NCBI RefSeq assembly: GCF_006345805.1
Contig: NC_043007.1
Span: forward strand, 31,744,001-31,808,000
Direction of reading: 5' to 3'
Source: Octopus sinensis
Lineage: Eukaryota
Length of the DNA stretch: 64,000 bases
A program made the position numbers and the translations under genes. How positions within the stretch are numbered: position 1 is the stretch's first letter; each line of letters opens with the position of its first letter. Positions 1 through 64,000 of this stretch are shown piece by piece. Under the pieces are notes generated by a model. It did not search any database and was not told the DNA's origin. It saw nothing but the letters and a program-made list of their open reading frames with translations.

Positions 1-984
1 GTAGATTCGCCTTATATTTCCCCTAATTAAGACATAGGGATTCCTTATACATATCAGACTTAATTTCTATCGACTGCATTCTGTTAACATTTTGCATTCG
101 GGAAGAGAAACCGAAAGCAAATGTTTGTTGTGGTGTGAGATGAAGTGGATGTCTGTTTGAAGCTGTTTATTCCTCTTTGTTTTGATACAATAATCATTCA
201 GCTTCGATCAGTTATTATCAGCCACGGAAGCTGACAAAAGGAAGAATGTGGAGATTATAAGCTGGCTTATTCGTCTACTGTAATTTTATTTGTTCTTTCT
301 GCGGAAAGTGTCCTATGATCAAATGGAATATTGACTCCATAAAAACCTGTCAGATGATGCTTTTTACTCCTGATGTGTGTGGAGGGGAGTTATAATTGCC
401 GTGCTCGGGATAATGAAGCCCCCATTTGCCAATAATCCATTAATCAGATAATATTGCTTCACAGCTGTCAGTCGCTAACCTGTTACCATCGTCAAAGAGT
501 CCCGTAATTCTGTTAGAATGTGGGACACTGCTGAAGAATTGGTTTTCGTGTAGAATTACGAGAGATTACATTGGTGTGGTTCCTCCAAGTCAACCCTATA
601 AGCTGTTGCAAATGCAAACCATTTGCACTTGGTTATATTTCTCTTGATTAACCAAGAATCGGTAAATTACAATAGTCAATACATAAACGCGTAGAGAATT
701 CTTCAGTAACTAACTGAAAGACTCGTAATTGCAATTCTTTGAGTTCCACGTTTCCGCTCATTCCGTTGGTGATCCGAGCCAGCTTTTCTTTTGGAAATAT
801 TTGCTGCTTGGATGTATTTTCGAAATATTATGTGAAAGCTATGAAGAAAATGCCTGTCTTTATATGTGTGTGTAAAGGATAGCATTTGGTGAATTATCCT
901 CTCACTTTCGCTTCGATGAAACAACGGATGCTAATCGCCAGCTTGTTTACAATCATGACACGATGTCAAGACAAGGGTATCCCC

Positions 985-1173
985 TACACACACACACACA
1001 CACACATACATACATACATACATACGTATAAGTTTATCATGTCTAGATATGCAACTGTATGCATGAGATTGCATACGTGGAGCAAAACATACAAATCTGC
1101 ACACTTCATACATACATACATACATACATACATACAAACATGCATACATACATACATACATACATACACACAC

Positions 1174-1204
<31 letters not shown>

Positions 1205-1399
1205 TACATACATACAAACATGCATACATACATACATACACACATACATACATACATACATACATACATACATACATACATACATACATGCATGCATGCA
1301 TGCATGCATACATACATACATACACACACACACACATACATACATACATGCATGCATGCATGCATGCATACACACACACACATACATACATACATACAT

Positions 1400-1439
<40 letters not shown>

Positions 1440-1560
1440 ACATACATACATACATACATACATACATACATACATACATACATACATGCATGCATACATG
1501 CATACACACACACACACACACATACATACATACATACATACATACATACATACATGCATG
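985..1560. repeat. Compound (TACA)n/(CA)n/(TGCA)n microsatellite
   Basis: Read directly from the sequence; source of the spurious HT/MYVC ORFs. Confidence 0.97.
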
Positions 1561-2707
1561 AAATTTCAACATCACCAACAGGGTATTTTTGTATGTATGT
1601 ATGCATGCATGCACACCGGCACAAGTGCCAGTAAGGTGACGCTGAGCCCAACTAATGAGTGGAATGCAGATTCAGTATCAGGGGTCAGTTAAGGGTACAA
1701 ACAAATCTTGTAATTTATAAGCAGCACAGATATATATAACTCTTCATCTTGTTTGCATACATGTTGAATGGGAGAACATGTTCTAATATGCCCTGTTTAC
1801 CATGTAGGCATGGGTTGGACAGTTTTACAGGAGCTGGCAACCCAGAGAGCCACACTAGGCTCTAATTGTCTTAGCATGGTTTCAATGGCTGGATGCCCTT
1901 CCTACAGCCAACCACTTTACAGAGTGTACCAGGTGCTTTTTACATGGCCCCAGCACACTCATACAATAGTCTTTGTGTTTGTCCCCACTGCTTGGCAACT
2001 GGTTTTGATGTGTTTATTCCTGTGACTTAGCTGTTTGGCAAAAAGAGACCAATAGAATAAGTACCAGGCTTTAAAAATAAAATAAGTGCTGGGGTTAACT
2101 CATTTGACTAAAAATCCTTCAAGGTGGTGCCCCAGCATGGCCACAGTCCAAAGACTGAAACAAGTAAAAGAATTAAAGATGAATTAAGACAGAATTCTCA
2201 ATAAGGTGTGCTTCTAATTTTTAAGACAGTTCAGGTATTTAATTATATTTTGTCATTTATCAATATATTATAAGGAAAGAAAGGGTATTTTCAAGGTAAT
2301 ATCGAAAAGTTCCTACACTAATTCTGCAGCATGCCAACAGATGGCAGCACATGGTTGCATGCCTAGAGGGAGCTAGCGGTGACCTTCATGAGACAAGGTG
2401 CTGAATGACATCGTTGTGTTTACTTTGCAAGTTGTGAAATTTGTGTTTTTGTGACCATGTGTATGCTGTAGTCTGTGATGATTGTTGTCAGGGGCAGGAA
2501 GTTGGAACAAAGAGCTAATGGGAAATTTTGCATTAAACTTAGGAAGTCTGCTACAGAGACATTGAGCATGCTGTGGCAAGCTTAAGGCAACGAGGCAATG
2601 GGTTGTATGCGATGCTCCAAGTGGCATGGGTGCTTCAAAAGCGGAAAAACATTGATGGAAGACCATGAGCGATCTTGAAGACCTGCCGTGAGCGTCACCC
2701 CCAGAAA

Positions 2708-3100
2708 TCATCATCATCATCATCATTTAACGTCTGTTTTCCATGCTAGCATGGGTTGGATGGTTCGACCGGGGTCTGGGAAGCCAGGAGGCTGCACTAG
2801 GCTCAAATCTTAATCTGGCAGTGTTTCTACAGCTGGATGCCCGTCTTAACGCCAACCATTCTGTGAGTGTAGTGGGTGCTTTTTACGTGCCACCAGCACA
2901 GGGGCCAGGAGGCTGGCAAATGGCCACGATTGATTGGTGCTTTTTACATGCCACCAGCACGGACGCCAGTCAAGGCGGCACTGGCATCGGCCACATTCGG
3001 ATGGTGTTTTTTATGTGCTACCGGCACAGGTATCACAACTACAATTTCCATTTGATTTTTATTTTGATGTTGATGTACTTGACTCAATAGGTCTCCTCAT
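2708..3100 (-). mobile_element. 3' UTR fragment of the same RTE LINE as 27571-29850
   Basis: Closely similar to 27571-28020. Other copies lie at about 5640-5760, 6200-6600, 9075-9430, 19548-19740 (+), 19830-20010 (+) and 31800-32030. Confidence 0.85.
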
Positions 3101-3489
3101 ACACAAGTTATATTTTTTATTAAACATAACTAGTCCAGGAACTTTTCGATACCACCTTGTAGATGGGTGAAGCAGTAGTTTTTGATATTTAGTTTGAATC
3201 CTGCCAGAACTAACTTTGAATTTTATGTTTTCTGATTCCTTAAAGTAAGCACCAAGTTGATTTGATGAGATTTGAAACCATGATGCAGAGAACCAGAATG
3301 AACACTGCTTAAGATTCTATCTCATGTTAGCGTTAGGCTCACAGCCATTATTGATACATAATGTATTGATTTGTGAATGGCGGTTCCTTTGTGATATGCT
3401 AGGTGTGCTGGGAAAATATTATAAGGTACATCTACCATCGTTTATCACAGGAGTTTGGTACCAGAAAAGCAAGGATAAATGCATCATCT

Positions 3490-3590
3490 CCCCATCATCA
3501 GAATTATCCACATGCATTGTAAACGGAACGAATCGTGGATTCATTGATATCAATCTTGTGGCCCACAGCAATAGCAGCGAACCCTGCTGT
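3490..3590 (-). mobile_element. Possible pogo/Tigger HTH remnant
   Basis: A short frame FAAIAVGHKIDINESTIRSV resembles the CENP-B/Tigger N-terminal HTH motif INESTVRSI. Confidence 0.35.
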
Positions 3591-4301
3591 ACACTTTCTC
3601 TCGCTCTTACTTTCTGTTATGTCTGTATTTCAAAGGGCCAGCCTTGTCACACTGAATCTCTCTGAGAACTACTTTAAGGGTAAACATGTCTGTGGAGTTA
3701 ATTCCACGAGCAGGCTGTTCCGTTGATCGGATCAACTGGAACCCTCGTCATCGTAATCGACCGAGTGCCATGATACTCAAGTGAATACAGTAATAATTTT
3801 CTGTAGTTTAGATTTATATATCAATAAACCACAATATATAAATTCCTTCCGGTTTTTTCTTTTTAATTTATAGTTTTATTTGCTCTAAGCTGTGTTGCAT
3901 GTCCAAAAGGTTCCGTCCAGAATTGCAACTTCTGTACGAATTATCTCCCTTACACTGACACTTGAATTTCAATTACGAGCCAGACGATCACTTTTCTGGG
4001 GGTTTTTTTGGTTTCCCGTTTTCTCTTTTCTTTTTGGAAGAGAAAGATTTTTTGTGGCTTTCATGTCTTTTTAAAAGTGTAAATGAACTGACTTCGACCG
4101 TGAACCGGAACAAGATTGCAGACTCAGCCTAGTTTTGGCATCACTGGTTCGATGCTGACTTAAACACGTACCAGACGACATCATGTTTCATCCCCTCCCC
4201 ATCTTCTCTCCCTCTCTCTCTCTCTCTGCCTCCCTCCCTCCCTCTCTCTCACTGTTTATATTTGAGCATATTTCTCTGTCTTAGAAGGAAAGTGTTCATA
4301 T

Positions 4302-4655
4302 CTCTTTTACTTGCTTCAGTCACTCGACTACGGCCATGCTGGAGCACCGCCTTTAGTCGAACAAATCAACCCCGGGACTTATTCTTTGTAAGCCTAGTGC
4401 TTATCCCATCGGTTTCTTTTGCCGAACCACTAACTTACGGGGACGAAAACGCACGCACACACACACACACACACGCACACACACACATATATATATATAC
4501 ACGGCGGGCTTCTTTCAGTTTCCGTCACCCAAATTCACTCACAAGGCATTGGTCGACCCGAGGCTATAGTAGAAGACAACTCGCCCGAGGTGCCATGCAG
4601 TGGGACTGAACAAGGAAAGATGTGATTGGGAAACAAGCTTCTTACCACAACAACT
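4302..4655 (-). mobile_element. tRNA-derived SINE, family A (head, internal microsatellite, tail)
   Basis: Homologous to many copies in the window. The consensus head has an A box gtggctgtgtggt and a B box ggttcagtccc. Confidence 0.85.
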
Positions 4656-4749
4656 GTGTTCAATTAATAAATTTTTATATCTCTCTCTCACTTTTTCTGT
4701 CTGTATGTGTGTGTGTGTGTGTGTGTGTGTCTGGCACCACATAGTTGAG

Positions 4750-5082
4750 ACCCCCTTCGGTCATGACTGACCATGGGATTGCACCTATAAAGTTCCCTTC
4801 CCAGGCACAAGTCCGAGCAAGGTTGTTTATGGAAGACCAGCAGTCGCCCATGCATACCGGCCTCCCCTGTTCATGCCACCAGTGTTATCCAAGGGAAAGG
4901 CAAAGGGGCCAATACAGGTTGGCATCAGTGATGTCACAACTCATTTCTACAGCTGAGTGAACTGGAGCAGCGTGAAATAAAGTGTCTCGCTCAAGAACAC
5001 AACACGCAGCCCGGTCCGGGATTCGAACTCACAACCTCACGATCGTAAGCTTGATGCTCTAACCACTGAGCCATGCACCTCT
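4750..5082 (-). mobile_element. tRNA-derived SINE, family D
   Basis: The minus-strand head reads tggctcagtggttagagc ... gagttcgaatcccgg. Homologous copies lie at 24164-24470 and 27330-27537. Confidence 0.85.
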
Positions 5083-5266
5083 ACCAATAACACGCTGAAT
5101 GTCCAGTCGGCCGTGCCAAATCGTTAGCACCTTTTCCACTGCTTCCTGTCATCTCCTTTCTGTTGCTGTGTAAGAATACACAATAGACCCAAGCGAGTTG
5201 TTCCCCTTGTCACGACAGCCAACCACCACTGACCGTACCCCGCCGTCGTTGGTGATTGATGTAAAC

Positions 5267-5467
5267 CAGTGGTTTTCAACCAGGGTTCCGCCAGTACAGT
5301 CCAGGGGTTCCGCAAGAAATTACAAAACTGCTAAAATCAGCAGTAATTTTTAATTCTCCTGTGCAGATATGTGTGCATAAGACAATTAAATTATTGCACA
5401 GGGGTTCCTCGAGCCAGTGGAATGTTTCCTTGGGGTTCCGCTCCAGCAAAAAGGTTGAAAAGCACTG
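5267..5467. mobile_element. hAT-type MITE with a perfect 8-bp TSD
   Basis: TIRs CAGTGGTTTTCAACC and GGTTGAAAAGCACTG, flanked by ATGTAAAC at 5259-5266 and 5468-5475. Confidence 0.88.
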
Positions 5468-5870
5468 ATGTAAACCAACCATCATACATAATAAGAACTG
5501 TCAGGAAGAATGGCAGAGAATAAATACCAGGAGTTCATATTTCACTTTTTTCTATTTGAAATTTTTTCTTTTCTCTAAAGACAACTGTTTTACATCATAT
5601 AGCTTAAAGAAGGCTTTATCAGGAGAGATATATATTCGTCGTCATCATCATCATTTAAAGTACACTTTTCCATGCTTGTATGGGTCAGACGGAATTTGTT
5701 GAGGCAGATTTCCGACAGCTGGATGCCCTTCCTGTCACCAACCCTCACCTGTTTCCAAGCAATGTAATATTCCCCCAAAAGCCAGGCAAGCAACATCATT
5801 TGTGTGATAGTGATGCTCGTTTGCAAACATCACGTGATGTCAAGGCAAGGGGATATATTAATGCATGCAC

Positions 5871-5903
<33 letters not shown>

Positions 5904-5918
5904 AACACACACACACAA

Positions 5919-5959
<41 letters not shown>

Positions 5960-6624
5960 CAATTGTATGTTTTAAATATTTTTTCAAAGCCTAAACAAGT
6001 GAAATCAGCTCTCAACACCTTTTCTCCATAAATTCCTTGAAGAAGGCCTCCTAACCCTAACCACTAGGCCGCCATCTGTCTGTCTATATATAGACAGATA
6101 GATGGTTTGGAAACAATTTATAGGCGCAGGAGTGACTGTGTGGTAAGTAGCTTGCTTACCAACCACATGGTTCCAAGTTCAATCCCACTGCGCGCACTCC
6201 GAGAGTGTAGTGGGTGCTTTTTACGTGCTTTTTATGTGCCACCAGTCAGGTGGTACTGGCAACGACCCTGCTTGAATTTTTTTACACATGCCACCAGCAC
6301 AGGTGCCAGTAAGGCGACGCTGGTAACGATCACGCTCAAATGGTGCCTTTTACGTGCTACCGACACGGAAGCCAGTTAGCCGCTCTGGCAACGATCATGC
6401 TCGGATGGTGCTCTTAGTGCTCCACTAGCATGGGCACAAGTGCCAGTAAGGTGACGCTGGTAACGATCACACTCGAATGGTGCCTTTTATGTGCCACTGG
6501 CATAGAAGCCAATTAGCCACTCTGGCAACGATCATGCTTGGATGGTGCTCTTAGCACCCTACTAGGACGGATGCTGGATGCCAGTCATCGATTTTGATTT
6601 AGGGGTACCATGATGCTGCCGTTC

Positions 6625-6790
6625 TGTCAGATATTTGTACTATGGGGTTATCTATTCTCTCAAATTGCTGTTTTGTGGGATAGTTCTTCCATCAAATAGC
6701 TATTTTGTCGGATAGTTCTATCAAATTGCTCTTTTGTGGGATATTTGTTCTGTCAAATAGCTGTTTTGTGGGATAGCTGTTCTATCAAAT
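6625..6790. repeat. Degenerate minisatellite, unit about 30 bp, 5-6 copies
   Basis: Repeated tcaaatagctgttttgtgggatagttct-like units. Confidence 0.75.
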
Positions 6791-7656
6791 AACAGTCCTG
6801 TATAATTACCATTCTGTTTAGTAGTTATACAGTGGAATTGATGTATCTATTAAAAAGCTCCCTGCATTTAAAAAAAAAAACCCAACCATTTCCACGTTTG
6901 TATTCCGTCTCCCTGCGTCTTTCATTCTCTCTCTCTGTTTTCATATGGTTCTTTTAACATTTATTTATTCCAGAAATATCCGGTAGGTGATTTCCTGATA
7001 CTTTCCCAGATTTTTTATGTAAGGATTAACAATATTTTGACAATGTACACCTCAATGCAGTTTTCTTCTTTTTTTTTTTATTCCTAGTTTTTTGATACTT
7101 TTCTGGAATGCAACACCTAAATTTTGATGTCAACCTTCTTGCTGATATGAATGCTTGCATTTCCTTTTTCAGTCCTTTTTTTATGTCATTTTTCACATCA
7201 ACCAGAAAATATAGACGGAAATATCCACTCTGCCCTTTCTCTCTCTCACCCTATTATTTTTATTAGTTCTTTGTTTTCCTTGTGCACGTTTGTATGTGTA
7301 ATTGCGTATTGTTTATTAGACATTCAAATTAGATTATTGCTACAGTTATATATTATTATTGTTATTACTATTGTTATTAGCTTCGAGTTGCCTGTGGTAG
7401 ACATGTCTTTTACGAGCTTATGTATTTCACAAAAAAAGATATTGGATCACTTTCTAAAATGGATGCTTTTTATGTTGTGTTTTTGTTGACCCCATTACAT
7501 AGAGAGGTGAGGAACGTTTTGCCCTGTTGGGCAGGATCCGGTACAAAGAACTTTACATATTAATTTTTTATGTAGAACACTTTTGTAGATAGACATGTAT
7601 TCAAAAACAGACATCTGTACTTTGAGAACCAAGAATTTTAATCATAACTTTTCCAG

Positions 7657-7709
7657 TGTCATCAGCCAAAAACGAACCACTGGACACAAACTGGTTAAAA
7701 AAACCAAAG
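7657..7709 (+). CDS. Candidate internal exon of an unidentified gene
   Basis: Acceptor acttttccag| and donor AAG|gtaaaa. Reads xSSAKNEPLDTNWLKKPK, ending in phase 0. Confidence 0.45.
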
Positions 7710-8013
7710 GTAAAAAATGTGAGAGAAATATGTTACAAAAGTTAGTATGTTCTTGCACAAGGAATATTCCCAGAGAGAATCAAGGAGGAAAGTAACATAT
7801 CTATATTGCCAAAATAACTATTGGAAGAGGCTCTGGCCAGTGCATGGAATGGTGTCGTTTCTGTCAACCTGGACAGAGGACTAGGTACATACAATGGAAG
7901 TGTGTGCCTAGTCCTTAAGACAAATGACAATGTGAGGCAACAGACAGATTTGGTGTACCACTCATGCTTATAGCCTGCTTACATGGAGATAATGAGATCC
8001 ATTGGTTGGGCTG

Positions 8014-8633
8014 CAGTGGTTCTCAAATGTTTTTTATCTATGGACCCCTTTCATTGCTATTTCACTCTACTGGTCCCCAATGTTAAAAAAATCCTATTAT
8101 ATTTTCATAATTAAATATTCTCTTTTACTTGTTTCAGTCATTTGACTGTGGCCATGCTGGAGCACCGCCTTTAGTCGAGCAAATCGACCCCAGGACTTAT
8201 TCTTTGTAAGCCTAGTACTTATTCTATCGGTCTCTTTTGCCGAACCGCTAAGTTACGGGGACGTAAACACACCAGCATCGGTTGTCAAGCGATGTTGGAG
8301 GGACAAACACAGACACACATATATATAAACACGAAGGGCTTCTTTCAGTTTCCGTCTACCAAATCCACTCACAAGGCTTTGGTTGGCCCGAGGCTATAGT
8401 AGAAGATACTTGCCTATGGTACCACATAGTGGGACTGATCCCAGAACCATGTGGTTGGTAAGCAAGCTACTTACCACACAGCCACTCCTGCGCCTATTAA
8501 GAATTGTATTTAAAAAAATTGAAATATTTTGTGCATTGTTGATATATAACTGATTCATTGTTCATTAACTTTAACAACAAAACCATGTCATGGATCCCCC
8601 AAGTGTCATGCAGACCCCAGTTGAGAACCACTG
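8014..8633. mobile_element. hAT-type MITE containing a nested SINE (about 8120-8497)
   Basis: TIRs CAGTGGTTCTCAA and TTGAGAACCACTG. A family-A SINE interrupts the internal sequence. Confidence 0.75.
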
Positions 8634-9447
8634 GGCTGGAGGCATTCGTCGTGACTATTAGTTTATCATTTCCATAGATGCTTAGAATAAGCAGATGGGG
8701 AGCATAGAGGTAACAGAAAACAACTAATGGGTTGTTTTTCCTCCAGTCAGGGTTGAGGGAAAAGGTTCCAGCATAGGGTAAAGGGTTGTTAGGGCATCAG
8801 ACAAGATGCCCTTTGGTATTTGTTCTGGCTTTCTATATTCTTGAGTTCTTGGGTGATGGACTTGAAATGTTTCTCAGTTTACAACCACTGCTTGGTCCTT
8901 GTGGGACTTAAGTAGAATTTACTTTGCTGTAAGTGTTTGAGTCGAGTGTCTGTTTTGAAGATCCTCCTGTCAGTCTTGGGAATCTTGTAAAGTAAAGGGT
9001 CATGGGTGCTACCCTAACGTCTCTGACTTAACAATAAAAATAGACGGGCTCAAATTCTAATATCCCTGCCACCATCATCATCATCATCATCATTATCATT
9101 TAACGTCCATTGTCCATGCTGGCATGGGTTGGACAGTTTGACCGGGGCTGGTAAGCTGGACGGCTGCATCAGACTTCAGTCTGATGTGGCATGGTTTTCT
9201 ACAGCTGGATGCCCTTCCTAACACCAACCACTCCAAGAGTGTAGGGGGTGCTTTTATGTGCCACCAGCATGGATGTCATTTGCGTGACACTGGTATCTGC
9301 TACGACTGCGATTTTACTCAGCTTGATGGGTCTTCTTCTCAAGCATGGCCTAATGCCAAAGGTCTCGGCCATTGCTTCCATGAGGCCCAACGTTCAAAAG
9401 GAACTCAGCCACTTTGCCTCCATGAGGCCCAACGCTCTGTAATAATA

Positions 9448-9495
<48 letters not shown>

Positions 9496-9729
9496 AGAAC
9501 TCAGGTGTACTATGACTCATCAGAAAAAGTAGCCAAAAGTGCATGAACATTACATAGAATAAAGCACGGGAAGTGAACAGTGATTGAGTCATAGACCACA
9601 TGGTTAGAAGCAAACCTCTCCTCCACACAGCCACACCCGTACCTTGCTAGGGCTGCATCTAAATATAATACTTTTAAAATGGACGGTTTTTTTTATCAAA
9701 GAACTTGGTAGAGGCATTCTTACACTAGT

Positions 9730-10194
9730 TGGTATCACCATATTTCTGTTGAGATGCTCTGTGTTTCATTCAATTAATTTTAAATATAAAGAAAGAATTT
9801 AGTAAAATAATTTAGTTATCATTAAGCTAGTGTTAGGGATATAAATTGTGACTAAAGTTTGGTGGAAGATTTTAATTCAGAACTTATGAAAACAAGACAT
9901 TTGTACTTCAGAGCCAGAGCCGGTTTCAGCTGGGTTGGTATCAAAAGGGTTAAACAGACTCAAAATAATAAAAAATTCTTCCATATTTATTTTGAGATGC
10001 TCTGCATTTCTATTAATTACTTTAATTATAACAAAGAATTTAGTAAAATTACTTAGTTATCATTAAACTAGTGTTAAGAACATGAATTGTGACTAAGGTT
10101 TAGTGGAAGATTTTAATTCAAAACTTATGAAAACAAGACATTTGTACTTCAGAGCCAGAGGCGGTTTCAGTCGGGTTGGTCATGAAAGGGTTAG
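9730..10194. mobile_element. Two tandem copies of the same piggyBac-like MITE
   Basis: Two diverged units of about 220 bp, ending aaagggttaa (9953) and aaagggttag (10194). Confidence 0.6.
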
Positions 10195-10412
10195 AGTACC
10201 GTTTTAAAGAGTTATGAACTCTGTGACCCTGAACACTTAGCACAAGAGAATTTGTATTTTTCTCAATGATGTTAAAGAATGCATTCTTTTTTAAAAGATA
10301 ATCATTTGAGTTGAAAGAGACTTGGTTGCTATTTCTAACAGGACAAGTTGGCACATAGAGTTTTCTTTGTTGGATGGTGGTAGTCACAACAACAGCAGCA
10401 GCTCTAGTACAG

Positions 10413-10452
<40 letters not shown>

Positions 10453-10766
10453 CAGTAGCAGCAGTACAAGATATGAACATTATGTGGTGGTGTTGGTGGT
10501 GGTTGCTACATTTGTTTAGCCCCGAGTCAGCTCTGACCAAGCAGACCTGTGATCAAAACATGATTCAGTCGTGGCCATCTCACCTTATTTTCAGGCAGTG
10601 CATCCGGTCCAGGACTCCACATTATCTGATGCTATCCTTCTAATTTTAAGAAAGTAAGGTGTGGGCTTGAGACGAATCTGGCTGTTATTTCTAGCGTACT
10701 GAGTGAAAGTAGAAACTGCTTTGTTGGTTTATGGTACATACGCACCAGGATGATAACATGTGTAAT

Positions 10767-10804
<38 letters not shown>

Positions 10805-10849
10805 ATATGCATTGTAATAATGGTAGGTGTAGATATGTAATGGTAATTC

Positions 10850-10851
10850 AT

Positions 10852-10928
<77 letters not shown>

Positions 10929-10936
10929 GGTGGTGT

Positions 10937-10971
<35 letters not shown>

Positions 10972-10972
10972 G
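10850..10972. repeat. (TAG)n/(TGG)n microsatellite
   Basis: Read directly from the sequence. Confidence 0.95.
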
Positions 10973-12460
10973 AGATGTTAGCCCTACACAAACCCATTTT
11001 TACCTCTGGGAAGAGGTGATCCATATTAATGTGGTCTCTATTCCTTTGACCTGTCCAGTACGAGAGGCCCCTACGAGAACCTTGCATTCCTGGCAGAGCT
11101 CTCAGAGTCACTGCTACCAAAATAGGATCTTGTGGTAGAAAAACATTTGTGCCTTGATCCTGTTTGTTATTTTAGTGATATATAAGAAAATGTCATCTAA
11201 CAAATTTTTTACCTTAATCATCACTAAAGATCTCTCCCTGCAACTTCAAATCCTCAATATTGCAGGGACTGCATCACAAAGACTGGTCTTCCTCTTCGGG
11301 ACCAGAAAATATTTCAGTTACCAGTTACCTATTCAAAGGTCCTACCATGAGTTCCAGTCCTTGCTGCATTGTGGTAGCTTGTGTACCCTCTTGGTAGGGT
11401 TTCGCATGCTGGACAGGTCAAAGGATAGTGGCCAGGCTAATAGAGACCACCTCTTCCCAGAGGTAAAAATGGGGTTGCATAGAGCCAACAGCCTTACCTA
11501 GAAAAAAAGCATCAATGACAATTCAAAGCCAAGAAGACCTGGAAGAGGAGAAGAAGACAGCCCAGAATCAAGAGAAAATCATTGATGCCCTGTACTCCGT
11601 AAAGAGCAAAAGGCTTAACTTAACCCAACTATTCTATCCAATGTGCTAATAATTCTGGTGAAGGCACATGGCTTAGGGGTTAGGGTGTTCGGCTCATGAT
11701 CATGAGGTCATGAGTTCAATTCCCAGCAGTGCAGTGTGTCCTTGAGGAAGACGCTTTATTTCACATTGCACCATTAAGTCAAAGGGGCCAGCCTTGTCCG
11801 TTTTCATTAATTAAATCGAATGTTATGAACACAGCAAGACACAACAGCAATTAGTGTTTTGTCACGTGTGAATCTGCTGGGTTTTGTGTCTGTGTTTGCC
11901 ACACACCCACCCTGCCACTGCTTGACAACCAGTGTTTGTTTGTTTACATCCACAAAATTTAATGGTTTGATGAAAGAGGCCAGTAGAACAAGTACCACAT
12001 ACTCTGCAAACAATAAGTTCTGGGGTCGTTTGTTTGACTCCTTTAAGGTGGTGCCCCAGCATGGCCACACTCCAATGACTGAAACAAGTAAAAGCCACAG
12101 TAGAAAAACACTTGCATAAAGTGCTGCGCAGAGGGATTGAACTTGAAACCACACAGCTAGGAAGCAAGCTTCTTAAACCACACGGCCATGCTAGCTCTTA
12201 TTCTTTATTATACAAAGCTTGCTAGATTTATTAATTTAGACAAGATAATGCTAATCCCTTTTACATTCTGCACAATTTACAAAGTATTGTGTCTTTTAAT
12301 CCTCCCATTATACAGATGCCATAGTTTATAATGAGATTCTTAAGTTTTCAATAATCCTCTTCTAGCGCCAATGGAATATAACTGATGCCAAAGAAGGACA
12401 CTGAGACACTTATGTTCTAACTACAAAACAAAGAAATTTGTGTGTGTGTGTGTGTATGTA

Positions 12461-12526
<66 letters not shown>

Positions 12527-13384
12527 ATGGACGTCTTTCAGTTTCTGTCTACCAAATCCACTCACAAAACTTTGGTTGACCTGAGGCTATAGTAGAAGAC
12601 ACTTACCCAAAGTGCCATGCAGTGGGACTGAACCCGGAACCATGTGGTTGAGAAGTAACCTTCTTATCACACACAGCCATGCCTACAGAACAATAGTTAG
12701 CATCTCCCTCTAGTAATGCCAAATGCAGCTATCTTGTTAAAATAACTGACACGTTCCTGGTTATCTTTCTTTAATATGTTAAACAATCTACTAAGGTATA
12801 TCTTTGTTGTGTGTCATCATATGATGATGAACCGTTGTGTTGTGGCTGTCATATGACACAGCATAAGTTCAAAGTCAGGTGTCCAAGAAATTTCAGCTAC
12901 ATCAGTGATAAGCACTTTCTAAGCCATACATACTCACATACCTTGAGATATATATACAAATTCCAACTCTACATTTTGCATGCTCTTGTGGCAGCCTGCA
13001 TGTCTTCATATAAATATTTCTTCTTCTGGTTTCAGTTATTAGATTCTGGCCATGCTGGAGCATAATCCTCAAGAGCTTCCAGTCAATCGTTTCTGTTGCT
13101 TACTTATTTTATTGGTTTTTATTTATCAAAAGGTTAAACTGGACTTGTTGACGTGATACCAGTAAGAAACGATTTCATTAGAAGCAGAAGAAGAAAGTTG
13201 GTATTCATAAGAATGTGGTAGAGAGGAAACGATGGTTAAAGACAATTATTCTAGTTTGACCAAAGGAAAAAGAAACAGAATGATAGCAACTTCTGTGTTG
13301 GTTATATTTAATGTGAGGGATTGTTTGGGTCTATTAGATAATGTTGTTTCTTTCTACAAAACCAGGGTCACATCTGGAACACCT

Positions 13385-13611
13385 TTGACCCTTTCATTAC
13401 CATATTTATTTTGAGAAGCTCTGTGTCTTTCAATTAATTTTAAATGTAAGAAAGAATTTAGTAAAATAACTTAGTAATCATTAACCCAGTGTTAGGAACA
13501 TAAATTATGACTAAGGTTTTGGGGAAGATTTTAATTCAAAACTTATGAAAACAAGACATTTATACTACAGAGCTAGGGCAGTTTCAGGTGGGTTGGTATT
13601 AAAATGGTTAA
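13385..13611. mobile_element. piggyBac-like MITE (TTAA-CCC type ends, decayed)
   Basis: Ends ttgaccctttcattacc and ggtattaaaatggttaa. Same family as 9730-10194 and 30601-30660. Confidence 0.55.
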
Positions 13612-14299
13612 TGATAGGTCTGCTTAATCATAACTAACCTGGGGCTAAACAACAATTATGAGTTGTTGAACTAATATGAAAGGTATCTGACCTGCTAAAA
13701 ATAACAGTTGCATTTCCTTCCAATCACACCCTATCGATTAAAAAAAGAGAACATATGAAATAATGTTCTTCTTGAAACCCTGAGAAACAGATAGGGTTGT
13801 CATGGCTGGAAAGCCTTTGATTAAACAACAACATCTCTGAGTTGACCATTATCATTTATTAATTATTCAAGCCATGGACAGGGCAATCTAAGTTAAAGAA
13901 TTTAGGAATGGGGGTTTTTGTCACATTCTAAAGAACTGCTTGGATGTTTGTTGAGGGAGATTTTGGATCACATTGTGAGGTTGAATGCATAAATGTCACC
14001 TTGGATACTATGTGGAAGCCCATCATTTGAATGTGTGTGTGTATATATTATAATTATAACAAGGGCTTGGCTTACGTATCACTATGCACTATAAAAATAG
14101 ACGTCAAAAGACACTATTACCACTGTAAATTTTCCAAGAATATATGTGTGTATATATATATATATATATAATGATGATGATATACACACACACCCGCATG
14201 TACACACACACAAATATATATATATCCATGTGTGTGTGTTTGTGTGTATGTATACATATATATTTCAGTTTTTTATTTAAGCATAGTAATACTAATATC

Positions 14300-14600
14300 C
14301 TGAGTGTTGGTCATGTATGGAATTTTTGTCTGTAACCACTAACACACGTTGACATGCCTACAAAGTCAGAAAACAACACAGCTCCCATTAATTTTCGGAA
14401 ACATTTTTTCATGCTCAGAGTTGCTGAAGCATGGAATAAACTGCCTGCGTCAGTTGTTGACTGCCATGACACTGCATCCTTTAAGGCCCTCATGCTTTCC
14501 GAAATCCGCCGAAACTACACCTGATTATATATGCACTTTAGATGAGTTGTAGTGCACCTGAGCACTGTACACAATTATTATTATTATTATTATTATTATT
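14300..14600 (+). mobile_element. CR1-type LINE 3' end with (TAT)n tail
   Basis: FRKHFFMLRVAEAWNKLPASVVDCHDTASFK matches the CR1 C-terminal FF..RV...WN.LP motif. Confidence 0.75.
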
Positions 14601-15158
14601 AAATTACAGTGATGTAAATACACCAATGCCAGTTCTCAAATGGTGTGCGAGAACACACACACACACACACATGGAACGGGCTTCACTTTACCATTATATT
14701 CCAGTACACAAAACATTTTAGCAGTCATCTAATCTCAGTTGCTAATCTCTAAATTATCATTCCTGGTTCAAAAGAGCAACTCTGCTACACAGTACAGAGT
14801 TTCTTATCTAAAACTATTCTGGTATTTCCCATTCTTTCCCAATTTAATTTTATATTAAATTATTGATATTTTTGCCACATTTCCTCACATGTTTTTTCTT
14901 TCGGGTATTTTCCTCTCACAACTTTTTTTCTTCAGTGTATTTCCTATTCGACTTTTCCCAGTCGTTATCTAAACAGCCTTAATTATCATTTTACTGTACT
15001 ATCTACCGGTTCTTTTTCTTGGTATCCTCAATCAGAGCTGGCCTTTGACCACCACACAAGAACTGTCCAGTTTTTCTCTTTTGTACCGTTTATTTCATTT
15101 TTGTGAGATTCTTGATGTGAACTTTGTGTTTTCAAATGGATTTTGTCTTATTTGGCAG

Positions 15159-15190
15159 AATCATTATGCCAATAAGACATACATGAACTG
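15159..15190 (+). CDS. Candidate internal exon of an unidentified gene
   Basis: Acceptor ttttgtcttatttggcag|, then NHYANKTYMN+TG, then a weak donor |gttctt. Its phase links the flanking exons. Confidence 0.38.
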
Positions 15191-15205
15191 GTTCTTTTTC
15201 ATTTC

Positions 15206-15245
<40 letters not shown>

Positions 15246-15318
15246 TGTCAGCTAAGACAGCAAGCTGGCAGAATTGTTAGCATGCCAGAGAAAATGCTTA
15301 GCGGCATTTCACCCATAC

Positions 15319-15837
<519 letters not shown>

Positions 15838-16990
15838 GGTTAAATAATTGATGAATTAATAATAATTATTAAAGAAATAAAACAGAAACAGTGTTGGGTT
15901 TATCCTTTTCTACTGTAGGCACAAGGCCCGAAATTTGGGGAGAGAAGGCCAGTTGATTAGATCGACTCCAGAACGCAACTGGTACTTAATTTATCAACCC
16001 CGAAAGGCTGAAAGGCAAAGTCGACCTCAGCGGAATTTGAACTCAAAACGTATAGACAGACAAAATACCGCTAAGCATTTCACCTGGCGTGCTAACGTTT
16101 CTGCCAGATTGCCATCTTTGAGTGTTGTGTTTATTATTAACATAATGACCCTCCCAAAATGCAACAAAAAATGTTTTATTTATTTATCCTTCACTCTCAT
16201 TTCTGTTAATTAGTTCTGTCTTCAGTTAATTATACCCTTATTAGTAGTTCATCCTTGAACTGTTACAGCTCTACGATGTGATGGTTCGTATGAAGAATTC
16301 TCTTTGATATTTCTCTGCTTCTTAGTCATATTGCAAGCATGTTGTATTTCCTTCCGCAATTCCATAAAACATTTTCAATTTTTGTTCAGAGCCACCCTGT
16401 TGTGTTATGTTTTCTGATCCCCACCCCTGCTGTTTTACCTCGGAACTCTTCCCTTATCTTTTCATGTTTACCTAAATCTATTCCTTTACATTTGTGATGT
16501 TACCCAGAAATTCTTCCCTGCACCTCATTATTCCTTACCAAACCACACTATTGTCTTAACATGCTCATATTTCTTTTTCATTATTATTATTTTTTTGTTT
16601 TTTATGTATTTCTCCATTTTTGCTGAAACCTAATATCTTTGTATTCGTTTTTAGCATTCTATACCTGAGCTGAGTTGGTGGCTGAAGCTAAACCCTGTAT
16701 TTGATGGCACAAAAGACACAGGAATATTAAATAATATCCCAATCTCAGCTGCACACAATTTCAAGGAAGAGTTTTTAGTGCTTCAAAGCCTGTAATATAG
16801 GTCCAACTTCATATAAAGGATCCAGGTTGAATTTTTGGGGACATTTTTGTGGGGACTAAAAGAGTATTTTATATACCATCAAATATGATATATCGTTACT
16901 GGAAATCCTTCTCAAGGGTCTCATTTACATTTCTCCAAACAATAAAGATTTTTTTTTCTTTTAACTCCTGTTTTATTCTTTCCTTTTCAG

Positions 16991-17043
16991 GTTGAGTTTT
17001 CTAGACTGTCAAGACCGGTTACGAAAGCAAATTAAGAAACATG
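16991..17043 (+). CDS. Candidate internal exon of an unidentified gene
   Basis: Strong acceptor ttccttttcag| and strong donor ATG|gtaagta. Reads (W)LSFLDCQDRLRKQIKKH+G. Confidence 0.6.
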
Positions 17044-17844
17044 GTAAGTAGTATTTGAAAATGCTTAATTAAAAGCCATCAAAATCTGATTGTCATTTAC
17101 TTAGCTCCTTTCACTCATATATTCTTATTGTAGTGAATATTAAATACATGTATTTATTTGGTAGTCTGTAGTTGATATAATTGTCTCTTTTCTAACTAAT
17201 ATTCTGCCTCAACGAATTCCATCTGACCCATGCAGGGGAAAAGTGGATGTTAAAACGATGATTACGATAATGACAATGACAATGAGGACTGTAAATTTAA
17301 CGACGGTTCTGATAAGCACCACACTGGGTAACACTATCTGCACCATTTATTAGATCTCTGGTGCAATAGATAAGTAATGCAGGATTACAAATAGTTAAAA
17401 ACTCAGTACAAAGGAACATATTGCAACAGGTGTATACATATACTCATCATCACCATCATCATCATCCTCATCATCATAAATTTAATGTCTACTTTTCTAT
17501 GTTTGCATGGGTCATATGTACACACCATCATCATCAGATTGGGCCTGGTGCAGCCTTCCAGCGTGCCACCCTCATCGAACCATCCAACCCATGCCAACAT
17601 GGACAACGGATGTTAAATGATGATAGTGATGATACATACATACATACACACATATATATATATATATATAATAAATATTAGGGAATAAATCCAAATTTAC
17701 AGGGAAAAAATCAGATTTAGGATTAAATCGATTTTATAGTAAAATATTATAAAATATTATTCGAGACAAAACCACTATTTTGCAAAACAAACAAGGAAAG
17801 ACTTAATCAATACATAAAATTTTAATAAATAGTCAAAAAAACCG

Positions 17845-17887
17845 CCACTACAATCGTTTCTTGTCTTGATCGACAATCTTCAGGTGG
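17845..17887 (-). ncRNA. Minimal hammerhead ribozyme motif (mirror copy in the palindrome)
   Basis: Exact reverse complement of 17951-17993. Confidence 0.72.
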
Positions 17888-17950
17888 ACTTCCAATAATT
17901 CAGTGTCAAATTATGAAGTCTTCATAATTTGACACTGAATTATTGGAAGT

Positions 17951-17993
17951 CCACCTGAAGATTGTCGATCAAGACAAGAAACGATTGTAGTGG
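17951..17993 (+). ncRNA. Minimal type I hammerhead ribozyme motif
   Basis: CCAC-CTGAAGA-TTGTC(GATCAA)GACAA-GAAA-C(GATT)G-TA-GTGG. Full core, 5-bp stem II, short stem III, GUA cleavage triplet and 4-bp helix I. Confidence 0.75.
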
Positions 17994-18080
17994 CGGTTTT
18001 TTTGACTATTTATTAAAATTTTATGTATTGATTAAGTCTTTCCTTGTTTGTTTTGCAAAATAGTGGTATTGTCTCGAATA

Positions 18081-18119
<39 letters not shown>

Positions 18120-18775
18120 TGCTAATATAGGATAAATTTTTTTTCCAGAAACAATTTCATCAATAAGTGGCAGCATATTAAAATACCTTTAAAGGTGAAA
18201 ATTAAAAACAATTTATAAACAAGGGCAAAAGAAAAAATATTTCCATGCCAATATGCTGTGAACAGACTTTAAATCGTCAATCATCACATTACAATATACA
18301 ACGAATGTATATTGTAATGCATTTGTACACCAACAGGAACCACTTTTTGGACAGTTATGGTCCCCGTTAGTGTGTTTTCATTCATGTGCATTAAATGCAA
18401 TATTAGAGCGGTTTAGCTCTTATTTCTAGCAATATTGGTGTTTCCTAACACCCTAGTCGCATTTAGTGACATTTTTAATTCTCATTTTTGGTGAAACATT
18501 GTAATTTGGTGTCTATATTAACTTTATATACACACACATATGGGGCAGCTGATGGATAAATCACAATTATAAAGGGGAACGGTGCAAAAACCCTTGCATG
18601 TCCAGAAACACTAGTCAAAACCACCATAAGGCCATTGTAAGCACTCGCATTGTATCTCTTCACAATAAAGCTGTCAGCAAGCAACATGACATAAAATTCA
18701 AAACTTAGAAATAAAAGGTTAATTCCCTATTGCAATTTCGAAGTTAGGAATCTAAAGGTACCTTTCTTCTTTCAG

Positions 18776-18801
18776 GAGAATATTCCTGTAGATATACATA
18801 G
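18776..18801 (+). CDS. Candidate terminal coding exon of an unidentified gene
   Basis: Acceptor ctttcttctttcag|, then (G)EYSCRYT*. Followed by an AT-rich UTR-like stretch with AATAAA at 19135-19140. Confidence 0.5.
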
Positions 18802-19134
18802 ACCCCAAAAAAACATACCTTGGGGCTTACATGTGTCCCGACCAGCAAGAAAAATGTGTCAACCTCTATCTACACATTCAAATTCTGAATTCCAGCTTTT
18901 CGTATTATACCCTTACCTGTTTGGCATTTCTTTATCTTCTGTCATTTGGATACTGAATAATTTTTCTTTTTGTTTTTTTCTTTTTTGTAGAGAAAGAATT
19001 AACGGCTCTTCAATATGAAAACATCAAAAGTATGGTGCTGGCAGCTATTTTCTTTGGAATCCTATGTATAATATATGCAATCATTCACATCAGATGACTG
19101 CTACCGGCAGAATATTCAATGTAAAGCTATACAA

Positions 19135-19140
19135 AATAAA
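19135..19140 (+). terminator. Candidate polyadenylation signal of the unidentified gene
   Basis: AATAAA about 335 nt after the stop codon, followed by T-rich sequence. Confidence 0.35.
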
Positions 19141-20170
19141 TACGTTTTATAAGAATTGGAATTTGTTTTTATTCAGAATATCAAATGAGCGTGACTTGTG
19201 TCTTTTATCTTTTACGTGTTCCAGCCATTGAACTGTGGCCATGCTGGGGCACCACCTTAAACAACACCCAGTGCCACTCTGTAAAGTGGTTGGTGTTAGG
19301 ATGTGCGTCCAGCCGTAGAAACGAGGGTGCAAGGTGCTGCTCCCTGGCCTTGCCAAACTGTCCAACCCATGACAGCATGGAAGACAGATATTAAAATGAT
19401 AATGTTGATGATGACAATGATGATGATGATGTTGCTTATTCTGTCAGCTTCTTTTGCTGAACTAGTAAGTTACAGGGGTCATAAACAAACCAACACTGTT
19501 AAGCAGTGGGGTAAACAAATATAGATATTAGCCATCTAATATATATACGTCTGGCACCTGTGCGGGTGGCACGTAAAAAGCACCCACTACACTCACGGAG
19601 TGGTTGGCGTTAGGAAGGGCATCAAGCTGTAGAAACACTGCCAGATTTGACTAGGCCTGATGAAGCCTTCTGGCTTCACAGACCCCAGTAGAACCGTCCA
19701 ACCCATGCTAGCATGGAAAACGGACGCTAAACGATGATGACGTATGAATATATATATATATGTGTGTGTGTGTGTATATATATATATACGGTATATATAT
19801 ATATATATATATATATGTGTGCGTGTGTTGTTGGCACGTAAAAAGCACCCATTGCACTCACGTAGTGGTTGGCATTAGGAAGGGCATCCAGCCGTAGAAA
19901 CATTGCCAGATCAGACTGGGCCTGGTGCAGCCTTCTGGCTTCCCAGACCCCAGTTGAACCGTCCAACCCATGCTAGCAGGGAAAGCGGACGCTAAATGAT
20001 GATGATGATGATTTATTTATATATATATATAAATAAATAATTAAAAATAAGCAACAAGAATGACTTATTTTTTATTATAATCACCCCGCAAATTTTTATG
20101 GGTAACACCATACAAAATTCTGGTGCATCTAAATTAAGTATCATATTCATTTGAATCTAAATTGTTGCTG

Positions 20171-20199
<29 letters not shown>

Positions 20200-20208
<9 letters not shown>

Positions 20209-21235
20209 CATATATGTACGTCCATATATATATGCATATATGGGTACAGGATGTCATAAAATGTAAACAACATGAAATACGAACTTCTTCTGTGAACAAC
20301 GAAAGAAACAAATGGAAAACAAGTCAAGTAACATAAAGAACGACCCTTCATCAGTTGTTGGCTGTTTTTTTTTTACTTCGTATTTCAAGCAATTACAACA
20401 AGATGTGTCTTCAAGAAAACAGTTGCTCCTGCAAAGCAAAACAAAATTTGGGATTTGTGGAGGGTCAAAGTTGATACTAAAAACAAGACAGTGAAAACAA
20501 ACAGTAAGGGCTACTAAGCCATAATGAGGTGAGGTGGCATCGCTGGAGGAACAAGTTTTGACAGGAAAAAAGATAGGTGAGGAGACAGACAAAGATTTTA
20601 CGATCTGTGTGGCAGATTAAAAGGAAAGAAAGAAGCTCAAGGTAAGGAAAGAAAGATGGCCAATGGTCACGTGTGAGCAACAAGAAAGTAAAGGAAGAGT
20701 GAGAAAGAGAAGGACAGATAGAGAATGGTGAAGGGGAGAGGGAAAGAATTAGAAAAAGGATGAGAAAAAACGAAAGGGGAGATAAAAAGAATTAGAGAAA
20801 GGAAGGGAGAAGAGAACAGTAAGATAGAGTCACATCGGAATTAAGATAAACTTACTTGGAAATGGATGCGTGGCATTCAATCATATAATAATATAAATAA
20901 TATATATACATACATATATGTATATACATATGCATATATAACAGGAAGCTTTACGGAAATAAACAAAAGACGAAGGCGTACAGGACATCATAAAATGTAA
21001 ACAACATGAAATATAAAATAAGAAAACATGGAATATGAACTTATTTTTGTGAACAATGAGAGAAACAAATGGAAAACAAGACAAGCAACATAAAGAACGA
21101 CCCTTCATCAGTTGTCGGTTGTTTATCTATTCCACGTTTCGAGCAATTACGACAAGATATGTCTTCGAGAAAACGGTTGCTCCCACAAAGCATACACATG
21201 CACACATACACACACACACATACATACATATGTAT
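20200..21235. mobile_element. Two direct copies of an unclassified microsatellite-associated repeat
   Basis: 20250-20440 and 20975-21190 share aaatgtaaacaacatgaaat ... aacataaagaacgacccttcatcagttg. Confidence 0.65.
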
Positions 21236-21261
21236 CTATCTATATATATATATATATATAT

Positions 21262-21329
<68 letters not shown>

Positions 21330-22084
21330 ATAGATGTAAATGGACATAGTTTTTTTGTATGTAGGGTCTTCCATACTTTTTTTTACTTTTTTTACAAAAG
21401 TGAAAGGATTTCGTCCATTCTTTTCCACTGTCCAACTTCAACGGTTTTTAAATTGACAAGGAACACTGTACGCGAAGAATATCCAACACCAAACAATCTT
21501 AATCTCCATATTTAAACTGCGTTAAACTTTGGTAAGCTTACCTTTACCTATTCTGAGTTAATTGAAAGGTAATGTTCCCTTCCCTCTCTTCTATTTGTTC
21601 ACCTCCCATTGCATGGTTTCACCTAAAGGATGCTTATTTACTCATCCATTATGATATTCCGACTGTTGTCTAATGTTTCCAATACGTTTTAGCATTGTCG
21701 TTCTAACCCTTTTTAAACAATCTCCCGTGATTCATCCCTTTAAATAATCAACCTTTAAACAAGAGGTTTGCTTCCACCTGCTAAAGCTTTATGTGTCTTC
21801 CAGAAAGATCCTCCCCAATTTAACTTTATGCGGCATTCACTGTTAGTTTATGTGCAGACTATGTGGAAAGACAGAATAAAGGGGCTTTTATTCGTTTATC
21901 TCTTCAAAAAAATAGCTCCCTTTGCTGTTAAATAAAATAAACTCACAGAGGGGAAGTTTCAACATCTTCCTTCAATTTCCTTCCACCATTTCTGTGGCTG
22001 TTTCTGACAAGAATTTTCGCTTTCGTGTAAAACAACTACATTTTGTAGTCATTATCCATAATCTTTTTCTACTTAATTTATTAA

Positions 22085-22380
22085 CCCCGAAAGGATGAAA
22101 GGCAAAGTCGACCTCGGCGGAATTTGAACTCAGAACGTAAAGACAGACGAAATACCAATTTCTTTACTACCCACAAGGGGCTAAACACAGAGAGGACAAA
22201 CAAGGACAGACAAAGGGATTAAGTCGATTATATCGACCCCAGTGCGTAACTGGTACTTAATTTATCGACCCCGAAAGGATGAGAGGCAAAGCCGACCATG
22301 GCGGAATTTGAACTTAGAACGTACAGACAGATGAAATACCGCTAAGCATTTCGTCCGGCGTGATAACGATTCTGCCAGCA
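22085..22380 (-). mobile_element. SINE family B with a duplicated module
   Basis: Reverse-complement family B sequence. Further copies lie at about 15912-16105, 36104-36545, 40545-40745, 56968-57135 and 57519-57795. Confidence 0.85.
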
Positions 22381-22959
22381 GCTCTACTTTGCATCGCTTG
22401 CAAACTTATATGTTCTATGATCATTAAAGTGAAATGGCATCCACAATAGCTGGCTTTCAATTTGAATATCCGTTCCTAGGTCAATCGGAAACATAGATTG
22501 CCATGCTACGCATAAACCTTCTAGGAAGTTCGATTATTTGGTGAAAAAAATACCAAAGAACAGGGGCAATTGCTAGTTTTGAATAAAATAGTAATTTTCC
22601 CCTTTAAGAAAAAAAATCCCATGATTCAAAAAAAATCTCATAAAAATATAGGGAGAATTTCTATCTATCAGTCCATGGGACTTGTAATTTGTATATTATG
22701 ACTAAGGGTAACAACAAACAAGATGAGGACAAATATCCGTCAAATGTAAATAATGTACATAATTCCTCATCTCTTAAATATAGAACTGTAATAGGAGTTC
22801 TTTTGTGGTAATTGCATGTCCAACCCTTGGCTCGTATGAGAGGGTGCTGAAAGTTTCTAGCTTTAAGGGTGTCGCGAAAGGCCTGGCTGGAGGCTCAACC
22901 ATCCAAGTTCTTTTAAAGGGCTTAGAAAAACTGAAGGACTGCTGCAATAGAGGAAAATA

Positions 22960-23311
22960 TCTCTCTATATATAAACGGCAAAATGTCTGCGTGCGTGTCC
23001 TTTATACAAATCCACAATTTTTCAGTTAGAGGGCTCGCACTTTCTATGGTCATTCAAAACCGTCCAAGGGTGGTCGTGCACACCTCTACATTTCCCCAGT
23101 CATCCCGCAAAGCCATTAAAAAATCAATAGAAGTGACTTTTTTGTGAATTTTCTATCCAAAACCTAATCAAAATGCCCGAAACTTGATACGCCGATTGAA
23201 TGCCAGCTAGCTGTATGTGATTGGGCCGAGATTTGGACAGTACTCGCGTGTATGTGCGCACGCACGCATGCACTAACACTATGACCCGGCGTTGCCGGGT
23301 CATAGTGCTAG
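22960..23311 (+). mobile_element. Non-autonomous Helitron
   Basis: Starts TC after an A, and ends with a perfect 14-bp hairpin CACTATGACCCGGC-gtt-GCCGGGTCATAGTG followed by CTAG before a T (A|T insertion site). Confidence 0.8.
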
Positions 23312-23823
23312 TGTGGAATAAAATCATAATTAACTAATCCTCTCGTATTTTCTTTTACCTAGAACCAGGAACTTTTCAGCATCCCCTTGTAAGGGCTGAT
23401 TGAAAAAAGTGGATAAGGTTTCTTTAGCATCCCCAACACTAGTTCAACTGTTTGTGTATCTCTTTCTCCCCCTCCCACTACATTGCAACTGTTAGTCTTT
23501 CTCCATCCATTTGATGCATCCCTGTTTTAACAGAGATCTCCTTATTCCTTGTCCATGGATTAATTTGAAATGTGTTTTAATCTGTGCTCATGCCAAATGT
23601 GGTAAATATTAGTTGAGAAACAGTCGAAATCATTGTACATTTTGTGTGTGTGTGTGTGTAGGCACAAGCATGGGTGTCTTTAAGAAACTTGGTTCCCATC
23701 CATGTGGTTTTGGGTTCAGTCCCACTGAGTGGCACCTTGAACAAGTGTCTTCTATAGCTCCAGGCCAACCATGATCTTGTGAGTGGATTTGGCAGATGGA
23801 GTCTGAAAGAAGCCATTTGTGCA

Positions 23824-23865
<42 letters not shown>

Positions 23866-23950
23866 GTGTGTGTGTGTGTTTGTATGTGTCCTTGTCTAGA
23901 CATCATATGATGGTTGTAAAAAGGTAAAGATCCCCTTCGGTCATGAATGA

Positions 23951-24152
23951 ATTTATTTACTGCCCACAAGGGGCTAAACATAGTGGGGACAAACAAGGAC
24001 AGACAAAGGGATTAAGTCGATTATATTGACGCCAGTGGGAACCTGGTACTTTATTTAGCGACCCCGAAAGGATGAAAGGCAAAGTCGACCATGGCGGAAT
24101 TTGAACTCAGAACGTAACGACAGACGAAATACGGCTACGCATTTCGCCCGGC
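23951..24152 (-). mobile_element. 5'-truncated SINE B inserted into a family D SINE
   Basis: Flanked by an 11-bp duplication GTCATGAATGA at 23940-23950 and 24153-24163. Confidence 0.85.
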
Positions 24153-24479
24153 GTCATGAATGACCATGGGGTTGCACCTAGAAAGTTCCTCTCCAAGGCA
24201 CCAGTCCGGGGTCAAGGTTGTCTATGGAAGACCAGCAGTCGCCCATGCATATCAACTTCCTTTCTCCACCCCACCAATGTTATCCAAGGGAAAGGCAAAG
24301 GGATCGATACAACTTGGCACAAATGACATCACAACTCATTTCTACAGATGAGGGAACTGGAGCAACATGAAATAAAGTGTCTTGCTCAACAACACAGCAC
24401 ATAGCCTTGTCCAGGAATTGAACTCACTACTTCATGATTGTGAGCCTGATGCCCTAACCACTGTACCATGTGCATTTAT

Positions 24480-24745
24480 AACCATGATGGATATAAATGA
24501 GCAAATCAAGAGAACATCTATGATCATTCTGGTCGTATAATTTTGCCACTGTTAATCTCAGTTGGCCAGCCAGAGTGAGGAACAAAATATGTCCTGATTG
24601 AAATCTTGAAAACCACTTTTGGCTCACATATTCCCTAATAGAATCCTCTCCAGGGACAGCACATATCTTCCTGCAGAGTTCTGCCATTTTCTTTTTAATT
24701 TTTGAAACAAAAAAGCACAACAAGGTGTCAACAATATTCATTTTG
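24480..24745 (-). mobile_element. Mariner transposase N-terminal HTH remnant
   Basis: AELCRKICAVPGEDSIREYVSQKWFSRFQSG resembles the mariner HTH segment (…ICAVYGE…QKWF.RF.SG). Confidence 0.6.
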
Positions 24746-25561
24746 GTTCTCCATTTTCAGGCTGATCCCAAGCACCCAACATGCAGTTTGTTTCCTTGCA
24801 AGTTCATCTCACACAATACTGAAGTGTCAAGTATCTGTTGAGTGTACAAGTGTCTATTGAGACATGTGCAGGGGACAGACTGAAGTTAGCTAATTATTAG
24901 AATGCTTGAACTTCAGTTTTGACAGACATACCAGCTTTTTTTGGTCAACTGACAATATATATGTATACATATATATTATTCAAAGGAATTCCAAGTCTGC
25001 TTTTTATGTTTTATTTATATTCTTTATAATATTAATGTAGAATATAGAATATATAGTATAAATACACTGAGATGCTGCACAAAGTTTTGTCAGTGAAGAG
25101 GTTGCGGTCTCAAAGCGACGGAAATATTTTGAAAAATTAAATTTAAATGTTGAAGTGAATCTAACGGTTTTTGTGGGTTTCTTAAATGGCTTATAAACAC
25201 CTTCCACGCTGCAATTGTTTTCATTCCAGCACACGATTTCAGATCAGGTCACTTGCTATGCAAGTACACATTCGTAACCCCAGTGTAAATTGTATATATA
25301 GTAAAATGAAATGAGTATTGATTGTCTTATTGAATAGATGAAATATTGAATATCAAATATTAAGGGACTAGTATACTTTCTTGCATTTAAGCAGTCTTCA
25401 AGGTCCCAGGTTGTGACAGGAGTGTTTCAACAATCTATCTATATATATATATATATATGTAGATATGCATAGGGCCATACAAACATACACATGTCATACA
25501 TTTAAATATATATATATGAATATATATGACACATACATACATACACATACTCACACACACA

Positions 25562-25610
<49 letters not shown>

Positions 25611-26001
25611 TACATACATTTAGTGAAGATGAAGCCCAGTGAGAGACAGAAAGGCAGAGAGACAGACAGAGTGAGAGAGGCTAAATTCTTGAGGAAAATA
25701 TGCGTGTGTGTGTGTGTCTGTGTGTACACAGCTCATCTCAGATTCTTGACGAATAAGCACTCACTGTGTATTCTGGGATATTTGCTGTTTATTCAAACCG
25801 TTTCTGTGTGTCTATTTGATTAGTGTGATTACTGGTTAAATATTGTTTTATTTGATTAAACTCTTCACGTAACGAATGCGTTTTAAGTAGCTAATACCAG
25901 TCCAAGAGCTGTTACCTTTCCACTAATGTCATTGGCTACCGCATTCATTCCAACCATTATTCTTCGACTCTGAGCAACACAAGATATTCTTACATATAAC
26001 C

Positions 26002-26148
26002 ATGACAACGACGATAATCTTCCTGTTTTTATCTGTTGTTGCGACTGAGAAAATCCCAATACCATACAACATAATTAGAGACTTTAAAGGAATTGTACCA
26101 GTGAAGATATTTACGGCAAACGAACTCAAAGACTATGGAGGGGCTGAT
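26002..26148 (+). CDS. NENF: Neudesin exon 1 (signal-peptide-like N-terminus and start of the Cyt-b5-like domain)
   Basis: Encodes MTTTIIFLFLSVVATEKIPIPYNIIRDFKGIVPVKIFTANELKDYGGAD, which matches neudesin PVRLFTEEELARYGGEE. Phase-0 donor GAT|gtgagt. An additional upstream exon is not excluded. Confidence 0.88.
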
Positions 26149-26214
26149 GTGAGTACAAAGTCTTCTGCAATTTTCAATTATACTTGCCATTTATTTAAAA
26201 AAACTGAGCTTAAG

Positions 26215-26445
26215 CAGTGTTTCTCAACTGGAGTCCACATAACCTTTGGTGGTGGGGGTCTTTATAAGATTTGGTCATTGGTTATATTTCTATAGTACAA
26301 AAAATATTTTAATGGGTTTGTTTATATGACTAATAATGGTATTTAATTATGAAAGTACAATAGGATTCTTAAATACCGAATGGTTATGGGGGTGCACCTG
26401 GGAAAAATAGGGATGAAAGGGGTCCATAGGGAAAGAGAACCACTC
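26215..26445. mobile_element. Decayed hAT-type MITE just after NENF exon 1
   Basis: cagtgtttctcaac ... gagaaccact termini, similar to the other hAT MITEs in the window. Confidence 0.5.
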
Positions 26446-26479
26446 TGCTAAATCAACATCATTATCTTCATCATTTAAC

Positions 26480-26790
26480 TCTGTGTGTGTGTGTCTGCAT
26501 GTGTGTGTGTTTGTGTCTGCGTGTCTGTCTATGTATGCATGTGTGCGTGTGTCTGTGTTTGTGTGTGTGTCTGCATGTATGTGTCTGTGTGTCTGTCTAT
26601 GTATGCATGTGTGTGTGTGTATTTGTGTGTGTGTTTGTGTCTGCATGTGTATGTCTGAGTGTCTGTCTATGTGTGCGTGTGTGTGTTTTGTGTGTGCGTG
26701 TGTGTTTGTGTCTGTGTTTGTGTGTGTGTCTGCATGTGTGTGTTTGAGTGTCTGTCTATGTATGCATGTATGTGTGTGTGTGTGTGTGCG
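26480..26790. repeat. Degenerate (TG)n/(TGTC)n microsatellite
   Basis: Read directly from the sequence. Confidence 0.93.
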
Positions 26791-27537
26791 CTTGTCCCCG
26801 CCTCCCACTTCCCACTGCTTGACAACCAGTGTTGGTTTGTTTATGTCCTGATATCTTAGTAGTCCATCAAGAGAGACTGATGGAATAAGTACCTTCGTGG
26901 TGGTGCTCCAGCATGGCCACAGCTAAATAACTGAAACAAAAAAATGATAAAAGATGAAAATAAATGAAGAAGAAAGACATGACATGTTTCCATGGTTATA
27001 TTTCAGATTATCCTGTTAAATGGAATTTCTAAACAGATTTCACTTGTTTGCTTGTTTAACATCTGTTTTTCCATGCTGGCATGGGTTAGATGGAGATGTC
27101 TGAGGCAGGAGTTTACTGCTGAATGCTCTTCTTTCCATCAATCATTACCTGTTTCCCTTTGTAAGTCTTCTTTTATGTCACAAGGTCTTCGAAAGCACAA
27201 AGCAACCCAACATATTGTTACAAAAATAATGGAAACATTGTTATTGTCTCTCTCAAGCAAAGCTGAAGGATGTCAACACACACACACACACACGTATCTT
27301 TGAATTTTTCCTGCCCAGGTGAGGAACATATAAGCCATGAACTGGGAAACCGGCCCCTATGTGTTGGCATGACTAGAGAAGAAAACTCTAGCTTCCCCTT
27401 TTTTAAGGTTACTCATCTGTACCAGCTGAGGGGACTGGAGCAATGTGAAATGAAGTGTTTGGCTCAATAACACAATTCATCGCCCGGTCCAGGAATTGAA
27501 ACCACAATCTTGTGACTGTGAGTGCAACACTCTAGAT

Positions 27538-30001
27538 CAGTGGTTCCCAACCTTTTCACTACCAAAGACTCATCATCATCGTTTAATGTCCGTTTTCCGC
27601 ACTGGCACAGGTTGGACCGTTCGACCGGGGTCTGGGAAGCCAGGAGGCTGTACCAGGCTCCAGTCTGATCTGGCAGTGTTTCTACAGCTGGATGCCCTTC
27701 CTAACGCCAACCACTCCACGAGTGTAGTGGGTGCTTTTTACGTGCCACCGGCACAGGTGTCAGGGGAGTCTGGCATCGGCCATGATCGGTTGGTGCTTTT
27801 AACGTGCCACCGGCACGGAAGCCAGTCAAGGCGGCGCTGGCATCGTCCACGTTCGGATGATGCTTTTTATGTGCCACCGGCACAGAAGCCAGTCGAGGTG
27901 GCGCTGGCATCGGCCACGTTTGGATGGTGCTTTTTATGTGCCATCGGCACAGGTGTCACAACTACTATTTCCATTGATATTTATTTCGATGCTCATGTAC
28001 TTGACTCAACAGGTCTCCTCAAGCACAGCGGGATGTTCTGGAGTCCAAGGTACTTTGAATGGGCAGGGGCTATGCGGGACTGGTGCAGGAAGCAGCCCGG
28101 GTCTTTACAGTCACAGCATATCTCCAGAGATCTCGGTCCTTCATCATTGCCTCCGTGAGGCCCAACGCTCTGAGATCATGCTTGACTACCTCATCCCATG
28201 TCTTCCTGGGTCTACCTCTCCCCCTGATTCCTTCAACTGTTTGGGAGCAGCACTTCTTCACACATCTCTCCTCATCCATCCGCAGTACATAACCATACCA
28301 TCGCAAGCATTGCTCTTGCACACCACATCTGATGCTTCTTATGTCCAGCATTTCTCTCAGGGTGCTTACCCTCTGTCGTGCGCGCACACTGACATTACAC
28401 ATCCAGCGGATCATGCTAGCTTAATTTTTTTCAAGTCTACGCATGTCCTCTGCAGTCACCGCCCATGTTTCACTACCGTGAAGCATGGCAGTTCGCACAC
28501 ATGCATCATACAATCTACCTTTCACTCTGAGTGAGAGACCCTTTGTCGCCAGTAGGGGTAGGAGCTTTCTAAACTTTGCCCAGGCTATTCGTATTCTTGT
28601 GGTGACACTCTCTGAGCATCCACCTACACTACTAACTTGGTCACCCAGGTAGCGGAAACTATCAACTACTTCTAGTTTCTCCCCCTGGAGTGTGATGGAA
28701 TCTGTTTTCTGAGTATCTGTGGTGTCTATTGTCGCTGTGCATCTGCCGCACATGAAAGCTATCTTATCAGTTAATTTCCCTTTGATGTTGCTGCACCTCT
28801 TATGCGTCCATAGCTTACACTGGGTACATCTAATGGAGTTTCTACCTACACCTTTCCTACAGATCGAGCAGGGCCACCTGCCCGAGGGGGTGTGTGCTGA
28901 GTTTGCCTTTCTGCTTACTATAACTTTGGTCTTTGCTACATTTACTCTAAGGCCCTTTGATTCTAACCCTTGCTTCCACACCCGAAATTTCTTTTCTAGT
29001 TCCGGTAGTGATTCTGCTATGAGAGCCAGGTTATCAGCATAGAGGAGCTCCCAGGGGCAACCTGTTTTGAATTCCTCTGTTATTGCCTGGAGGACTATGA
29101 TGAATAAAAGGGGACTGAGGGCTGAGCCTTGGTGTACACCTACTTCTACCCGGAATTCTTCACTATATTCGTTGCCAATTCTAACCTTGCTGACAGCCTC
29201 TCTGTATAGGGCCTGTACAGCCCTTATTAGCCATTCGTCAATCTCCAGTTTCCGCATCGACCACCAGATAAGGGATCGAGGGACCCTGTCAAAGGCTTTC
29301 TCCAAGTCCACAAAAGCTATGTAGAGGGGTTTATCTTTAGCTAGGTGCTTCTGCAGTTGTCGGACCAGGAATATAGCATCAGTGGTGCTTCTACCTGGTA
29401 CAAAACCGAACTACATCTCATCTAAGCAAATTCTCTCCCTAATGAGATGGGTTATGACCCTCTCTGAGACCTTCATCACCTGATCCAACAGTTTAATACC
29501 CCTGTAGTTATTTCTATCTAGAGCATCACCCTTACCCTTGTAGCAGTTGACTATGGTGCTGCTACGCCAGTCATTGGGTATGACTCCATTATGAACTACC
29601 TGGTTTACAATGCGGGTGACTAGGTCATAGCCCACATAACCAGCTGTTTTAAGCATTTCAGCTGAGATTCCTGATGGGCCGGGGGCTTTACCTGGTTTCA
29701 TACCCTTAATTGCCTTAACTACAAGGGAGCTGTCTATTCGGATAGCTGGTCCCTCTACTGGGTCAACATTTGGCAGGCTCTCCTCCTCCCATTCATTCTC
29801 CACATTCAGCAGTCTTTCATAATGGCTTCTCCAAGCCTCTTTCTTTTCACCACTTTTATTTAAATGAGTTTTGCCACAGACCCCAGGATATTGAAAGGTC
29901 CGTCAGCTTAACATGTTCATGGATCCCCAGTATTACCTTTTGTGACCAGTAGGGATCCACAGACCACCAGGGGTCTGCAGACAACAGGTTGAGAACCACT
30001 G
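27538..30001. mobile_element. hAT-type MITE interrupted by the RTE LINE
   Basis: TIRs CAGTGGTTCCCAACC and GGTTGAGAACCACTG. The flanking 8-mers ctctagat and ctctaggt match at 7/8, consistent with a TSD. Confidence 0.7.
27571..29850 (-). mobile_element. 5'-truncated, degenerate RTE-clade LINE (RT domain and 3' UTR)
   Basis: Broken ORFs 29411-29803, 28421-29311 and 28070-28414 contain DLEKAFDRVP, GVHQGSALSP, LLYADN and RGRGRPRKTW. The 3' UTR has tandem GGTGCTTTTTACGTGCCACCGGCAC units and a (GAT)n tail. Confidence 0.92.
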
Positions 30002-30770
30002 CTCTAGGTACTTGGCTGCATGTCTTTTGCGTTTGAAGAATTAAATTTGTTCCAGAAATTAGTTTTTCATATGTAACTCAATGAATTTCTTGTGTATTGA
30101 AAAAATGTATTCCAACATGCTACTGCAGGCAGTGGTGGTGGCGGCGGTGGTGGAGGTGGTGGCGGGCGTGGTAGTAGTGGTGGTGGTGGCAGTGGTGGTG
30201 GTGGTGGTTCTGATACGTGAAATCCAGCTCGGTTCCCCCCCGGTTTAAAATATGTGACAGAAAGGAATTTGCTCTCCGACATGACTGAATCACATGTCAA
30301 AAAAGTGATGGCATCACAAGAAAGAAGTGCCAAGTTAATTCCAGACACATAAGAACTGAATCAAAAAGAAAAAGGGGGGAGAAAACAAAACAGCCGACAG
30401 CAAAATTGGTCGAAACACTGCCATGAACCAATGTCATACAACCAGGAACAAGATGAATATTGAACTTTGATAAACACATTTAATAAAACAATATAAATTC
30501 CTACATAAGGGAGTGCTATCGAACTATCTTTTGAAGTAAACAGCAATTCAGGGTGTAAGGCTTTTATACAAAAACACGATCCATAATAAACTGATTTCAT
30601 TTAACCCTTTTGATGCCAAACAACCTCCTAAGCCGCCCCCGGTTCTATGACACAGACATCATGGTTTCAGATATATATTTCTTATGTGGTTTTGTATTGC
30701 TTATGTATCATATACATACAGGTTATATTCCAGATACACGCGTCAGTTTTTTCTAAATTTAAATAAAATA

Positions 30771-31165
30771 TATAGGCGCAGGAGTGGCTGTGTGGTAAGA
30801 AGCTTGCTTACCAACCACATGATTCCGGGTTCATTCCCACTGCATGGCATCTTGGGCAAGTGTCTTCTACTATAGCCTCGGGCCGACCAAAGCCTTGTGA
30901 GAGGATTTGGTAAGTGGAAACTGAAAGAAGCCCGTCGTATATATGTATATATATATATATGTATGTGTGTGTCTGTGTTTGTCCCACCAACATCGCTTGA
31001 CAACCGATGGTGGTGCGTTTACGTCTGCATAACTTAGCGGTTTGGCAAAAGAGACCGATAGAATAAGTATTAGGCTTCAAAAGAATAAGTCCTGGGGTCG
31101 ATTTATTTGACTAAAAGCGGTGCTCCAGCATGACCGCAGACAAATGACTGAAACAAGTAAAAGAG
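30771..31165 (+). mobile_element. SINE family A, full length, in NENF intron 1
   Basis: ataggcgcaggagtggctgtgtgg ... tgactgaaacaagtaaaagag. Confidence 0.9.
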
Positions 31166-31371
31166 AATATATATATATAAAATTACTGGATAATCCTAGA
31201 TCCCGGATTTCTGGCTTTGCATTTAGCAATGCTTTGCTAGTTTCATCTTGTCTCTTCGTTTTCTCTTCGTGTTTTTAGAGTCAGATCATGACTGCTATTT
31301 TCAGCATGGTGGTATCTCATAGATACCCTAATTTATAATTTTATATATATATATATATTATATATACAATG

Positions 31372-31512
31372 TGCTTCTTTCCATTTCCATCTATGAAATC
31401 CACTCACAAGGCTTTGGTCAACCCAAGGCTTTGATAAAAGACACTTGCCCAAGGTGCCACACAGTGGGACTGAACCTGGAACCATGTGGTTGGGGTGCGA
31501 CCTTCTTAGCAC
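31372..31512 (-). mobile_element. SINE family A head half, inverted relative to 30771-31165
   Basis: ccactcacaaggctttggtcaacccaaggc ... ggactgaacctggaaccatgtggttgg. Confidence 0.8.
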
Positions 31513-31589
31513 ATATCTACATTTATACAAGTAATATCGTTATTATTTATGTCAGTAAACTGTATTTGACAAATTCCACCTTATTCCAG

Positions 31590-31650
31590 CCCACCAAACC
31601 CATTTATTTGGCCTTAAAAGGAGTCGTCTTTGATGTATCCACTCGCAGAG
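31590..31650 (+). CDS. NENF: Neudesin exon 2
   Basis: Acceptor ttattccag|, then PTKPIYLALKGVVFDVSTRR+G, then donor |gtaag. Matches the MAPR/neudesin motif PIYLAVKGVVFDVT. Phases 0 to 1. Confidence 0.93.
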
Positions 31651-32430
31651 GTAAGAATTTGATAGAAATAACATTTTCTTTCGTGGCAGGTTGGGATAAT
31701 CACAACTGAGTTGGACGAAATGTGTGGCTATATTTTCTCTTGGCACTACATTCTCTGAGTCAAAATCCCTCCTAGGTCATCTTTACCTTATCATCCTCAT
31801 CATCATCATCATCATTGCCATTATCATCATTTAACATTCATTTTCCATGCTGGCATAGATAGGACAGTTTGGCAGCATTCGATGAACCAGCGGGCTGTAT
31901 TAAGCTCCAGTGTCTGCTTTGGGAATGGTTTCTACAGCTGGGTGCCCTTCCTGACACCAACCACTTTACAAAGTGTACTGGGTACTTTTTTCATGCCACC
32001 AGCACTAGTGAGGTCACCAAAAAGATTTGCAAGACAGGAAAAGAACAATAGAAATCCCCAATCAATTGAGTGGGGTAGAGGAGTATTTAGGAAGGGTAGG
32101 TGGCTTTATGCCTAAGTGTTGGGAGCCTAAAATACAGTAGAAAGACAAGTGCAGATGTCTTGCTATAGAGGAGACACATTCTATAAGGATGGGAGAGAGT
32201 AACTAGGAAGAAGAAAGATAGTAATAATGGGGAGTTTGTAGCCAGCACTCCCTCCAATTATCAAATCTTGAATGGTCTCACACTAAAAGGAGGGAAGGGC
32301 CCTCAGGACTAAATAAAGCCCTATGGTGGCATGAGTCATCCTATATGAGCGTCCAATAACACTATACTTGTTCCATGTCCTCGTGTTGTTGTGTTTTCTC
32401 TTTGTTCGTGTTTGGATTAACTATATATAT

Positions 32431-32476
<46 letters not shown>

Positions 32477-32477
32477 G

Positions 32478-32526
<49 letters not shown>

Positions 32527-33276
32527 CATAGTTGGAATTTACCAAAAAAATCAAAACAAAAGAGGAAGACGTGTGTGTAAACAACAAACAGAGGTATTAG
32601 TTTAACGCTCAGGAAGTGAGAAAGTCTTTTACGTTTCAAGCCAACGCTCTTCAACAGAAAGGAACACAAAAATAAGCAGAGAAAGAAAATAAAATAAATA
32701 TATATTAATGTGTGTATGTGATCAACGTAGATAAAAGGCCGATATAGTTATACCCGGAAAGCTTTTGATCCTGAATTCACTTGAGAACTAAACAACAACA
32801 CAGTTGTCTTGAGGTCCCCCCCCAATCACCTTTTCCTGCCTAAAACTCATATACGTCTGCTAGCATCATCCATATCTTATTTAAGCTCTTCTTCCACAAC
32901 TTAACCCACAAAAAAAAAAAAAAATCCCCATTCGATTATCTTTTGTCTTGCCTACAACATAAAGAGTGAGTGACTCACTTTTAATCTCTGACCGTTTGTC
33001 TTAGGTACAATCTAGGAACTTTACAGATGATAAATAGACCTTGTCAAAATATGTCAAAACGTGTCAACTACATTCATAAAGCATTAAAATATATATTAAT
33101 ATGTTAATACTACATTATCGTATTAAACACAATGACTTCAGGTCATTTACCTTTGTTTTAGCATAAACAGTACCATAATTTAATGTGTGCGCTGAAGCAT
33201 CAGCAGGTTTCATTTGCAGGAAAATATCAGCTTTTAGAATATTCTGTTGAAATTCTCAGGGTTTCTTACAATCCTC

Positions 33277-33665
33277 AAGGCGGTGAGCTGGCAGAGTCCT
33301 TAGCACGCCGGGTGAAATGCTTAGTGGTATTTCGTCCGCCGCTACGTTCTGAGTTCAAATTCCGCCGAGGTCGACTTTGCCTTTCATCCTTTCGGGGTGG
33401 ATAAATTAAGTACCAGTTACACACTGGGGTCGATATAATCGACTTAATCCATTTGTCTGTCCTTGTTTGTCCCCTCTATGTTTAGCCTCTTGTGGATAGT
33501 AAAGAAATAGGTATTTTGTCTGTCTTTACATTCTGAGTTCAAATTCCACCGAGGTTGACTTTGCCTTTCATCCTTTCGGGGTCGATAAATTAAATACCAG
33601 TTATGCACTGGCGTCGATGTAATCGACTTAATCTGTTTGTCTGTCCTTGTTTGTCCCCTCTATGT
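33277..33665 (+). mobile_element. tRNA-derived SINE, family B, with a duplicated B-box module
   Basis: aaggcggtgagctggcagag ... gagttcaaattccgccgaggtcgactttgcc, with the module repeated at about 33530-33660. Confidence 0.85.
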
Positions 33666-34011
33666 TTAGCTCTTTGTGACCAAAAAGTCCATCAGACCTG
33701 GCTGACAGCATTTCTGTCCCTATAGAATTTATCTCAAACAACTTGCAACACCCCACTCTCTGAAAGCACTTCCAGGCCACGGATTTCAGGAAATTATCTG
33801 TAGGTTCTGACCCAAAAGCCCTCTGGAATAGACCAACCTGTTTGATTTTCATTATGCCCCAGAGTTTCCCCAAGAATGCTGTTGTTTGTATTAATCCTTC
33901 ATAGAACTTCCACCTATTACGATGCCCAACTAGTAAAGGACTGTGAACACTTGGCAACAATCTAGATGCCAAATGCTCTGCCCCGGTCTTTGCTTGATTC
34001 AGGACCGTAGC

Positions 34012-34190
34012 TTCCACATCTGTTTGCCGTCAAGCAAGCTGACTTATTTGGTTAGGAAAGATTGCCACGAAATTCACCTCTCTGCACCTGTGGGCCATAT
34101 TTTGACGACCACATCTGCTTGCCGTCAAGCAATTGCTAACTTATTTGGTTAGGAAAGATTGCCACGACATTCGCCTCTCTGCACCTGTTG
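34012..34190. repeat. Two-copy tandem repeat of about 95 bp
   Basis: ccacatctg(t/c)ttgccgtcaagcaa...ctctgcacctgt occurs twice. Confidence 0.85.
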
Positions 34191-34857
34191 TCCCAACTTC
34201 CTCTTTCTGTCTCCATTATCTTCGCCTTCTCTCTTTTCCTGCTCTTTTTTCTTTGTTTTTTTTCTCTTTTTCTTTTCTTTTGTTTTCTTTTTCTTCTCAA
34301 GTGTTGCTTCTTTTTTTTTGTTTTGTTTTGCTTAACATACACCACGTTAAGTGTCGGTTTAGCCTAAATCAAATAATAAGATTTTGTGGGATATAATCCG
34401 ACCAAAGCGAAGAAAAATAATCTTTTGATTTTTATCGCAGTAGTTTCTTTATTCAACACCGTTTCAGCGACTGGATTTGGACAAACGATTTAAGAAATGG
34501 ACGCATCTTAAACAAAACATTTCAAGCGAAGTTTGTCGTCCAGATTTTATCCCCAAAACTGACCTAGTGACGAGGAATTGACAACGCTGCTGATCTTTCA
34601 GTCGTATCACTTGTGAAACATTTGAAACCAAACAGCTGACAAAAAAAACAAACTGTCCTTCTCCCCCAAATTTAAATAAAACTAAAGTTTGTTTATAATA
34701 ACTGACAAAATAAAATAAAAATGAAAGATAGACGAGTACAAACATACTTTAAAATGTGTTTGTAAACAGAACAAATCCGGTACATTTAAACTCTTTTTCA
34801 ATATAAACAGACGACACACATATACACACAAATAGAAGACAACAAAAACCCTAGCTG

Positions 34858-35270
34858 AAATGGGGTTCCTCCGAAGGACTTCTGGAGTAACATTACTCAA
34901 CAGGGTGCATAGCTCGGACATCAGGACTCCATCCAGGTCAAGCTGCTACCTCTACGAATTGGGAGATCACAGTTCCGGTACTACGGATATGGGAATAGAA
35001 TGTCGCAAGAAATAATCGCAAGATGGGATTTTCAAGTTGAACCAACCGGCAGGAAACCTAAGGGTAGGCAAAGTACGAGATGGTTGGATGATATCCATAG
35101 TCTTAATTGGTTATGGTTTGGAAATCCAGCCAGAAAGTGTAATGACAATTATTTCTGATACAACCCTATAGAAGAGGTGCCTAAGAACTCCACTCCCACG
35201 ACCCACCCAGGAATTGTGGGCAAAGAAGGTGGATGGGTGGATGGATGGATGGATGGATGGATGGATGGCA
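34858..35270 (+). mobile_element. RTE-type LINE 3' fragment with (GGAT)n tail
   Basis: Decayed EMGFLRRTSGVTLLNRV...PTGRKPKGRQSTRWLDDI. Confidence 0.7.
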
Positions 35271-37184
35271 ACAGGGTCCAAGAAAACTGGTGGTCTTCTG
35301 TGCTGGTAAGAATTATACTGTGAACTTCATGCGTTTTGATAAGTCTAGGGTATATCGTGGGGAGAAGTGAAATTTGATGTTTTGGAGGCTGTCCCTTCGT
35401 CTGGCAAAGATAATATAAAGCGGGATTTTATGCGTGTGTAGTTAAGAAGCACGTTTTGACACAACGTGGTGTCAGGTTCAATACCACTGCATGGCACTAT
35501 GGGCAAGTTTTCTACTATGGTCCTGGACTGACCATTGCTTTGTGAATTTGGTAGATGAAAATTGTGTGGAAGCCCACCGTTATATAAATATAAATGTGTG
35601 TGCATGTGAACCCTACCCTCGCTTCACAACTGATGTTGGTTTGTTTATGTTCCTGTGACGTAGCGGTTCGCAAAACGAACTGATAGAATAAGTAACAGAC
35701 TTTTAAAATTAAATTAAAAGAACTGGAGTTGATTTGATCGACTAAAACCGCTGAAGGCTGTGCCCCAGCATGGCTGCAGTCCAACGACTGAAACAAATAA
35801 AAGATAAAAAACAAAATATTCCTTGTAGGCGCAGGCGTGTGGTACAGGCATGGCTGTGTGATAAGAAGCTTGCTTCCCAATTACGTGGTCCCGGGTTCAG
35901 TTCCACTGCACGGCACCTTGGGCAAAGTGTCTTCTATTATAGCCTCAAGCTAACCAAAGCCTTGTTAGTGGATTTGGTTGACGGAAACTAAAATAAGCCC
36001 GTCGTATATATGTGTGTGTGTGTTTGTCCCACCACCATCGCTTGTCAACCAATGTTGGTGTGTTTACGATCCCCATAACTTAGCGGTTCGGCAAGAGACG
36101 TTGATAGACGGACGAAATACCTATTTCTTTACTACCCACAAGGGGCTAAACACAGAGGGGACAAACAAGGACAGACAAACGGATTAAGTCGATTACATCG
36201 ACCCCAGTGCGTAACTGGTACGTATTTAATCAACCCCAAAAGGATGAAAGGCAAAGTTGACCTCAGCGGAATTTGAACTCAGAACATAGCGGCAGACAAA
36301 ATACAGCCAAGCATTTTGCTCGGTATGCTAACATTTCTGCCAGCTCACCGCCTTAGAAATGTCACTTTTGGCACAAAGCCAGCAATTTGGAGGTGGGATT
36401 TAAGTTGATTACATCGACCCCAGTGCTTAACTGGTATTAATTTATCAACCCCGAAAAGAAGAAAGACAGAGTCAGCCCCAGTGGAATTTGAAATGACGCT
36501 TAATATTGACAGGAAGTGCTAACGTTTCTACCAGTTCACCGCTTTGTGCATGCGATTACATTAGTGAAGTATGTATAGTAAACAGAAGCTCACATGTTGG
36601 TTTGGACAGCTGATACTTTTAGATACAGCTCTCACGCCAGCTGGAGAGTAAAGAGGAAGGCCTTTACCCTGCAGCAAGAGGGCAACGACTGATTTCATGG
36701 TTTACATATTAAATATAAGGTCAAGTTTTGTTAAACGTATGATTTATTAGGTGAGTTGCTGGTAACAGAAATCCAATTAGATAAAACATATAATACAAGA
36801 AAAATACATTCACACACACACATATACACACACAGTAATGTGCCATATATTGCCTCAAGCATTCAGCTCTTTGACAAAGATGTAGGGCCACCGTAGTGAC
36901 GCCCTGCGGGTTTTTAGCACTTTGTGAACCTGTTGGAGCCTATCACACTCCTGCTCTGACAACAGCCAATTTCTTCAAGGAGAAAAACACGACGAAAGAG
37001 TGAGAAAAAGAGAAGAATCGGTCCCTGTGCAAAGCTAGTATTTTATTATTTATTGATTGAGAAAGGAGGAAAGGCAAAGATGACCTGAGTGAGATTTGAG
37101 TTCCATTTACAGAAGGCCAGAAGGATAAGCGCAAAGCTATCAATCCGAAGTTCTAACGACATTGTTGATCGGCTGCCTTACCAA

Positions 37185-37384
37185 ACACATACACACACAC
37201 ACACACATGCACTCACATGCATACAGACACACTGTGTGCATAAATATTTATGCAAATATATACATGCATAGATACGTACATAGACATGCATTCATGCATG
37301 CATGCAAGCATGCATATATAAGTACATACACACATGCATGCATACATACATACATACACACATACATACATACATGCATACATG

Positions 37385-37416
<32 letters not shown>

Positions 37417-37746
37417 TACATACATACATACTTACATACATCTATACATACACACACACACACATACATACATACATGCATACATACATGCATACATACA
37501 TACATACATGCATGCATACATACATACACACATACATACATACACACACACACACATACATACATACATACATGCATACATACATACATACATACATCCA
37601 TACATACACACACACATACATACACACACACACATACATACATACATACATGCATACATACATACATACATACACATACATACACACATACATACATACA
37701 CACATACATACATGCATACATACATACATGCATACATACATCCATA

Positions 37747-37781
<35 letters not shown>

Positions 37782-38210
37782 TACATACATACATACACAC
37801 ACACATACACACACACTCACATACATACATACATATATCCATACATACACACATTCATACATACATACATACACACATACATGCATCCATCCATACATAC
37901 ACACATACATACATACATGCATACATACATACATCTATACATACACACACACACACATACATACATACATACATGCATACATACATACATACATGCATGC
38001 ATACATACACACACACATACATACATACACACACACACACACATACATACATACATGCATACATACATACATACATACATACATACATCCATACATACAC
38101 ACACACATACATACACACACACACACACATACATACATACATACATACACACATACATACATACACACATACATACATGCATACATACATACATGCATAC
38201 ATACATCCAT

Positions 38211-38243
<33 letters not shown>

Positions 38244-38310
38244 TACATACATACATACACACACACATACACACACACTCACATACATACATACATACAT
38301 ACATACATAC
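37185..38310. repeat. Compound (TACA)n/(CA)n microsatellite, about 1.1 kb
   Basis: Read directly from the sequence. Confidence 0.97.
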
Positions 38311-39500
38311 AAAATATCGTTTTGTTTTCGTTAGTTAATCTTTTGATTAATTCTTCGCTCAAGTATTTCTTCTGATTATGTAACATAGAAGCGGTGATAA
38401 CCCTCCTTGCTATCTTCTCCTATATTCTGTATCTCGAGTATTTATTACTGTTTTTAACTTGTATTCTAAATGTAGAAGTCAAAGGTGTCATGCGGCCCCA
38501 TTCCCTATTGAAGTTGGCTGCTGGGGCTTCCCAGCTACATTGGTGTCCTGTTCCCAGAAGAAGATTGGTTTTAAAGCCAAATAACTGAAAAAAAAAGAAG
38601 ACCACGAAGGAGACAGGCATGGTGACTGAGACCAGCTCAAGATGGCGGTGGTGATCAAGGGACCACAAGGAGAACCCTTCCGCAGATGAAAACTAGTTTA
38701 GTCCTCATTTCCCCTCTCATGCTAAGTGTATAGGCTAAGGAGCAAAACACTTGTGACTCGAGATACTGGCTGATGATACAGAAGGATTTTCGACTCTGCG
38801 ATGGACTCAAAAGAGCTTGCAATACCTCTGAGTAGCATTTCTGTGTGGAGCAAAGCGCCTCAGATGTTTATTTTGCCATACAAGCTATAAACATGGCTCG
38901 TTCCTATTAAAACGTTCCTGAACAGATATGGTTTTTAGTTTGACAAATGTATCTTCATAGGTATGGAAAAATATCCTCCAATTACAATAACGTGTCCTGT
39001 GATTGTTTTTGGCTTTTTTGGGCTTTGCTTTTTTTTTGCTTGAAAACTTGACAAACAGACAGCGTAATGAGATGTTTAGTCTTCTGTGGAAGGTACGTTT
39101 GGTTATAAATTAATGAGAGAAGTAAGAAGAAGAAGAAGAAGGAGAAGGAGAAGAAGAAGAAGAACTGAGAGAGAGAGAGACAGACAGACAGACACAGAGA
39201 GAGACAGTGCATCCCCTTGTGGCGAAAGGGCCGTGTTTGATATTCTATTAAACGATGTTTTAATGTTATTTCTTTTTACCGAAACGTATCAATGCAGGCT
39301 GTGAGGTGTTTTCTCTATCGTTATCTTTGTTATTTTTAGTCAAGGTACAACAACAATATTTACAAAATAGATTCATTATCATCTTTGTTTATGATTTCGT
39401 GGGGTGAAGGTGATGCAGGGTGCATGGTCTTCACCTCTGAAGAGTTTTCAAGATCGTTGAGATCAATATGATTGATCTTCAGTGTAAACAACAAACAATA

Positions 39501-39730
39501 AGGTGGCGAGCTGGCAGAAACGTTAGCACACCAGGCGAAATGCGTAGCCGTATTTCGTCTGCCGTTACGTTCTGAGTTCAAATTCCGCCGAGGTCGACTT
39601 TGCCTTTCATCCTTTCGGGGTCGATAAATAAAGTACCAGTTGAGTATTGGGGTCGATTTAATCGACTTAATCCGTTTGTCTGTCCTCGTTTGTCCCCTTC
39701 ATGTTTAGCCCCTTGTGGGTAGTAAGGAAA
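39501..39730 (+). mobile_element. SINE family B
   Basis: Same head and body as 33277. Confidence 0.85.
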
Positions 39731-39895
39731 TAAATATTGGCAGGTAAGTAGATTGGCTTCTCTGGTGAAGTGGGACTGAACGAAGTAGTTTGCATGAGTG
39801 TTGGGTAATGAGTAAAGGAGAGCAATGAGCGTTTATGGTGGATCTCAATGGAAGTGACATGGGAGATGCTATACTGATGCACAATGCACTTTTGT

Positions 39896-40210
39896 TTTCG
39901 ACTTACGGCTGAATTCCGTTCTGACTGACAGGTCGTAAGTCAAGTTGGTCGTATTTCGGATTTATATTTTTTAACACTATTCTCATTTAAACGCAGCTGA
40001 TGCTTAAAAGCGACTGAGTGAGAGATGATAATGGTAGGCAGTAGATCTCTGGGTCTGAGGGAGGTCTGCGTTACCGGATGCTGCCATAGTTATCATACAT
40101 GCAGCTGCCCAACATACCAAAAGTGATTTTAGACTTATTTATTTATTTTCTTATTTATTGTAGTCGTAAGTGTGGATGGTCATAAATTGCATTGGTCATA
40201 AGTCGAGGAG
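39896..40210. mobile_element. Decayed Tigger-like MITE
   Basis: Contains cgacttacg ... gtcgtaagtc and gtcataagtcgagga terminal/subterminal motifs. Confidence 0.4.
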
Positions 40211-40254
<44 letters not shown>

Positions 40255-41344
40255 GTGGTAAGTAGCTTGCTTACCAACCACATGGTTCCGGGTTCATTCC
40301 CACTGCGTGGCACCTTGGGCAACTGTCTTCTATTATAGCCTCGGGCCGACCAAAGCCTTGTGAGTGGATTTGGTAGATGGGAACTGAAAGAAGCCCGTCG
40401 TGTATATATATATATATTGGCCCTGTTACTGGTCTTGTGCGTTTCTCACTAATGTGTATCTTATGTGAGTGCCTTATTCTTATGTGAGTGTCTCACTAAC
40501 ATCTGTCTTATGTGTATGTATCACAAATATTTTACACTGTCGAGGCGGCAAGCTGACAAAAATCGTTAGCATGCTGGACGGAATGCTTAACAGTATTTCA
40601 CCTGTCACTACACTTTGAGTTCAAATTCTGCCGAGGTCTACTTTGCCTTTCATCCTTTCGGGGTTGATAAATTAAATACTAGTTGTATACCAGGGTCGAT
40701 CTAATTGACAGGCCCTCTCCCCCAAAATTTCAGGTCTTGTGCCTATAGTAGAAAAGATTATATAGAATGCTTTGCGAAATTTCTTCTGATTCTCTCTCTC
40801 TTTTTCTTTCTCTCTGTGCTCTGAGTTCAAATCTCACGGAGGTCAAACTTGCTGTTCATCTTTTCAGGATCGATATAAAGAAAGAATACCACTACAGGAC
40901 GGCGGACTGGCAGACCTGTTAGATGGTCGGGAGAGATACTTGGCAGTGTCTTTTCCGCCATTTTGTCTTCTGGTTTCAACACCTATGAAATCACAATTGT
41001 GATTGGAGCATTAAATCTCTTTGCCCTTTCGTATTTTTGAGAACTTCCGCATCTATACATCAACACCGAGAAATTTTGTAAAGAGTTTATTCATTCAGTC
41101 CACATGTTTGAGTAAAATCTGAAACTATTTCGTCTTTTCTTCCTTACATGTTAGAGCAAAATATAAAACTGCTTCGTCTTCTTTTGACTTCCACATGTAG
41201 AACATAGAAATAAGGTAAATGAATGAAGCGTTGTGTCAATAACGTAAATATGTAGGACAATCACCTCTGTTTGGTGACATAATCAGAAGAAATGCTCGAC
41301 CGAAATACTAATCAGAAGATTAATGAATGAAAACAAAATATTTC

Positions 41345-41630
41345 TCTCTCTCTCTCTTTCTCTCTTTATCTATGTATGCATATGTATGTATGTATCAATG
41401 AATGTATGTATGTATGCATCCATGTATGCGTGTATGAATGAATGTATGTATGTATGTATGAATGAATGAATGTATGTATATATGTATGTATTTATGTATA
41501 TATGTATGTATGCATACATATATGTATATATGTATGCATGCATGCATGTATGTATGTATGTATGCATGTATGTATGTATGAATGAATGTATGTATGTATG
41601 TATGTATGTATGTGTATGTGTGTATATACA
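41345..41630. repeat. (TATG)n microsatellite; a counterpart lies at 44270-44535
   Basis: Read directly from the sequence. Confidence 0.93.
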
Positions 41631-41869
41631 TTTATAATATACGAAGTAGATCTAGCAAAAAAAATAGCGTGTTAATTTTGAGTTAGAAATCCTTTGGATA
41701 GAAGTCAAAAGCTGCCTGTGGGATTCGAAACCTTATATTCAGTAAACGTGACAGACGTTCTACCACTGGACCAAAAGTTTCAGACCTCTCTGGGAACGGA
41801 CCCACCCTAGGCAGAGCTTTTATGGGGGGGGGGGGTCTTTTGAATTTGCTGTATAAACATGCATGGGTT

Positions 41870-44060
41870 TCATTTGCTTTTTACTACATGTTAAGCCAAA
41901 ATATGAAACAATTTCATTTGTTTTCCACTACATGTTAAGCCAAAATATGAAACAATTTCATTTGTTTTCCACTACATGTTAAGCCAAAATATGAAACAAT
42001 TTCATTTGTTTTCCACTACATGTTAAGCCAAAATATGAAACAATTTCATTTGTTTTCCACTACATGTTAAGCCAAAATATGAAACATTTCATTTGTTTTC
42101 CACTACATGTTAAGCCAAAATATGAAACAATTTCATTTGTTTTCCACTACATGTTAAGCCAAAATATGAAACAATTTCATTTGTTTTCCACTACATGTTA
42201 AGCCAAAATATGAAACAATTTCATTTGTTTTCCACTACATGTTAAGCCAAAATATGAAACAATTTCATTTGTTTTCCACTACATGTTAAGCCAAAATATG
42301 AAACAATTTCATTTGTTTTCCACTACATGTTAAGCCAAAATATGAAACAATTTCATTTGTTTTCCACTACATGTTAAGCCAAAATATGAAACAATTTCAT
42401 TTGTTTTCCACTACATGTTAGCCAAAATATGAAACAATTTCATTTGTTTTCCACTACATGTTAAGCCAAAATATGAAACAATTTCATTTGTTTTCCACTA
42501 CATGTTAAGCCAAAATATGAAACAATTTCATTTGTTTTCCACTACATGTTAAGCCAAAATATGAAACAATTTCATTTGTTTTCCACTACATGTTAAGCCA
42601 AAATATGAAACAATTTCATTTGTTTTCCACTACATGTTAAGCCAAAATATGAAACATTTCATTTGTTTTCCACTACATGTTAAGCCAAAATATGAAACAA
42701 TTTCATTTGTTTTCCACTACATGTTAAGCCAAAAATGAAACAATTTCATTTGTTTTCCACTACATGTTAAGCCAAAATATGAAACAATTTCATTTGTTTT
42801 CCACTACATGTTAAGCCAAAATATGAAACAATTTCATTTGTTTTCCACTACATGTTAAGCCAAAATATGAAACAATTTCATTTGTTTTCCACTACATGTT
42901 AAGCCAAAATATGAAACAATTTCATTTGTTTTCACTACATGTTAAGCCAAAATATGAAACAATTTCATTTGTTTTCCACTACATGTTAAGCCAAAATATG
43001 AAACAATTTCATTTGTTTTCCACTACATGTTAAGCCAAAATATGAAACAATTTCATTTGTTTTCCACTACATGTTAAGCCAAAATATGAAACAATTTCAT
43101 TTGTTTTCCACTACATGTTAAGCCAAAATATGAAACAATTTCATTTGTTTTCCACTACATGTTAAGCCAAAATATGAAACAATTTCATTTGTTTTCCACT
43201 ACATGTTAAGCCAAAATATGAAACAATTTCATTTGTTTTCCACTACATGTTAAGCCAAAATATGAAACAATTTCATTTGTTTTCCACTACATGTTAAGCC
43301 AAAATATGAAACAATTTCATTTGTTTTCCACTACATGTTAAGCCAAAATATGAAACAATTTCATTTGTTTTCCACTACATGTTAAGCCAAAATATGAAAC
43401 AATTTCATTTGTTTTCCACTACATGTTAAGCCAAAATATGAAACAATTTCATTTGTTTTCCACTACATGTTAAGCCAAAATATGAAACAATTTCATTTGT
43501 TTTCACTACATGTTAAGCCAAAATATGAAACAATTTCATTTGTTTTCCACTACATGTTAAGCCAAAATATGAAACAATTTCATTTGTTTTCCACTACATG
43601 TTAAGCCAAAATATGAAACAATTTCATTTGTTTTCCACTACATGTTAAGCCAAAATATGAAACAATTTCATTTGTTTTCCACTACATGTTAAGCCAAAAT
43701 ATGAAACAATTTCATTTGTTTTCCACTACATGTTAAGCCAAAATATGAAACAATTTCATTTGTTTTCCACTACATGTTAAGCCAAAATATGAAACAATTT
43801 CATTTGTTTTCCACTACATGTTAAGCCAAAATATGAAACAATTTCATTTGTTTTCCACTACATGTTAAGCCAAAATATGAAACAATTTCATTTGTTTTCC
43901 ACTACATGTTAAGCCAAAATATGAAACAATTTCATTTGTTTTCCACTACATGTTAAGCCAAAATATGAAACAATTTCATTTGTTTTCCACTACATGTTAA
44001 GCCAAAATATGAAACAATTTCGCCTATTTTTTACTACATGTTAAAGCAAAATATGAAAAC
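41870..44060. repeat. 44-bp satellite, about 49 copies, in NENF intron 2
   Basis: Unit CATGTTAAGCCAAAATATGAAACAATTTCATTTGTTTTCCACTA. Units are near-identical, with only occasional 1-bp deletions. Confidence 0.98.
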
Positions 44061-44317
44061 GGCCCACCTTCTTTTGACTTCTAATATGTAGAAGATATTT
44101 GAAACAAATAAATGAATGAAGTGTTGTGTCAATAACGTAAACATGTAGGACAATCACCTCTGTTTGGTGACATAATCGGAGGAAATGCTTGACCGAAATT
44201 TAATCAAAAGATTAATGAATGAAAACATAAAAATTGTGTTCTCTCAATCTCCCACACATTCTCTCTCTGTATGTATGTATGAATGTATGTATGTATGTAT
44301 GTATAAATGTATGTATG

Positions 44318-44356
<39 letters not shown>

Positions 44357-44544
44357 ATGAATGTATGTATGTATGTATGAAAGTATGTATGTGTGTATGT
44401 ATGAATGTATGTATGTGTGTGTATGTATGTATGTATATGTGTGTGTGTATGTATGTATGTATGTATGTATGTATGTATGTATGTATGAATGTATGTATGT
44501 GTGTGTATGCATGTATGAATGTATGTATGTATGTAAGTATTTAA

Positions 44545-44885
44545 GGACTGTCAAGTCCTCGTTAAAGGCCTGTGATATGCAGGACACTGACTGGGAGAAC
44601 AATGCCTGTCATCACCACAGATGGAGGAAGCAGGTTAAAGAGAGGATCGACACTTTTGAGAGAGCACGTATCCAGCATGAAGAACTTAAGCGAGCTGCGC
44701 GAAAGCGCACGGCTCGTATAGTGAATGGGGAAAGCTTGGTCTGCAATGTTTGCAGTCGTGTATGCTTGTCAAGAGCAGGGCTCATTAGCCAACAATGGAG
44801 CCGCAAATGCAAAATATAAGTTAGTCCTAGAGCGCACAATGTTCCTGAAGGTCGCAATGGTCTTCCTCGGTCACGAGTGGATGGC
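44545..44885 (+). mobile_element. RTE-BovB-like LINE 3' end inserted in a (TATG)n tract
   Basis: WENNACHHHRWRKQVKERIDTFE...CNVCSRVCLSRAGLISQ resembles the BovB C-terminal zinc-finger tail. Confidence 0.75.
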
Positions 44886-44957
44886 CATCATGTATGTATG
44901 TATGTATGTATGTATGTATGTGTATGTATTTATGTATGTATGTATGTATGTATATAT

Positions 44958-45240
44958 GTGAAGGCATGTGGTCATGATCATAAGATCGTGAGATCGATTT
45001 CCATTGGCGCATTGCATCCTTGAGCAAGACACTTTATTTCATGTTGCTCCGGTCCCCTCACCTGGCAAAAATGAGTTTGTACCTGTAATTCAAACAGGGC
45101 CGGCCTTGTCACACTCTGTGTTACACTGGATCTCCCCTGAGAACTACGTTAAAGATACGCATGTCTGTAGAGTACTCAGCCATTTGAACATTAATTTCTC
45201 AAGCAGAATGTTCCGTTGATCGGATCGACTGGAACCCTTG
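44958..45240 (+). mobile_element. tRNA-derived SINE, family G
   Basis: Its 3' part is shared with 3632-3772 and 57793-57950 (gggccagccttgtcac...gatcggatcaactggaaccct). Confidence 0.65.
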
Positions 45241-46024
45241 AGTGATTCTTACCAAAGAGCTTATAATATCCATGGCTAAGGGCATTTTTTTCTTTGTTTG
45301 CTTCTTTGGTACTTCCTTATTTATCATCAGCCAATTTTACATTTACAAATGGATAAGGTGAATGAACTGTCACACTTGTAATACAGGTGTAATAGTTGAT
45401 TTGGAACAGCTATCACTACTTCATAGAGAAGGAAGAAGGGCAAGGAATGGGTCATTGTTTCCTTCAGTGAAAGAATCATCATCATCATCATCACCATCGT
45501 CGTCATCATCATCATCATCATCATCAATTATTATATGTTTGACTTTTGCTTTACATTTGTACAAGTTGGCTCCAAGTCTCACCCAGAGACCTCAAGAGAC
45601 AAGTTGGAAGTTCATGTTGGTGTTATGCCTAGGGTGCCATATATTTGGTTTTGTTGTTGTTGTTCTTCTTCTTCTTATTATTATTATTATTAGTAGTAGT
45701 ATTTTTGTCCAAAACATTTGTTTTTTACATTTGTTACCCTTCAATTCGGTGCCCTTTTCCGGTAAATTTTTCCCAGTAGTTTTCTCCATGGGGTAATGAT
45801 ATCCATTCCGAAAGTCCACTGATCAACTGTTATGTCCGTCTCATGAATGTAATAATTTATTTTCTAATACTTTACTAAAAAAAAAAAAAAATGGCTGCTG
45901 ATAACAAGAAATTGCCATCCGAAGTGTGTAAGTCAAAGCTGGAACGCCTTTCATCATGAGTTTGCTTAATTAAATCTGACCTGCATTAAAAAAACAACTA
46001 ATGATTCTTTGCTTCTTTTGTTCA

Positions 46025-46236
46025 TTTATTTGTTTCAGTCATTTGACTGAGGCCATGCTGGAGCATCACCTTTAGTCGAGCAAATAATCGACACCCCAGG
46101 ACTTATTCTTTGTAAGCCTAGTACTTAATCTATCGGTCGCTTTTGCCGAACCGCTAAGTTACGGGGATGTAAACACACCAACATCGGTTGTCAAGCGATG
46201 TTGGATGGACAAACACTCACACACAAATATATACAC

Positions 46237-46275
<39 letters not shown>

Positions 46276-46398
46276 TATGACGAGCTTCTTTCAGTTTCCG
46301 TCTACCAAATCCACTCACAAAGCTTTGGTTGGCCTGAGGCTATAGTAGAAGGCACTTGCCTAGGGTGCCATGCAGTGGGACTGAGCCCAGAACCATGT
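46025..46398 (-). mobile_element. SINE family A upstream of NENF exon 3
   Basis: Family A consensus with an internal (CA)n. Confidence 0.85.
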
Positions 46399-46517
46399 CG
46401 TTGTTTAGCAGTTAAATTTAAAAAATTTTTATTCATGTTTCATGCTTAAAACGAACTATTTGACCTTGCTGCTGATATTTAACGGTTCCTTCTATTTTGC
46501 TTTCCGTTTTTTTCTAG

Positions 46518-46627
46518 AATTCTACGGAAAGAATGCAGTATATAACCGATTAGTCGGAAGAGATTCTACCAATGCTGTGGCTAAAATGAGCCTCCATGAA
46601 ACAGACGTCAGTAAAGCACACGACATT
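46518..46627 (+). CDS. NENF: Neudesin exon 3 (heme-binding FYG...Y motif)
   Basis: Acceptor tttttctag|, then (E)FYGKNAVYNRLVGRDSTNAVAKMSLHETDVSKAHDI, then donor |gtaagt. Matches [26 protein letters not shown]. Phases 1 to 0. Confidence 0.95.
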
Positions 46628-46842
46628 GTAAGTTCTCTTGAATATCCATCCATCATTCCATCCATTCATCTATCTTTTCCACCCTTGATTCTTGCGGCGG
46701 TTGTAGAGGTAGAGTCCTCGGGCATCTCCTCTATATAAGCAACCATCAGTACACTTTTCACATGAATTCCTAAACTTGACCATCTGAGACTAAGGATTTT
46801 AACCCATCATCTTGTTTTTCTTCTTTTTTTTGTCTATACTCT

Positions 46843-47150
46843 TTTTTTACTTGTTTCAGTCATTTGACTGTGGCCATGCTGGAACTCTGCCTTTAGTCGA
46901 GCAAATAGACCCCAGGACTTATTCTTTGTAAGCCTAGTACTTATTCTATCGGTCTCTTTTGCCAAACTGCTAAGTTATGGGGACATAAACACACCAGCAT
47001 CGGTGGCAAGGGATAAACACACACACACACATACACACGTGCACATACATACAAACACATATCTATATGATGGGATTCCTCACAAACTCCGTCCACTCAA
47101 AAAGACTTTGGTTGGCCTGAGGCTAGAGTACAAGACATTTGTCCAAGTCA
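46843..47150 (-). mobile_element. SINE family A in NENF intron 3
   Basis: Family A consensus; the head is truncated near the exon 4 acceptor. Confidence 0.8.
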
Positions 47151-47189
47151 GAACAGTGTGAGACTAAACTTTCCTCATTTATTTTACAG

Positions 47190-47336
47190 AGTGATTTGAG
47201 TGAAACCCAATTGAAGGATCTGGAAGAGATATTTCACCAAGTTTATTTGGCGAAGTACCCGATCGTTGGATTTATGGATTATTTGCTGTCTGTCGAAGAA
47301 TTTGCCAAACAGATAAAGCCTCAAGATGAGCTGTAA
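47190..47336 (+). CDS. NENF: Neudesin exon 4 (terminal coding exon)
   Basis: Acceptor attttacag|, then SDLSETQLKDLEEIFHQVYLAKYPIVGFMDYLLSVEEFAKQIKPQDEL*. Matches neudesin VYKAKYPIVG. The four exons join to 465 nt, i.e. 154 aa plus stop. Confidence 0.95.
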   Translation, partial: SDLSETQLKDLEEIFHQVYLAKYPIVGFMDYLLSVEEFAKQIKPQDEL

Positions 47337-47366
47337 AAGGAGGTTCCACAAGAATTCTTTTACTCT

Positions 47367-47755
47367 TTTACTTGTCTCAGTCATTTGACTGTGGCCATGC
47401 TGGAGCACTGCCTTTAGTCGAGCAAATCGACCCCAGGACTTATTCTTTGTATGCCTAGTACTTATTCTACCTGTCTCTTTTGCCGAACAGCTAAGTTGCA
47501 GTGATGTAAACACACCAGCATCGATTGTCAAGCGATGTTGGGGGGACAAATACAAACACATAAACACACACACAAATGCATGCACATATATATACATACA
47601 TATATACGACAGGCTTCTTTCAGTTTCCGTCTACCAAATCTACTCACAAGGCTTTGGTCGGCCCGCAGCTATAGTAGGAGACACTTGCCCCAGGTGCCAC
47701 ACAGTGGGAATGAACCCAGAACCATGTGGTTGGTAAGCAAGCTACTTACCACACC
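47367..47755 (-). mobile_element. SINE family A about 30 nt after the NENF stop codon
   Basis: Near full-length family A copy. Confidence 0.88.
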
Positions 47756-48237
47756 TGCACTGAAAGTTTCTTACAATCATTTGTGTCTTAATGTTTAAAT
47801 TCACACCAGATGGAAATATCCAGTTTTAGTTTTGACTCTTGGTATCAGCCATTTTATTTAATCTTGGGATTCTTCCAAAGCAAAAAAAGTTGAGTTTTGT
47901 AATAACAATGATACTGCTTTTGTGTAGTCTTCGATTAAAAGACAGATATATTTTCAACAGTAACAGGGAACAGATTCTGTAGAACGCTGGGCAAAATTGT
48001 TGTGGCATTTACTTGCATTTGAGTTTTGAGTTCAAATCACGCTGGGTTTAACTTTCTCATTCACCCTTCTAAAATCTACAAAACATTTTGTGAATTTGAT
48101 TCAATGAAACAAGCTCACCTAAAAGTTTGTAAGGTCTTCTTGTGGTTTTGTGTCAGTGATAAAAACCAATACTAAATATGTTTAACAGATAATAATTTGA
48201 TAAAAAGAGATAATATGACAGAAGATTAAATGCATTA

Positions 48238-48370
48238 TACGAGGTGTGTCAAAAGTAACAAGACTTACTGTTTAGTAAGCTATGTGTGGGGTAGGAATTA
48301 ACGATATGCGTCATCGTATGACGTAATATCCAGAAAGTAGATAACTGCAGCATCAGCTCTCTGCAGCCAT

Positions 48371-48407
<37 letters not shown>

Positions 48408-48984
48408 ATTATTGGTGAATTGAAGAAATGGAGCTGAACGCAGATTGAACAGAAATCGTTTTATTTCATTCTACACGTGTTTCAAAAGGCACAAATTACC
48501 AAAATCCGATTGAATAATGGGACCATATTGTGTCTTTCTCTTCAGGAAGAAAAAAGGAAATCCGTTGGAAAAACAAAAACAGAACAGAGGCGGAGCAAAA
48601 ACAAATCGAACTAAGCTCCTATGTATTTTTGTTAACAGCTCCTCAGTTTTAGGCCATCAAGCGTTTCTTGGTCACCCTGCATCCAGCAGTTCTTTGCCAG
48701 GAAGAACAGCACTGTGCTGGAGCAACCTCCCTACTCATCCGACTTGGCTCCGTGTGATTTTTTCCCCCTTGGAGACACGTTTTCGTGACGTGGCAGCCAT
48801 CAAGAAGGCCGTGATGACGGAGCTGTGGCAAATTCCTCCAGGAGAGAATGGAGGCATGGCAGAGAAGGATGGTAAAGTACATTAGACGCAAGTGGAGATT
48901 ATTTTGAAAGAGAAATCTTGTAGTTTGGATTTGGCATAAATTTTTGGCGGCCCCAGTCATGTTTCTTTTCTGACACAACTCATA
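48238..48984 (+). mobile_element. Internally deleted mariner transposon
   Basis: Termini TA-cgaggtgtgtcaaaagtaacaagact and agtcatgtttcttttctgacacaactca-TA. Internal decayed PPYSSDLAPCDF motif at about 48728-48765. Confidence 0.8.
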
Positions 48985-50267
48985 CACAATTGGTTTAATT
49001 TTTCGTTCCTCTGAAAATAAATATGAAAGCACGTGGCCTAGGATGTTGCACTCGCGATTACAAGGTAGTGGTTTTTGATTCTCAGACCGAGCAGTGCCTT
49101 GTTTTCTTGAACAAAACACTTTGTGGCTGGCTGGTTGGTTATGTTTGTGAGGCTGCTTGCCGAATAATATTGGGTTGTCCGGAAAGTTTGTGCCGATTTA
49201 TAGTAGCTTACCATTCGACTTATTTTAGAACATGGTTGAGTCCATAAAATAGGATTTGACTACACTTCCATTTAACATTTTGGCAAAAGAGAGCGATAGA
49301 ACAAGCACCAGATGTAAAAAAAAATTACTGGGGTTGTTACATTCAATTAAAAAATTTTCAAGGCAATGCCCCAGCATGGCCACAGTCTAATGACTGAAAT
49401 AAGTAAAAAATAAAAGAATAAAAGAGAAGCAAAGTGGTAAATTTATATATTTTTTTTTATTTCAGTATTTATAATTACATTTTTACAATAAATATAATTA
49501 TACCGTTTGTAGGTATATGTAATAAAGTTAACATTCAATGCGGCATTATTAGGTTGTATTCAATTTCATACAGGCTGTAAATATTTTTAAAAATCCTTTC
49601 CTGTCCCTTGAGATGTCCAGGTAATATTTTTGTTCAATAGTTGTCTCGAATTAAAAACAAACCCCAGTTATTACTGTACGTTAATATGATTTGAATCCAG
49701 AAAAACCTCGCCAATCGAGATTGCGCCAGCGGCGATGATAAAGATAATTTATGCTGATTGTGATAATGAGGAGGAGGAGGTGATGATGAAGAGGAGGAGG
49801 ATATTAACTTTGGATTATCAGTGAAACAATTATGCAAATCTGTGTCAGTTTGAGATAAAATGGAAAATAAGGTGAAGAATGAGAAGCGAAAAGTAAATTA
49901 GTACCATCAACGATTAAAGAATAGTTAGGCCCAGAATCTGAGGAAAATGGTATGGTAGTGTACTGGTAACAATTAATTCAGACGGGAGTTTATAGAAGAG
50001 TTTTAAAGATTTCCAGGCACTTAAGGGCTGCCCAAAAATAATGTTTCGTATCTTTCTCCTTCATCTGAGAATGGGGAAACAAGTGTGCTAGTAAGGTGAT
50101 AACATCTGTTTCTGCTTTCTCACTCCGAGATTCTTCAAAACCAGTTCACAACAACACTCATATACATACACTCGCATAATATCTGTATGTACATATACAC
50201 ACGTATTTCTGTGTGTATATATATACATATATGTACACGCGTATATATTTACACACACACACATACG

Positions 50268-50274
<7 letters not shown>

Positions 50275-50299
<25 letters not shown>

Positions 50300-52520
50300 C
50301 ATACATGCATATATACATACATACATACATAGGTATACATGGCCGCAGTCTAATGACTGAAAAGAGTAAAAGATAAAATATTTACACATATATGTTATAT
50401 ATTGTATATTATACACATACACACACACATACACACATATTTAAATATTACATATATGAAAGGGTGCCGAAAAGGTTCAGATTCACACACTCATTGCATC
50501 TCTCAGATTCACACATTTATTGCAGTGGTCCTTCAGTTTTTCTAAGCCCTGTAAAGGAACTCGGAAGTTTGGGCCTCCAGCCAAATCTTTCGCGATTCCC
50601 TTAAAGCCAGGAAATTCTTAGCAACTCTTCGTATATACACACAGGCATGGCTGTGTGGTTTCAGGTTCAGTCCCACCGTGTGACACCTTAAACAAGTGTC
50701 TTATCTACTGTTACCCTGGGCCAGCAAAAGCTCTGTGAGTAGATTTAGTAGATGGAAACTGAAAGCATTTTGCCATAAATGTGTGTATGTGTGTGTGTTA
50801 CGGCAGAGCGGTTAGATTCAAATATCTACAATAATTCCTTCTTTCAAGATCAACTCCCGGCAGATCTTCCTAATCTTTCTACGCAGACTTAATTTTGCTG
50901 GCTTGTTTCAGTAAACGTACTTCAGACTCTGGACTTTGTTATTCATTGTTATACTTATATATATATATATTTTTTTTTAGGTTTCAGTTTTACTTTTCCT
51001 TTTCTTTTCTTTTTTGCTTTTTTTGTGCTGTTGTTGGTTTGTTGCGATATCGTTTGTTAGGTGAGAAATAACCCTGATAAGACATTACTTCTGATGTCAT
51101 CATGTCCGAATTTATGATAAAATAGGGTGGATTTTTAAGATACATTTTTAAATAATAGTCGAGAACTTTCAGTTCCCATTGCAGTGTAGAAAATTTAATT
51201 TTAATCTCATGGTTAGATATGTACAGTTCAATATATTCATATAAATGTATATATATATATATAAATATGGAAAAAAAAATTGCCGTTAAATGTACGAAAA
51301 AATACATATATGTATGTATGTGAGTATGAGTGTGTGTATGTGCATATATATAAATACACACACACACATATACACATATCTATCTATGTATAATATATAT
51401 ATATATATATACATACATACATGCATATATACATACATACATACATAGGTATACATGGCCGCAGTCTAATGACTGAAAAGAGTAAAAGATAAAATATTTA
51501 CACATATATGTTATATATTGTATATTATACACATACACACACACATACACACATATTTAAATATTACATATATGAAAGGGTGCCGAAAAGGTTCAGATTC
51601 ACACACTCATTGCATCTCTCAGATTCACACATTTATTGCAGTGGTCCTTCAGTTTTTCTAAGCCCTGTAAAGGAACTCGGAAGTTTGGGCCTCCAGCCAA
51701 ATCTTTCGCGATTCCCTTAAAGCCAGGAAATTCTTAGCAACTCTTCGTATATACACACAGGCATGGCTGTGTGGTTTCAGGTTCAGTCCCACCGTGTGAC
51801 ACCTTAACAAGTGTCTTATCTACTGTTACCCTGGGCCAGCAAAAGCTCTGTGAGTAGATTTAGTAGATGGAAACTGAAAGCATTTTGCCATAAATGTGTG
51901 TATGTGTGTGTGTTACGGCAGAGCGGTTAGATTCAAATATCTACAATAATTCCTTCTTTCAAGATCAACTCCCGGCAGATCTTCCTAATCTTTCTACGCA
52001 GACTTAATTTTGCTGGCTTGTTTCAGTAAACGTACTTCAGACTCTGGACTTTGTTATTCATTGTTATACTTATATATATATATTTTTTTTTAGGTTTCAG
52101 TTTTACTTTTCCTTTTCTTTTCTTTTTTGCTTTTTTTGTGCTGTTGTTGGTTTGTTGCGATATCGTTTGTTAGGTGAGAAATAACCCTGATAAGACATTA
52201 CTTCTGATGTCATCATGTCCGAATTTATGATAAAATAGGGTGGATTTTTAAGATACATTTTTAAATAATAGTCGAGAACTTTCAGTTCCCATTGCAGTGT
52301 AGAAAATTTAATTTTAATCTCATGGTTAGATATGTACAGTTCAATATATTCATATAAATGTATATATATATATATAAATATGAAAAAAAAAATTGCCGTT
52401 AAATGTACGAAAAAATACATATATGTATGTATGTGAGTATGAGTGTGTGTATGTGCATATATATAAATACACACACACACATATACACATATCTATCTAT
52501 GTATAATATATATATATATA
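50275..52520. repeat. Near-identical tandem duplication of about 1.1 kb
   Basis: The two units are offset by about 1116 bp; for example, the ORF at 50392 is identical to the ORF at 51508. Confidence 0.95.
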
Positions 52521-52524
52521 TAAC

Positions 52525-52810
52525 AATTGCAGCGTGGGAGGTGTTTAGAAGCCATTTAAGAAACACACAAAACCGTTAGATTCACTTCAACATTTAAATT
52601 TAATTTGTCAAATTATTTTCGTCGCTTTGAGACCGCGACCTTTTCACTGACAAAGCTTCGTGCTGCATGACAAATTAAATTTAAATGTTGAAGTGAATCT
52701 AACGGTTTTTGTGTGTTTCTTAAATGTTTATAAACACCTTCCACGCTGCAATTATTTTCGTTCCAGCACACGACCTCAGATCAAGTCACTTGCTATGCAA
52801 GTACATCTCT
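52525..52810. mobile_element. Repeat with an inverted terminal duplication of about 86 bp (Penelope-like arrangement)
   Basis: Arms 52525-52610 and 52668-52753. The same family occurs uninverted at 25050-25270. Confidence 0.6.
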
Positions 52811-53157
52811 GTAATATATATATATATATATATTAATGACAATGTATTGTATAATACATCCATTATGGCCGATCTTACCGATTCATTTTGTACTGACCAT
52901 TAAATCGGATGTTAGATAACACCATGGTTAATTAATACTGCTCGTTTGTCAGGGGCTGGTAGGTATGGCGAACCTGCTATCTCTGACAAGCACGCGGTAT
53001 TACTTGAACGTGGTTTTATCTAACTTCTGGTTTAACACTCGGTGCAGGGCTGACTGGTAAGACCAGTCGTAATATACACTCTGATTAATATACACGCTTT
53101 GCTGAGAAATATATGAGGGCGTATTGCTCCACCCACACGCATAGATTCTTAGTTGGA

Positions 53158-53179
53158 CTATATATATATACATACATGC

Positions 53180-53226
<47 letters not shown>

Positions 53227-53381
53227 CATACATACATCCATATATATATACACACATATATATATACATACATACATACATACATACATACATACATGTA
53301 TATATATATATATACATTCATACATATATATATATGTATATATATATAGATATATATACATATATACATACATATGTATAT

Positions 53382-53412
<31 letters not shown>

Positions 53413-53590
53413 TGTATATATATATAAATATACATAATATATATATATATACATACACACGTGTGTGTATGTGTATGTGTGAATGTGCATGTGTTTGCGT
53501 GTATGTATAGACATGGACGTTATACGTACAACAGTATACAAGTGTTTGTGTATGTGCTTGTGTGCGTGTATGTGTGTGTGTGTGTGTGGT
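53158..53590. repeat. Compound (TA)n/(TACA)n/(TG)n microsatellite
   Basis: Read directly from the sequence. Confidence 0.93.
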
Positions 53591-53796
53591 TCAAAATTGT
53601 ACAAAAACAAAAAACAGAAAACGGGGACAGGTCAGGGAACAACAATCAAAGTGTATTAGTTAGAAGCTCAGTAAAAATGGATGAGTTCTCGACATTTCGA
53701 GCTTATGCTCGTCTACAAAATAAAAATGCCGAAAAAAAAATAACACAGAGAGCCGCAAAAAAAATCAGAGAAAAAAATATGTCTTGAGTAATGTTT

Positions 53797-53835
<39 letters not shown>

Positions 53836-54980
53836 TTGTGTGTGTACATATATATCTATATATATATACACATACACATATATGTGCATGTATGTGTGTG
53901 TCAAAAGTTATGAAAGTGTTCCAGTTTCAAATCAAAATAACAAAAATTACTAAAAGAAAATAAAAAAAAATATAAAGGATTTGAGTCCTTTGTGATCTTT
54001 TTGGCCGACGCTGTTTAAAAATAAACATACGTATTTTCAGATATATATTTATATATATGCACGCATGCATATACATTCATACTTTTAGAATTTCATCATT
54101 ATAACACTGATTTCTAAACATAAGGGCGAAGCCACAAATTTTTAATAAGGGTCCAGTCGATTGCATTTATCCCAGTACTTAACAGACCCTTTATTTCATT
54201 TACCCAAGAAAGATTAAAGACAAGATCAACACGGGTAGGATTTGAACTCAGAATGTAAAGAACCGCAACAGAATACCACAAGTCGTTCTCTGTTGGATGT
54301 TCCAGTGGCTCTGTGAACCCATCGACCCCACCCACACTATCACCACCACATACATTTATAAACTCACCAATATGTATTTATATATATATATATATATATA
54401 TAGGGAGAGTTTATGAAAAAAACAACAAAAGATGAAGACAGGTGGTGTACAAAACAAACAGATGTATTAGTATAACGCTCAGGAATAGAAAAGGTATTTT
54501 ACGTTTCGAGCCTACGCTCTTCTACAGAAAGGGACACAGAAAAAACAAAGAGAAAAAAATGTGTGTAGTGGCTAACGATCTATCATGGCGACTGACCATG
54601 TATGTATGTATGAATATGTATTTATGTATGTATTATGCATGCATGTGTGTGTATATATATATATATATACACACAGGATTATGCTTAAATTTTTTCCTCA
54701 TTCCTGTGAGTATATTCTTCAACGTAGATTAATACCAATATATTCCATAAATCGGTACATTGCTATAAACATTTACTCATAGAGTTATTTCCATTGTGGA
54801 GCACTGACTCTTGTAGATATATATTTGGTGGCACCACTTACACTTGTACAGATCTTTAACGGTGCCATTACCACCAATAACGGCACTTGGTGGTTGGTAC
54901 ATCCAACCCGTCCACCCTTATTTCCTAAGTTTCATTTCTTTTTTGTACTCATAGAAATGTTCATCATCATCATTATTATT

Positions 54981-55037
<57 letters not shown>

Positions 55038-55493
55038 GAGTGAGAGAGCAGTGCATGCCATCAAAGTGACACTGGGGTAAAATATACGAAGCCCAGTACA
55101 CCCATCATGACTACCCGTCTGATAAGGGTACACTAGGCACATGCATCACAACCATATGTGCGTGACATGGTGATCTCATATCAAGATAAACAGCACATGA
55201 CCTTGCAGGTGGGGGCCCAGTTAGAATTTTCTTCTGGTCGAGTAGCCCATCCCACTCAAGAGGTCCCTGAATAAGGGTTGTTTAAGGATGTTGAACGAAA
55301 CACCCATGTTTCCAGAGGTGAATTATTCAAACCCCAAAGAATTGTTCTCAACGCATGGCTATGATGCTCCCCCACTACTTCTGCTCATGATCAGAGATGC
55401 ACATATCGTCAGCCACTAAGGGACGTGCTCAACTGGTTAAGGTCAAACAACTGACAAGCAAATCTGTGGTATTGAGCAGAATATTTGCTGTAA

Positions 55494-55494
<1 letters not shown>

Positions 55495-55544
<50 letters not shown>

Positions 55545-55670
55545 CATCATCATTGTTATTATCATCACTATTATTATTATTATCATTATTATTATTAATT
55601 ATTAAAAATAAACGAGAATTTTTTATTATTATTATTATATTATTATTATTATTATTATCATTATTATTCT
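55495..55670. repeat. (ATT)n microsatellite; another lies at 54962-55040
   Basis: Read directly from the sequence. Confidence 0.93.
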
Positions 55671-55689
55671 TCCTTCATAACATAGTGTA

Positions 55690-55870
55690 TGTAAAAATTC
55701 ACCGGAGTCTTTGGTCACCTGCCGAGTCACAACAAGGACCTCAGACAGATAATGCTTTCCTTAAGATGAGCCCAATGAGGCTGCTTTTTGCAAGATATCA
55801 GTCTTACATGGGATTTCCAGTTGCCTTAAGGAGTTTTGAAGTTTCAATGGGATTGAGCCCAATGCTCATT
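55690..55870 (-). mobile_element. R4/Dong-like non-LTR element 3' end adjoining (TAA)n
   Basis: The minus strand reads ILQKAASLGSS, resembling the LQKAALLGTAHILRKVL terminus of this clade. It abuts a long ATT/TAA microsatellite. Confidence 0.5.
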
Positions 55871-56399
55871 ATTTGACCGTGTTTTATGTAAAAAAATTTG
55901 ATCGTTATTGTGGTTCTTGAAACTATAATTATTGGATTAATCTTTTTCCTCGAAGAGTAAAAGAGAAACAAAAGGGAACGTAATTTACAAAGAAGAAAAA
56001 GAACGACTATTGTAGCAATTAGTTTTTAGTAATTTGTCGTTGTAATTAATGTAGGTGGTCTTTAAAGGGAAATGACAGAAATCATTAATAATATAATATA
56101 TAGGCATTTTTTTTTTAGAGAAAATGTTTTTTGTTACTTTGTTCTTTATGCTCGCTGCCCCCTACTATCACCACCACAACATGACCACCAAATTCTAATC
56201 CGAATTCATTAGCATCAAACAGCCAAGCTTCAGTGATGGTACCAGTATTTGTCAGGCTTTTCCGACTAGTGTTAGTTATAAATATATACAAATTGAGATC
56301 ATTGCTTCCATCAGCACAGTCCAAAAACCATTTTGCTTTGTAGAGTTTCGGCACAATTGAAAGAAAAAGGGAGAAAGAAGCGAAGAGAGGATGTCAGTT

Positions 56400-56555
56400 T
56401 TATGTACACGGGTAGGAAGCGTTTTCTCCCCAGTTTAAGGTCGGATAATACGTTGAGTAGTTCTGTACTAATAAACGCAGCTGGTTGTTCTCCTTCTGTA
56501 ACTGACTGATTAACCGTTCGTAGTTCTCCTTCTCTTTGAGCATATATCTCTGGTT
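56400..56555 (-). CDS. bZIP transcription factor leucine-zipper terminal exon
   Basis: Acceptor tttattccag|, then NQRYMLKEKENYERLISQLQKENNQLRLLVQNYSTYYPTLNWGENASYPCT*. Heptad register L-M-Y-L-L continues from the basic exon. Confidence 0.88.
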   Translation of the reverse strand, partial: NQRYMLKEKENYERLISQLQKENNQLRLLVQNYSTYYPTLNWGENASYPCT

Positions 56556-57291
56556 CTGGAATAAATAAATAAATAAATAAGTAAATTGATAATTGGACAG
56601 ACAGCCAATCAGAAAGGTAGGCAGGTAAGTAGGTAGATAGGTAGGTAGCTAGCCAGCTAGACAGATAGATAGACAAGTAGACATAGCAATATAGATAGAT
56701 AGATAGACAGATAGATAGATCCATATATAGATAGTACTAGAAATCCCATATCTTTAAGAATCTAGTCACACTATTTAACCTAGTTAAACCCAATGATGAC
56801 GCTGTATACCAGTAACCCAAATACACTGATGTGTGTGTGTGTACACGGTTGTCGAACGAGTACCAACACTTCCATGTAGCACGCTTAAACAATTGTGAAT
56901 ATCACTTCACATGAAACCATTGGTTGCCTTGTTAACCAACAAATAAAAAAACGTATATATATATATTCTTTTCTACTCTTGGCACAAGGCCTGAAATTTT
57001 GGGGGGAGGGGGCCGGTCAATTAGATCGACCCCAGCATGCAACTGGTACTTAATTTATTGACTCCGAAAGGATGAAAGGCAAAGTCGACCTCAGCGGAAT
57101 TTGGACTCAGAACGTAAAGACAGATGAAATACCTATTTCTTTTTTTCTTCCAAGGTCTGGAGTCTCCCACCCCTAAGCCCTTTGACCATCACCTAATCAC
57201 CCTTACCCGTCTTGTTGCTTAACAACAACAACAACAGCAGCGAAATGCAACACCAACACCACCAGCCCCAGAATTATTGATTAAAACTTAC

Positions 57292-57399
57292 ATCTTCCAA
57301 TTCTTCCATTTTGTTCTTCTTCCTCAGACGGCATCTCTGTGCCGCTTTCCTGTTTTGCTCTCTCCTCCTCAAAATTCTCGTCTCTTCTTCTGGCCGTAG
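57292..57399 (-). CDS. bZIP transcription factor basic-region exon (ATF3/BATF/Fos-like)
   Basis: Acceptor gtttctgttgcag|, then LRPEEETRILRRREQNRKAAQRCRLRKKNKMEELED, then donor |gtaagt. 108 nt, phase 0-0, with the canonical N-x7-R bZIP basic motif. Confidence 0.92.
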
Positions 57400-59223
57400 C
57401 TGCAACAGAAACAAGAATTAAATAACTTCTGCTCACCTCATCAGTACGACTGAAAGATGGTCTGCGAAATAACCACAACTGAAGTTGCAGTTACTTTAGC
57501 AGGGAAGGAATTAAATTCTTTTCTACTCTAGGCACAAGGCCCGAAATTTGGGGGGAGGAGGCCAGTCGAGTACATCGACCCCAGTACGCAACTGTTACTT
57601 AATTTATCGACTCCGAAAGGATGAAAGGCAAAGTCGGCCTCGGCGGAATTTGAACTCAGAACGTAAAGACAGACGAAATACCTATTTCTTTACTACCCAC
57701 AAGGGGCTAAACACATAGGGGACAAACAAGGACAGACAAACGGATTAAGCTGATTACATCGACCCCAGTGTGTAACTGGTACTTAATTTATCAAAGGGCC
57801 AACTATGTCACATTGAATCTCCCTAAGAACTACATCAAGGGTTCGCGTGTCAGTGGAGCGCTAAGCCACTTGCACGTTAATCTCACCAGCAGGTTTGTTC
57901 CATTACTAGGTTCAACTGGAACCCTCGTCGTCACAACCGACGGAGTGCCAATTAGCAAACATAAATTAGGGTTTTTGATAATTAACACTCAGATTCAAAT
58001 GGAACCTGAATTTCACTCCCTGAAGAAGAGCATTCATATGAAAGTTGACCTCTTACATTCGGCCTTGAAAAATGGTTCGAAAAATTTGACTCCTACTTGG
58101 TAAATTATTTTAAGGTTGTTCTTATTACTAAACAAAGTGGAAACATGTTTTGGCAAACAAATGAAATCACACCCCAATGAACGTCAGATAACTGGCGTTG
58201 AAAGCAACGCTACATAGATTTTTTTCTTTAATGAGATCAAAGAAACTTTGTAACAAGCAAATCTAGTCGACACAGGAGCCTTGGTGTAGATGCTCGAAAT
58301 AGCAGCCAAATCTCCCTCAAATCACACACTGTTGGCATGGGAAAGGGAAAACTACATTAGATAACATAGTGTTGAAGCGATGGGATGGTCATAGCAGGAA
58401 TGCTTTTCAACACAGGTCATCTGATCTTCTCAATTAGGCTTGCGCCGGAGTTCATCAATAACAACAATGACAGCAATAATCAAGTGTACGTTGGAAACAA
58501 ATTCTTGTATGATGATGATGATGAGGAGGAGGATTATTATGATGATGATGACGATGATGATATTATTTTAACTTATTTATTTATTTACTAAAATGACAAT
58601 TACAAGAATATAAATACATGTATAACATATTATGCTTTGCATATAAAATATATAAAGATACCAGTAATTATTATTAAAATGTTTTATATGTAAAGCATAA
58701 TGTTATACGTGTATGTATATTCTTGTAATTCTCATTTTAGTAAATAAATTGACATAATATAATGTCTAAAAGTTGATGAACCAACTATTGATCCCCTCCA
58801 TTTTCTTATTGCTATATATATATATGTATATATATATAATATATATATATGTATGTATGTATGTATGCATGCATGTATGTATGTAGGTATGTATGTGTGT
58901 GTATATATATATATATATATCTATATGTATATATGCATGAATATGTTCGTGTGTGTATGTGTGCGCGCGCGCACCCATCACCACTTGATAACTAGTGTCG
59001 GTGTGTTTAGGTCCCAGTAACTTAGCGGGTGGTCAAAAAGAGACTGACAGAATAAGTATCAGACATGAAAAAAAGAAAACAAACAAAAAAACCCTAAATA
59101 CTACAACCGATTATTTCAACTAAAAACCTAATAAGGCGATGCCCTAGCATGGCCGCAGCCCTACAACAGAAACATGCAAGAGATAAATGATAATTAACGA
59201 AATAAGAAATGTTTTCTAATTAC

Positions 59224-59516
59224 CTCGTATTGTATGGGAGGTTTCACTTCTGTATCGACAGCATTCTTTCCTTCCTGGAACCTCTTGTACAATATCTGGC
59301 ATTTCAGTTCCTGTTTTATGATGTGAATCATGTCTCCCGTCTCGTTGACTTTCTCAACGGCTTCCTTCAGTTGAGAATCTTTTTCGTTATCGCTGACATT
59401 ATCATAGGAGTCATTTTCTGGACAAACGTCACCTTTCATAGGTTCTGGTGTCTCCACAAACGGATAGTTCTTCAAATCTTGGCAGAAATCAAGATTAGTC
59501 ATCTCGCCAAAAGACT
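59224..59516 (-). CDS. bZIP transcription factor, internal exon encoding an acidic N-terminal region
   Basis: Open frame SFGEMTNLDFCQDLKNYPF...VKPPIQYE. Acceptor tttctttcattcttaaag| and phase-0 donor GAG|gtaatt, compatible with the next exon. The acceptor position is less certain than the donor. Confidence 0.7.
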
Positions 59517-59582
59517 CTTTAAGAATGAAAGAAAAATATATATATATTTATCTATTTATAGAAAAGGACAAATTTTTAGGGT

Positions 59583-59882
59583 TTCTACTATAGGCACAAG
59601 GCCCAAAATTTTGGGGGAGAGGACTAGTAAATTACATCGACCCCCAGTGTTTCACTGGTACTTAATTTATCGACCCCGAAATGATGAGAGGCAAAGTGAC
59701 CTTGGAGGAATTTGAACTCAGGACATAGCAACAGGTGAAATACCTATTTCTTTATTGCCCACAAGGGGCTGAACACAGAGAGGACAAACAAGGACAGACA
59801 AACGGATTAAGTCGATTGTATCGACCCCAGTGCGTAACTGGTACTTATTCAATCGATCCCGAAAGGATGAAAGGCAAAGTCG
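59583..59882 (-). mobile_element. SINE family B variant in a bZIP intron
   Basis: Family B modules preceded by a taggcacaaggccc...gggggagaggac segment. Confidence 0.8.
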
Positions 59883-60194
59883 AGAATAGTCATCTCCTCC
59901 AAAAAGTCTTTAAGAATGGAAAAATAAATATAGAAAAAAAAACAGATTTTGAGCGCGAACAATAAATAACGTCTTTTACTCGTTTCAGTCACTTGACTGC
60001 GGCCATGCTGGAGCACCACCTTTAGTCGAACAAATCGACCCCAGGACTTATTCTTTGTAAGCTTAGTACTTATTTTATCGGTCTCTTTAGCTGAACCGAT
60101 AAGTTACGGCAACGTAAACGCACCAACGACAGTTTTCAAGTGATGGTGGGAGGACAAACACAGACACACAGACATATACATATCATCATCTTCA

Positions 60195-60560
60195 TCATCC
60201 TCATCATCCTCATCATCACCCCCACCACCACTGCCACCAGCGCTATCATCATCATCATCATCACCACCACTACCATCATTGAGCCCCTAAACTGGTAGCA
60301 TCCTCAGGCAACAGCCATCGTCTCATCATCATCATCATCCTCATCATCACCCCCACCACCACTGCCACCAGCGCTATCATCATCATCATCATCACCACCA
60401 CTACCATCATTGAGCCCCTAAACTGGTAGCATCCTCAGGCAACAGCCATCGTCTCATCATCATCATCATCATCATCATCACCCCCACCACCACTACCACC
60501 ATCACCATCACCACCACCACCACCATTATCATCATTATCATCACTACCATCATTGGGTTC
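60195..60560. repeat. 131-bp tandem repeat built on a (CAT/CAC)n microsatellite
   Basis: gagcccctaaactggtagcatcctcaggcaacagccatcgtctc occurs at 60281 and 60412. Confidence 0.9.
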
Positions 60561-61878
60561 CTAAATTCGTAAGGTCCTCGGAACAGCCTAAGTGCCCATG
60601 GATTAAGGAGCATGAATCACCGCCCCAAAAGAATCTTTCAGATTGAAAATATACAAAAGAACTAATTTTTAAGAGTTGAAAAATAGGCACCATGCAATAA
60701 ATTTATCCATTGAGTATTTCAGAACATGTGACAAATGCAAAATTATTGATTTCATATACATAATGAGCATGGCCTTCATTCATGATCGCAAGATTGTGGT
60801 TTCAATTCCCAAAGAATATCCCCCCAAAAAAAACAAAAAGAAAATATTGTTCCGGGATTGGGCAGTGCATCGTGTTCTTGAGCAAAACCCTTCATTTCAT
60901 GTTGCTTCCAGTGGGTCCTTGTGATGGACTGGAGTCCAGAGTAAGGAGAATGTTGGTCTGCCCGGCTTAACCAACAGAGTGGCATCATTTGAAAGCCACA
61001 ACAATGTGAGAAAGTGCATTGGGATCAGGGGTGTTTAACCACAACCAATACTCTAGTTGATGCAGTGATACAGTGAAACGGTGACATTAGATCTTACTTA
61101 TTCAGAAGAGAGCATATTAGCGATAAAGATCTTTTCACTTCCCCACTACGGTTAGTGGTACATATAAAATGAAATGGCATTAACTAAGAATAAATTTACC
61201 ATGTTTGAAGGCACAAAAGATGCACAGGCATAATAAATGCATCCCAATTTTAGCAGCACATATTCAGGAAAAATAGCTTTTAGTACATTAATGCACATAA
61301 TATAGGCCCAACTTAAGATATAGACCCAGAGTGAATTTTTTTTTTTTTGAGATATTCTTTGGGAAAAAAAGTATGTCTTATATGCCATCAAATACGATAA
61401 GTAACGGACTGCAACAAAGAAAAAAAATCAAATGTATGTCTTATAAGACTATTCCGCACATACAATAACAGCCCCTACCAACAAGCCAACACACCTCCAT
61501 CATCAGCTGCCCCATGGATATCATTATGGTTTCAACACTTGGGCAGTACCATTCAATCCAGTGGTGTCAACAGCACTAAAATAAGTGTTGCTTGTAAACG
61601 AACAAACCAAAAGAAACCACCACATTCATTCTGTCTTAATTCTAGGAAGGATTAAAGACTAACATTATTGATTAAACTACAACAAAGAAACCACATTTAC
61701 CCTAGGTACAAAAATGGTATTGGTAAATTAATAAGTCTATAAGTAGACCTAAAACTAATATTGATTTCAGGTTTTGGTACAAGGTCAGCAATTTTAACAG
61801 AGGGGTTAAATCGATTGCATTGACCCTAGTACTCAACTAGTATTTATTTTATCATCATCATCATCAACAACAACAACA

Positions 61879-61909
<31 letters not shown>

Positions 61910-62529
61910 TAATAACAATTGTAATACAAAAAAAGGGGCCATAAATAAGTAAATGTTTCAAGGCACAATGTCCGACTCCGACGCCCCCGGGGATTGTGCC
62001 AATCCACTGCTTTTAATATCCGTTTCTAACACTGACACAAAGTTAAAATTTGGAAGGTAAGGGTTAGAGGATTGCATCGACTCCAGGGCATCATTAGTTC
62101 GTTATTTTATCGACCCCTATCCCAGCCCCGAAAGAATCAAAAACAGCACTTACTTTGATATGATTTGAACGAAACAAATGCCGACCCTGATATCATCATA
62201 TTGATAAACAAACAAATATGAAATGTTTGGGAGAGGACAACGTGTTTCTTTATAAACAGGAATAAAAATAAAAATAAAGTATAACGAATTAAGATACTGA
62301 TTGACTTCAGCAGCGAAGTAAAAGTCGGTTAAACCCCAATTGTGATTGAAAACATCTGCCCCAAAATATTTTGTTCGACAATACATTATGAAAACTAACA
62401 ACAGAGAATGAATTACTTTGTTTTGTTTGAAAGACATTGTAAAAGGCTTCAGGATTATATCTGACAACAATAGCGATAATAAGGATTAAGGCTATTTCAT
62501 ACTCTGCTAACTTTGTCTTCCTTGGATTC

Positions 62530-62607
62530 AAATGACCGATTTCCAAGGAAGTATTTAGGGCACAGGCAACAAACATTACTGCCGCCTCCTACCTCGTGAT
62601 GACGTCA
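62530..62607 (-). promoter_or_regulatory. Candidate promoter of the bZIP gene: palindromic CRE, TATA-like box and Inr-like motif
   Basis: TGACGTCA at 62600-62607. On the minus strand, TAAATA at 62557-62552 and TCATTT at 62535-62530, in plausible order and spacing. Confidence 0.5.
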
Positions 62608-64000
62608 GCAAGAGTTTGCTCTCAGAAATTCCTTTGGAGATATAAGTAAATTGTGTTCAAAGTAAATCGGCTGGGATTACATGGAAAGAGAAAGAGTGCG
62701 GGGGAGGAAGATTAAAATGTACTTTAAATGGAAACAATAGGGAATCTCAATCCGACGATTTATAAGTGTATTTATATTTTTTTTAATTACATGGATAAAG
62801 ATCACGAATGTTTTGTAATAGCTGCCTCAGTTTTAGAGGTGATAAAAGCCGTGTGCTTTCAATAACGAAACCACAAATGGACATTATACTGTGACACTTT
62901 CTGAAACTTAAAAATGTTGTTTCGTCTTTGTATTTGGCTTGTAAGATTCTTGTTGTGAATTTGTGAGTTATGAAGAAGATATAATCACAAATGCAAGCAA
63001 AATATTATTCACATACTTAAAATGCTAACCATGGCGTGGAAGAACCATTTAATAATTTCATCTCTTAATGTCTGTTACTTCTTGGAATGGCCTCAATTAT
63101 ATTCCTTAGATAGCTTAGAATTCTTTTTTCTTGAAAATCTAAAGAATCTTACCGAAGATATATTTCTAGTTCTTTGACTGCTTTTGAAAATGAGTAACAC
63201 TTTTTAATATACATTATTTACATTTGACAGATATTTGACCTCCGGCTGATATACCCGCCAGACTTCATCAGGTGTCTTGGGGGAATTTCGAACCTGGGTT
63301 CTCATTCCTAAGGTATTTTTCGTTGTTGTTGTTGTTATAGGCATAGGAGTGACTGTGTGTTAAGTAGCTTGGTATTATTATTATTATTATTATTATTCAG
63401 GTCACTGCCTTTTACGTTTTGAAAAGGGAAAACTTGTTCCCAAATTTTAATTTAAGGAATCTGTTTTTATCTTTTTATTTTTCTGCTTGTTGTTTCAGTT
63501 ATAGGACTGGTGTCCATGCTGGGGCACGTCTTGAAGGATTTGGTCGAACAAATCGATTCCAATTATTAATTTCTTTTAACCTGGTACTGATTCTATTGAT
63601 CTCTTTTTGCTGAATCACTAAGTTACAGTGACATAAACAAACCAACACCGGTTGTCAACCAATAATGGGGTGACAAATACAAATACACACACATACGGCA
63701 GGTTTCCTCACAGTTTCCGTCAACCAAATTTCCTCACAAGGCATTGGTTGATCCACGGCATTTGCCCAAGGTGTCTCGCAGTGGGACTGAAACTGAAATC
63801 ACGTGGTTGCAAAGCTTCTTATGCACAAAGATCCATCTCGACCACAACAACAATAAACACAACAACAAACACAACACACATAACAATAACAAACACTATT
63901 CCTGATGTAATAAATTATTGGTTGTGTATTAATTGTACCTAGATTTTGTATCCAAAATTAATCAACAACCTTGGAAAGAAACAATAGACCGATAAAATAT

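Follow-up and report, generated by a model that had tools for sequence, protein, structure and literature searches.

Convergent NENF and ATF3-like bZIP genes in Octopus sinensis: probably a local pairing within an old shared chromosome

On human 1q32.3, the gene order is PACC1-NENF-ATF3-BATF3, with NENF and ATF3 arranged in tandem about 0.1 Mb apart. In Octopus sinensis, too, a NENF orthologue directly adjoins a gene of the ATF3 family, with no protein-coding gene in between, which raises the question of whether the two arrangements derive from one ancestral adjacency. The original prediction for the 64,000-nucleotide stretch of O. sinensis chromosome CM016869.1 that carries both genes (hereafter, the window) was that this linkage may predate the protostome-deuterostome split. 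If true as first stated, this would be a rare bilaterian microsynteny that outlasted the scrambling of coleoid genomes, hinting that a neurotrophic factor might be co-regulated with an immediate-early transcription factor. The mammalian side of the comparison, that is, the linkage of NENF, ATF3 and BATF3 claimed for human, is supported at the level of one mammalian locus by a table in a pig GWAS that names the three genes together (PMC12937405).

The gene pair and its surroundings in the window

The features delineated in the window are (positions 1 to 64,000 of the forward strand):

16989-17048 and ~18990-19097, forward strand: last two coding exons of CCDC167, stop codon at 19095-19097 (tblastn and translation)
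26002-26148, forward strand: NENF exon 1, with the start codon, a signal-peptide-like N-terminus and the beginning of the cytochrome b5-like domain
31590-31650, forward strand: NENF exon 2, PTKPIYLALKGVVFDVSTRR
46518-46627, forward strand: NENF exon 3
47190-47336, forward strand: NENF exon 4, stop codon TAA at 47334-47336, protein end ...KPQDEL
47337-56399, no strand: stop-to-stop gap between NENF and the bZIP gene, 9,063 bp
56555-56400, reverse strand: last exon of the ATF3-like gene, with a short, atypical leucine zipper (heptad positions L-M-Y-L-L), stop codon TAA at 56402-56400
57399-57292, reverse strand: basic-region exon of the ATF3-like gene, 36 codons, phase 0, LRPEEETRILRRREQNRKAAQRCRLRKKNKMEELED
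59516-59224, reverse strand: N-terminal coding exon of the ATF3-like gene, ATG at 59502, KEELK-type motif DMIHIIKQELKCQILYKRF

The four exons of NENF (forward strand, 26002-47336) are separated by GT-AG introns throughout and encode a 154 aa product that is identical to the NCBI protein “neudesin-like [Octopus sinensis]” (P0005). By sequence comparison, this protein is a neudesin, with a predicted cytochrome b5-like haem-binding domain: the Pfam Cyt-b5 domain is detected at 37 bits (cut-off 23.7), and matches with E = 1e-27 to 1e-32 include neudesin-named proteins of amphioxus, sea urchin, fish and sharks, with identities of 43-50% across 95% or more of the query for amphioxus and several fish and sharks. 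With neudesin (MAPR family) it shares the Cyt-b5-like haem/steroid-binding domain, a signal-peptide-like N-terminus (assessed by eye only), a length of about 155 aa and four coding exons. Its C-terminus, QDEL, is KDEL-like; endings of the form xxEL or xxDL are found in other invertebrate orthologues too, and human NENF has KDEF at this place.

The bZIP gene (reverse strand, 59516-56400) has exclusively GT-AG introns, all in phase 0. Position 59516, the end coordinate given in the first reading, is exactly the first base past the splice acceptor of its first in-window exon, and the annotated model includes 10 extra residues (MYNSK...) from an upstream first exon beyond the window end. It encodes a protein matching “ATF-3-like [Octopus sinensis]” (P0001), in which Pfam detects both bZIP_1 (31.2 bits, cut-off 27.6) and bZIP_Maf (26.7 bits, cut-off 22).

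NENF and the bZIP gene are indeed convergent neighbors in O. sinensis with stop codons about 9 kb apart, as claimed at the outset, and the gap is free of annotated or detectable genes: none is called there in the O. sinensis annotation (whose locus L012 agrees letter for letter with window positions 16002-57336), the longest ORFs of the gap yielded no significant Pfam match, and an Rfam search of the window found nothing. What the gap does contain is repeats and microsatellites, plus a stretch of ~1.1 kb duplicated in tandem in near-identical form (~50277-51390 and ~51393-52500).

The first reading of the window overlooked another forward-strand gene, CCDC167, whose end at 19097 is 6.9 kb upstream of NENF. 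With the CCDC167 portion of a fused O. vulgaris model (P0006) as the tblastn query, two exons were found, with the translations RLSFLDCQDRLRKQIKKH and EKELTALQYENIKSMVLAAIFFGILCIIYAIIHIR, the latter ending at the stop codon; CCDC167 is missing from the O. sinensis annotation, and its earlier exons were not located. In O. vulgaris, the fused model P0006 shares a contig with P0003, and the order CCDC167-NENF-bZIP appears to be common to both Octopus species.

Family of the bZIP gene

The comparison with human ATF3 would be inapplicable if the Octopus bZIP protein were not a relative of ATF3 but of BATF, Fos or CNC type, or an orphan. The bZIP domain itself is non-discriminating in this respect: an HMM of the cephalopod bZIP domains alone scored BACH1 at 35.5 bits, an amphioxus Fos-like protein at 35.4, ATF3-like at 32.1, FOS and JUNB at 32.0 each, and BATF at 31.0. 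The neighbor-joining tree of this domain (64 columns, no bootstrap) places the cephalopods among molluscan ATF3-like proteins but, with Jun, CNC and CREB outgroups nested inside, lacks resolution; furthermore, the Octopus basic region RRREQNRKAAQRCR is as similar to BATF as to ATF3, and the best match among solved structures is NRF2 (E = 2e-4). Family assignment from the bZIP domain alone is impossible.

Against these relationships stand the N-terminal motif, its spacing and the exon structure, which are common specifically to ATF3-like genes. A profile built from the Octopus and Argonauta proteins found 290 relatives; the family profile placed vertebrate ATF3 (E ~1e-27) 13-14 orders of magnitude ahead of Fos (~1e-13). 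Of the 149 proteins screened (the two queries and 147 among the matches listed), 99 have a KEELK-type motif at a distance of 44-52 aa ahead of the Asn of the basic region, most commonly at 46 aa, the spacing found in Octopus and also in Argonauta, Sepia, Owenia and Glandiceps; the spacing is 51 aa in the amphioxus ATF3-like protein, and in proteins named as vertebrate ATF3 the same motif, as LTPLVKEELRFAIQSKRL, precedes the Asn by 53-57 aa. With a full-length HMM, ATF3-like proteins (72.5, 56.1 and 50.5 bits) are far ahead of all others (34.4 bits or less). When the HMM covered only the N-terminal part of the cephalopod proteins, ATF3-like proteins came out on top: 28.5 bits for Owenia, 14.8 for amphioxus, 14.7 for Glandiceps, 9.5 for Ptychodera, 9.2 for Latimeria ATF3, 7.2 for gar and 5.8 for Dendrobates; most others, including Fos, Jun and CNC, reached at most 3.4 bits, and human ATF3 (2.7) and JDP2 (0.8) are at background level, below human BATF (3.4).

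The gene structure points to the same family. A 36-codon, phase-0 basic-region exon (AG/108 nt/GT) occupies the same position in the ATF3-like genes of Octopus, Argonauta, Sepia, amphioxus, Owenia and abalone (seen in the window and at loci L006, L007, L009, L010 and L008, the last with two genes), and together with the intron at the basic-region/zipper junction it was demonstrated in amphioxus, Owenia and abalone; exon C of vertebrate ATF3 is also 108 bp long. The Fos genes of amphioxus and Owenia read through this junction without an intron.

Two families were considered individually and rejected. BATF is a minimal, bZIP-only protein that lacks a conserved N-terminal domain, whereas some 100 residues precede the bZIP in Octopus, the ATF3-type motif among them; hand-entered human BATF and BATF3 reference sequences scored 31.0 and 30.5 bits with the bZIP part and 30.6 and 31.8 bits with the full-length HMM. 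For the CNC (NFE2/NRF) family, whose mark is a CNC domain directly ahead of the basic region, the N-terminal HMM gave NRF2 only 1.2 bits, compared with 9-28 for the best ATF3-like proteins; the alignment with the NRF2 structure extends through the region of the KEELK motif.

The Octopus protein shares with vertebrate ATF3/JDP2 an N-terminal motif of the LTPxVKEELKxxIQxxRL type ahead of the basic region, an acidic PEEE stretch directly preceding that region, and a small size (180-190 aa). It differs in the degeneracy of the motif (DMIHIIKQELKCQILYKRF), whose distance from the Asn is 46 aa rather than 53-57; in a short zipper that has Met and Tyr in heptad positions and lacks HRPTC at its end; and in the divergent basic region, RRREQNRKAAQRCRLRKK instead of RRRERNKIAAAKCRNKKK. 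The canonical RRERNKxAAAKCRNKK signature and the H-R-P-x-C zipper end are absent in Octopus, which has RRREQNRKAAQRCRLRKK and ...LLVQNYSTYYPTLN in their place; many molluscan members of the ATF3-like family are divergent in the basic region as well, with the HxxxC ending kept in most. Judging from the N-terminal motif and the exon structure, the Octopus gene is a very divergent, fast-evolving member of the ATF3/JDP2 family, so that the original description as ATF3/BATF-like can be narrowed to the ATF3/JDP2 group, within the Fos/ATF3/BATF clade; an affiliation with another bZIP family, or with none, is extremely unlikely. Abalones have a family of tandem ATF3-like paralogues, so that any one-to-one orthology with vertebrate ATF3 is tentative. 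The molluscan ATF3-like family defined by the KEELK motif is large and fast-evolving.

Gene order in other animals

The flanks of NENF were inspected to 10 kb per side, a range that a bZIP gene 10-100 kb away in chiton or sea urchin would escape. The neighbors within this range are:

Chiton: ARP2 on one side, NRDE-2 on the other
Abalone: ARP2 on one side, nothing on the other
Owenia: nothing on one side, a 901-aa gene on the other
Sea urchin: ARP2 on one side, a 333-aa gene on the other
Amphioxus: ARP2 on one side, a 3beta-HSD-like gene on the other
Medaka: TMEM206 on one side, an ERM gene on the other

None of the six has a bZIP gene within 10 kb of NENF, and the downstream flanks of NENF show no similarity among themselves or to the window. 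Conservation of the adjacency in other invertebrates, on which the original idea depended, is not observed at this range in chiton, abalone, annelid, sea urchin or amphioxus.

Within the cephalopods, the octopod Argonauta has the bZIP stop codon 6.7 kb from the end of CCDC167, the two genes facing each other directly, with no NENF exon in between. This could reflect a secondary loss of NENF in Argonauta, in which case the CCDC167-NENF-bZIP order may be older than the genus Octopus. In Sepia, no NENF exon was found within 10 kb of the bZIP orthologue; nothing at all is called in the 10 kb downstream, and the genome is much larger. Among the animals examined, the tight NENF-bZIP pairing is restricted to the genus Octopus, being seen in O. 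sinensis and implied by the O. vulgaris gene models.

At the scale of whole chromosomes, the picture is different. Outside Octopus, the position of the ATF3-like gene relative to NENF was obtained for three species: the two genes are 1.09 Mb apart in amphioxus (Branchiostoma floridae, CM022886.1; ~3% of the chromosome), 23 Mb in Owenia fusiformis (CAIIXF020000008.1) and 52 Mb in the abalone Haliotis rufescens (JALGQA010000003.1), so that in each of these, as in O. sinensis, both are on one record. In H. asinina, the matches to NENF and ATF3-like are on contigs of equal size. The shared chromosome in amphioxus, Owenia and Haliotis implies that a loose, chromosome-scale linkage is old. Hence, the proposed antiquity predating the protostome-deuterostome split stands for the sharing of a chromosome and falls for the tight adjacency, given distances of 1.1-52 Mb; the old linkage is chromosome-scale only. 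Because 1.1 Mb is only ~3% of the amphioxus chromosome, some loose ancestral proximity of NENF and ATF3 in chordates may have existed.

Origin of the pairing

We consider it likely that the pairing is local and confined to Octopus, having arisen by rearrangement within the chromosome of an old linkage group, and that NENF and ATF3-like became neighbors independently in Octopus and mammals. The two genes belong to one old linkage group, given that both sit on one chromosome in amphioxus, annelid, abalone, Octopus and mammals; gene order inside such a chromosome drifts, and an intrachromosomal rearrangement most likely brought the pair together. With order drifting in this manner, the two genes would have come close separately in the two lineages. 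The likeness to human 1q32.3 is then probably a coincidence within an old shared chromosome. In detail, the two loci also differ: the Octopus pair is convergent and 9 kb apart, compared with the tandem human genes ~0.1 Mb apart, the upstream neighbor is CCDC167 instead of PACC1, no BATF-like gene is seen, and the NENF-ATF3 arrangement is missing from the intermediate lineages tested.

That the bilaterian ancestor already had NENF beside ATF3, with the adjacency kept by Octopus and mammals and lost elsewhere, is very unlikely. Such an ancestry would fit the finding of both genes on a common chromosome wherever the two could be located, the single mammalian locus of NENF, ATF3 and BATF3, and the distance of merely 1.09 Mb in amphioxus. 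It requires, however, independent losses in amphioxus, sea urchin, annelid, chiton, abalone, Argonauta and, apparently, medaka, and the orientations are unlike. Moreover, a tight ARP2-NENF pair was retained in four lineages without the NENF-ATF3 pairing, so the neighborhood of NENF is conservative there, and in amphioxus and Owenia the neighbors of the ATF3-like gene are Fos and, on its opposite side, ATG14 or eIF5 rather than NENF. By a rough estimate, two species with linkage groups in common would have dozens of such coincident pairs across their genomes by chance alone. With the pairing absent from an octopod and the orientation unlike that of human, nothing points to an ancestral microsynteny that survived coleoid rearrangement. 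A variant with ARP2-NENF ancestrally near a Fos-ATF3-BATF cluster, as amphioxus might suggest, tight only in Octopus and mammals through long-range regulatory constraint and dispersed at least six times elsewhere, is similarly improbable.

A new, selectively maintained regulatory block of cephalopods or octopods, that is, a coleoid-specific microsynteny with common enhancers or a topological domain, is unlikely as well. Coleoids are described as having gained many new microsyntenies after their genome reorganization (PMC9023564), and the CCDC167-NENF-bZIP order apparently occurs in both O. sinensis and O. vulgaris. Yet NENF is missing at the Argonauta site, the Sepia orthologue has no NENF exon within 10 kb, and the gap, full of repeats and with a recent tandem duplication, has no unique non-coding sequence in common with the Argonauta intergenic region; the available part of the supplementary text of PMC9023564 names neither NENF, neudesin nor ATF3. 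The convergent orientation leaves NENF and the bZIP gene with no promoter in common, and no sign was seen of the shared regulation hinted at originally. NENF and the ATF3-like gene are functionally unrelated genes placed tail-to-tail, and the locus shows an ordinary local adjacency of two genes already annotated. Genes of one ancestral linkage group can become neighbors independently, and therefore a match between two species is not evidence of conserved microsynteny.

Other features of these neighborhoods may be of greater interest to synteny specialists, namely, the ARP2-NENF pair, the Fos-ATF3 cluster and the molluscan ATF3-like family. The Octopus gene derives from the same family as the FOS-JDP2-BATF and ATF3-BATF3 clusters but, like that of Argonauta, stands alone, with no adjoining bZIP in the available sequence: no Fos gene was found in the 4.5 kb upstream within the window, and no bZIP gene, Fos included, within 10 kb upstream in Argonauta. 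In amphioxus and Owenia, Fos is directly upstream of ATF3-like, in tandem, as a conserved partner; amphioxus adds a second small KEELK-bearing bZIP gene to this tandem. The head-to-head arrangement of ARP2 and NENF found in chiton, abalone, amphioxus and sea urchin is common to an echinoderm, a cephalochordate and two molluscan classes, and the Fos-ATF3 tandem cluster is common to annelid, amphioxus and vertebrates; both look like ancient adjacencies.

Gene models and the interval between NENF and the bZIP gene

The O. sinensis NENF locus retrieved via the NENF protein coincides exactly with window 16002-57336, with window position 1 at about 31,744,001 of CM016869.1. The region contains the following features:

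16989-19097, + strand: CCDC167 exons, upstream of NENF, ending at 19097; uncalled in the O. sinensis annotation
26002-26148, 31590-31650, 46518-46627, 47190-47336, + strand: NENF, four exons, all GT-AG
28070-29803, - strand: retroelement fragment inside NENF intron 1, whose open reading frames contain a PHD-like zinc finger and a reverse-transcriptase domain (RVT_1, E = 8e-18)
59516-59224 (ATG at 59502), 57399-57292, 56555-56400, - strand: bZIP gene, three phase-0 exons within the window

The NENF product (154 aa, with a Pfam Cyt-b5 domain) is the same as the NCBI "neudesin-like" protein P0005, and the bZIP product corresponds to the NCBI "cyclic AMP-dependent transcription factor ATF-3-like" (P0001) minus 10 N-terminal residues. 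These residues are missing because they are encoded by an exon outside the window; the annotated first exon (MYNSK...) was absent from the whole window on search and therefore must lie past position 64000. The predicted convergence of the two genes, with stop codons about 9 kb apart, is borne out by the exon models (9,063 bp from stop to stop), as is the absence of an intervening gene: none is called between the stops in the O. sinensis annotation, and the longest open reading frames of the gap produced no significant match in a Pfam search. Rfam produced no match anywhere in the window. Within the gap are microsatellites, together with a tandem duplication of about 1.1 kb whose copies are near-identical. 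These copies (window 50277-52500; spacing 1113-1116 bp) are 100% identical over the compared stretches of 286-300 nt; either the duplication happened very recently or it is an artefact of the assembly.

CCDC167, the + strand gene upstream of NENF, had been overlooked in the original prediction. In O. vulgaris, CCDC-167 and Cyt-b5 occur in one 184-aa protein (P0006), apparently because the gene models of CCDC167 and NENF were wrongly merged. The neudesins of several invertebrates end in KDEL-like tetrapeptides (QDEL in Octopus, window 47319-47336; HDEL in amphioxus; EKEL in chiton; NGEL in Owenia; KEDL in abalone); these endings are a hint that the proteins may be retained in the endoplasmic reticulum instead of being simply secreted. 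The window also carries many copies of a short interspersed repeat family (for example, at 2707-2860, 9070-9240, 19594-20030 and 27570-27720) and a second such family (for example, at 4507-4595, 8337-8426, 15674-15767, 30845-30935 and 47609-47703), both of which are found at the Argonauta locus, at 70-85% identity.

Family affiliation of the bZIP gene

The bZIP domain by itself permits no family placement. Single-sequence phmmer comparison with human reference sequences gave nearly equal scores for ATF3 (27.6 bits), FOSL2 (27.3), NRF2 (26.5) and BATF3 (25.4); a cephalopod bZIP-only HMM placed BACH1, Fos, Jun, BATF and ATF3 all within 5 bits of one another; and the neighbor-joining tree of the domain (64 ungapped columns) lacked resolution. 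Of the human references used in the phmmer, tree and HMM comparisons (ATF3, BATF, Jun, CNC and others), that of ATF3 was compared with ATF3 proteins from the database and matched them closely. Because neither the tree nor these rankings assigned a family, we relied on the motif ahead of the basic region, its spacing, and exon structure. The top solved-structure match of the octopus bZIP is NRF2; the CNC relationship prompted by this match was rejected on N-terminal HMM scores and gene structure.

An exhaustive profile search with the Octopus and Argonauta proteins as query produced 290 relatives, and the two queries together with 147 listed relatives were screened for the KEELK motif. An (S/T)LTPLIKEELKxxIQSRRL-type motif preceded the invariant basic-region Asn by 44-52 residues (mode, 46) in 99 of these 149 sequences, and did so by 46 residues in Octopus (DMIHIIKQELKCQILYKRF), Argonauta and Sepia. 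Amphioxus ATF3-like carries the same motif at 51 residues, and database vertebrate ATF3 proteins carry LTPLVKEELRFAIQSKRL at 53-57 residues upstream of this Asn. An HMM of the cephalopod N-terminal part only ranked ATF3-like proteins on top (Owenia, 28.5 bits; amphioxus, 14.8; Glandiceps, 14.7; Ptychodera, 9.5; Latimeria, 9.2; gar, 7.2; Dendrobates, 5.8), with Fos, Jun, CNC and most other references at 3.4 bits or less; the human ATF3 (2.7) and JDP2 (0.8) references fall in this low range too, under human BATF (3.4). With the full-length cephalopod HMM, ATF3-like proteins scored 72.5, 56.1 and 50.5 bits, compared to at most 34.4 for all others, and the family profile gave E-values of about 1e-27 for vertebrate ATF3 vs about 1e-13 for Fos. 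The basic region is encoded on a 36-codon, phase-0, AG/GT-bounded exon that occupies the same position in octopus, Argonauta, Sepia, amphioxus (both ATF3-like and the small gene beside it), Owenia and abalone ATF3-like genes.

The motif with its spacing, the N-terminal and full-length HMMs and the 36-codon exon together identify the octopus bZIP as a divergent ATF3/JDP2-family member. The identities first proposed for the two genes are in essence correct, the ATF3 part of the "ATF3/BATF-like" label holding for a divergent family member. The divergence from ATF3/JDP2 is apparent in the atypical basic region (RRREQNRKAAQRCRLRKK) and in the zipper, which is short, carries Met and Tyr in heptad positions and has no HxPxC at its end. 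Molluscs encode several paralogues of the ATF3-like family, arranged in tandem in abalone, and therefore one-to-one orthology between the octopus and vertebrate ATF3 genes is not established. The KEELK-defined family (P0062-P0207, and the abalone locus L007) is large and fast-evolving, with proteins of about 130 to 790 aa, one of which (P0080) contains two bZIP units; the automatic names of its members are inconsistent (ATF-3-like, c-Fos-like, JunB-like, BATF-like).

Gene neighbourhoods of NENF in other animals

The NENF locus with 10-kb flanks was taken from six other species.

Neighbours of NENF within 10-kb flanks (species; upstream; downstream)
Chiton Liolophura; ARP2; NRDE-2
Amphioxus; ARP2; 3beta-HSD-like
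Abalone H. rufescens; ARP2; nothing
Annelid Owenia; nothing; unknown 901-aa gene
Sea urchin; ARP2; unknown 333-aa gene
Medaka; TMEM206/PACC1; ERM-family gene

Six-frame scanning of the five invertebrate loci detected no bZIP basic region within these flanks, and no bZIP is among the genes called at the medaka locus. The downstream flanks of the six species and the window are mutually dissimilar, with no common neighbour. The conserved association is a different one: ARP2 (an Actin-family gene of 394-396 aa, recognisably ACTR2) lies head-to-head with NENF, with gene starts 198-353 bp apart, at the following loci:

L001, chiton, 1874-12608
L002, amphioxus, 1135-13340
L003, abalone, 1-15750
L005, sea urchin, 1-14987

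This looks like a genuine ancient bidirectional pair, of which our literature search found no mention. It is missing from the Owenia and medaka loci (in medaka, TMEM206/PACC1 is head-to-head with NENF), and amphioxus and chiton ARP2 peptides used as queries detected no ARP2 exon in the octopus window, where CCDC167 is upstream instead. The proposed ancient microsynteny, that is, an ancestral NENF-ATF3 adjacency retained in Octopus and mammals, would require six or more independent losses, including losses in lineages where the adjoining ARP2-NENF pair is intact, and appears highly improbable.

For the nearest relative available, Argonauta hians, locus L006 (10001-21863) shows the bZIP orthologue converging with CCDC167 at a distance of 6.7 kb. 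The interval between them contains no NENF exon, even at a permissive threshold, and Argonauta is not represented among the NENF homologue matches; NENF may have been lost or relocated in this lineage. A functional block specific to cephalopods is contradicted by Argonauta and by the absence of conserved non-coding sequence (the NENF-bZIP gap of Octopus has no unique sequence conserved in Argonauta); for the genus Octopus such a block is unlikely. At the Sepia pharaonis locus, the 10 kb downstream of the bZIP gene are devoid of genes, which makes this locus uninformative.

Chromosomal linkage and chance adjacency

The ATF3-like gene was located in three of the six genomes, in each case on the same record as NENF but distant from it.

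Positions of NENF and ATF3-like genes (record; NENF; ATF3-like; distance)
Amphioxus CM022886.1; 12.29 Mb; 13.39 Mb; 1.09 Mb
Owenia CAIIXF020000008.1; 2.96 Mb; 26.01 Mb; 23 Mb
H. rufescens JALGQA010000003.1; 53.98 Mb; 2.11 Mb; 52 Mb

These animals have roughly 12-19 chromosome pairs, and from these numbers the chance of NENF and ATF3-like sharing a chromosome in all three is about 1 in 4,000. That the two genes share a chromosome in three phyla, in addition to Octopus and mammals, is not likely to be due to chance, and NENF and the ATF3 cluster therefore belong to a single ancient linkage group, as Simakov et al. 2022 reportedly use the term. On human 1q32.3, NENF is followed by ATF3 and then BATF3. 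This order in human agrees with a pig GWAS table that lists NENF, ATF3, BATF3 and PACC1 in one locus (PMC12937405).

Tight NENF-ATF3 adjacency was found only in Octopus and mammals, with differing orientations and flanking genes. Of the association, only the chromosome-scale linkage is old, and the parsimonious reading is that the two genes were brought together independently: order within an old linkage group would have been reshuffled, and NENF and the ATF3 cluster juxtaposed separately in Octopus and in mammals. As a rough inference, if a linkage group holds about 1,000 genes in random order, neighbour identity between two species is expected at about 0.2-0.4% per gene; summed over about 10,000 or more orthologues, this amounts to tens of adjacent pairs expected by coincidence. 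Neither ancient microsynteny nor shared regulation is supported: a convergent arrangement gives the two genes no promoter in common, and there are no indications of co-regulation. With both genes annotated already, the finding is an ordinary one. Literature searches for NENF-ATF3 synteny, NENF-ATF3 at 1q32 and NENF-ACTR2 microsynteny found no earlier treatment beyond the pig gene list, and these genes go unmentioned in the available part of the supplement to Schmidbaur et al. 2022 (PMC9023564).

The ATF3-like genes themselves reside in clusters: Fos, ATF3-like and a third small bZIP, followed by ATG14, in amphioxus (L008, 1-24222), and Fos and ATF3-like in tandem, followed by eIF5, in Owenia (L009, 6753-15041). 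Both mirror the vertebrate FOS-JDP2-BATF cluster. The third amphioxus bZIP (162 aa) shares the 36-codon exon and has a KEELK-like motif (PRVKDELRATIRARQ). The arrangement suggests a possible origin of BATF from an ATF3-like gene bearing the KEELK motif.
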